NCBI GenBank assembly: GCA_021650915.1
Contig: CP091279.1
Location: forward strand, 900,001-932,000
DNA: 32,000 bases
Direction of reading: 5' to 3'
DNA from: Candidatus Brocadia sp.
Lineage (GTDB): Bacteria; Planctomycetota; Brocadiia; Brocadiales; Brocadiaceae
The position numbers were made by a program, and so were the translations under genes. The number at the start of each line of letters is the position of its first letter. Positions within the stretch are counted from its first letter, which is position 1. Below, piece by piece: positions 1-32,000 of the stretch. The notes under the pieces were generated by a model. It did not search any database. It had not been told where the DNA came from and was given only the letters and a program-made list of their open reading frames with translations.

Positions 1-2469
1 GTTGGCATTTTTGTAAAACCAGGCACAGACGGAGAGCTCGTCATGGTTACTCCGGGGTATTGACACATAGTCGTTCGCCCCGTCAAATCCCAAACCCCCT
101 CCGTATCTTCCCGTCGTCCATGTCGCCCCGCCATTAACGCTTCCATGATTGCCGTTGCCAGACGAGTCATTGGCCACGGTCCCCGTATTTTCATCCAGGG
201 CATAGCGCGCCTGCAACGCAGAGGTAAAGGCATTGTACAAGCCCTGCATCTCACGGTCGCTTAAGACGCGGTCGTAGAGGCGGACGTCATCAATGACGCC
301 GTAGAAATACCCCGTCGTGGCCGCGGAATGTCCTATGGTCATGCCCGGATAATAGGTCATCGGCACGATGCTGTTTCCCGCCGGATGGGTTACCGTACGA
401 ATCAGTTGACCATTGACATACAATCGCTGCTGGCCGGTGGCCTTGTTGTAACTGCACCCCACATGATACCAGCTCCCCGCGGCATTGAGCAGGTTCCGCC
501 GGGCCGTTCGGCTTGTCCGGACACCGCTGCCGTCGCGGGTGATGAGGACAAAGTCCAGGGAATTGGGGGAAGCCGGGCTGAACCGCACTTCAAAACCCTC
601 CTGCAGTTGCAGATTCGCATCGTTTCTGAAACCGCCTACGATGGCATCGGTATACGACACATCGTTGGCATGCTTGTAAAACCATGCAGACAGGGACATC
701 TCGTCCGAGCTCATCAGGGGAATTGTCACGTAATCGCTGGTTCCGTTAAAGCCCAGCCCGCCGCCTTCTTTTCCCGTTGTCCAGGCAGCTCCGCTGATGG
801 TGCCGTCTTTGTCATAAACCGACGAGTCGCCAGCCGTCGTGCCCGCTCCTTCGCTGAAGGCATAGTGGGCTATGCTATCGGCAAGGACGATGTGTCCCAG
901 GGATGACGGGTTACTATGAGTATCCGCATTCCCGATCCAGATGACCTTTCCCTCACGATTTCCCCCATTGTCATCGTCACTATATCCTGCACTCAACCCC
1001 AGGGTCATACCCTCTGCGGGGGTAATCCCCAGATTGCCCCACGGTATGGCCAGCTCAATCGTGTATCCGCCGGGGACGGATGCCCAGCCGTGTAATACGC
1101 CGGTGGTGTTGCCGCTCCTTTCATAAAGTGAGGCATCATTCCACCCCTTGTTGAACCGGCGGTCGTGGCTGTCGTAGGTCGTACTGTGATTGTAATCCCC
1201 GTCGATAGAGACCTCGATACTGTCGTCATGCCAGACCGTGGCTGAATCATTGGAGAGATTATTATCCAGTACCCTCATACCCACATATAAATAGGTAGTA
1301 TCCCAGAGTACCCCGAATTGAGCCGTGTTGTTCGTTACCCCGTTTACCACCTTCGCTGCATCAATACCAACATCCCAGCCTGATTCGCTTAAATTGCCAT
1401 CGACGGTCATGCCGGATGAGGCGTATCGCACTGGTAAAGGTCTGGTGGTGAAGTTCCACGTAAAGTCTGAGGATATGGCGTTACCGGCCAGGTCAGTTAT
1501 CCCGGTGGTGAGGGTTGCCGTGTAGGTGGTGGAGTAGATCAACGGGCTTGTTGGGGTAAATGTGGCCGTTGTGCCGCTGTAAGAGACCGTTCCCGTGATG
1601 GCGCTGTTGAGGTTATTGTCACGGACGGTAAAGGTGTTTGTATTGATCGTAGCAGCGTTCATTGCCTCACTGAACATGGCCGTGATTACCCCTGTGACAT
1701 CAATTTCCGTTGCATTACCTGTCGGATTGGTGGAGCTGACCGTGGGCGGGGTTGTGTCGGGACTATAAAGCTCATGAATCTCAGATTCGGAAAGGGCACG
1801 GTTGTAGATTCTGACTTCATCGATGACACCATGAAAGTATTCACTGATATTTCTACTATAAACTGCACCAATGAGTAAATTTTCAGCGCTATTATTCATG
1901 ATACCTGTTCTTGATAAAGAGGCATCTTCCGCACCATTGAAGTACAACTTTACAAAATTTGAATCATACGTAACCGCAACATGTATCCACTGATCCGGTA
2001 CAATAGAAGTTGTTCCTTCAAGATCAGCGAGATCGTGATGGTTTCCTTGAGATAGTTCTATTCGTAATTTGTCACTGTCATTGTGATCCTTAAAAAGATA
2101 GGCCCAATCCCGTGTATCATCATTCCATTTGGAAACAATGGCCCTGGGGCCTGAGGTATCAAGAGATTTAATCCATGCGGTAATGGTCAGGCTATTCGAT
2201 AAATCTAATGAATTATTATCCGGAATAAGGATATGATCATCGATCCCGTCAAAACTATAAGCACTATTAGCATTTCCGTACCTATCGTTTGTCAAAGTAG
2301 CCCCTTGTACAGTTCCGTGATTCCCATTTCCACTTTCATCCTGGGCATTACTATTGAACGGATAAGATGCTACCAATCCGTCATTCAAGCTAGCCAAAAC
2401 GGAAGTAGCATACATGAACATCATACTTGTAGCCATTAGCACGGTAATAAATTTCTGAGGGACAGCCAT
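1..2469 (-). CDS. Secreted multidomain LamG (concanavalin-A-like lectin) protein; 3' end runs off the window
   Basis: Own translation: ATG at 2469-2467, frame open down to base 1. It is absent from the ORF track because no stop lies inside the window. The N-terminus MAVPQKFITVLMATSMMFMYATSVLA looks like a signal peptide. LamG-type blocks: SGNGNHGTVQGATLTNDRYGNANSAYSFDG, IDEVRIYNRALSESEIHELY, IDDVRLYDRVLSDREMQGLY. Ig-like stretch: TPPTVSSTNPTGNATEIDV. CBM9/DOMON-like block: FGVLWDTTYLYVGMRVLDNNL..DDSIEVSIDGDYNHS. Confidence 0.8.
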   Translation of the reverse strand, partial: MAVPQKFITVLMATSMMFMYATSVLASLNDGLVASYPFNSNAQDESGNGNHGTVQGATLTNDRYGNANSAYSFDGIDDHILIPDNNSLDLSNSLTITAWIKSLDTSGPRAIVSKWNDDTRDWAYLFKDHNDSDKLRIELSQGNHHDLADLEGTTSIVPDQWIHVAVTYDSNFVKLYFNGAEDASLSRTGIMNNSAENLLIGAVYSRNISEYFHGVIDEVRIYNRALSESEIHELYSPDTTPPTVSSTNPTGNATEIDVTGVITAMFSEAMNAATINTNTFTVRDNNLNSAITGTVSYSGTTATFTPTSPLIYSTTYTATLTTGITDLAGNAISSDFTWNFTTRPLPVRYASSGMTVDGNLSESGWDVGIDAAKVVNGVTNNTAQFGVLWDTTYLYVGMRVLDNNLSNDSATVWHDDSIEVSIDGDYNHSTTYDSHDRRFNKGWNDASLYERSGNTTGVLHGWASVPGGYTIELAIPWGNLGITPAEGMTLGLSAGYSDDDNGGNREGKVIWIGNADTHSNPSSLGHIVLADSIAHYAFSEGAGTTAGDSSVYDKDGTISGAAWTTGKEGGGLGFNGTSDYVTIPLMSSDEMSLSAWFYKHANDVSYTDAIVGGFRNDANLQLQEGFEVRFSPASPNSLDFVLITRDGSGVRTSRTARRNLLNAAGSWYHVGCSYNKATGQQRLYVNGQLIRTVTHPAGNSIVPMTYYPGMTIGHSAATTGYFYGVIDDVRLYDRVLSDREMQGLYNAFTSALQARYALDENTGTVANDSSGNGNHGSVNGGATWTTGRYGGGLGFDGANDYVSIPRSNHDELSVCAWFYKNAN

Positions 2470-2487
2470 CACCAATCTTCTTCTTAT

Positions 2488-2544
2488 AAAAACAAAAAAG
2501 CCTTACTGCAAAAATGTTTTATAAACATCTTCGGCAGTAAGGCT
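2488..2544 (-). terminator. Rho-independent terminator-like hairpin about 20 nt upstream of the LamG start codon
   Basis: 11-bp perfect stem AGCCTTACTGC (2499-2509) / GCAGTAAGGCT (2534-2544) with an inner ATGTTT/AAACAT stem. On the minus strand it is followed by TTTTTTGTTTTT (2488-2498). Confidence 0.55.
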
Positions 2545-2562
2545 GTCTTTTCATCAGATGTA

Positions 2563-2582
2563 GAGGCGTATTGCAATACGCC
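2563..2582. repeat. 20-bp perfect palindrome AGGCGTATTGCAATACGCCT
   Basis: Read directly; the reverse complement of the first 10 nt equals the last 10 nt. Confidence 0.9.
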
Positions 2583-2689
2583 TTTACGAAAGACCCTTTT
2601 CTTTGCGTCCCCTGATCACTCAGGGTTTGCCCTTATCGTGTTGTATCTTTTCCTACGGAATTGTTTGCGTGAATGGTTAGAATTGCAGG

Positions 2690-2719
2690 ATATTACCATT
2701 GATAGATGAGTTGTGTCAA
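2690..2719 (-). promoter_or_regulatory. Candidate sigma70-type promoter pointing toward the LamG gene
   Basis: Minus strand TTGACA (2719-2714), 18-nt spacer, TAATAT (2695-2690). Confidence 0.3.
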
Positions 2720-2934
2720 TAAAAAAGTATGCCACGATTTTTTTCATGGTGTACTACTCAGCGCTTGCTATTTCATGATTTTGCAAAATAAAAGCATGCC
2801 AGGTAGTGTGGACACCGCCTGCCGAAAATGGGGATTTACCCGGACTATCCTTGACACCGGCATTTTTCATGCACAGCGCATGACACAGAGAAACGCCCCC
2901 CTTGCCCCCTTTATCAAGGGGGATTTTCTCACGA

Positions 2935-2960
2935 TAGGGGCGAACGGCCGTTCGCCCCTA
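2935..2960. repeat. 26-bp perfect palindrome TAGGGGCGAACGGCCGTTCGCCCCTA (REP-like, GTAGGGGCGA family)
   Basis: Read directly. It shares the TAGGGGCGAA terminus with the hairpins at 3220-3293 and 29766-29840. Confidence 0.85.
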
Positions 2961-3105
2961 CGCAGGGGGTTCCGCGGGAGTTGTCTGGCATGCTGTGCTA
3001 AAACTACAGATTTTCTTCATATTAAAGTAAAACTGAGTTATTGTACACACAGAATACAACGGTAGCAACCTATTTTTCACCGTGTTATTCTTGTTTTTTA
3101 TCTTA

Positions 3106-3134
3106 TTGACACACCGTAAATTGTGCTTTATATT
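3106..3134 (+). promoter_or_regulatory. Near-consensus sigma70-type promoter
   Basis: TTGACA (3106-3111), exactly 17 nt, TATATT (3129-3134). Confidence 0.45.
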
Positions 3135-3162
3135 ACTACTAAAAGTTATACATTCTAAGATT

Positions 3163-3195
3163 CCTGGCGCGGCACAGCCGCAACCAGGTTTTCTC
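3163..3195 (+). terminator. GC-rich hairpin plus T-run about 25 nt downstream of the predicted start of the 3106 promoter
   Basis: CCTGG-C-GCGG-CACAG-CCGC-AA-CCAGG followed by TTTTCT. Bases 3167-3185 are an exact 19-nt inverted copy of GGTTGCGGCTGTGCCGCGC at 21081-21099. Confidence 0.35.
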
Positions 3196-3346
3196 GTAAC
3201 ACTTTAGTTTTTTGAAAAAGTAGGGGCGAAGCATTTGCCATCTTGGGGTGTGAATACATTTATGCCAATTTATGGCAAATGCTTCGCCCTTACACCGTGC
3301 GGCAACATCGTTATTATAGTAATTTTTCAAAAAACTAAATTGTTAC
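3196..3346. repeat. 151-bp nested inverted-repeat (MITE-like) element
   Basis: Outer arms GTAACACTTTAGTTTTTTGAAAAA (3196-3219) versus the reverse complement of 3323-3346, 23/24 match. Inner arms GTAGGGGCGAAGCATTTGCCA (3220-3240) versus 3273-3293, 20/21 match, with a 32-nt spacer. Confidence 0.75.
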
Positions 3347-3437
3347 AAAAAAAAGAAGTTTTTATACAGTAATACTAAAATGACCTCTCATTTTCTGAGG
3401 AATCCCGTGCACCATACGGTTGTATGTTAAAAATACC

Positions 3438-4256
3438 ATGAGGGTAACTGTCAGAGACTTTTCGATTGGCCGGGGGCATCCCCTGGTCTTTATTGCTGGT
3501 CCGTGCGTCATTGAGAGTCACGAAGGCTGTCTGAAACTGGCTGAAAAGTTAAAGGGTATCTTTCAGGCCAGAAAGATACCCTTTATCTTCAAGGCGTCAT
3601 ATGACAAGGCAAACCGGACCTCGGTTCATTCATACCGCGGGCCTGGCATGAAAGAGGGTTTAAAGATTTTAGCGGATATTCAGAGGCAACTCAACGTGCC
3701 GGTACTTTCCGATGTCCACGAGACGGAAGACGTCCCTTTCGCGGCAGAAACCCTTGATGTTATACAAATTCCCGCCTTCCTTTGCCGACAGACCGACTTG
3801 GTCATGGCTGCTGCAAAGACCGGCAAACCGGTCAATGTGAAGAAGGGGCAGTTTCTGGCGCCATGGGATATGAAACCGGTTGTTGAAAAAATTCGGAGCG
3901 TGGGGAACGAACAGATTCTGATAACGGAACGGGGTGCAAGTTTCGGATATAATAATCTGGTCAGCGATATGAGATCGCTGGTTATCCTGCGGGATCTGGG
4001 CTATCCGGTGGTGTACGACGCCACCCACAGCGTTCAGCTTCCCGGCGGGCAGGGAAATGTTTCCGGCGGTGAAAGAAAGATGATTATGCCGCTTGCCAGG
4101 GCAGCCGTTGCCACCGGTTGCGATGCCTTGTTTCTTGAAGTGCACGAAACCCCGGAAAAAGCCCTTTCTGATGCGGCGACCATGCTACCGGTTAACGATC
4201 TTCCGCGTCTCATTGAACAGGTAGTGGAGATTCACCGGATTGTGCCATGTGAATAA
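3438..4256 (+). CDS. kdsA: 2-dehydro-3-deoxyphosphooctonate aldolase (KDO-8-phosphate synthase)
   Basis: Family motifs in the translation: FIAGPCVIES, FIFKASYDKANRTS, LSDVHE, IQIPAFLCRQTDL, VNVKKGQF, ITERG, YDATHSVQLPGG, LFLEVHE.PEKALSDA. ATG at 3438; the ORF track starts at an upstream TTG (3420). Confidence 0.93.
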   Translation: MRVTVRDFSIGRGHPLVFIAGPCVIESHEGCLKLAEKLKGIFQARKIPFIFKASYDKANRTSVHSYRGPGMKEGLKILADIQRQLNVPVLSDVHETEDVPFAAETLDVIQIPAFLCRQTDLVMAAAKTGKPVNVKKGQFLAPWDMKPVVEKIRSVGNEQILITERGASFGYNNLVSDMRSLVILRDLGYPVVYDATHSVQLPGGQGNVSGGERKMIMPLARAAVATGCDALFLEVHETPEKALSDAATMLPVNDLPRLIEQVVEIHRIVPCE

Positions 4257-4273
4257 TATGCGTACTTATTATT

Positions 4274-4304
4274 AACCCTGTCAGGGTTTAAAACCCTGAC
4301 AGGG
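4274..4304 (+). other. Double palindrome downstream of kdsA (possible terminator or processing hairpin; no T-run)
   Basis: CCCTGTCAGGG (4276-4286) and CCCTGACAGGG (4294-4304) are each self-complementary and are also reverse complements of one another. Confidence 0.3.
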
Positions 4305-4369
4305 CCGCGTTATGGAGTCCATGATGCTGATTGTATTTGTTCTGACATGTTCAGATGAGGAATAATTTA

Positions 4370-4397
4370 TTGTAAATAAGAAAAAAAATCGTATAAT
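4370..4397 (+). promoter_or_regulatory. Candidate promoter of tRNA-Thr
   Basis: TTGTAA (4370-4375), 16 nt, TATAAT (4392-4397), about 35 nt upstream of the tRNA. Confidence 0.45.
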
Positions 4398-4432
4398 ATA
4401 TCTCTTTCATTCAAGGTGAACAGCTATCTTAA

Positions 4433-4505
4433 GCCCGCGTAGCTCAATTGGCGGAGCACGTCATTCGTAATGATGAGGTTGTCGGTTCGACTCCGATCGC
4501 GGGCT
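4433..4505 (+). tRNA. tRNA-Thr (anticodon CGU)
   Basis: Cloverleaf folded by hand. Acceptor GCCCGCG/CGCGGGC; D stem GCTC/GAGC; anticodon stem CGTCA/TGATG with loop TTCGTAA (anticodon CGT); T stem GTCGG/CCGAT with loop TTCGACT; discriminator T; CCA not encoded. Confidence 0.9.
4468..4505 (+). repeat. attL core (38-bp direct repeat, the 3' half of tRNA-Thr)
   Basis: TAATGATGAGGTTGTCGGTTCGACTCCGATCGCGGGCT is identical at 4468-4505 and 20630-20667. Confidence 0.85.
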
Positions 4506-4522
4506 CTTATTTTACAAGGGTT

Positions 4523-5578
4523 TCAAGCCTGTAAGACATTTTTGTTACCCCCGACTGTAGTCAAAACGTAGTCAACTTTTTCCAAAACCTCAATTCCTTT
4601 CCTTAAAGACTCCGGACAATGATGCGCATAACGCTGTGTCATGTGAATATCGCAATGCCCCAGCAGCTTTGATATTTTATAAAGGTCAATTCCTCTTTGT
4701 GCTAATCGTGTTGCGAAGGTATGTCTCAGGTCATGGAAACGAAAGTTTTGTATGCCTGCCTTTTCGTTGACAACGTTAAACGACTTGATAAGGTTTGCAC
4801 GATCAATCTTGGTCATGGCACTGCTGGGAAAAACGAAATCACATTTTAGACTCCTGACCTTCGTTTTCTCCATTAAAATACCAAGGGCAATCTGGTTTAA
4901 TGGAATTGTCCTAGGTTTACCGTTCTTTGTTTCCTGGATAATTATTGTCTTGCGAAAAAGGTCAGCCCTGTCCCATGTAAGCGAAAGCAGTTCGTCTTGA
5001 CGCAACCCGGTATGTAAGGCAAAAACAATTATATCCCTTAGCCATTACGGAGCATTTTCCAGTTGTCTCTTTTCCTCATCTTCTGATAACCAGCGGTCTC
5101 TTTGATTGTTCTCCCTTTCTTTGGGTATCTTCAAGCAAGGGTTTTCCTTTGTCCATTCCCATTGTTTTACCGCCAAACTAAAGGCTTTTTGAAGCATTGC
5201 CAGTTCCTTATTTATCGTTGCTGGTTTCTTGCCCTGATTTATCCTTGATACCTTGTAATCGTTTATTACTTTCGGTGTTATCACCGTCAATTTTGAATCA
5301 CCAAAGAATGATAAAAGATGTTTTGCAGATGTTGTATAACTCTCTTGCATATTCCTGGAAACCTTTGGCGCATGTTCTTTCATAAACCTGTCTGCCATTT
5401 CCCGGAAGGTCTTCTCCGTTCCCTCATACCGGTCAAAGTACTTGCCTTCAATCAGCTCCGTTTTCAATTTAGCTTCAATAGTCTCAGCAAGTTTTTTATT
5501 ATCCGTTTCAAGGCTTCTTTGGATCTTCTTGCCATTATACCGGATGCATGTCCACCAAATTCTGTCACGCTTATACAT
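4523..5578 (-). pseudogene. Tyrosine integrase interrupted by a single in-frame TAA (5045-5047)
   Basis: The two track ORFs (4523-5005 and 5045-5626) are in one frame: ..EEKRQLENAP*WLRDIIVFALHTGLRQDELLSL.. Catalytic motifs: TGLRQDE, HDLRHTFATRL, LLGHCD, QRYAH. Likely start MYKRDRIWW at 5578, behind GGAGGGG. Confidence 0.85.
4553..4576 (+). repeat. Candidate arm-type recombinase-binding repeat (partner at 20462-20485)
   Basis: GACTGTAGTCAAAACGTAGTCAAC versus GACTGTAGTCAAATTGTAGTCAAC: 22/24 identical, same orientation. Each contains two GTAGTCAA units. Confidence 0.45.
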
Positions 5579-5622
5579 ATTCCCCTCCTTTCCCGTGACC
5601 GGATGTGTCTGCATGACCGCTA

Positions 5623-5862
5623 TCAAGCATTATAACCATTTCCGCGAATCTCTCCAATGATCTTATTGGCCGTTCTTTCGCATTGCTGGGTATCGCGTTT
5701 GTTGGCAGCCATTATTTGATCTATTTCTTTCAAGTCAAAAAGGACACGGCGTCTATATTTGATTGATGGTACCTTACCCTGGCTTGCCCATTCGTAGAGT
5801 GTTTTAACTGGCAATGAGGTATATACTGAAAGCTCTTTGATGCTTATATATCTTTTTTCCAT
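5623..5862 (-). CDS. Excisionase/AlpA-type helix-turn-helix DNA-binding protein
   Basis: 79 aa. ISIKELSVYTSLPVKTLYEWASQGKVPSIKYRRRVLFDLKEIDQIM matches the excisionase-family HTH pattern. It lies directly upstream of the integrase. Confidence 0.65.
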   Translation of the reverse strand: MEKRYISIKELSVYTSLPVKTLYEWASQGKVPSIKYRRRVLFDLKEIDQIMAANKRDTQQCERTANKIIGEIRGNGYNA

Positions 5863-5964
5863 AATGATTTTTTGTTACCCAAATCGCTATAAGGTAAGTA
5901 CCCCGCAAAGCCTTTATTTTGCTGTATTGATTTTTTAATTTGGGTAATAAAAGACACTCTTATA

Positions 5965-6249
5965 TTACCCGACATTTGTCGCCTTCTCGCGTCTGTGTTC
6001 TCTAATGATCTGACGTACCCAAGCCGATGTGACGCCATATTTCCCGGCAAGCGCTCCATAATTACCACCCTTAAATTCTTCGATGATCTTCCGCTTTTTT
6101 ACCCTGGCCAGGCAAATATCCAACTTTGGCAAATAGAATTGTTCGCCGCCGAATTCTTTCCCAAGCTTTATGGCATTCTCAATGCCTATTACCTTAGCAA
6201 TTTGTTGATAGTAGGCAGGCAGATCATTCGGACGGATATCATTTTCCAT
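5965..6249 (-). CDS. Mor-like (phage Mu middle-operon regulator family) HTH transcription activator
   Basis: 94 aa. GGEQFYLPKLD..RKIIEEFKGGNYGALAGKYGVTSAWVRQII resembles the Mor family pattern (iYiPk...R...I...F.G.N...LA.kYgls...i..Ii), recalled from memory. Confidence 0.45.
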   Translation of the reverse strand: MENDIRPNDLPAYYQQIAKVIGIENAIKLGKEFGGEQFYLPKLDICLARVKKRKIIEEFKGGNYGALAGKYGVTSAWVRQIIREHRREKATNVG

Positions 6250-6901
6250 CAGTCTTTTCCTCCATCTTCAAATAGGGTTTCGTCTCTTTCACAGAGACAT
6301 ATTTCAGGATAGCTGCTTTTACCTTTTCCGGCGCTTCGATTCCCAGGGCGTGGTCTGATTCCATGAACTTTTTAAAGTCAGCGGTGGTTTTATATTCCGA
6401 CTTCTTTTCAAAGAACATCTCAAACAACGGTCCCAACGGGATTTTTATATCCTCGACTTCATCCTTAACGATATAGGATTCCCGGAACGTGACAACGGCC
6501 CGGGCCGTGATCCCGCCAAGGGTAACGGTTGTTGTTTCTTCCCTCCTATCCCTGGCAATCTCAATAATGCGTTCCTGAATGCTGTCAAGTTCTTCATCGA
6601 GATCCTTGATTTTCTTCTTAAGAGACAATCCCCGCTGGAGAAGTTTTTCAATTTCTGCATCCTCAGCCATGACAAGATGTTTCTTCCCGTCAACCTGAAC
6701 CTTTTTAACCTCTTTTACGCCCTTCACTTTTACCTCCCATCTTTCATAAACCACCGAAGATAAACCGTACTCTTTCCCACCTTTTGGAATCAAACAACCC
6801 GAAATATTAAAAGTATGTGTCCGCGCCCCCTTGTGGCGCAAAGCAGCCACAGGTTTATGACATGTGCGCATGCAATATTCACGCATGGAAATTTCTTGCA
6901 T
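6239..6901 (-). CDS. Hypothetical coiled-coil protein (weak Mu Gam-like resemblance)
   Basis: ORF-track frame. An alternative start is GTG at 6727, behind GGGAGGT, giving 162 aa. The coiled coil AEIEKLLQRGLSLKKKIKDLDEELDSIQERIIEIARD is followed by TVTLGGITARAVVTFRESYIV. The Gam-like call is a guess. Confidence 0.5.
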   Translation of the reverse strand: MQEISMREYCMRTCHKPVAALRHKGARTHTFNISGCLIPKGGKEYGLSSVVYERWEVKVKGVKEVKKVQVDGKKHLVMAEDAEIEKLLQRGLSLKKKIKDLDEELDSIQERIIEIARDRREETTTVTLGGITARAVVTFRESYIVKDEVEDIKIPLGPLFEMFFEKKSEYKTTADFKKFMESDHALGIEAPEKVKAAILKYVSVKETKPYLKMEEKTDGK

Positions 6902-6943
6902 GTTAAAACTTCCAAAAGTTTTAACATTCCCACCTTTTGGAAG
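6902..6943 (-). promoter_or_regulatory. Two mutually exclusive 10-bp hairpins in the operon leader
   Basis: GTTAAAACTT (6902-6911) pairs with AAGTTTTAAC (6916-6925). CTTCCAAAAG (6909-6918) pairs with CTTTTGGAAG (6934-6943). The arms overlap. Confidence 0.3.
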
Positions 6944-7254
6944 CAGTCATAACATATTGTAAATAAATAACTAACTGTAGATTCTCGAATTATGCTTACC
7001 ATAAAATATACCTCTCACCGTCATTTTTTCAGGCAAGGCAAAACTGACAGAAAACCCTTATAAATCAAGGGATTCCAGGCATTTTGGCCTTTATGTACAG
7101 GATATAATCTTACTATTATACGAAATCCCTTCAAAAACCCTGTATAGTCAAGCCTTCCCAGCCATGTTAAAATCTTTTCCCTGTTTTTAAACCCTTTCGT
7201 ACTTCCCATCCCGCAAAGCCTGATAATTCTAGCATTTCGCGCCCTCTTGCGAAA

Positions 7255-7911
7255 TCAACCAACATGTGAGTCGTGACCGATCTTTGTCCTTTCTTCAATT
7301 GCCCACCGTAATTTCCTGAGCGCCTTTACTTCAATCTGACGTACCCTTTCTTTTCCCATATTAATTTTCAAACCCACTTCATCCAGGGGAAGATGTTTCC
7401 GGAATCTCAGGTTAATAACCGTTTTTTCCCTCTCACTGAGAATATCCAATAAGCTGCATACCTAGCTATGAAAAGCCGCCTCATCGCTCTGGGGTTCAGT
7501 CGATTCAAGGATCTCCCCTTGTGTCATTTCTGATTCATGCCCGTAGGCCAGTTCATCAAGGGAATCATGCTCACATTGTTTATGATCCTTAATGGCCTTT
7601 ATCACACCTTGCACAATGCTGTTGCCTGCGTAGGTCAGGAATCGAAACCCTTTGTCAGGATCAAAGGTCTTTGCAGCCTTAATAAGCCCCAGGCATCCTT
7701 CGGAAATCATATCCATCAGGGGAAGTCCATGAGACCAGTATTGAAAAACCACCTTAATGACAAATCTCATGTTTGATTCGACAAGTCTGTTTCTTGCTGC
7801 TTCATCACCCATTAGTGATTGCCTGGCAATGGCTAATTCCTCATTGTTGGTAAGTATTGGAATTCTTCCCACATCCTTTTCAAACATCTGCATAAGTTTT
7901 TTTTCTTGCAT
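7255..7911 (-). pseudogene. Sigma-70 family factor interrupted by one in-frame TAG (7462-7464)
   Basis: Region 2: RLVESNMRFVIKVV..DMISEGCLGLIKAAKTFDPDKGFRFLTYA. Then ..EAAFHS*VCSLLDILSEREK.. in the same frame. Region 4: LSEREKTVINLRF..ERVRQIEVKALRKLR. ATG at 7911 behind GGGAGGG. Confidence 0.8.
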
Positions 7912-7920
7912 CCACCCTCC

Positions 7921-7951
7921 CTTTGTGATATAAAATGCCCTTATCACAAAG
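7921..7951. promoter_or_regulatory. Inverted repeat just upstream of the sigma-factor start (possible operator)
   Basis: CTTTGTGATA (7921-7930), 11 nt, TATCACAAAG (7942-7951). Confidence 0.25.
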
Positions 7952-7972
7952 GAAAGTGGCATTTCTTCTCCT

Positions 7973-8004
7973 AAAGCCGTGCACTTGCCAGGGTGCGCGG
8001 CTTT
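7973..8004 (-). other. Hairpin overlapping the stop codon of the 425-aa recombinase (weak terminator candidate)
   Basis: AAAGCCGTGCAC (7973-7984) versus GTGCGCGGCTTT (7993-8004): 11/12 complementary with an 8-nt loop. Only a short T-run follows on the minus strand. Confidence 0.3.
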
Positions 8005-9280
8005 ATTTATTTAGCGGATTACGCATGCCCGGATGATCATCATAACTTTGTGCTGAATGAACGTAAATCATCGTAGTATTGATATCCTGGTGTCCTGCCA
8101 GTTTCTGGATATCCTGTATTGGTACACCTTCATGGGCAAGCATCGTAAAGGCCGTATGCCGCAACGAATGAGCGCTTAATACCTCACCATCCCTTTCAAT
8201 CTTTGCCTTTTTGATGTATCTTTTCACGATGTTTTCCACAGACTTCACGGAAAGCGCCCCTGGCAGCCTGTCCCTTCTTATTACCAGTTTGTGATCCACG
8301 CGGTCATAGATAAAGGGTAAAAATACCGGCAACTCTCCGGTTATCTTTATCCCGTAGCCCTTTACAATATCCATCCAGGCATCAAACGCCTGTAATGCCT
8401 TTCCGTTTAGGATAATAGCCGTCTTTGGTCTATTCTGAAATCTCCCCTTCCTGTCCACAATCCAGACCTTTTGTTGTCCCTTTACCCGGTCGTGTTCAAG
8501 GTGTTTATGCCTGAGTCCCGCCGTTTCATTTGCCCGGAGGCCGTACACCAGCATCAAGGCAAGGATTGCATAATCTCGCCTGCCAATCTCTGTTTTTCGA
8601 TCTGGTTGATTCAATAACCGTTGTGCCTCCGACACAGAAAGAACGGTATAGTACCCCTTATCCTTCTTCGGGAAGATTAAAGTCAGTTCCTTAAATACGA
8701 TAGGATTCCTGAACTTCCTGTTTTCCCTCTCGATATACTTAAAGAACCGGTTTAGGGATATAAACCGATTCCAGATCGTGGTATCCCGGTAAGAATTCTC
8801 ACGGAGATAGTCCCGGTATGCAAGGATATCCTGTTTTGTTATCTCGCATAAATCCTTGTTTATCCAGGCGAAGAATAGCTTGATAAGGTTCTCATAGCTC
8901 TTTTTGATATTCGGTGTGTTCTGGGTAGCAAGGAATTTGTCAAGACAAACCAACAAATCTTCGTCTTTTACGCCGGTATGTGTCTTAAACTCCTTCAGGG
9001 TGATAATAGGGTTCCGGAACGCTCCGGATGCCTCCAAATGCTTAAAAAAGCCATTGAGTATGGAAAACTTCCTTTTCGTGGTCTTTGGTGAATGTTCCCA
9101 GGAAAGTCTTTCCTGATATGCATGGAGAACTTCTTTCGTGATATCAGAAATTCCCTTTAAATTCTTAAAATCAAAAAACTGCTGTATCTCAGACCGGTAC
9201 ACCCTTTGGCTGCTACCGTTAACCTTTTTCAAATATTGGTTGAAAAGCCTTTTGCCACTGTCTGTATCAAGAAATGACAT
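8003..9280 (-). CDS. Tyrosine recombinase/integrase with extended (duplicated SAM-like) N-terminal region
   Basis: 425 aa. The C-terminal catalytic domain has GLRANE, HSLRHTAFTML, LAGHQD, TTMIYVH. The start is coupled to the upstream gene (TAA-c-ATG at 9284-9278). Confidence 0.85.
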   Translation of the reverse strand: MSFLDTDSGKRLFNQYLKKVNGSSQRVYRSEIQQFFDFKNLKGISDITKEVLHAYQERLSWEHSPKTTKRKFSILNGFFKHLEASGAFRNPIITLKEFKTHTGVKDEDLLVCLDKFLATQNTPNIKKSYENLIKLFFAWINKDLCEITKQDILAYRDYLRENSYRDTTIWNRFISLNRFFKYIERENRKFRNPIVFKELTLIFPKKDKGYYTVLSVSEAQRLLNQPDRKTEIGRRDYAILALMLVYGLRANETAGLRHKHLEHDRVKGQQKVWIVDRKGRFQNRPKTAIILNGKALQAFDAWMDIVKGYGIKITGELPVFLPFIYDRVDHKLVIRRDRLPGALSVKSVENIVKRYIKKAKIERDGEVLSAHSLRHTAFTMLAHEGVPIQDIQKLAGHQDINTTMIYVHSAQSYDDHPGMRNPLNK

Positions 9281-9281
9281 G

Positions 9282-9746
9282 TTAAATCCCTGTAACTAAT
9301 TTCCCTTTTGCGCGTTTTAAGACAGAAATTAAAACCCCCGCCTCATTACCGCCTAACTTAGCAAGGGTATCCTTGTTAAATATCTTGCGGACAAAGTTCA
9401 TAAGATGCTCATCATCCCAGCCCGCTTCTTTTTTAAGATTCTCTATAAGGGATAGTTGGTCTGGTGTTGCCAGGGGTACAAAACGGCCAATTACTTTAGA
9501 ACCCTTTTTTGGTGCCAGAATAGTCCCCCTTACGAAAGGGGGATTCAGGGGGTTGTTTGCTGGAACTCGTACCTTACCCTCAAGGATATCAATCAACTCT
9601 ATACCCCGGCTCTTGGTAAGCTCCTTAGTAGATTCCTGACCAGATACCCACCGAACGAGGTCCCTGACCTGTTCTTCCGCCATCCCTATCTCATGGGCTT
9701 TTGTCCAAATCTTCTTTTTTTGCGCCTGCGTGATCCCTTTTACCAT
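9282..9746 (-). CDS. GemA/Mu gp16-like (DUF1018-like) protein carrying an in-frame repeat insertion
   Basis: 154 aa with two similar halves: ITQAQKKKIWTKAHEIGMAEEQVRDLVRWVSGQESTKELTKSRGIELIDIL and ATPDQLSLIENLKKEAGWDDEHLMNFVRKIF..LGGNEAGVLISVL. The family call is from memory of the pattern. Confidence 0.4.
   Translation of the reverse strand: MVKGITQAQKKKIWTKAHEIGMAEEQVRDLVRWVSGQESTKELTKSRGIELIDILEGKVRVPANNPLNPPFVRGTILAPKKGSKVIGRFVPLATPDQLSLIENLKKEAGWDDEHLMNFVRKIFNKDTLAKLGGNEAGVLISVLKRAKGKLVTGI
9523..9554. repeat. G/C-hairpin repeat element, copy inside the GemA-like CDS
   Basis: GTCCCCCT-TACGAA-AGGGGGATTCAGGGGGTT encodes NNPLNPPFVRGT on the minus strand. Same family as 14803-14831 and 29958-29989. 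Confidence 0.75.
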
Positions 9747-9795
9747 AAAAAATACCTAAGAAATGTGAAATGTTCCTATAGGAAAAATATCAAAA

Positions 9796-9975
9796 ACGTG
9801 TTGCAACGTGTTGTAACCCTTGTAAATACTAGAAAACTACGTGTTGTAATACGTGTTGCATTGCAACACGTTGCAACACGTTTACAACACGTTACAACAC
9901 GTTCACAACACGTTTAAAAACCCGAAAACCATTGATTCTCTGGGCAAACAACACGTGCAACACGTTGCAACACGT
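9796..9975. repeat. Iteron array: 12 copies of CAACACGT phased at 9-11 bp (candidate replication origin or operator array)
   Basis: ACGTGTTG starts at 9796, 9806, 9839 and 9851. CAACACGT starts at 9864, 9874, 9885, 9895, 9906, 9949, 9958 and 9968. The orientation switch forms a palindrome with 10-bp arms at 9851-9871. Confidence 0.7.
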
Positions 9976-9994
9976 TATTTTCAAAGACCCTATA

Positions 9995-12601
9995 TTATTT
10001 GTTTGTAAATTCTGTAATTACATTCCAGGGTATAATTACAAGTCGCTTCCCATCTCTAACGCAGGTAAATTTATCATCTTCCCGTTTGATCCACTCTTTT
10101 TCAGACCATAACCTAAGAACTACCCTTTCAGAGAAATTTTCTTCTCTTAGGGCATTCGCAAGCTCACTTTTGTAAATTCCCAGATATTCAAACTCTTTCC
10201 ACTTGCCAAAAGACTTCGTAGTATTCCCTTTAAAAGAGGCCTCATTAGCGTTTGCCCAGGACAAGATATATTCCATTGCCCTGGTACCGACATCCACATC
10301 GTTCAAAGACTCCCTGATCACGTTTTCAAATACCCGGTCAATGGATTCCCTTGCAGCCACAGGATCACCAACCCCTAAAATTTCATAAACAAGATCGGCT
10401 GCCAACTTGATCACCGCAAAATACTGAGAAATCCTATCGCCTACCTCATTATTTGCCTCTAGAGATAATGTCCTTTTGTATGTTTCATAAGCAATCTGTA
10501 GCTTGGCCGTCTTATCCGTGCTTTCCAAGATAGGCAGGATGCCTTCTACAAATTTAGCCCCGGCATGTCCGTAATTTTTCCTTAACCCCGTTTTAAGGTC
10601 ATTGATAAAATCCGATCCTGCGTTGGGAAATGGTGATCCATATAACGATATCAATCTTGCTACGCCCCCGCCGTCATTAGAGGATTCTGATATAGGACGT
10701 TCGCCGGTACTAAAAACTATTGTATGCCATGATGAAGTGTGGCGGACACCTACGATATTAGCGCGACCTTTAGCACAGCCATTTATAAGCATGTAGATAT
10801 TATTTGATAAAGTAAGTTTACTTACCGTCTGTGAATCATCTGGGAATATGGGCATGTCACAAAAGAAGGTGGCAATCCGTTCTAAAAATGTTCGTGTGGA
10901 GTCCCAGCCGAAGATCAAACCGCCTGCCTCCCTGTGTGGGTTCCCCCATACGCTGGCTGCCAGTTCAAGAACCGTTGTCTTACCAACAGAGGTATTGCCC
11001 CAAAAGTCGACGATGAAGTTCGGCGCTTTTAGTATCCTGAGAAGCGGCGCTGCAAACGATGCATAAAAGGCAAGGTTGGCATAAGGATATTTCAAGGCAT
11101 GTCCTATACACTCCCTCCATTTCGCATATGTTCCCTCTGGCTTTACTGCCTTTACAAACCGCTCAAACCCTGGTTCCGTGAAAAACTCAACGGATACCTC
11201 CTTGTCGCCCTGGACGGCCTTTTTACCCACCATCTTTTCAAGGATAAACACCAGCTTGTCCCCGACAGACTTAAAACCAAAACTTTTGGAAGTGAATGAT
11301 TTTGGGATAAACGACATATTGAACGCCTCGAAGGCTGCCAGATATTCAATCATCTTCCCGCTGTTTCTGCTATTTACCGGCAAGCCGTGATTTGCAAGTT
11401 CAATAATCTTTTTCGCATCAGAGATTAACAGTTTAGATATCCAAATCTTTTTCCACTTATGATCCCTTTTGAAAGTGATCTCAACGTCCTCAATGCCAAA
11501 ATCGATGTCTAGCGCCCGCCCGGTAATGAAAAGAGGGGTATAGAATGCTGGCTTTTGGATTTGCTTGTTTTCATAGTAGATTATCTGTTCAACACGGTCA
11601 TGGTAAACCTTGAATCCCGCTGGTTCAATAAATCTTACCCCATCAATCTCCTGTAAATCGCAAGCAATCTCTTTCGCGCTATAAAGGAATCCCTGAAAAT
11701 CTTCCCTTCTTTTCTTCAGGGCAACAAAGAAATCCGTTACGTCCTTTCGTTCTTTTGAGTCCATGTATGACGGCCATTGAATTACCTTCACACTCTTGGC
11801 CACACCCTTAAGATGATTAGCAACATTCGCAGCTCCCTGTTTTCCAGGTTCGTCATTGTCATATGCAATGATCACGTTGAGATTAGTAAAGAGTGAATTC
11901 CATTCCCGCTTCCAGGTGTTAGCCCCGCCGGTGCCTGATACAGCCGGGAAACCCAGTTGATTGAGAAGCAGCGCCTTAAATTCACCCTCAGCAATGATAA
12001 TAAAGGGGAGATCCTCCTGGATAATGTTAGCAGGGTACAAAGATACTTTAGCTCCTTTGCTTTGCTGTCCCTTATGCTCCTTAAGTGTCCACTTACCCGG
12101 CTCTGTCTCTATCGGGATAACGTAACGCTCGTTCTGATAACCGGTGCGGTACTTTTCTGTCGTCTCCCTGGATAGACCATATTTATCCTGGAAGGTCTTT
12201 AATACCGCCTCGTTTTTTAGCAATTGGTTATGGATGAGTTTTACCTGGTCAAAGGTGAGATGCGCGGATTTTGGATTCCCGCTTCTAGGTTTCGGTTTCT
12301 CTTCTGAATCTGATGCAGGGGAGGAGTCTATCCCTTCCTCAGCCAAAATCTTCTTAATAGCGCCTTTCTTATCCAGCCCATACCGCAGCTGAAGAAATTT
12401 AATTACGCCTCCTTTCGCACCACACCCGAAGCAATGAAAACCACCCCGTTCCAAGTTAACTTTAAGGGAGGGAGTCTTTTCGTGATGGAAAACACATAGA
12501 CATTCAACCTCCGTTTTCCCATTCGCTTCAAACCCCGGTATATGTCTTGAATAAAAACTTCTGTAATCCATCCTGCGTAATACATCTGTAGTATTATCCA
12601 T
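9995..12601 (-). CDS. Bifunctional DNA primase / P-loop helicase (P4-alpha / DUF927-type replicase)
   Basis: CHC2 zinc finger: CLCVFHHEKTPSLKV..FHCFGCGAKGG. Toprim-like: IIAEGEFKALLL..AYDNDEPGKQGA. Walker A: GNTSVGKTT. ATG at 12601 behind AGAGG; the track starts at TTG 12607. Confidence 0.85.
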   Translation of the reverse strand: MDNTTDVLRRMDYRSFYSRHIPGFEANGKTEVECLCVFHHEKTPSLKVNLERGGFHCFGCGAKGGVIKFLQLRYGLDKKGAIKKILAEEGIDSSPASDSEEKPKPRSGNPKSAHLTFDQVKLIHNQLLKNEAVLKTFQDKYGLSRETTEKYRTGYQNERYVIPIETEPGKWTLKEHKGQQSKGAKVSLYPANIIQEDLPFIIIAEGEFKALLLNQLGFPAVSGTGGANTWKREWNSLFTNLNVIIAYDNDEPGKQGAANVANHLKGVAKSVKVIQWPSYMDSKERKDVTDFFVALKKRREDFQGFLYSAKEIACDLQEIDGVRFIEPAGFKVYHDRVEQIIYYENKQIQKPAFYTPLFITGRALDIDFGIEDVEITFKRDHKWKKIWISKLLISDAKKIIELANHGLPVNSRNSGKMIEYLAAFEAFNMSFIPKSFTSKSFGFKSVGDKLVFILEKMVGKKAVQGDKEVSVEFFTEPGFERFVKAVKPEGTYAKWRECIGHALKYPYANLAFYASFAAPLLRILKAPNFIVDFWGNTSVGKTTVLELAASVWGNPHREAGGLIFGWDSTRTFLERIATFFCDMPIFPDDSQTVSKLTLSNNIYMLINGCAKGRANIVGVRHTSSWHTIVFSTGERPISESSNDGGGVARLISLYGSPFPNAGSDFINDLKTGLRKNYGHAGAKFVEGILPILESTDKTAKLQIAYETYKRTLSLEANNEVGDRISQYFAVIKLAADLVYEILGVGDPVAARESIDRVFENVIRESLNDVDVGTRAMEYILSWANANEASFKGNTTKSFGKWKEFEYLGIYKSELANALREENFSERVVLRLWSEKEWIKREDDKFTCVRDGKRLVIIPWNVITEFTNK

Positions 12602-12622
12602 TTTCAACCTCTAAAAACTCCT

Positions 12623-12694
12623 AAAACAAAAAAGCCAGGATCATGAGAATATCCTACAGGAATTACCCTGTAAGAACTTCTCCTGACCCTGGCT
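12623..12694 (-). terminator. Long-stem Rho-independent terminator
   Basis: On the minus strand, AGCCAGG...CCTGGCT closes an extended imperfect stem-loop and is followed by TTTTTTGTTTT (plus-strand A-run 12623-12633). Confidence 0.6.
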
Positions 12695-12762
12695 TATTTA
12701 CTCTTATTCGTACTGCTGAGTTTGGTTGCCTTATTAGATCTTGGCTTACTCGCCATTAATAG

Positions 12763-12985
12763 CTATTGCTGAACAGCTATTTTTGGCCGCATAACAAATT
12801 GACCACACCTATTACACTTAATATATTCCTCGTCTTTACTATACGACACCATTCCAGAAGTTTTTGAAAACCAATATCCCTCCTCATCATGGACAACAAT
12901 ACTATGATTACATCTGGGATTAGGACACCTTCCATCTGATTTTATGACTCCCGCAACTTCTACGTTCTTAATCCTTTTTTTTCAT
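12763..12985 (-). CDS. Zinc-ribbon protein (73 aa) reachable only after loss of one A in an A8 tract
   Basis: AAGGAGGT (13000-12993), 7 nt, ATG (12985-12983), A8 (12982-12975). As written it reads MKKKD*. The +1 frame stays open for 72 codons: KKRIKNVEVAGVIKSDGRCPNPRCNHS...KCNRCGQFVMRPKIAVQQ*, with two Cys pairs. Confidence 0.4.
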
Positions 12986-13655
12986 GCTTATTACCTCCTT
13001 TCGCTGATTTTAGATTTTTTTGACTCTTCTTTGATTTTTCCCATGACCTATCAGGCATTTTAGAACGTAAAAAAATCTTACCACGTCGCCACACCTTGCC
13101 CTCATTCAAATACCCCACATAATCCTCGTCATCGAGGCCGAAGTCACAAAACACATTAGGAAGACAACCTTCTATGTGGTTGCTCACATCATATATCAAA
13201 TCCACCACTTCCTCCCTTTCAGGGAATTTGCCAAGGATTGATTCTAGTTCATTTATAACCACTTTAGTTAAATGTTCAGTCACATCATAAGTTAATTTCA
13301 AACGCCCCTTATCCCTGTCTGACACATAAGGGAGTGCTTTTAAAAAGTTAATTTCCATTTCTTCGGATGCAAAACTCCCTTTCATCTCCTTGAAAAATGA
13401 CAACCATTCATCAAAAGACATATTTTTCTGCCGAATCTGTTCGTAAGTAAAACCTTCTTTGTGCAGTTTCATAATTTGTTTAATGTCATTAATAACCCTG
13501 TCATCATACTCAGATACAGATCCCTTACCCTTGCCCAACCCATAACGAGCAGGCTTTTTGATAAGTCCTAAAGAAGCAAAGTAGGTGAGCATCTTATCGC
13601 TTACCCCTATATGTTCCTCTTTCAGCTTTTTAAGCAATTCTTTTTTAGTCATCAT
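12960..13655 (-). CDS. Putative MerR-like HTH DNA-binding protein with a basic C-terminal tail
   Basis: 231 aa. The N-terminus TKKELLKKL..GVSDKMLTYFASLGLIKKPAR..YDDRVINDIKQIMKLHKEGFTYEQI resembles the MerR-type HTH pattern. The C-terminal part is not recognised. Confidence 0.45.
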   Translation of the reverse strand: MMTKKELLKKLKEEHIGVSDKMLTYFASLGLIKKPARYGLGKGKGSVSEYDDRVINDIKQIMKLHKEGFTYEQIRQKNMSFDEWLSFFKEMKGSFASEEMEINFLKALPYVSDRDKGRLKLTYDVTEHLTKVVINELESILGKFPEREEVVDLIYDVSNHIEGCLPNVFCDFGLDDEDYVGYLNEGKVWRRGKIFLRSKMPDRSWEKSKKSQKNLKSAKGGNKHEKKGLRT

Positions 13656-13705
13656 CTACCCATCCTCTTAAAGGCTACCTTTGTTAGTTAGTAATTGCTT
13701 TCTTT

Positions 13706-13761
13706 ATTATTAGACATCTAATAATTATTTAGCATTCTATAATAAGAACTTTATTTGTCAA
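13706..13761 (-). promoter_or_regulatory. Promoter plus palindromic operator upstream of the MerR-like gene
   Basis: Minus strand TTGACA (13761-13756), 16 nt, TAGAAT (13739-13734), followed by the 20-bp palindrome ATTATTAGA-CA-TCTAATAAT (13706-13725). Confidence 0.4.
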
Positions 13762-13791
13762 CAAAAAAATCAAAAACATTTTCAACCTCTC

Positions 13792-14109
13792 CTACCCGTC
13801 TTCCTTCACCTTCCCCGCAAACTCTTCGTATTGCTCCACATGTTTTTCAATGATTCTCTCTTGATGCTCAAGGTAAAGCTCTATGATCTGTGATAATCCA
13901 AGCCTCAAAGCCTCTGCTTCATAATTCCTCTCTTCGCAGCCAGGTGTGGGATATTGCGTAGCAAAATCAGTCAAATCAGAATCTTGCAGTAAGACAGCAA
14001 ACGCCCTGAGTGCGTAATGATGACTCAAAAGTTTATCCTGGAGATCTGTAATACATCCCGGATCAAAACTCCCCTCTTTTTTCTTAGCCTCGTTCTTATT
14101 GTTTAACAT
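13792..14109 (-). CDS. Hypothetical protein (105 aa)
   Basis: ORF-track frame. It overlaps the upstream ORF by 14 nt, which suggests translational coupling. I recognise no motif. Confidence 0.45.
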   Translation of the reverse strand: MLNNKNEAKKKEGSFDPGCITDLQDKLLSHHYALRAFAVLLQDSDLTDFATQYPTPGCEERNYEAEALRLGLSQIIELYLEHQERIIEKHVEQYEEFAGKVKEDG

Positions 14110-14365
14110 GGTTATTTCCCTCCCTCTCTGCTTTAACGCTGTTGCAGATTATCTTCTGACATTCCTCGACCGTGTCCTGGACGAAACCCAAAAATAAATA
14201 AAAGCCGTAATAGCCATGACTGGAAAAGTTATATTCATCTACAGGCGGCGTAGGCTGTGCGGTGAGATCTTGAACAAACTGTATTAATGCAGACACTCGA
14301 TCCATCGTATCAGGTACATCTTCTAACTTCTTTGGCGGTTCCCATACTTTCTTTAACATACGCAT
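14096..14365 (-). CDS. Hypothetical protein (89 aa)
   Basis: ORF-track frame with a GGAGGA RBS upstream of ATG 14365. I recognise no motif. Confidence 0.45.
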   Translation of the reverse strand: MRMLKKVWEPPKKLEDVPDTMDRVSALIQFVQDLTAQPTPPVDEYNFSSHGYYGFYLFLGFVQDTVEECQKIICNSVKAEREGNNHVKQ

Positions 14366-14509
14366 ATCCTCCTTCTTTAAGTTTAAAGTTTCGAGTTTGT
14401 ACCCCTGTGGCTAAATCTTTTCTTTTCTCTGTGCCCCTCTGTGTAATCTGTGAAATCTGTGGTTCCCTGTTTTTTCTCTGCGTCCTCCGCGTCCTCTGCG
14501 GTGAACCTT

Positions 14510-15115
14510 TTACAAAGCAAACTGTAACCTTGCAATGGCATCCATCTTCTTTTCATCCGATGTGTGCAGATACTTCTCTGTCGTGCGTATATGACTATGC
14601 CCTAAAAGCTCCTGGACGGTCTTCAGGTCAACCCCCTTATCCAGGAGTGTAGTAGCAAAGGTATGCCTGGTGGTATGTGGAGTAATCCTTTTGGCAATTA
14701 AGGCAACCTTCTTCACCCGCCGTAAGAGGCAATCCACCGCCTTATGGGTAAGCGGCCTCACGTCACAATTCCCGTGCTCCCCCAAGGTGTAAAATAAAAA
14801 TTGTCCCCCTTCGGAGGGGGTTAGGGGGAGGAGCGCCTTCCGATAATCCAGGACGGCCTCCATCACGTCCCTATCCAACGCAATGCGCCTGCGTTTCTCC
14901 CCCTTGCCCATCACATCAACCACCGGTTGATTCCGGTACGTGGTAATATCTGCAACGCTAAGACTGCACACCTCTGCCTTTCTCAACCCAGTGGAGAACA
15001 TGAGGAGTAATAGGGCATAATCCCGCTTACCCTGTAACGTCCTTCTGTCCGGCACCCGGAGTGCCGCGCAAATCTCATCCTCAGTCAAAAACTCTGACAC
15101 CCTTTTTGGCTTCAT
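14510..15115 (-). CDS. Short tyrosine recombinase (XerC/D-like catalytic domain only)
   Basis: 201 aa. Motifs: GLRKAEV, GKGEKRRRI, PHTTRHTFATTL, LLGHSH, EKYLH. RBS: GAAGGAGGTGAAACGATC-ATG. Confidence 0.8.
   Translation of the reverse strand: MKPKRVSEFLTEDEICAALRVPDRRTLQGKRDYALLLLMFSTGLRKAEVCSLSVADITTYRNQPVVDVMGKGEKRRRIALDRDVMEAVLDYRKALLPLTPSEGGQFLFYTLGEHGNCDVRPLTHKAVDCLLRRVKKVALIAKRITPHTTRHTFATTLLDKGVDLKTVQELLGHSHIRTTEKYLHTSDEKKMDAIARLQFAL
14803..14831. repeat. G/C-hairpin repeat element, copy inside the short recombinase CDS
   Basis: GTCCCCCT-TCGG-AGGGGGTTAGGGGGAGG encodes LLPLTPSEGGQF on the minus strand. Confidence 0.75.
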
Positions 15116-15176
15116 GATCGTTTCACCTCCTTCACTAAACTTTCCATAATTTTTACCTCCGTAAATTAAAACAAAT

Positions 15177-15211
15177 AGATATATATGATATATTATATAT
15201 CATATATATCT
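15177..15211. repeat. 35-bp perfect AT-rich palindrome between divergent recombinase and RHH genes
   Basis: AGATATATATGATATAT-T-ATATATCATATATATCT: 17-bp arms around one central T. Confidence 0.9.
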
Positions 15212-15236
15212 TAATATGTCAAGTATTAATTTAGTG

Positions 15237-15265
15237 TTGACAGTATTTTTTATATCTGTTATTAT
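15237..15265 (+). promoter_or_regulatory. Near-consensus promoter of the RHH gene
   Basis: TTGACA (15237-15242), 17 nt, TATTAT (15260-15265), then AAGGAG and ATG at 15290. Confidence 0.5.
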
Positions 15266-15289
15266 GTTTACCACAAAGGAGAACAATTA

Positions 15290-15454
15290 ATGACAGATAC
15301 TGAAAGAATTATTCTTAATATCCCTAAAGAGATGCTTGAACGGATAGACGATTTCAGGCGTAAACAGGAAGTTATTCCATCAAGGGCCGCAGCAATCAGA
15401 CATCTTTTAGAGAAGTCTTTAGGCACTTCCAAAAAAGAGACCTCAAAGAAATAA
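15290..15454 (+). CDS. Ribbon-helix-helix (CopG/Arc/MetJ-type) DNA-binding protein, 54 aa
   Basis: Own translation (below the ORF-track size cutoff): MTDTERIILNIPKEMLERIDDFRRKQEVIPSRAAAIRHLLEKSLGTSKKETSKK. The beta-strand / helix / helix pattern is typical of RHH proteins. Good RBS. Confidence 0.65.
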   Translation: MTDTERIILNIPKEMLERIDDFRRKQEVIPSRAAAIRHLLEKSLGTSKKETSKK

Positions 15455-15639
15455 TGGACTCTGGGAACGTATATGACAAGGGGGAACGCCCCGCCTAGCG
15501 GTCATATGCAGGCCGTAATGCGCTCCGCTTCGGCCATCGTTCCAGCCCTCTAACTTCTATAATCAACTTATAAAAATCCAGTTTCTTCTACCGCAATGGA
15601 AGCATTAATCGGATTAATAGTCATAATCATAGCAGTATG

Positions 15640-17358
15640 GTAACTATTCAGCGTAATATCGCCCCCTATCGTTACGAGCTGGCAAAATCAGGCAATTTGC
15701 CGCGAAATACCATCCGTAATGCCTGACTTAAATTTACCCCTTGTTTTCGACAAGTCGAGAGATAACTACGGATGAGGCAGAAGATCTTCGCTCCGTCCAG
15801 AGAACGAAAACAGCCCGATATCTTCTGCTGAACCTTCGTCATCCTGATATCGTTTTCGGCCAGGTTATTCGTGAAGGGGACGTTTTTATTGTCCATAAAT
15901 CTGAGCACATCACCCTCATACTCCCGTAATCGTTCCAGGAGATTCCGTGCTTTTGTCCTTTTTACCCGCCCTCTTTTCCCCTTACGGTTCGTTTCATCAG
16001 GGGGCGGGCTTTCAGCTTCTGCGTTTTGCAATATCCCCCGGTACCTTTGCCGGTATTTCTCAGACTCGCCGTTTTCCAACAAACCCCCCGCATCCTTTAC
16101 CGCACGGTTTATCTCTTCGAGCAGGGCTTTCATCTCTTTCGCCCACGGTTGCTTCTTATCCTCTTCCCACACCCCCTCCAATTCCCTCAGGTGGTGTGCA
16201 TTACAGAGCGCATGTGTACAGCGGGTGTAGGTGTAATACGCCTTCAAATGGTCGTGACAAAGAATCCCCCGAAACTGGGGCAGTATCCCGATACTATCCA
16301 TCGCTTCCGTCCCACGTCTTTCGTGAGGGAAAAAGTGTGTCCACAAACTATTGGATGCACTATGCAGCCAATACCTGTCTCCGTTCTTGTTGATGCTCGT
16401 TTCATCTGCCTGCAATACCTCTGATTTGACAAGTTCTTCCTTGGTTTTCCCCTCGAAGGCTTCCAGAGATTCGTAGGCATCCTTGTTAAAGTTGTAAAGA
16501 GAGCCTTCGCTCAGCGGTATCCCCATCTGCTCCTCAAAATACTCCTGGATCCTCTTATAGGGTATCAATTGATACTGTGACATATATACTGCGTGCGCTT
16601 TCAAATCCGGCCCATACTGCACTGCCTTTGTCACCCCTTCCGGAAATGACGCTACAAACCTACTTCCCTCCGCATCCTCAACTATCTCTGCCCGATACTC
16701 CGTTACCACCCTTGAAATCTTCATATCAAACACCTGACGCGACTCATAACCGATCAACCTGTATTTGCCGCTCGGATACTTCCTCCGGTCTACTTTTATT
16801 ACTTCCACCTTATCAGGATTGGCTACCTTTTTCAGCGTTACTCCATCATGACCCTCTTGCCCACCTGCCTTCCTCTCTCCTTTCGCCCTGCTCTTTCTCG
16901 TGCGATTCGGATCGCTTGCGGGCGGCTTACTACTGTTGCGACTGTTCCGGTTCAGACGTCCTACCAGCAGCGTTATCACTAACACCAACAACTCTATCAT
17001 TGACCTTATGGCAGGTGACAGACCTTTTTCCTCTGAAAGCAGCTTTTCTACTTTCCGCAGCGTTGCATCTATATCTATATTCTCTATCGTCAATGGATGG
17101 CACCGGTATTAATAGCCTGAAATCATCTCCTGCGGCTATTATACCACAGGCTTTTTCACCCATTTTTTTCACCCTCTACCGCCCTACAAAACTCTGTAAT
17201 TCTCTGGCCGAACATACCCCACACCTCTCTTTGCAAAAACCTCCGATGGGCTACAGTGGCATCCTCCACAGCCATTTATTCTACCAACCAATTCTACGGC
17301 CCCCTTTTCTCATGTTGACTGTCAACTAAATTCTAAAATATTTTCGCTGAATAGTTAC
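15640..17358 (-). mobile_element. IS66-family insertion sequence (single-ORF, ISBst12-like type), 1719 bp
   Basis: 14-bp perfect terminal inverted repeats: GTAACTATTCAGCG (15640-15653) and its reverse complement (17345-17358). They are flanked by the 8-bp direct duplication GCAGTATG (15632-15639 and 17359-17366). Confidence 0.9.
15672..17093 (-). CDS. IS66-family transposase
   Basis: 473 aa. Motifs I associate with IS66 TnpC: NSSKPPASDP, CNAHHLREL, PFTNNLAENDIRMTKVQQKISGCFRS..GAKIFC.IRSYLSTCRKQG. Confidence 0.9.
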   Translation of the reverse strand: MTIENIDIDATLRKVEKLLSEEKGLSPAIRSMIELLVLVITLLVGRLNRNSRNSSKPPASDPNRTRKSRAKGERKAGGQEGHDGVTLKKVANPDKVEVIKVDRRKYPSGKYRLIGYESRQVFDMKISRVVTEYRAEIVEDAEGSRFVASFPEGVTKAVQYGPDLKAHAVYMSQYQLIPYKRIQEYFEEQMGIPLSEGSLYNFNKDAYESLEAFEGKTKEELVKSEVLQADETSINKNGDRYWLHSASNSLWTHFFPHERRGTEAMDSIGILPQFRGILCHDHLKAYYTYTRCTHALCNAHHLRELEGVWEEDKKQPWAKEMKALLEEINRAVKDAGGLLENGESEKYRQRYRGILQNAEAESPPPDETNRKGKRGRVKRTKARNLLERLREYEGDVLRFMDNKNVPFTNNLAENDIRMTKVQQKISGCFRSLDGAKIFCLIRSYLSTCRKQGVNLSQALRMVFRGKLPDFASS

Positions 17359-17634
17359 GCAGTATGTTCCTTTATAAAATATCAGCGTAAAAAGGAAAAA
17401 GAACTTACTCCCTATGAGCGTCAGAAGCAAGTAGAAGAAATGGCGAAAGGGGTTGAAGAACTTATCAGCGAGGTAGTCCAGGAGTCAGACTACGGGAAAA
17501 AACCAACGAAGAAATTGAGCATTTGAAAAATGAAATTAAACAGTTACAAAAAGAGCTGAGTAAGTTTAAAAAGGATGATCATGAGAAGCAAAATATTTGG
17601 TAGAGTAGAAAAAGAGAGACTTGGTTAAAGAAAA

Positions 17635-18955
17635 AGCCCTCCAAATATGGTAAAAAATAGTTTTGATACAAGAAACTAAACCATAAAGAAAAGGAGGGCT
17701 ATATGGGAGCAACCCCATGCACAGATGGTATCACAATAGAATTTGGTTGTCAAATTCGGGTTGAATTAAAGGACGGCAGCCTGGAGTCGATTCTCAAGGC
17801 ATTTTGCAAGATACTGCCGGAGATATTAAGGGATTTTATTCAGAAGATCGTGGTTGGTTTTGGTGAGAGTGCGATGGCGCAATCACGGAAGCCATTTTGC
17901 TGCGACGAATGTGGGAATGACAAGGAGTTTATCTGGAAGACGAGGCATGGAAAAGAGACGAAGATACTGACGGTCTTTCAGTGGTTGAGATTAGAGCAGT
18001 TGCAGGTGCAGTGCAAGAGGTGCGGTCATAAGATGTATATAACGCGAAAGCTTCTGGGGATGGAGCGGATGAAGCGAATACCACCGGAGACGTATCGGAA
18101 GCTTGGGCTGGTAGGATCGTTAACGACCTACCGGGTAGCGAAGAAGATCGTGTCGATGTTTGGCTGGACAGTAGACAAGATGACGATATGGAAATCGGTA
18201 CAAAAGACGGCAGCAGAGATAGATTTTCAACTCGACGAGAAGGGACTTCCCCTGGGAGAAGCAGACGGGACAGGGGTAGGGATTAAGGGGATAGCCAAAC
18301 GAGGCAAGGAACTCAAGGTCTTTGTGCAATACAAGAGCGGTGGAGGGGTGAGAGTGGCAGGGCTTGACATAGGGGATTACAACGGTAGTTGGGATACGCT
18401 GTTTGGTAAGAGTGTTAAGGTGTTCAGGAAGTTTTCCCAGTTTCTTTTGATAACCGATGGAGACACCTCTATTTTGGATAGTTTGAAAGGGAAGATCAAG
18501 GTGCTTGTACAGAGATGTTTGTGGCATATTCCGTATCAGGCAAAGTATGTATTGTGGCAAGATGGGGTCAAGAGCAAGGGGAAAGAATGGCTGGAGGTGA
18601 TGTCGGAGCTTATGGAGGTCTGTGCGATACGGCCATTGGTTGATTGTCAGAAGACCATCGAGAAAATGATAGAGTCCAAGAGGAAACGATTGGATGCGGT
18701 GATTCAGCATTGTTTGTCGAAGGGATATACTCATACCGCATCCTATCTTGAGAATGCCAGGCCTGATATGTTTACGGCGATAGAAAAGAGGCTCAATGGC
18801 AGAACGACAAGTAAAGTAGAGCGCGTCATGCGTACGGTTAACCTGCGGGTGAATGTGAGCAAATGGAGTGTTGCCGGGGCGCTGAACGTTACCAAAATTC
18901 GGCTTGCCTATTACTACAACGGCTTTGATGCGTGACAACTATACATTGGAGGACT
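17635..18955 (+). mobile_element. Possible second IS (boundaries tentative)
   Basis: Imperfect inverted repeats: AGCCCTCCAAATAT (17635-17648) versus the reverse complement of ATACATTGGAGGACT (18941-18955). No target duplication is seen. Confidence 0.3.
17703..18935 (+). CDS. Transposase with N-terminal zinc ribbon (ISLre2/UPF0236-like; family tentative)
   Basis: 410 aa. CCDECG..CKRCGH zinc ribbon. Candidate acidic triad in EADGTGVG, LITDGDTS and TSKVERVMRTVNLR. The C-terminal WS..GA....KIRLAYYYNG is typical of this kind of transposase. RBS: AAGGAGGG. Confidence 0.6.
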   Translation: MGATPCTDGITIEFGCQIRVELKDGSLESILKAFCKILPEILRDFIQKIVVGFGESAMAQSRKPFCCDECGNDKEFIWKTRHGKETKILTVFQWLRLEQLQVQCKRCGHKMYITRKLLGMERMKRIPPETYRKLGLVGSLTTYRVAKKIVSMFGWTVDKMTIWKSVQKTAAEIDFQLDEKGLPLGEADGTGVGIKGIAKRGKELKVFVQYKSGGGVRVAGLDIGDYNGSWDTLFGKSVKVFRKFSQFLLITDGDTSILDSLKGKIKVLVQRCLWHIPYQAKYVLWQDGVKSKGKEWLEVMSELMEVCAIRPLVDCQKTIEKMIESKRKRLDAVIQHCLSKGYTHTASYLENARPDMFTAIEKRLNGRTTSKVERVMRTVNLRVNVSKWSVAGALNVTKIRLAYYYNGFDA

Positions 18956-19006
18956 TTTCTCAGGTCTCCACTTGACAACGCTACTAAATATTTAGGAGAA
19001 TTCATC

Positions 19007-19231
19007 ATGCAAATTAAATTAACAGCAGTCTTCCAAAAGGTACCCGAAGGATACATCGGATTTGTAGAAGAACTACCAGGCGTCAACACACAGGGAGACA
19101 CATTAGAGGAAGCGCGGAGCAACCTGGAAGAGGCAGTACAATTAGTCCTGGATGCTAATAGGCAGTTAGCGGAAGAATCGCTTCAAGGTCAAGACGTGAT
19201 AAAAGAATCGTTCCCCGTTTCAACACCATGA
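19007..19231 (+). CDS. hicB: HicB-family antitoxin
   Basis: 74 aa from ATG 19007 (RBS TAGGAG). FQKVPEGYIGFVEELPGVNTQGDTLEEARSNLEEAV is the HicB/UPF0150 pattern. The ATGA overlap couples it to hicA. Confidence 0.75.
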   Translation: MQIKLTAVFQKVPEGYIGFVEELPGVNTQGDTLEEARSNLEEAVQLVLDANRQLAEESLQGQDVIKESFPVSTP

Positions 19232-19413
19232 AACGCCGTGACCTTATCCGCCATTTAGAAACCCATGGATGTGAATTTTTACGAGAGGGTGGGAATCATA
19301 CCGTGTATGTTAACCGTGCTTTGAAAAAAACCTCAACGGTACCCAAGCATAAAGAGATTAATGAATTCCTCGTTTATAAAATCTGCAAGGATCTCGGGAT
19401 CCCAAAACCGTAA
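19228..19413 (+). CDS. hicA: HicA-family mRNA interferase toxin
   Basis: 61 aa. MKRRDLIRHLETHGCEFLREGGNHTVY...TVPKHKEI matches the HicA (YcfA-like) pattern, including the catalytic-His context GGNHT. Confidence 0.8.
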   Translation: MKRRDLIRHLETHGCEFLREGGNHTVYVNRALKKTSTVPKHKEINEFLVYKICKDLGIPKP

Positions 19414-19607
19414 ATGCAGAATGACAGTAGGAAATTTTCGGCGCTGCCTACGGCGGGCCCGTATAAAAAAAACGGCTCCGATATGAGGGGACGAGGCCGG
19501 CCCTCCATCCTGCGAAATTTAAGGGCCTGCAATAGGAAAGGAGTCCGTTAAAGGTGGTTTGAAGCCTTAAACGATTTTAATCTATCGCAAGCCCTTTTAA
19601 AATGCCT

Positions 19608-20198
19608 CTATTCCACTCCAACGAACTCATTCCAGAGACTTGTCTTGATCGTCTCGCATTCCTTTGAATCTGGTGCAGCTATCGCCCTGAATCTTTCCGG
19701 CAAGTCATTCGGATACAGCATAGGAACATAACGTCCCCCGCTCCTCATGGCAACCCATAAAAAGCTTGCAGTATCGCCAACCGCCTTCTCAAATTTATCC
19801 TGGCATATCACCGCTATCTTATCCCATATATCAGAAGAAACAGCCTTCATTTCCCGCTCTATTTTTGATATGCCGCTTTGTTGTTCTGCAATGACCTCTT
19901 CGCTAAAGCTGGTAAGTTCCAGGGCATCGCTATATTCCTTTGTCATCGCAAGTACTTTCTTCCTTGTGCTGTCCAGTTCTGCCTGGGTAATTTCGTTTTT
20001 AACAAAGCGTTCAATAGCATCTTTCTTAACAACCTCACCCTTTGATGACCGCTCTTCTAATTCCTTGATACTCTGCTTTATCTGCGCCAGTTTAGATTCT
20101 GTATCGGACAGCGTCTTTTGCTCAGCCAGCAATTGGTTTTTTAACTTCTTATACGTTTTAACTTCTTCAATTTCCTTATAAGCGGTTTGTTGTACCAT
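19608..20198 (-). CDS. Hypothetical coiled-coil protein (196 aa)
   Basis: ORF-track frame. The N-terminal two thirds are predicted alpha/coiled coil. I recognise no motif. Confidence 0.5.
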   Translation of the reverse strand: MVQQTAYKEIEEVKTYKKLKNQLLAEQKTLSDTESKLAQIKQSIKELEERSSKGEVVKKDAIERFVKNEITQAELDSTRKKVLAMTKEYSDALELTSFSEEVIAEQQSGISKIEREMKAVSSDIWDKIAVICQDKFEKAVGDTASFLWVAMRSGGRYVPMLYPNDLPERFRAIAAPDSKECETIKTSLWNEFVGVE

Positions 20199-20209
20199 GT
20201 GTTAGACTC

Positions 20210-20431
20210 CTAAATAAAAAATTCTGGGTGCTCTGCCGAAACCTTTAAAAGTGCCCCACCGTAGGTAACGCCCGGATTTTTTCTCATATGCCCCTCGATC
20301 AATACTTCAGCAGTTTTATGTTTATACTCAGTTTCGTCTAGGGGAATATAATGCGTCCTCATACCCGTATCAGCGGCAATAAACTCCAAAAAACGTTCGT
20401 CACCTACTTTAACCGTTCTTTTTGTAGCCAT
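20210..20431 (-). CDS. Hypothetical protein (73 aa)
   Basis: ORF-track frame. Strong RBS: GAAAGGAGGTGTAAAAGAC-ATG. It is the first gene of a two-gene unit next to attR. Confidence 0.5.
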   Translation of the reverse strand: MATKRTVKVGDERFLEFIAADTGMRTHYIPLDETEYKHKTAEVLIEGHMRKNPGVTYGGALLKVSAEHPEFFI

Positions 20432-20461
20432 GTCTTTTACACCTCCTTTCTAAAAAGTTTT

Positions 20462-20485
20462 GACTGTAGTCAAATTGTAGTCAAC
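20462..20485 (+). repeat. Candidate arm-type repeat (partner of 4553-4576)
   Basis: GACTGTAGTCAAATTGTAGTCAAC, about 145 bp inside attR. Confidence 0.45.
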
Positions 20486-20629
20486 TCCATCGAAATGGTT
20501 AGGAATCAACAGGAATAAGCAGGAAATAAATTTTTGTTGCAACTCGTCTAAAAACAACGTATTCTAGGCACAAAAGACACATTTCCGGCCACTTGTAAAA
20601 AATGCTAATAAATACAAAAAGGTCTTTCA

Positions 20630-20667
20630 TAATGATGAGGTTGTCGGTTCGACTCCGATCGCGGGCT
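20630..20667 (+). repeat. attR core (38-bp copy of the tRNA-Thr 3' half)
   Basis: Identical to 4468-4505. The 5' half of the tRNA is absent here. Confidence 0.85.
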
Positions 20668-20863
20668 TCACTATTATCAAAGAAGAGCTATCACGCCCTC
20701 CCCGATCTTTATCAAAACGCTAAAGCATCCTTTTCCTGTAATGTATCAAAGATGTCTCAGGGCATTTCAATTCGGAAAATGACCATACGATAAGTATTCC
20801 TGTCTAAAATCTTTTTTTCGATAGTTATCTATGCTCCTTTTCCCCTCCTGACCGGAGAGATCG

Positions 20864-21172
20864 GGTTGCGGCTGTGTTACGCTATAGTATTACTCCATAA
20901 AAACTTCTTTTTTTTGTAAGTTTTTTCACAAACCTCTTTCAGGAGGTACCGTTTTTTATGAGTGAAAGATTGCTTCGCTTCACTCGCAATGACAACGTGC
21001 CGTGTGCCATCAAAGTGCATGGTCGCTGTCATTGCGAGGCCTTTTCCGAAGCAATCTCCCCGCTTTCGTAAAGGAAATTTGGTTGCGGCTGTGCCGCGCT
21101 ATGATCTTTGTGTAAAACTTTGCGTTCTTTGTGGTTGAACTTTTTTGGTTGCGGCTGTGCTGCGTTATGATA
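20864..21172 (+). repeat. Three direct copies of a GGTTGCGGCTGTG-headed repeat
   Basis: Copies at 20864-20890, 21081-21106 and 21147-21172. An inverted copy lies at 3167-3185. The third copy contains the ATG (21167) of the next gene. Confidence 0.8.
20967..21057. repeat. REP-like palindromic element
   Basis: AGATTGCTTCG (20967-20977) pairs with CGAAGCAATCT (21047-21057). CTCGCAATGAC (20983-20993) pairs with GTCATTGCGAG (21028-21038). Confidence 0.75.
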
Positions 21173-22555
21173 ATTCATAAAAAAAAGGTCTTTGTGCTGG
21201 GTCTGGACTCTGTCCCTCCGGAACTTCTTTTCGATCGTTGGCTGGATCAGTTGCCAAATATCCAGCGCCTGATTGCACACGGGAGGTATGGTGCAATGAA
21301 AAGCACGATCCCTGCCATTACCTGTCCCGCCTGGATGTCCATGATGACAAGCGCTAATCCCGGCAGGCTGGGGATCTATGGATTCAGAAACCGGTTGCGT
21401 CATGATTATGAAGGGTTATCCTTTGCAAATTCGAAGTCCGTTCATGTGGATACCGTGTGGAATATCCTGTCGCGACTGGGAAAAAAGGTTGTCGTAATTG
21501 GGGTGCCCCTGACCTATCCACCACAACCGGTCAATGGATGTATGATCACCTGCTTTTTGACGCCTGATACGAAAGGAGAGTATACCTACCCTCCCGGACT
21601 GAAAGCCGAGGTAGAGGCCATTTCCCAGGGCTACATCCTTGATGCTGCGGAATTCAGGAGCGACAACAAGGAATCCATCCTGAAAGATATCTATGCCATG
21701 ACAGAAAAGCGGTTCAGGCTCACGCGGCATTTTCTCCGTTCGAAGGAATGGGATTTCTTTATGGTAGTTGAAATGGGGCCGGACAGGATCCATCATGCCT
21801 TCTGGAAATATTTTGATCACGACCATCCCAGGCATATGCCGGGCTCACCGTATCAGAATGCGATCCTGGATTACTATAAATATCTCGATGAGGAGATCGG
21901 TGAGACGGTGAAGCTTTTCACGGATGACACCATGACCCTTATTGTGTCCGATCACGGCGCCAAGAAGATGATGGGCGGCATTTGCATCAACGAGTGGCTT
22001 ATCCAGAACGGCTACCTCAAATTGGTGCGTTATCCCGCAGGGTCTACCCCTTTCAATAAAACCATCGTCGATTGGGACAATACCAGGGTCTGGGGAGAAG
22101 GCGGCTATTATGGACGGCTGTTTATGAATGTAAGGGGTCGTGAACCTAAAGGAGTCATTGCGCCCCAGCACTATGAGCACGTGAGGAATGAACTGATTAA
22201 AAAGCTGGAAGATTTACGGGATGAAAAGGGGAACACCATCAATACAAAGGTCTTTAAACCGGAGGAAATCTATACCGCATGCAACGGCATACCGCCGGAT
22301 TTACTTGTCTACTATGGAGACCTCTTCTGGCGTTCGATCGGCAACGTTGGGAACAGGTCGATCTGGGCAAGTGAAAACGATACCGGACCTGATGATGCAA
22401 ATCACTCCCAGTATGGCATTTTTATCATGCAAAATGGCAAAGAGCCTGGCGGAGTCCGGCTTCAGGGCGTTACCTTGTATGACATTGCCCCGACGATCTT
22501 AAACTACCTGGGTGTCAGGGTTCCCGAAGACATGGAAGGAAAGGTTATTCCGTAA
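21167..22555 (+). CDS. Alkaline-phosphatase-superfamily protein (type I phosphodiesterase / nucleotide pyrophosphatase family)
   Basis: N-terminus MIIHKKKVFVLGLDSVPPELL..STIPAITCPAWMSMMTSANPGRLGIYGF, then ..VSDHGA.. The metal-binding and nucleophile context is typical of the family. The track ORF starts upstream inside a repeat. Confidence 0.7.
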   Translation: MIIHKKKVFVLGLDSVPPELLFDRWLDQLPNIQRLIAHGRYGAMKSTIPAITCPAWMSMMTSANPGRLGIYGFRNRLRHDYEGLSFANSKSVHVDTVWNILSRLGKKVVVIGVPLTYPPQPVNGCMITCFLTPDTKGEYTYPPGLKAEVEAISQGYILDAAEFRSDNKESILKDIYAMTEKRFRLTRHFLRSKEWDFFMVVEMGPDRIHHAFWKYFDHDHPRHMPGSPYQNAILDYYKYLDEEIGETVKLFTDDTMTLIVSDHGAKKMMGGICINEWLIQNGYLKLVRYPAGSTPFNKTIVDWDNTRVWGEGGYYGRLFMNVRGREPKGVIAPQHYEHVRNELIKKLEDLRDEKGNTINTKVFKPEEIYTACNGIPPDLLVYYGDLFWRSIGNVGNRSIWASENDTGPDDANHSQYGIFIMQNGKEPGGVRLQGVTLYDIAPTILNYLGVRVPEDMEGKVIP

Positions 22556-22595
22556 CGGATATTTCGGACCAAAGATATTTCATGAGGATACCAAA

Positions 22596-23190
22596 ATGAA
22601 CTAAGATTTTACCATTTGGCTAACGGGTTTATCAGGCGCAGGGAAATCGACCCTCTCCCGGCTTCTGCAAGAAAAGCTCAGGGAATATGGACGGAGCGCT
22701 AAAATCCTTGACAAAGACACGGTCAACACCAACCTCTGCCAGGGGCTAGGTTTTACGAAAGATGATCACGATGTCAGCGTCTGAAGAATTACGTTTGTCG
22801 GTAAATTACTGTCAAGGAATGACGTGGCCGTCCTTGCTCCCACTCTTTCCCCTTACCGTAAAGCCAGAGAAACGGCGCAGAAGGAGGTAGAAAATCTTGT
22901 TGAAGTATACAGGAGATATGCGTGGAACGGAAAGTGGAAGGGTTAACCGGGAGGGCGCTAAAAGGTGATATAGAGAAATTTGAAGGGATTTCAGATCCTT
23001 ACGAAGAACCGCTCAGTCCTGAGGTGATGGCAGGAACTGACCGAGAAACTGAGGAAGAATCGGTAAACATGATTGCAAAAAACTACTAGAGTTTGGTTGC
23101 CTGAGTCAAACAGGATTAGCCGGACACGTCTATTCATTGGAAGAAGAAGCGATGATCGAGGAACGGTTGTCACGGGTGGAATATCTGTGG
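22596..23190 (+). pseudogene. cysC: Adenylyl-sulfate (APS) kinase pseudogene
   Basis: MN*DFTIWLTGLSGAGKSTLSRLL..LDKDTV..LGFTKDDHDVSV*RITFVGKLL..ISPY-like LSPYRKAR. After a frameshift near 22905: QEICVERKVEGLTGRALKGDIEKFEGISDPYEEP. A second shift lies at the A-run near 23075-23081. Stops at 22602 (TAA) and 22782 (TGA). Confidence 0.8.
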
Positions 23191-23468
23191 CAAGCACAGG
23201 AACGAAGCATTTGCAAGTCTGAATCGGAATATCAGGAGGCGATCCTTTGCTGGTTCAATCGTCCGCGATTGAACCAGGATGTTTGACGCTCTTCATGACC
23301 GGTGCTTTTTTATAACGTACGGTACAGTGCAAAGCGTCTGGTTCAAACTGCAAGTTTGAGCCAGCAGGGGGAATCTCATACTTTGAAATCCCTCTACATC
23401 AAGATTGCACCCGCTGGGGGGGGCATGTGCATACCTCAGTTTGAAATTTCCTGAGCGAGGTGTAGCCA

Positions 23469-24140
23469 TTATTTTGTTGCTTTCTTTTTTGCATAGGCGT
23501 CTTCCACCACCTTTTTCGTCTTTGCTGCAAGTTTAGTGATAAGCTTGTCCAGCTTCCGGTTCAGAATAGGGCTTGCAGCCCTCGCAATCAGACCGAGAAA
23601 GGCATTGTCGAATTTCATGGAGACAGACGTCTGTACCTCTTCATAGTAACCGGTCGTGTCATTTTGTGTTGTGTAATCAACCTTTAACACAATAACGCCT
23701 GAAAAGTTAAAAAAGATCGTGGCGTTGCCATGTCCCAGATAGACTGCGGTTTGTGGCTGCCATTCCACCAATTCGAATTCACCGGTGACGTGTTTCAACG
23801 GCATATGTATGCCATAGCGTCTGTTTCCTCTGTCCTCAAGGATCAGCTCTTTCTTTTTAAATGCGCCCCCGTGTTTGGCAAGTTCTTCGACGTGCTCAAT
23901 AAAATATTCCAGGGTTTCCCTGTCGGTGCGTATGGCGATGGGCTTCTGGATCCTGGTAATTGTGCTGTTATCAATAATGTCTTGTACCCGGTTGTTTTGC
24001 ACGGGCGCAGGGTACAAAGGACTGATAAGTGACGTGCAGATGAGTAGTGCCAGGATGGCTATTGAAAGGCCGGCGATTTGTACCGCCGATCGTACATAAC
24101 AAAGCGCCTGCCGCCTGGTAAGTATGAAATTATCAACCAT
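23469..24140 (-). CDS. Hypothetical membrane-anchored protein (223 aa)
   Basis: ORF-track frame. The N-terminal hydrophobic segment IAGLSIAILALLICTSLI looks like a signal anchor. No family recognised. Confidence 0.55.
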   Translation of the reverse strand: MVDNFILTRRQALCYVRSAVQIAGLSIAILALLICTSLISPLYPAPVQNNRVQDIIDNSTITRIQKPIAIRTDRETLEYFIEHVEELAKHGGAFKKKELILEDRGNRRYGIHMPLKHVTGEFELVEWQPQTAVYLGHGNATIFFNFSGVIVLKVDYTTQNDTTGYYEEVQTSVSMKFDNAFLGLIARAASPILNRKLDKLITKLAAKTKKVVEDAYAKKKATK

Positions 24141-24218
24141 GAAGGAGGTATCGCAGTATTTTGAATAAGCATTTTCGCAGATGAGATTCCTTTGTACTTT
24201 GAAGGAACAAGGTATTGC

Positions 24219-25337
24219 TCAAACGATTTTTTCCTTTTCAATCGTCTGAAATTCCTCAAGTAACTCCCGCTGCCTCTTTGTTAAATTTTTCGGGGTGCGC
24301 ACAATAACACGCACATACTGGTCGCCATGTCCGCGGATCTTTATATGGGGCATGCCGCTCCCCCTCAGCCGGAAGAGGGTATCGGTCTGCGTGCCTGGAG
24401 GAATCTTCATTACGGCATTTCCATCCAGTGTCGGCACATCAACCTTCGAACCCAGCGCAGCCTCAGCGAGCGTAATGGTCTTCTCCAGGTAAACATCGCT
24501 TCCCTGCCGGTGAAAAAGCGGGTGTGGCTGTACGGAAATCATCACATAAACGTCCTCGGTCAACTTCCCGGCAACCTTATCAGCGGTTACCCGTAAGGTT
24601 GTCCCGTTATCAACCCCTGGAGGTATCTTGACGTTGATCTTGTCCAGTCTTTGTATCTCACCGCTTCCATGACAGCTCACGCAGGGATGTTCAATGATTT
24701 TACCGCGCCCCCCGCAGACCGGACAGGCGCCGATCTTGATAATCCTGCCAAATCCCTGCAATTGCTCCTGTTGTATCTCGCCCTTTCCGTTGCAATTTGT
24801 GCATGTTTTGGGCGCCGAACCTTTCGTTGCGCCAGACCCGCTGCACTCTGTACACACCGCCATATGAGGAATAGCCACCTCCGTGCTGACACCCCGGTAT
24901 GCCTGCTCGAGGGTAACTTCAACCTGCAACCGTTTCACATGCGCTTCCGGCTGTCCGAAGCCGCCCCATCTGCGTGTGCCGAAAAAGTCCTGGAAAATAC
25001 TCCCGCGGCCAAAGAAGTCTGAAAAGATATCATGTCCAAAAATATCTTCCAGATCGCTGACATGGCTGAAATCACGCCAGGTGAATCCGCCCTTGCTAAA
25101 ATCAGATGCGACCCCCGCATGGCCATACTGATCGTATCTGGCCCTCTTATTGTCATCGATCAGTACCTCGTATGCCTCAGATATCTCTTTAAATTTTTCT
25201 TCAGCCAGTTTTGGATTATCCTTATTCAGGTCGGGATGAAATTTCTTTGCCAGGGTGCGATATGCGGATTTTATCTCATCTTTCGAAGCGGTCCTGACTA
25301 TCCCCAGGAGTTCATAATAGTCTCTTTTATCAGCCAT
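24219..25337 (-). CDS. dnaJ: Molecular chaperone DnaJ
   Basis: J domain: [32 protein letters not shown]-rich linker. Four CxxCxGxG zinc motifs: [32 protein letters not shown]. Start taken at MADKRDYY (25337). Confidence 0.93.
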
Positions 25338-25715
25338 GCCGTCTATCTTACGTTCATTTATACCTTTATTCAATAAAAAAGGTTTCGTATCTTCCCAACC
25401 AGAACGGGTTGAAAAGATGAGTCAACCCCGACAGGACTGGTCCATGAATTTCATGCTTTAGGATTTTTTCTTTTCCGGCATGTTCCGGTGAAGATACGAC
25501 GTGGTTACTGATTGAATCAGGCCTTCGGCAACTTTTATTATAAGGTTAAACCCACCCCAGAATCCCTTCCCAGGAGGGGACTTCTTTTGTCCTCTCTTGA
25601 GAGGGGTTGGGGGTGTGTATGGCAGGAGCAGAAAGATTGAAATCCTGTGCATCAGGATAGCGCTATGGCGGGTTATCTGATGTTTGCAGAGATACCGAAA
25701 GGGGAAACTGATATG

Positions 25716-26864
25716 CTATATCTTTTCGTTTGCAATTTTCATGAGTGCTGTTATGAGTTGGTCTATGTCGTCCTCTGTATTGAAACATCCCGGGCTTATC
25801 CGCACGGCGCCATCGGGAAAGGTCCCTATCATTTGGTGGGCGAAAGGTGCACAATGAAGGCCAGGGCGCACCGCAATCTGAAAGGATTGGTCGAGAATTG
25901 CTCCAATCTCCTGTGGTTTAAATCCTTTCACATTCATTGACAGAATACCGACCTTTTTCGTTATATCCGTCGTTCCATACAAGACGAATCGCTGATCATG
26001 CTGAATGGCCTGGATAATCTTGTTGGTCAAATGCTGTTCATGCGCCCTGATCGTGGCTATCCCTTTTGACACCACATATTCAATACCCGCCCTCAGTCCG
26101 GCAATGCCAACCGTATTGGGTGTGCCACTCTCCAGCCTGAAGGGCAATTCTTCCGGCTGAGATAGTGACGCTGCTTCAAAACCTGTCCCCCCTTCCCGCC
26201 ATGGCTCTAGCGTCAGCCGGTCGCCCACATACAATCCCCCTGTTCCTGTCGGTCCTAACGGGCCTTTGTGGCCGGTAAATGCAAGCATATCAATACCGCA
26301 TTCATGAACGTCAATTTCACATACCCCTGCCGTCTGAGCGGCATCGACCATGAACATGATGTTATTTTCCCGCGCTATCCTGCCGATCTCCCGGATTGGC
26401 TGTATTGTCCCAAGGACATTTGGAGCATGCGTCATGACAATCAATCGGGTTTTGGAGGTAATGGCATTTCTGATATCCACCGGGTCAACAAAACCTTCCT
26501 GAGAATTTTTTACCTTGGTTACCGTAATTCCGGCTCTCTTCTCAAGCCCATGAAGGGCACGAGACACGGCATTATGTTCGAGAAAGGTCGTAATCGCATG
26601 ATCACCCGGCTTCAGGAACCCCTTGATCCCCATGTTAATTGCATCCGTTGCGTTAAAGGTAAGAATAAGCCGCCGGGGATCCTGAATACCAAAGAGCTGC
26701 GCAACGGTTGCGCGCGCATCTTCAACTTCTTTCTCGGCAGCCATCGCCATCCTGTGTCCTGAACGACCAGGGTTGGCGCCCTGCGTCCGGTAAAAAGTAT
26801 CCATGGTCTTATAAACAATTTCTGGCTTTGGATACGTTGTCGCTGCATTATCTAAATAGATCAT
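25716..26864 (-). CDS. Class-V aminotransferase / cysteine desulfurase family protein
   Basis: MIYLDNAATTYPKP..; HNAV; the PLP-lysine context AFTGHKGPLGPTGTGGLYV; C-terminal RPGLHCAP. Confidence 0.85.
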   Translation of the reverse strand: MIYLDNAATTYPKPEIVYKTMDTFYRTQGANPGRSGHRMAMAAEKEVEDARATVAQLFGIQDPRRLILTFNATDAINMGIKGFLKPGDHAITTFLEHNAVSRALHGLEKRAGITVTKVKNSQEGFVDPVDIRNAITSKTRLIVMTHAPNVLGTIQPIREIGRIARENNIMFMVDAAQTAGVCEIDVHECGIDMLAFTGHKGPLGPTGTGGLYVGDRLTLEPWREGGTGFEAASLSQPEELPFRLESGTPNTVGIAGLRAGIEYVVSKGIATIRAHEQHLTNKIIQAIQHDQRFVLYGTTDITKKVGILSMNVKGFKPQEIGAILDQSFQIAVRPGLHCAPFAHQMIGTFPDGAVRISPGCFNTEDDIDQLITALMKIANEKI

Positions 26865-26915
26865 GTTGTATGAGCCGTCCTTATCTGAATTTTTATCATT
26901 TACGCTAATGTTCCC

Positions 26916-28034
26916 CTAGTCTTTATGCTTCCGCAGATACTCAGCCACCTTATCTCCCATGCCGGACGTGGAGAGTATTTTGTCCTTTGGCGTACTCGCG
27001 CTTGCAATATCACCCGTTCGATATCCATCCTCTAATACAGCCAGAATGACTTTTTCAACGGCATCTGATTCTTTGGTAAGACCGAAGGCGTATTTTAGCA
27101 TCATGGCCCCGGATAATATTTGGGCTAAGGGATTGGCCTTGCCTTGTCCTGCAATATCCGGCGCTGAGCCGTGAATCGGCTCGAAAAGGCCAAAACCCGT
27201 CTCTGAGAGGCTGGCGCTGGGAAGCATCCCGATGGAACCGGTAATGGCCGATGCCAGGTCAGAGAGGATATCCCCGAACATATTCTCGGTAACGATCACA
27301 TCAAATTGTTTCGGATTCGTTGCCAGTTGCATGGCCGCATTGTCCACGTACATATGATTGAGTTGTATCTGCGGATAATTCTTCTGAACATAATCGACAA
27401 CAACTTTCCGCCAGAGTTTTGAGCTTTCCAGGACGTTTGCCTTATCAACAGAGGTCAGCCGTTTGTTTCGTTTCATGGCCGCCTCGCAGGCTACCTTGGT
27501 GATCCGCTGAATTTCCGGGACAGAATAGAGCATATAGTCCACGGCGTAATCTCCTTGCACGGCTCCTTCCTTCAGGGTAAGCGTCTTGATCTTGTTCCTG
27601 CCGAAATATACCCCCCCCGTCAGTTCCCGCACGATGAGGATATCCAACCCCCCTTTCAGACGTTCCGACTTCAGGGACGCCGCGTCTGCCAACGGGCCAA
27701 AGATCACTGCCGGCCGCAGATTTGCAAACAAACCGTAGATAGCCCTCAGGGGCAGCAACGCCCCCCGTTCCGGGGTTAATTCCGCGGGCAGATTCTCCCA
27801 TTTCGGCCCCCCAACAGCGCCGAAGTAGACGGCGTCAGAAGCAGTGCAAATCTTTTTCGTTTCATCGGGTAAGGGATGACCATAGGCATCATACGCGCAC
27901 CCCCCCACGAGTGCCTCTTTATATTCAAAGGCATGGCCAAATTTCTTCGCAACGGCATCCAATACCTTCCGCCCCTCTTTCATTATTTCCGGCCCAATCC
28001 CGTCCCCTGCCAGTATTGCAATGCATTTTTTCAT
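26916..28034 (-). CDS. leuB: 3-isopropylmalate dehydrogenase
   Basis: [70 protein letters not shown]. Confidence 0.93.
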
Positions 28035-28068
28035 CTCTTCATCTCCGTATCCTTGAGATTATTCATTA

Positions 28069-29535
28069 TTAAAAAAATTTATTCATCTCGGCAAATTTCT
28101 TCATGTCACTGTTAAAGATATCGCGCTCTTTCCTTCCCCAGGAGGTAATAAAATTTTTCATCCGGTAATACGGTCTTAATACCAGCACCCGGAGGAGATT
28201 TACCATGGCAAAATTTGCCTTGAAGACTGGTGTTGTTTTAAAAAACGTGGAGTATTTCCGCTTGTATTTCCACCGTAAGAACTGTAAATCTTCCGATGAG
28301 AGGTGCTTCGTTTTTACATTTGCCCAAAAGCCGTTGTATTTGCGGTAATCAATGGCATTGGTAACGAGCCCTTCATTCATCAAAATATCTCTCATACCGG
28401 TTTTCGGATACGGGGTGATAATCTGTTCGCCGAAAAAATCGATATTGGCCTTGTCGAAGAATTCATAATTCTGCGCAATATCTTCTTCCTTATCTTCTGC
28501 ATGGCCGAGAATCATGCCTCCCACAATCAGCAAATTATTATTGTGCAGGTATTCAATCGCCCGCTTTGTCTTTTCCAGCATGTTTCCTTTATTCATGAGT
28601 TTCAAATTCCGTTCGGACACGTTTTCAATTCCCAGGAACACGATCTGGATGCCGGCACGCGCCATTTTTTGGGCTAATACGGGTGATGATGCAATGCCTG
28701 CCGTACTTGCCTGCACAATATACCGCAGGTCATTATGGCCAGCCTCCACGATTGCGTCACACAGGGATTCGAACCGCTTTACATTAAGCGTAATGTTATC
28801 GTCTGAAAAGGTGATGTATCGCGCCCCATGCTTCTTTGCATTCGTCAGGTCTTGCATTATTCTCTCAAAGCTGTACGTCCGGAAGGTGCGTCCATACATG
28901 CGGTTCATACTGCAGAAATTACACGTCATTGTGCACCCGCGGGACGTCTCAACCATGTCAAGTTTTTTCCCCGAAAAATAATACCCGCTCCAGATGCGTA
29001 CGTCTCTTCGCGGAAGCCGTAAGGTATCAAGATTTTCCAGGGACCTCGGGGTATTATGCAGAAAGCCACCCTGGCGCCGATAGGACAGGCCTGGAATGTC
29101 CTTCCATTCCCGATTCCCTTCCGCGGCATCCAGGATGTCGCGAAAGGTTTCCTCACCCTCTCCGCGGACGATATAATCGAAAGGATCACCGTCACCAGAA
29201 GAGGCGATTTCTTCATACATAAGGGTGGCATGGTACCCCCCAAGGGCTATTTTTATATCCTTGCGCAGGGTTTTGATAAATACTGCAAGCCTTCGCGCCG
29301 TGTCAAACTGAAAGGTCATGGCGCTCAACCCTACCATATCCGGTCGATAATCTTCGATAATTTTTTTCACGGAAGGCAATAAATTATTTCTTCTGAGCAC
29401 CAGATCGGCGAGCGCTACCTCATGATGCGGCTGAATATTCCCCGCAAGAGAAGAGATAGCAAGATTGGGCGCCCGCCATGTTTTCGCGGAAAACTGGGGA
29501 ACGGTGTCAGGCATGGAACACAATAAAATTCTCAT
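28069..29535 (-). CDS. B12-binding-domain radical SAM protein (class B)
   Basis: N-terminal cobalamin-binding-like domain: MRILLCSMPD..VGLSAMT. Radical-SAM cluster motif: SRGCTMTCNFCSM (CxxxCxxC). 488 aa. Confidence 0.8.
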   Translation of the reverse strand: MRILLCSMPDTVPQFSAKTWRAPNLAISSLAGNIQPHHEVALADLVLRRNNLLPSVKKIIEDYRPDMVGLSAMTFQFDTARRLAVFIKTLRKDIKIALGGYHATLMYEEIASSGDGDPFDYIVRGEGEETFRDILDAAEGNREWKDIPGLSYRRQGGFLHNTPRSLENLDTLRLPRRDVRIWSGYYFSGKKLDMVETSRGCTMTCNFCSMNRMYGRTFRTYSFERIMQDLTNAKKHGARYITFSDDNITLNVKRFESLCDAIVEAGHNDLRYIVQASTAGIASSPVLAQKMARAGIQIVFLGIENVSERNLKLMNKGNMLEKTKRAIEYLHNNNLLIVGGMILGHAEDKEEDIAQNYEFFDKANIDFFGEQIITPYPKTGMRDILMNEGLVTNAIDYRKYNGFWANVKTKHLSSEDLQFLRWKYKRKYSTFFKTTPVFKANFAMVNLLRVLVLRPYYRMKNFITSWGRKERDIFNSDMKKFAEMNKFF

Positions 29536-29765
29536 TCTGTTATATCAACCTCATCATGAAAAAATAAAGAATTACACGAAATATCCATCATAAAACGGGA
29601 GTTACATCAGGAGAAGACACGAAATAAAAAGGCAATCTCTCGTAAACACAAAAAACAAATTAATATAGGCAACCCTAAAGGGTCGCCCTACGAGAAACAG
29701 GTCACCTTATTTGTAACGCTTACACTATTTAATTAAGCCTTCGGCGACTTTGTTTGCGATCACAC

Positions 29766-29840
29766 GTAGGGGCGAAGCATTTGCTGTCCAGGATATAAGA
29801 TGACATTCAAATCTGATATCAGCAAATGCTTCGCCCCTAC
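29766..29840. repeat. Hairpin element with 21-bp perfect arms (GTAGGGGCGAAGCATTTGC family)
   Basis: GTAGGGGCGAAGCATTTGCTG (29766-29786) and its exact reverse complement (29820-29840), with a 33-nt spacer. The arms match 3220-3240 at 19 of 21 positions, but the spacers are unrelated. Confidence 0.85.
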
Positions 29841-29957
29841 AACAAACATTGAAATTCCTATACATTTAATCAGGTCTTCGGCGACTTTATTGCAATTACA
29901 CGTTTTTTTCAACAAAATTCCCCCCCCCTTCACCCCCGCCAGCGGGGGACAGTCGTT

Positions 29958-29989
29958 GTCCCCCTCACTGAGGGGGATTAAGGGGGAGG
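29958..29989. repeat. G/C-hairpin repeat element, intergenic copy
   Basis: GTCCCCCT-CACTG-AGGGGGATTAAGGGGGAGG. It is preceded by a second hairpin, CCCCCGC-CA-GCGGGGG. Confidence 0.75.
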
Positions 29990-30025
29990 TAAAATTTTGA
30001 AATTTCTATACCACCGTACTGCATT

Positions 30026-31993
30026 TCACACTTCAAGCAATCCCACCCTTTTTGCCGTTATGCCGATCTTTTCTATAAAGGCATTGAAACGAAACGGTTT
30101 TGTAATCACGGGCACATGACTTTTTTCCATAAACGTCCTGTATTCGGGCGACAAGGTATCCCCTGTCATCAGAATTATTTTATCCCTTATCACGGGTAAA
30201 TAACTTACCATCCAGTCATAGAACTGAATTCCGGACATTTCGCCAGGCATTTTAAAATCCATAACAACGATATCAAACCGATCTTCCTGAATGGCCTGCA
30301 TCGCATCTTTGATCGTGAATGCCGTGGTTACCTGGCAACCTTTCGCCGTCAGCAATTCATGACAGGACTCTGCAATTCCGACCTCGTCTTCTACCAGCAA
30401 TAAACGTAATCCTTTTAAATCATAGTCTTTTCTGACCGGGAATTTCACTTCCTTGTCCGTTTGCGCCTTGATCGGAAGGGTGACCGTAAAAATAGCGCCT
30501 TTTTGACTGTTCTTTCCGACAATCATTCCGCCATGCTCCTTGATAATGCCATAGCTGACTGCCAAACCCAAACCCGTTCCTTTACCAACCTCTTTCGTTG
30601 TGTAAAAGGGGGTGAAGAGCTTTTCCGGCTCAAGGATACCAGGCCCAGTATCCTCAAACTCAGCCACAATCTTGTCGTTTTTTTGAAACGTACGGATTGT
30701 CAGAACGCCTCTTCCCTGCGCGGCCTTCATGGAATCATAGGCATTATTAATAAGATTGATAAAGACCTGCATAAGCTGTACCCGATCAGCCATGGTGTTT
30801 GGCAAGGCTGGGAAAAACGATTGCTCTACTTCAATATTATTGACCCTGAGGTCATTAATTTTTAATTCAAGGGCATCCTTCACAACGTCATTGATGCAAA
30901 CATACTGCCCGCTTCTCACGTTTTTCCGCTTTGTGGCAAAGGTGAGGAGGTTTTCCACAATACGGGTGCAGCGCTGGGATGCATCAATAATATGACGCAG
31001 CCGGTTCGTTGCGCTCTTTGACAAATTGTCACACAGCAACATAAGTTCACTAAAGTTCAAAATAATCGACAACGGATTATTCAGTTCATGGGCAACCCCG
31101 GAAATCATCGTTCCCACGCTGCTCATCTTTTCTGCCTGAATAAGTTGTTCCTTCAATATCTTTTGCTCGGTAATATCGTAACCAAATAAATTGATATTCA
31201 AGATCGTATTCCACTCGTCTCTCAGATAGGTTACGATCCATAAGATATCCCGAACCTGCTGATTCCGGGAAGAAAAAGGTATTTCGATCTGCTCTCCTTT
31301 CTTTCCGCTCAGGAGCAACTGGATATCGTCAAATAACTCTTCTACCTTATCCTGAGGAATAAAAATATCAACCACCGGTTTGCCAAATATCTCAGGCAGC
31401 GTGAAGCCAAACCTCTTTTCGATAGCGCGATTTACAAAGACAATCTCCCCTTTCGAAGTTATGGTAACAACGTAGACATTCGTGTTTTGTATCAGGGCGT
31501 CGAGAAACTTCCTCTGATTGTACATCTCTTTCTCCGTTTCGCTCAACTTCAGCGTTTTTTCTTTTAACAATCCCTTCAGGCGCCCCTGATATTCATATAT
31601 CCTTTTTTCCAATGTCCTTCTCTCGGTTACATCACGGACAAATGCCCTTACCATGTAGTCGTTTAAGATACTATCATATTGTATGGAACACATAATTTCT
31701 GCATCTATCCGCTTGCCGCCCTTCGATAGTAAAGTCACGACCAAATTGTTGTCCATCCGCGAGTTCACCGAGGTATCATACTGTTTCTTAATCACGGATC
31801 CGTTCTCGTCGGCAACAAGATCAAACAGATACATCGCGGTCATTTCCTTTGCGCTGTATCCAAGCGCCTCCAATCCCAATTTGTTCACATGGAGAAACCG
31901 CCCCTGACTATTCAGTTTAAAAATGATCTCAGGCGCATTCTCAACCATGTCCCGGTACTTCTCCTCCGATGCAGTAAGGCTGTCCACGAGCAT
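30026..31993 (-). CDS. PAS-domain hybrid sensor histidine kinase with C-terminal receiver
   Basis: PAS-like repeats. H-box GVAHELNNPL; N-box NLINNAYDSM; G-boxes DTGPGI and GTGLGLAVSYG. Receiver: LLLVEDE..VVMDFKMPG. No in-frame stop lies between 31993 and the window edge, so the N-terminus may extend beyond the window. Confidence 0.85.
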   Translation of the reverse strand: MLVDSLTASEEKYRDMVENAPEIIFKLNSQGRFLHVNKLGLEALGYSAKEMTAMYLFDLVADENGSVIKKQYDTSVNSRMDNNLVVTLLSKGGKRIDAEIMCSIQYDSILNDYMVRAFVRDVTERRTLEKRIYEYQGRLKGLLKEKTLKLSETEKEMYNQRKFLDALIQNTNVYVVTITSKGEIVFVNRAIEKRFGFTLPEIFGKPVVDIFIPQDKVEELFDDIQLLLSGKKGEQIEIPFSSRNQQVRDILWIVTYLRDEWNTILNINLFGYDITEQKILKEQLIQAEKMSSVGTMISGVAHELNNPLSIILNFSELMLLCDNLSKSATNRLRHIIDASQRCTRIVENLLTFATKRKNVRSGQYVCINDVVKDALELKINDLRVNNIEVEQSFFPALPNTMADRVQLMQVFINLINNAYDSMKAAQGRGVLTIRTFQKNDKIVAEFEDTGPGILEPEKLFTPFYTTKEVGKGTGLGLAVSYGIIKEHGGMIVGKNSQKGAIFTVTLPIKAQTDKEVKFPVRKDYDLKGLRLLLVEDEVGIAESCHELLTAKGCQVTTAFTIKDAMQAIQEDRFDIVVMDFKMPGEMSGIQFYDWMVSYLPVIRDKIILMTGDTLSPEYRTFMEKSHVPVITKPFRFNAFIEKIGITAKRVGLLEV

Positions 31994-32000
31994 GACATTC

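Follow-up and report, generated by a model that had tools for sequence, protein, structure and literature searches.

A 16-kb mobile element in a tRNA-Thr gene of an anammox Candidatus Brocadia: probably a decaying copy from an apparently undescribed family of integrative replicons

What kind of element occupies the tRNA-Thr gene of this anammox Candidatus Brocadia, and by what means could it move? An earlier sequence-only reading of the window (the whole 32,000-nt stretch of DNA analysed here) had described a bounded 16.2-kb integrative element that can replicate and has no virion or conjugation genes. The element as a whole was confirmed and its interpretation is supported in part. Its borders are defined by the following features:

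4433–4506, plus strand: tRNA-Thr(CGT), the integration target (ARAGORN; Rfam RF00005, 61.9 bits)
4468–4505, plus strand: attL core, 38 bp, the 3' half of the tRNA (exact repeat)
4553–4586, unstranded: putative integrase arm-type site at the left end, a GTAGTCAA doublet (pairs with 20462–20495 at 82%)
20462–20495, unstranded: putative integrase arm-type site at the right end (pairs with 4553–4586 at 82%)
20630–20667, plus strand: attR core, 38 bp (exact repeat of attL)

The 38-mer TAATGATGAGGTTGTCGGTTCGACTCCGATCGCGGGCT is present in two exact copies (4468–4505 and 20630–20667) enclosing 16.2 kb, as had been claimed; no match arose in 100 shuffles (0 expected by chance). The tRNA gene is still intact after the insertion. 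The island is an insertion because in 9 related Brocadia-lineage genomes the order is synthase gene, tRNA-Thr, phosphodiesterase gene, with no element in the gap; the downstream phosphodiesterase gene, here at 21131, directly follows the tRNA in sister species. These empty sites bear out the proposed integration at tRNA-Thr. The same tRNA is occupied by other elements or integrase remnants at four further loci (L032, L034, L035 and L042). The GC content of the island is 0.432 (0.423 with the IS excluded) versus 0.482 and 0.472 for the flanks; the AT-richness noted by eye is thus true but modest. The GTAGTCAA motif is also found at both ends of a related Kuenenia element (L111), and the doublets may act as arm-type sites. 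The locus thus holds a real 16-kb mobile element.

The minus-strand gene order given previously was reproduced by Pfam, PHROGs and NCBIfam, and the gene list proved essentially right. Four of the genes relate to recombination:

4523–5578, minus strand: int1, the att-site tyrosine integrase, a pseudogene (Phage_integrase 6e-36, plus Int_N/SAM domains)
5623–5862, minus strand: HTH_17 (Xis/AlpA-type) protein (PF12728, 8.7e-9)
8003–9280, minus strand: int2, a 425-aa tyrosine recombinase with two SAM-like N-terminal domains (Pfam)
14510–15115, minus strand: int3, a 201-aa tyrosine recombinase consisting of the catalytic domain only (Phage_integrase 4.7e-36)

Together with int1, the HTH_17 protein, which also matches phrog_66 ('excisionase and transcriptional regulator', 1.4e-9), would recombine a core of ~38–50 bp in the 3' half of the tRNA gene. 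Repeats of both the att and the arm type as well as unoccupied sites were observed; the catalysis is predicted. No other protein of the family is as well conserved as int2 (66–86% identity, also where int1 is swapped), which is XerC/D-like at a score below the cut-off; int3 is 78–83% conserved throughout. Since both are kept at 66–86% identity despite the int1 swaps, we infer that they have an element-internal job, which might be multimer resolution of a circular replicon.

The replication module lies between int2 and int3:

9792–9980, unstranded: iteron array, a putative origin, immediately 3' of the replicase gene (12 x CAACACGT)
9995–12607, minus strand: primase-helicase with CHC2 zinc finger, Toprim, DUF927 and Cch-type HTH (Pfam)

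The primase-helicase matches phrog_8841 (4.9e-104) and is similar to Cch1 of SCC elements; this replicase type is known from small non-mobilizable plasmids and from phages. All 12 copies of CAACACGT in the window lie inside 9796–9975 (0.55 expected by chance), 4 in one orientation and 8 in the other, with a period of ~10–11 bp, and the iterons of relatives differ in sequence while occupying the same place. As SaPI/PICI and P4 replicons do, the enzyme would fire at the array directly 3' of its own gene. The architecture is seen in the sequence and the activity is predicted; the claim that the element can replicate is doubtful for the degraded copy in the window.

Regulatory functions can be assigned to five proteins and one intergenic site:

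5965–6249, minus strand: Mor-family transcription activator (PF08765, 1.5e-17)
7255–7911, minus strand: sigma-70 family factor (r1.2+r2+r4), a pseudogene (Pfam; phrog_351, 6.7e-42)
9282–9746, minus strand: GemA-like protein (PF06252, 2e-6; phrog_286, 7e-16)
12960–13655, minus strand: MerR-type HTH protein, 231 aa (PF13411, 9.7e-5)
15177–15211, unstranded: perfect palindrome with 17-nt arms in the divergent int3/RHH intergenic region, a putative operator
15290–15454, plus strand: RHH-type repressor, divergent from the main array (phrog_4738 'transcriptional repressor', 5e-10)

The Mor-family protein also matches phrog_836/532 ('late transcriptional activator'); relatives of the MerR-type protein are found at 54–59% identity and those of the RHH protein at 53–54%. 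Near the palindrome lies a promoter-like TTGACA-17-TATTAT (15237–15265). The RHH repressor may silence the long one-directional array by binding this candidate operator and, after induction, the element-encoded sigma factor and Mor activator would drive a transcription cascade.

The remaining backbone genes are mostly orphans:

6239–6727, minus strand: conserved 162-aa protein (true start internal to a 220-aa ORF)
7021–7209, minus strand: conserved 62-aa orphan (57–85% identity to relatives; no family match)
12763–12963, minus strand: zinc-ribbon ORF (CxxxxC...CxxC), 66 aa (translation)
13792–14109, minus strand: 105-aa orphan common to a Mu-like phage contig (53% identity over 87 aa; L154, 1163–1648)
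14096–14365, minus strand: 89-aa orphan (73% identity in L127; no family match)
18932–19413, plus strand: HicB-HicA toxin-antitoxin pair (Pfam; PHROGs)
19608–20198, minus strand: 196-aa coiled-coil hairpin protein, family-specific (AF2 pLDDT 87)
20210–20431, minus strand: 73-aa orphan conserved at the attR end (44–60% identity in L111 and L143)

The 162-aa protein had been called a coiled-coil ORF; the gene is present, and its length and start had to be corrected on the basis of 88 homologues of ~160 aa. Its AF2 model (pLDDT 85.9) has no PDB match and only weak fold matches to uncharacterised caudoviral proteins, one of them named Siphovirus Gp157. The 196-aa protein has only ~20 representatives among 1.84 billion proteins, and its fold matches are generic coiled coils, all at E>0.1. 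The zinc-ribbon gene is a real ORF, 56% identical to its L111 relative with the cysteines conserved; an overlapping 52-aa ORF chosen by gene callers was rejected, as it is not conserved. The longest unassigned ORF in the island has at most 231 aa. HicBA is 85–89% identical to its counterpart in the Kuenenia element, and this and other toxin-antitoxin pairs in a variable spot might stabilise the element. The supposed cargo end next to attR is mostly conserved backbone: only its two IS are secondary, whereas the RHH gene, HicBA and both orphans near attR are part of a set of 16 backbone genes kept in Kuenenia.

The island is not a one-off but one member of a conserved, apparently undescribed family of ~13–16 kb elements found in Brocadia, Kuenenia and Jettenia at tRNA-Thr, -Val, -Gln and -Pro. 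L111 is a 15.7-kb element within a 50-bp tRNA-Val repeat and shares with the island 16 genes in the same order (42–89% identity). Other members lie at tRNA-Gln (L127) and tRNA-Pro (L138), or have a swapped integrase (L143), and ~47 near-full-length primase homologues were found (at least 41% identity, at least 98% coverage). Divergence from a variant at the same site (L022) is a mosaic, which we read as suggesting ongoing exchange.

The copy in the window is broken. Its int1 has an in-frame TAA (5045–5047) where L022 and L111 have CAA (Gln), and its sigma gene an in-frame TAG (7462–7464) where L022 has CAG, both being C->T changes; sister strains have intact int1 (351–367 aa) and sigma genes. 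The sequence-only reading had missed these stops. Two secondary insertion sequences are present:

15640–17358, minus strand: IS66-family insertion sequence (transposase NF033517, 2.4e-91)
17589–18995, plus strand: ISH6-family-like insertion sequence (NF041731, 2.8e-57, below cut-off)

The IS66 has terminal inverted repeats GTAACTATTCAGCG and an 8-bp target duplication GCAGTATG (15632–39 and 17359–66), and is missing from L111 and L143. The ends of the ISH6-like element are approximate, since its inverted repeats are imperfect and contigs break at ~18964. One sister copy carries an IS inside GemA. Because of the nonsense mutations in int1 and sigma and the two IS insertions, the window copy is probably immobile, stuck and decaying; its mobility is therefore doubtful.

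Searches with Pfam, PHROGs, NCBIfam, PADLOC and structure models of the two largest orphans found no capsid, terminase, tail, lysis, relaxase or T4SS gene, in agreement with the earlier statement; nor were terS, capsid-remodelling, pac or cos features found in the island. Having genes for neither particles nor mating, the element would have to hitch a ride. The closest viral relatives of sigma, Mor, GemA and one orphan are in contigs of Mu-like transposable phages: in L154 and L159, MuA/MuB occur together with sigma (47% and 41%), Mor and GemA-family proteins and the 105-aa orphan (53%), whose homologue in L154 adjoins a MuB-like gene, and this module is neighboured by genes for tail sheath, tape measure, baseplate and head. 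On account of this homology to a module near tail and head genes, a Mu-like phage would be the likeliest helper, following the logic of P4 delta and P2 Ogr. Against such a helper, the contigs have a GC of 53–57%, unlike Brocadia, and identities are only 36–53%; none of the anammox genomes yielded a helper phage, and JGI metagenome contigs yielded no circular attP junction. In addition, relatives of the 162-aa protein are partly labelled Thermodesulfovibrionales and Desulfobulbus; if these bins are right, the host range would be unusually wide for a phage satellite, which counts against one. The term satellite is still an interpretation, with the shared module as its new support.

On balance, we give a somewhat better than even chance to the island being a recently inactivated copy of a conserved ~13–16 kb family of integrative, self-replicating, non-autonomous anammox elements; it is best read as a degraded member of an undescribed PICI/P4-like group of helper-dependent integrative replicons, possibly exploiting Mu-like phages. 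The most serious competitor, clearly less likely but plausible, is a cryptic integrated plasmid-like element that alternates between chromosome and episome, uses its phage-type regulators for its own expression only and is passed on by vertical inheritance or without phages, for instance through natural transformation or vesicles. The presence of a replicase and iterons of its own, a replicase type shared with small non-mobilizable plasmids, toxin-antitoxin pairs in the variable spot, two extra Xer-like recombinases fitting multimer resolution and the lack of any family member in IMG/VR all agree with it, as does natural competence, reported in a 2026 paper to move satellites with this gene content (PMC13376191). 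However, four regulators or orphans are common to Mu-like phages, genes of the Xis/AlpA, Mor, GemA and P22-antirepressor types are typical of phage-interacting elements, and partition genes were not found.

That the island is an IME with a cryptic oriT that lets it exploit the mating machinery of a conjugative element, the alternative named by the sequence-only reading, is improbable: it is indeed small, tRNA-integrated and free of T4SS genes, but no ORF matches a relaxase, coupling protein or FtsK/TraB-like translocase, no oriT evidence was found, all recognisable regulators are phage-type and no conjugative element was found at the related loci. We are at least as sceptical of a full prophage, e.g. 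Mu-like, that has lost its structural genes. The visible decay of the window copy and the Mor, GemA and sigma genes common to Mu-like phages would suit it; yet MuA/MuB transposase is lacking, integration is site-specific at tRNAs rather than transpositional, and an att-bounded ~13–16 kb layout of 16 genes with open frames is kept between genera, an outcome that random decay would not produce. Least credible is recoding of the stops by a suppressor or an alternative code in a fully functional element. Both int1 and sigma do continue in frame with full domain coverage, but two different stops (TAA and TAG) are involved, and at each of them sister copies that are otherwise ~100% identical have a Gln codon; the window encodes no tRNA besides tRNA-Thr, and the flanking housekeeping genes use standard stops.

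How does the preferred helper-dependent replicon compare with known systems? No described satellite family with such a layout was found, as the sequence-only reading had suspected. PICIs and SaPIs resemble the island in size (10–20 kb), site-specific integration with an att repeat and an integrase with an Xis/AlpA-type HTH protein. In both, the primase-replicase gene is followed directly on its 3' side by an iteron origin, the repressor gene points away from the main operon, toxin-antitoxin genes occupy a variable accessory region, and tail and holin genes are lacking; the 'Type C PICI' of SatelliteFinder is defined by int, AlpA and primase/replicase only (PMC10085698). The island differs in that terS, ppi, rpp, cpm and a capsid gene were not detected, its integrase closes a single array of co-directional genes, it also encodes a sigma factor, Mor, GemA and two more tyrosine recombinases, and its host phylum is Planctomycetota, with helper dependence presumed. 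P4, the satellite of P2, is likewise tRNA-integrated (~12 kb), with plasmid-like replication by a fused primase-helicase acting on iterons. Its delta protein is a homologue of the late-gene activator Ogr of the helper P2, the same logic that we propose for the sigma factor and Mor. In contrast to P4, the island has no sid, psu, delta, epsilon or cos homologue (a Sid fold match at E 0.26 stands among generic coiled coils), its helicase is of the DUF927/Cch type and its presumed helper is Mu-like.

The tycheposons of Prochlorococcus (bioRxiv 10.1101/2020.12.28.424599) are also tyrosine-recombinase elements flanked by full and partial tRNAs, with excisionase and primase/helicase as hallmark genes, and without capsid or conjugation machinery; their tRNA hot spots, too, hold many degenerate remnants. 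A dedicated set of hallmark profiles from marine cyanobacteria defines them, and the island was compared with them by description only; none is described with a sigma/Mor/GemA module or a recombinase trio, and the anammox elements carry little metabolic cargo. Finally, the Mor and GemA families recall the middle/late regulatory region of Mu-like phages, and L154/L159 share sigma (41–47% identity), Mor, a GemA-family protein and the 105-aa orphan with the island but have MuA/MuB in addition. Unlike these phages, the island lacks transposase, head, tail and lysis genes, integrates site-specifically and would replicate from a putative iteron origin.

The sole tRNA gene in the window is tRNA-Thr(CGT) at 4433-4506 (supported by Rfam). 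The 38 nt ahead of its terminal base (4468-4505) are duplicated exactly at 20630-20667, a match that shuffled windows never produced, and the tyrosine recombinase gene int1 adjoins the tRNA. Upstream lies a housekeeping gene for a DAHP_synth_1-family synthase (an ORF of 278 aa whose real start gives 272 aa), and downstream lie genes for a phosphodiesterase, DnaJ, a class-V aminotransferase, an isocitrate/isopropylmalate dehydrogenase, a B12-radical-SAM enzyme and a hybrid histidine kinase. Contig LAQJ01000044 (GCA_000987375.1) matches the window at 99.98% identity, and the closest named relatives of the synthase gene come from Candidatus Brocadia carolinensis and B. sapporoensis; the host is accordingly placed in Brocadia, among the anammox planctomycetes. 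The order synthase, tRNA-Thr, phosphodiesterase is found in nine related genomes (L031, L033, L035-L040 and L043), with just ~140-430 bp from the tRNA to the phosphodiesterase gene. Judged from this gene order the nine loci are empty or near-empty sites, and therefore the 16.2 kb is an insertion. The sequence-only reading had claimed the repeat with its coordinates and the integrase beside the tRNA, and had proposed looking for an empty site in relatives; all three are borne out. A dispersed ~225-bp repeat at 20883-21105, directly outside attR, explains why the tRNA copy and the phosphodiesterase gene stand ~350 bp further apart than at the empty sites; copies of it (82-93% identity) occur at unrelated spots in the Brocadia loci L011-L014, L022-L027 and L144.

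The same tRNA-Thr carries a different element in L032 (integrase 78% and HTH_17 protein 54% identical, primase unrelated) and integrase remnants in L034, L035 and L042, L035 having a partial second tRNA copy as well; by sequence comparison the locus is an integration hot spot. A GTAGTCAA-doublet repeat lies close to both island ends (4553-4586 and 20462-20495), and likewise in L111, a Kuenenia element, as expected for integrase arm sites. The following junctions are predicted for excision.

Predicted att junctions
attP (circular junction, right end joined to left end): ...AAGGTCTTTCA + 38-bp core + CTTATTTTACAAG...
Repaired attB: tRNA-Thr then TCACTATTATC...

The attP junction had no exact match in JGI metagenome contigs; Logan contigs stop at the att core, where attP is indistinguishable from attL or attR.

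Two observations concern the neighbourhood. A c-di-GMP-I-GGC riboswitch at 2529-2640 (minus strand; Rfam RF03167, 61.4 bits against a gathering score of 59) is found just upstream of a frame open for at least 834 codons (1-~2500, minus strand), which continues beyond the window's left end. It encodes a protein with repeated SGNGNHG motifs, annotated in L144 (another strain's copy) as a 971-aa Laminin_G_3/Big_5 protein; probably this is a surface or adhesin gene under c-di-GMP control. In L011 (GCA_021463075.1, a 3.25-Mb contig), which is 99.8-99.98% identical, the right flank (window 23813-32000) is rearranged: the histidine-kinase segment separates the aminotransferase gene from that of DnaJ, and ADH and ABC-transporter genes are extra. 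On this alignment, there is strain-level structural variation adjoining the island.

Every ORF was searched against Pfam, PHROGs, NCBIfam and PADLOC profiles. Between the att repeats, the stretch 4523-15115 is almost wholly minus-strand.

Genes of the island, from the tRNA towards attR
int1 (4523, minus), HTH_17 Xis/AlpA-type protein, Mor: profile matches
Conserved protein: true length 162 aa, from alignment
62-aa orphan
Sigma-70 family factor: regions 1.2, 2 and 4
int2 (8003, minus): 425-aa recombinase with two SAM-like N-domains
GemA, followed by the iteron array (9792-9980)
Primase-helicase (9995-12607, minus): 870 aa; CHC2 finger, Toprim, DUF927, Cch-type HTH
Zn-ribbon ORF: kept in Kuenenia; an overlapping 52-aa gene call is not conserved
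MerR-type protein and two orphans
int3 (14510, minus): 201-aa recombinase, catalytic domain only
RHH repressor: divergent, phrog_4738
IS66, ISH6-family IS, HicBA, 196-aa orphan, 73-aa orphan

This inventory reproduces the gene list that had been read by eye, and the claim that virion and conjugation genes are unrecognisable held as well: capsid, portal, terminase, tail, lysis, relaxase, coupling-protein and T4SS families of Pfam, PHROGs and NCBIfam matched no ORF. None of the largest ORFs without a family (231, 196 and 162 aa) is long enough to encode a major capsid protein, portal, large terminase or relaxase. The model of the 162-aa protein (pLDDT 85.9) found no match in a PDB fold search and weakly resembles uncharacterised caudoviral proteins, one called Siphovirus Gp157; that of the 196-aa protein (pLDDT 87.3) is a long coiled-coil hairpin with generic fold matches only. 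As modelled, neither orphan has a capsid or terminase fold. PADLOC returned no defence system among the island ORFs, apart from weak coiled-coil noise. GC content is 0.432 in the island (0.423 without the two IS) versus 0.482 and 0.472 in the flanks; the island is thus more AT-rich, as had been judged by eye, but the difference is only modest.

The iteron CAACACGT occurs 12 times in the window (4 copies one way, 8 the other), all inside 9796-9975, against 0.55 expected by chance. A hairpin at 7972-8005 (15-pair stem, 7 G-C pairs) falls precisely in the interval from the int2 stop to the sigma start, and may be a terminator or attenuator dividing two transcription units. Weak matches of int3 to invertase models were seen; a role as FimB/E-type invertase of a nearby switch was unsupported, no suitably spaced inverted repeats being found around any segment nearby.

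The reading frames of int1 and of the sigma gene are open throughout apart from a TAA at 5045-5047 and a TAG at 7462-7464, respectively. In sister strains L022-L027, which have an identical synthase gene, both are intact (int1 351-367 aa, sigma 218-235 aa), and the corresponding codons are CAA and CAG; both lesions are therefore C-to-T nonsense mutations of Gln codons. Genomes with the intact L022-type variant include GCA_020846915.1, GCA_029760155.1 and GCA_003577195.1. The two alleles recur in contigs of many sequencing runs (L002-L010) and are thus fixed in the lineage rather than read errors. That the stops are recoded and the element functional is an extremely improbable alternative, ruled out in practice by the involvement of two different stop codons, each matching a Gln codon in near-identical sister copies. 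An IS66 at 15640-17358 (GTAA... terminal inverted repeats, 8-bp target duplication GCAGTATG) splits a small ORF. Its deletion in silico rejoins a 67-codon ORF downstream of RHH (15455-15639 + 17367-17570), the product of which has one hydrophobic helix and a charged tail, and therefore IS66 broke a small gene of the element. An ISH6-like IS lies at about 17589-18995. Relatives L111 and L143 carry neither IS, and without both the element is about 13 kb long. The copy in L144 has an IS within GemA. From these lesions, the window copy is very probably dead, an ordinary decaying island. Of the suggestion that it is a tRNA-integrated element able to replicate, the kind of element stands but the competence of this copy is doubtful, given the nonsense codons in int1 and sigma and the two IS.

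Near-full-length homologues of the primase-helicase number ~47 (41-87% identity, at least 98% coverage); the named ones come from Jettenia, Kuenenia and 'Planctomycetes' genomes, and the label Nitrospirae is attached to some matches that are partial or more distant. In Kuenenia, L111 is a 15.7-kb element between 50-bp repeats of tRNA-Val(TAC) that has 16 genes in common with the window island, in identical order.

Protein identity of L111 to the window island
73-aa orphan: 44%
196-aa protein: 42%
HicA / HicB: 89% / 85%
RHH: 53%
int3: 78%
105-aa orphan: 45%
MerR-like: 54%
Primase: 64%
GemA: 47%
int2: 76%
Sigma: 55%
62-aa orphan: 60%
162-aa protein: 58%
Mor: 64%
HTH_17: 81%
int1: 68%

The RHH, HicBA, 196-aa and 73-aa genes beside attR, which had been taken for a cargo end, are syntenic in L111 and belong to the backbone. 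Further members lie at tRNA-Gln(CTG) (L127) and at tRNA-Pro(GGG) (L138/L139, the Mor of which is named B. sinica by one source), and L143, a complete contig of 16.1 kb, has another integrase (31% identity). Even in members with an exchanged int1, int2 (66-86%) and int3 (78-83%) are conserved. The only truly variable spot of the family is between the 196-aa gene and RHH, and holds HicBA in the window, ParE, HicBA and a P22-antirepressor-type gene in L111, and TumE/HVO_A0114, a TPR protein and an antirepressor-type gene in L143. At the iteron position relatives have short repeats of other sequence, as would be expected of an origin co-evolving with its initiator. The same-site variant L022 is ~100% identical to the window outside two stretches, the N-terminal half of int2 (83-94%) and the part from the primase N-terminus rightwards (59-73%), and element variants therefore recombine. 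The literature search found no paper on this anammox element; the family is apparently undescribed, and the interest rests on it rather than on the window copy.

Some relatives depart from this layout. In L127 two copies of the iteron-bearing region form direct repeats (46-286 and 6423-6606), the int3-orphan-MerR-primase block runs against the direction of the GemA-int2-sigma block, and a different type of primase is present; this arrangement points to module shuffling, possibly mediated by recombinases. Other small integrase-bounded islands (L112, L113/L114 and L141) have the same primase-helicase (56-61% identity) but different accessory genes, among them a D12 methyltransferase, a 589-aa PhageMin_Tail-matching protein and RadC; a 24-bp tRNA-Pro(CGG) repeat delimits one of these islands. 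Close homologues of the 162-aa protein (59-71% identity; P0155, P0190 and P0192) bear the labels Thermodesulfovibrionales, Scalindua rubra and Desulfobulbus, the last being on a 107-kb contig; such labels reflect either cross-phylum spread of the family or a mis-binned mobile element.

Scanning IMG/VR with the Mor and sigma profiles gave two viral contigs bearing the module. In L154/L158 (27 kb), a relative of the 105-aa orphan (53% over 87 aa) comes ahead of a MuB-type transposition protein and a transposase of MuA type; next come a sigma factor (47%, the same build of regions 1.2, 2 and 4), two Mor genes and then genes for tail sheath, tape measure and baseplate. L159 (19 kb) has MuA and MuB, three GemA-family (phrog_286) proteins, sigma (41%) and Mor (36%), together with baseplate and tape measure proteins and a head protease-capsid protein. 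The island's sigma, Mor, GemA and 105-aa orphan thus correspond to a Mu-like phage module that lies beside late genes. The GC content of both contigs is 53-57%, so they are not Brocadia phages themselves. A search for Mor homologues, limited by word-index sensitivity, returned only family members and did not reveal a helper directly. In L111, a phage-like early region (cI-type HTH_3, DUF6948, AAA_24, DUF669 and a weak Mu Gam match) lies beyond the tRNA-Val at 18491-22640, on the other side of the target tRNA; by gene content it could be a neighbouring prophage and helper candidate.

From the sequence anatomy, which is what was observed, we infer with slightly better than even confidence that an intact member is an integrative, self-replicating element that borrows its transfer. 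Integration and excision at the tRNA 3'-half core would be carried out by int1 and the HTH_17 protein, and silencing by the divergent RHH repressor, probably via a palindrome with 17-nt arms at 15177-15211. The element's own sigma/Mor cascade would drive expression, and replication of the circle would begin at the iteron origin, immediately 3' of the gene for the primase-helicase. int2 and int3 would have an internal task, e.g. multimer resolution, and toxin-antitoxin pairs would stabilise the element. The regulators held in common with Mu-like phages suggest that transfer would be borrowed by trans-activation of a Mu-like helper's late genes, after the manner of P4 delta, which trans-activates P2 late genes. 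It is possible, though doubtful, that intact members are a new kind of satellite parasitising Mu-like transposable phages of anammox bacteria and neighbouring anaerobes, with their own sigma, Mor and GemA switching on helper late genes, their own iteron origin and two dedicated extra recombinases. We know of no described satellite of any transposable phage, and our literature search found none.

Movement of an integrative plasmid-like element by non-phage routes is unlikely, but has points in its favour: the replicase type occurs on small plasmids as well as phages, and IMG/VR yielded no family members, scans with the primase (single sequence), the 162-aa family and int2 giving zero relatives and the primase profile only DUF927 helicases (36%). 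Furthermore, one paper reports competence-driven movement of satellites (PMC13376191). An IME, for which a relaxase is missing, is improbable, and so is a prophage remnant, which the conserved, att-bounded layout contradicts.

Anammox bacteria grow slowly, contribute a substantial part of nitrogen loss worldwide and have a use in wastewater treatment; to our knowledge no genetic system exists for them. The family offers a native replicon (primase-helicase and mapped iterons) and native site-specific integrases with att cores mapped in tRNA-Thr, -Val, -Gln and -Pro, which are raw material for shuttle or integration vectors. If the reading as a satellite of Mu-like phages is true, this would be, as far as is known, the first defined replicon-plus-integrase system for these bacteria. 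The family brings Planctomycetota into the range of small, self-replicating 'hitcher' islands without capsids, and it adds an unusual tool-kit (own sigma, Mor, GemA and a conserved tyrosine recombinase trio) that suggests Mu-like phages as a possible class of helpers.

As to known systems, the island has no head, tail, terminase, lysis or MuA/MuB genes that would make it a prophage, and it lacks the head, tail and MuA/MuB-type genes of the Mu-like phage contigs. Pfam, PHROGs and NCBIfam gave no MOB, T4SS, T4CP or FtsK/TraB-like match that would indicate an ICE or IME. Recombinase-in-trio (RIT) elements have an operon of three neighbouring tyrosine recombinase genes between inverted repeats; this candidate was rejected, the recombinases of the island being scattered (4523, 8003 and 14510) and its bounds direct att repeats. 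With PICIs and P4 the island is similar in integration and replication. SaPI/PICI elements and P4 have the same layout, with the origin directly 3' of the replicase gene. Like PICIs, the island has an integrase with a defined att site (int1, a nonsense pseudogene in the window copy), a primase-helicase with an adjacent putative origin (12 iterons 3' of the gene) and, by Pfam and PHROGs, neither tail nor holin genes; candidates for an AlpA/Stl-type regulator are the HTH_17 protein (phrog_66) and the RHH repressor. PICI packaging and capsid-hijack genes (terS, ppi, rpp, cpm and capsid homologues) had zero matches among all ORFs in Pfam, PHROGs and NCBIfam, and so the island is not filed as a PICI. 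P4 sid, psu, delta and epsilon had no family matches in Pfam or PHROGs, and a Sid-like identity of the 196-aa protein was rejected, its fold match (E 0.26, not significant) lying among generic coiled-coil ones. In the SatelliteFinder scheme integrase plus AlpA with primase/replicase alone makes a 'Type C PICI', a class that is ambiguous to its authors (PMC10085698). Tycheposons are tyrosine recombinase elements between a full and a partial tRNA, with replication hallmark genes and without capsid or conjugation genes (bioRxiv 10.1101/2020.12.28.424599); the island has this anatomy, but host and gene set differ. The sequence-only reading could match the layout to no described satellite family, and the literature search agrees; what sets the island apart from PICIs, P4 and tycheposons alike is its sigma/Mor/GemA module together with three tyrosine recombinases.

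Follow-up and report, generated by a model that had tools for sequence, protein, structure and literature searches.

A probable Rep-cognate iteron origin in a tRNA-Thr-integrated element of an anammox planctomycete

The DNA analysed here, referred to as the window, is a 32-kb stretch from Candidatus Brocadia sp. that carries an element integrated in a tRNA-Thr gene. The two ends of the element, attL and attR, are a direct repeat of 46 nt and the element is therefore about 16.2 kb long. The same 46-mer is found at the end of a related element (locus L017), and synteny of the element extends to genomes of Kuenenia, Jettenia and Brocadia. It codes for three tyrosine recombinases, an HTH_17 excisionase-like protein, Mor-like and GemA-like regulators and a sigma-70-like protein. 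The sigma gene and the tRNA-adjacent integrase gene each contain an in-frame stop codon and an IS66 transposase gene is inserted; hence the element may be decaying. Despite these damaged genes, the primase-helicase gene, called rep, is intact and the repeats that follow it, called iterons here, are perfect (12/12). A radical-SAM gene flanking the element shares 89% identity with a gene of Ca. Brocadia sp. WS118. The features of the locus are the following.

4460..4505, + strand: attL, the 3′ half of tRNA-Thr(CGU), whose gene lies at 4433-4506
7255-7962: sigma-70-like gene, interrupted, following the integrase gene
8003-9280: integrase gene, following the GemA-like gene
9282..9746, - strand: GemA-like gene, the first after the array; it may be transcribed from or through the array
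9747..9795, - strand: AT-/T-rich leader, 23-27% GC, reading TTTTTGATATTTTTCCTATAGGAACATTTCACATTTCTTAGGTATTTTTT in the gene direction
9796..9813, - strand: inverted iteron pair nearest the next gene (9796 and 9806, 10 bp apart)
9814..9838, no strand: spacer B, 25 bp, 28% GC, 33 bp from start to start, with same-orientation sites on either side
9839..9858, - strand: inverted iterons facing the central block (9839 and 9851, 12 bp apart)
9851..9871, no strand: orientation switch at the junction of direct block and inverted copies, formed by a perfect palindrome whose 10-nt arms (9851-9860 and 9862-9871) are separated by 1 nt
9864..9913, + strand: central block, five direct iterons alternating 10 and 11 bp (mean 10.5 bp)
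9914..9948, no strand: spacer A, 35 bp, 37% GC, 43 bp from start to start (about 4 helical turns) between triad and central block; not especially unstable
9949..9975, + strand: rep-proximal triad, CAACACGT at 9949, 9958 and 9968, 9-10 bp apart
9976..10040, no strand: second AT-rich, low-stability flank, 17-30% GC, overlapping the last rep codons
9995..12607, - strand: rep, 870 aa, a DnaG-type primase (CHC2 zinc finger and Toprim), a DUF927 AAA+ helicase and a C-terminal HTH_56 winged helix
9998..10279, - strand: C-terminal winged helix of Rep (residues 777-870), the proposed iteron reader according to profile match, model and alignment
20622..20667, + strand: attR, the 46-nt direct repeat of the tRNA 3′ half, 96% identical

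The octamer CAACACGT is present in the window as 12 exact copies, every one of them inside 9796-9975. Four copies lie on the - strand (9796, 9806, 9839, 9851) and eight on the + strand (9864, 9874, 9885, 9895, 9906, 9949, 9958, 9968), exactly as an earlier note on this DNA had listed them. Shuffled windows contained 0.55 copies on average and three at most, and 12 copies were reached in 0 of 100 shuffles. When one mismatch was allowed over the whole window, the extra matches were scattered and at chance level. A second cis site, or an operator at the rep promoter, elsewhere in the window was rejected on the same ground, since degenerate iterons did not exceed chance.

The array fills the 248-bp gap (9747-9994) that separates the rep stop codon (9995-9997) from the start of the next gene at 9746, in agreement with the placement directly downstream of the replicase gene proposed earlier. 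Both genes are on the - strand, as are all the neighbouring genes, and the edge of the array is 19 bp away from the stop codon. In the gene direction, three copies (9-10 bp apart) are followed by the 35-bp spacer, five copies (10/11 bp), the flip with two copies, the 25-bp spacer and two last copies. Start-to-start distances are 9-11 bp within blocks and 12-13 bp where the orientation switches; the two spacers bring them to 33 and 43 bp. The 9-11 bp spacing and the single helix face claimed in the earlier note thus hold within blocks and for same-orientation sites, which are phased at 10.5 bp. With the spacers counted, the eight same-orientation sites gave a vector strength of 0.95 at a 10.5-bp period, a value equal to the best-period 99.9th percentile for eight random sites (also 0.95). 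The palindrome with 10-bp arms that had been noticed at 9851-9871 showed 100% complementarity.

The AT-rich flanks noted earlier were recovered both in composition (23-27% GC for 9740-9799 and 17-27% for 9970-10019) and in duplex stability, where both belong to the least stable 1-5% of the 25-bp duplexes of the window. Easily melted DNA is restricted in this array to the 25-bp spacer and the outer flanks. A long AT-rich centre was looked for and is absent, the most unstable DNA lying outside the array. In the gene direction, spacer B contains the non-iteron motif TAGTATTTACAAGGGTTAC, of which relatives have CTTGATAAATAAGGGTT-like versions despite their different iterons. The T-run and CTATAG of the leader are likewise kept beside the last iteron pair in distant relatives and travel with the array in locus L004. 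This T-rich/CTATAG leader is a candidate for an unwinding region, for an outward promoter or for the two combined. Cumulative GC skew, a check put forward in the earlier note, was negative across 5-17 kb, where it follows gene orientation, and did not turn at the array (9.8 kb); it is uninformative for an integrated element of 16 kb.

The protein encoded beside the array provides the first indication of its role. Pfam profiles matched Zn_ribbon_DnaG, Toprim, DUF927 (PF06048, E=1.9e-43) and HTH_56 (PF18662, 'Cch helix-turn-helix', E=4.9e-17) on Rep, which is labelled as a DNA primase/helicase in PHROGs. Its closest solved relative is the Rep protein of the staphylococcal pathogenicity island SaPIbov1 (PDB 8TCH, entered as 'initiation of replication protein with helicase activity'), aligned to residues 327-839 with E=1.5e-40. 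The match to the SCCmec helicase Cch (5DGK) had E=3.8e-15. These two structures, 8TCH and 5DGK, also ranked top in Foldseek; next came winged-helix DNA-binding proteins, among them TcpK in complex with oriT DNA. The invariant columns of the family alignment include the Walker A GKT motif and the metal-binding residues of the primase. By homology, Rep is an initiator-helicase of the SaPIbov1-Rep/Cch type with a C-terminal winged helix.

An AlphaFold2 model was obtained for residues 528-870. The helicase, cut mid-domain, was modelled poorly (pLDDT <50) and the C-terminal domain alone (pLDDT 88-96) was used. Its topology is helix, two strands, helix, helix and beta-hairpin. The predicted recognition helix ERVVLRLWSE is encoded at 10100-10129 and the wing hairpin CVRDGKRLVIIP at 10028-10063. 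Throughout the family, a conserved FSERAVLRSWAEKGWIK-like helix of the C-terminal domain precedes a loop and a hairpin that are hypervariable in both length and sequence; the segment equivalent to Rep residues 838-862 reads REGGKFTCSRTVRIEEGVTKNRRLTLIPW in L001-type proteins.

Relatives of Rep were collected from species-representative genomes and metagenomes. The 45 loci were retrieved via rep, so the presence of rep in all of them is by construction. Their hosts are Ca. Kuenenia, Jettenia, Brocadia, Scalindua and other Brocadiaceae, as well as metagenome-assembled genomes labelled Nitrospinia, Desulfobulbia, Omnitrophota and delta proteobacterium. An array directly 3′ of the rep stop codon was found in about 27 loci, about 20 of them distinct, down to 32-33% Rep identity. 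In 14-kb loci, the array is usually the sole place with at least five copies of a 7-mer in 250 bp. About 18 different units of 7-8 nt were identified, which are listed below by locus.

ACGTGTTG: the window, L016, L017
GGTGTAGT: L001, L002, L019
GTGGTAGT: L008
GTAGTAAC: L005, L022, L023
GTAGTGAC: L021
GTGGTTAC: L020
GTGGTGAC: L026
(C/G)(C/G)TGTGAG: L009
GCGGGGC: L011
AACGGATA: L027
ACCGGGTA: L029-L034
ACTGGGTT: L035, L038
CCTGTAAG: L036
CCTGTATG: L037
AGGCGTAA: L042
GCGGTAAC: L043

All these units are arranged in a single common layout made of two or three tight copies, a spacer, a block, a flipped block, a spacer and again two or three tight copies. The two or three tightly spaced units at the rep-proximal end and the closing pair or triplet with 9-10 bp spacing are found in nearly all relatives. 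The search for the octamer array in related elements suggested in the earlier note thus returned arrays in the same place and with the same layout, built on lineage-specific units. When phasing was pooled over 16 loci, the best period was 10.5 bp with a mean vector strength of 0.83. For most relatives the first spacer is 35 bp long, for the others 44-62 bp, which gives start-to-start distances of 43, 52-54 or 66-69 bp; those of the second spacer are 32-33, 43-45, 54-55 or 66 bp. Spacer lengths therefore vary stepwise, each step being about one turn of the helix. Many relatives have a first spacer of 11-34% GC, but it is not AT-rich in the Brocadiaceae group to which the window belongs.

These comparisons bear on the most trivial explanation of the array, namely functionless tandem and inverted repeats produced by slippage. 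The central block does vary among near-identical elements, with five copies in the window, seven in L016 and three in L017, as slippage would have it. The single-strand fold of the array is strong (z=-7.1), a trivial outcome to be expected of any set of inverted repeats. Nevertheless, about 18 replacements of the unit have left the layout, the 10.5-bp phase and the location with respect to rep unchanged, the 12 copies of the window are all exact and an Rfam search returned no family matching the array. Slippage without function is almost certainly not the explanation.

More distant Rep relatives extend the association beyond these hosts. A search of IMG/VR returned two of them only, and in annotated phage and plasmid collections all were likewise distant (22-29% identity); none of these phage and plasmid relatives had an annotated origin. 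Four DUF927 replicons of this distant set (L046-L049, 22-29% Rep identity) were inspected, and 10-20 iterons were found right after the helicase gene in 4/4. They are the Bacillus thuringiensis plasmid pHD120017 (17 kb), the Geobacillus plasmid pSJEF4-2-2 (13 kb), a 16-kb Streptomyces plasmid and the Faecalibacterium phage FP_Epona. The three plasmids are small and circular (13-17 kb).

Since the unit differs between lineages, the protein that reads it can be sought among those that differ in parallel. Unit distance was correlated with the distance between Rep wings when helicase-body distance was controlled for (partial r=0.36, p=0.0002, with a coarse measure of unit distance and related lineages), and the reverse partial correlation of unit with body, controlling for the wing, was -0.03. 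Pairs of loci with different units share on average 25% identity in the wing versus 54% in the helicase body. Individual pairs illustrate this trend. The units of L035 and L036 differ although their helicase bodies are 91% identical. L036 and L037, with 61% body identity, have units one base apart and share wing residues. L020 and L026 also have units one base apart and their wings differ by few residues (TCQRRK vs TCLRRK; 80% wing identity).

In two loci, L004 and L006, no array follows rep; an array is found at another place in the locus, and its unit is the one that the wing would predict. L004 has the unit GGTGTAGT and its whole module is inverted, 5.2 kb upstream of rep; the array of L006, with unit GTAGTAA(A/G), lies 5.6 kb upstream of rep. 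From Rep residue 351 to residue 870 and on through the array into the downstream DNA, the window shares about 100% identity with L016/L017, against 60-78% in the primase domain, so that helicase, C-terminal domain and origin are inherited as one block. Differences in the iteron unit thus track the hypervariable loop and wing of the Rep C-terminal domain, as judged from aligned sequences.

Other proteins of the element have been considered as readers of the array. Many loci with an array lack the MerR-like, GemA-like, Mor-like and HTH_17 proteins and the integrases, and in L029-L038 Rep is the sole protein of the window to have a homologue. The MerR-like, GemA-like and other element proteins were rejected as iteron binders because of these absences. 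It could still be argued that the array is a centromere of the parC/ParR type or a set of arm-type sites for one of the three tyrosine recombinases. Phased arrays of units of about 10 bp in two groups resemble parC-type centromeres, one of the integrase genes is just 500 bp from the array and the whole module was inverted and moved in L004. However, a scan of 20 ORFs of the element recognised no ParA, ParM or ParR-like family, and a parC/ParR-type centromere was rejected for want of an adjacent partition operon (ParM/ParA and adaptor) in this set. As for the recombinases, the att sites are at the ends of the element, 5 and 11 kb from the array, which moreover accompanies rep in loci devoid of homologues of the window integrases (L029-L038) as well as in plasmids and phage. 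As the unit also tracks the Rep wing, binding by a protein other than Rep is very improbable.

The earlier note had weighed, on an equal footing with an origin, an operator array for the GemA-like/integrase/sigma operon. Such an array would consist of cooperative sites for Rep or another regulator controlling this operon and would have no role in replication. The array is indeed intergenic and just upstream of the GemA-like operon, the conserved T-rich/CTATAG/TTTACA-like leader after the last iteron pair could be a promoter, and the element encodes several HTH proteins (MerR-like, HTH_17, Mor-like, sigma-like). In iteron plasmids, moreover, Rep sites often double as operators. Yet the genes that follow the array are not constant. 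A GemA-like gene is found there in the window, L008, L009 and L019 and another small ORF in L001. Elsewhere, arrays with the same layout precede unrelated genes, which code for a Dam-like methylase in L003 and for integrases in L020 and L023. In L036 the genes that come next are on the opposite strand, and in L029 no ORF of 70 aa or more follows. Conversely, L006 retains the GemA-integrase-sigma operon right after rep, whereas its array is upstream of rep. Because the downstream genes vary and this operon occurs without an array, the array belongs with rep and not with the operon.

Further observations point in the same direction. The candidate regulators are absent from many array-bearing loci, Rep being the one protein shared with L029-L038, and the 12-14 sites in a fixed bipartite layout exceed what an operator needs. 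A scan for sigma-70 promoters and terminators over 9600-10100 gave no more hits than shuffled sequences, with one weak promoter-like match overlapping the ATG and hairpins that are the iterons themselves. An array acting as an operator only is improbable and regulation is disfavoured as its main role. A secondary role of the promoter-proximal iteron pair in regulating the downstream genes is possible.

The reading favoured here, with a probability of roughly 0.78, is that the array is the Rep-cognate iteron origin of the 16.2-kb tRNA-Thr-integrated element and works like a SaPI origin. It agrees with the candidate origin beside the primase-helicase first proposed in the earlier note, and is now supported by Rep homology, by the arrays of relatives, by the tracking of unit and wing and by the arrays of distant DUF927 replicons. 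As the element looks partly decayed, the origin of the window may itself be out of use.

The proposed origin can be compared with those of several known replicons. In two later papers, through which the work on SaPI replicons and the SaPIbov1 origin (Ubeda et al. 2007, 2012) is cited here, the Rep helicase is described as the initiator, whose C-terminal winged helix recognises 6-12 short iterons immediately downstream of rep (PMC9371898, PMC7581432). According to the same papers, an AT-rich region lies near the centre of the origin with at least two iterons on each side in opposite directions, and two hexamers are thought to load (PMC9371898, PMC7581432). Those iterons are described as penta- or hexanucleotides (PMC9371898), and SaPIbov1 Rep and Cch as DUF927 proteins (PMC7581432).

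The likeness to SaPIbov1 extends to a self-loading helicase initiator of the DUF927 type with a C-terminal winged helix (E=1.5e-40), to a primase encoded together with the initiator, to iterons immediately downstream of the rep ORF (12 here, within the range of about 6-12), to sites in both orientations (eight copies facing four here) and to an integrative element with its own integrase. Differences are also apparent. The primase is here of the DnaG type and fused to the N-terminus of Rep, the units are of 8 bp instead of 5-6 bp and the spacers carry a conserved non-iteron motif. The opposed blocks abut without a long AT-rich centre, the AT-rich DNA being found in the 25-bp spacer and the outer flanks; it is in this absence that the array departs most from the SaPI description and that its mechanism is least certain. 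The host is an anammox planctomycete and not a staphylococcus, and a link to packaging or to a helper phage is not evident. No gene for a helper-phage-responsive repressor, packaging or capsid redirection was recognised among the element ORFs scanned (20 with Pfam, 10 with PHROGs), so that the replicon is SaPI-like and the element is not shown to be a phage-inducible island (PICI).

Rep also resembles the Cch proteins of SCCmec, likewise an integrative element, in its DUF927 helicase and HTH_56 C-terminal domain, the Pfam family being named from Cch. For Cch2, the direct repeats bound by the C-terminal domain lie in the intergenic region that follows the helicase gene (PMC7581432). However, the putative SCCmec origin of Cch2 has only three iterons of 5 nt (PMC7581432), the primase there is a polymerase-based pair (CCPol-MP) and the match of Rep to Cch (E=3.8e-15) is much weaker than that to SaPIbov1 Rep. 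The plasmid and phage DUF927 replicons share with the window a CHC2 or Toprim primase, fused or adjacent, and blocks and tight 9-bp pairs in both orientations. Their order is block, spacer, tight pair, AT-rich region of 85-110 bp, tight pair, spacer and block. In the clade of the window the same building blocks are reordered, with the tight groups outside, the blocks abutting and no long AT-rich centre.

Two other kinds of replicon are less similar. The P4 alpha protein studied by Ziegelin et al. in 1993 and 1995 reportedly unites primase, helicase and a C-terminal DNA-binding domain in one polypeptide and has octamer iterons (TGTTCACC). Rep is likewise a single polypeptide with primase, helicase and a C-terminal domain for octamers, but the helicase and primase of alpha are of other families, the Pfam domains of Rep being the DnaG-type zinc ribbon, Toprim and DUF927 only. 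P4 replication makes use of two separate cis regions, ori and crr, about 4.5 kb apart, whereas a single array is present in the window. A P4 alpha-type replicon was rejected on these two grounds, the lack of an alpha-type Pfam match on Rep and the single array of the window.

The classical iteron plasmids pPS10, R6K and RK2 have WH1-WH2 initiators (RepA, pi and TrfA) without helicase or primase, iterons of 17-22 bp spaced by about 22 bp, DnaA boxes and a dependence on host DnaB. They have in common with the present locus repeated initiator sites beside rep, AT-rich DNA nearby and lineage-specific specificity. No DnaA box was found in 8241-14405 with up to one mismatch. A classical origin of the Rep_3 or WH1-WH2 type was rejected, given this result, an initiator that is a primase-helicase and 8-bp units at 10.5 bp.

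By analogy with SaPIs, Rep binding, melting, loading of a double hexamer and replication would take place at the array. After excision of the element, the C-terminal winged-helix domains of Rep would bind the 8-bp iterons, specificity for ACGTGTTG/CAACACGT residing C-terminal to the recognition helix, in the loop and the beta-hairpin wing. With the 10.5-bp phasing, sites that share an orientation would lie on one face of the helix. Two Rep hexamers would then be placed in opposite orientations by the two opposed sets, triad and five direct copies versus two and two inverted copies. Adjacent DNA of low stability would melt, the two AT-rich flanks and the 25-bp spacer being the candidates, and the fused DnaG-type primase domain would prime on the exposed strands.

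The layout also allows a more speculative proposal, which is rather unlikely. In such an 'inside-out' DUF927 origin, with blocks abutting at the palindrome, tight 9-bp pairs outside, external AT-rich DNA, whole-turn spacers (33, 43, 54 and 66 bp) and a conserved motif, Rep and DNA might form a wrapped or looped complex together with a conserved factor, possibly one of the host. Through the promoter-proximal pair, Rep occupancy could also be coupled to expression of the downstream Mu-like regulatory operon (GemA, integrase, sigma).

Taken as a Rep-cognate origin, the array is part of a known kind of system, the SaPI type, in a new group of hosts, and the current understanding of how such origins work is unchanged. 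No paper was found on this family of elements, or on replicons or vectors for these host organisms. A probable origin and its probable reader protein are marked for an undescribed family of integrative elements. The approximately 18 natural pairs of wing and iteron constitute a data set for how the winged-helix wing reads DNA in SaPI-type initiator-helicases, and the rep-array module is a possible start for a replicating vector in these organisms.

Among close relatives, the iteron array proposed as the replication origin of the integrated element varies in its central direct block (9864-9913), its outer iteron groups and spacers being constant. In the window and in L016 and L017, two retrieved loci sharing its iteron unit and whose elements are otherwise nearly identical, the block differs by steps of 21-bp double units, with 7, 5 and 3 copies in L016, the window and L017, respectively. 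The spacer beside the gene-proximal iteron pair (9814-9838) contains a non-iteron motif resembling CTTGATAAATAAGGGTT, present in the window as TAGTATTTACAAGGGTTAC in the gene direction. Motifs of this kind were also found in the equivalent spacers of seven other loci encoding Rep relatives (L001, L003, L006, L009, L020, L026 and L037) and are retained beside the terminal iteron pair in lineages with entirely different iterons. A similar CTTGATATAAC occurs in the spacer of the Bacillus thuringiensis plasmid pHD120017.

In L006, where no array follows rep, a free-standing 132-aa ORF lies directly downstream of the gene (8729-9127 of that locus). The ORF product is weakly similar to the C-terminal winged-helix domain of the primase-helicase Rep (pairwise E=0.003) and may be a distinct paralogue that binds iterons. 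In L040, a distant relative (35% identity), another C-terminal tail replaces the winged-helix domain and the array is absent downstream of rep; this single case fits a pairing of the domain with the array.

In L004, the iteron module is entirely inverted and relocated 5.2 kb upstream of rep, conceivably through a putative internal rearrangement by the tyrosine recombinases of the element. Comparison of the window with L016 and L017 reveals a recombination breakpoint where the primase and helicase domains of Rep meet (window position ~11560, residue ~350): identity is 60-78% in the primase domain, whereas it is ~100% across the helicase, the C-terminal domain, the array and the DNA downstream.

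The integrated element is 16.2 kb long and is bounded by a 46-nt direct repeat, whose copies are 96% identical and correspond to the 3' half of tRNA-Thr(CGU). A second repeat pair of 34 nt (82% identical) lies just inside either end and might represent arm-type sites of a recombinase. Host DNA outside the element carries a c-di-GMP-I-GGC riboswitch aptamer (2529-2640, minus strand; 61.4 bits, E=2.3e-12, above the Rfam gathering score). The element encodes three tyrosine recombinases, GemA-like and Mor-like regulators of the phage-Mu type, an HTH_17 excisionase-like protein and its own sigma-70-like factor.

Features of the element and its ends
4433-4506, tRNA-Thr gene
4460-4505 and 20622-20667, 46-nt direct repeat
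4553-4586 and 20462-20495, 34-nt inner repeats
4523-5626, 8003-9280 and 14510-15115, tyrosine-recombinase genes
5623-5862, HTH_17 excisionase-like gene
5965-6249, Mor-like gene
7255-7962, sigma-70-like gene
9282-9746, GemA-like gene
15672-17093, IS66-family transposase gene

This copy of the element looks partly decayed. An in-frame TAG (7462-7464) splits the sigma-70-like gene into region 2 (7462-7962) and region 4 (7255-7449), and an in-frame TAA (5045-5047) splits the tRNA-adjacent integrase (4523-5626); both genes are apparently uninterrupted in the L001 relative. A transposase gene of the IS66 family lies inside the element, and the att-to-rep stretch is shorter in the related element of L017. 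No capsid or packaging genes were recognisable in the element, for which a satellite, an integrative plasmid or another type of element are candidate descriptions. Relatives from Kuenenia, Jettenia and Brocadia have the three recombinase genes in the same order.
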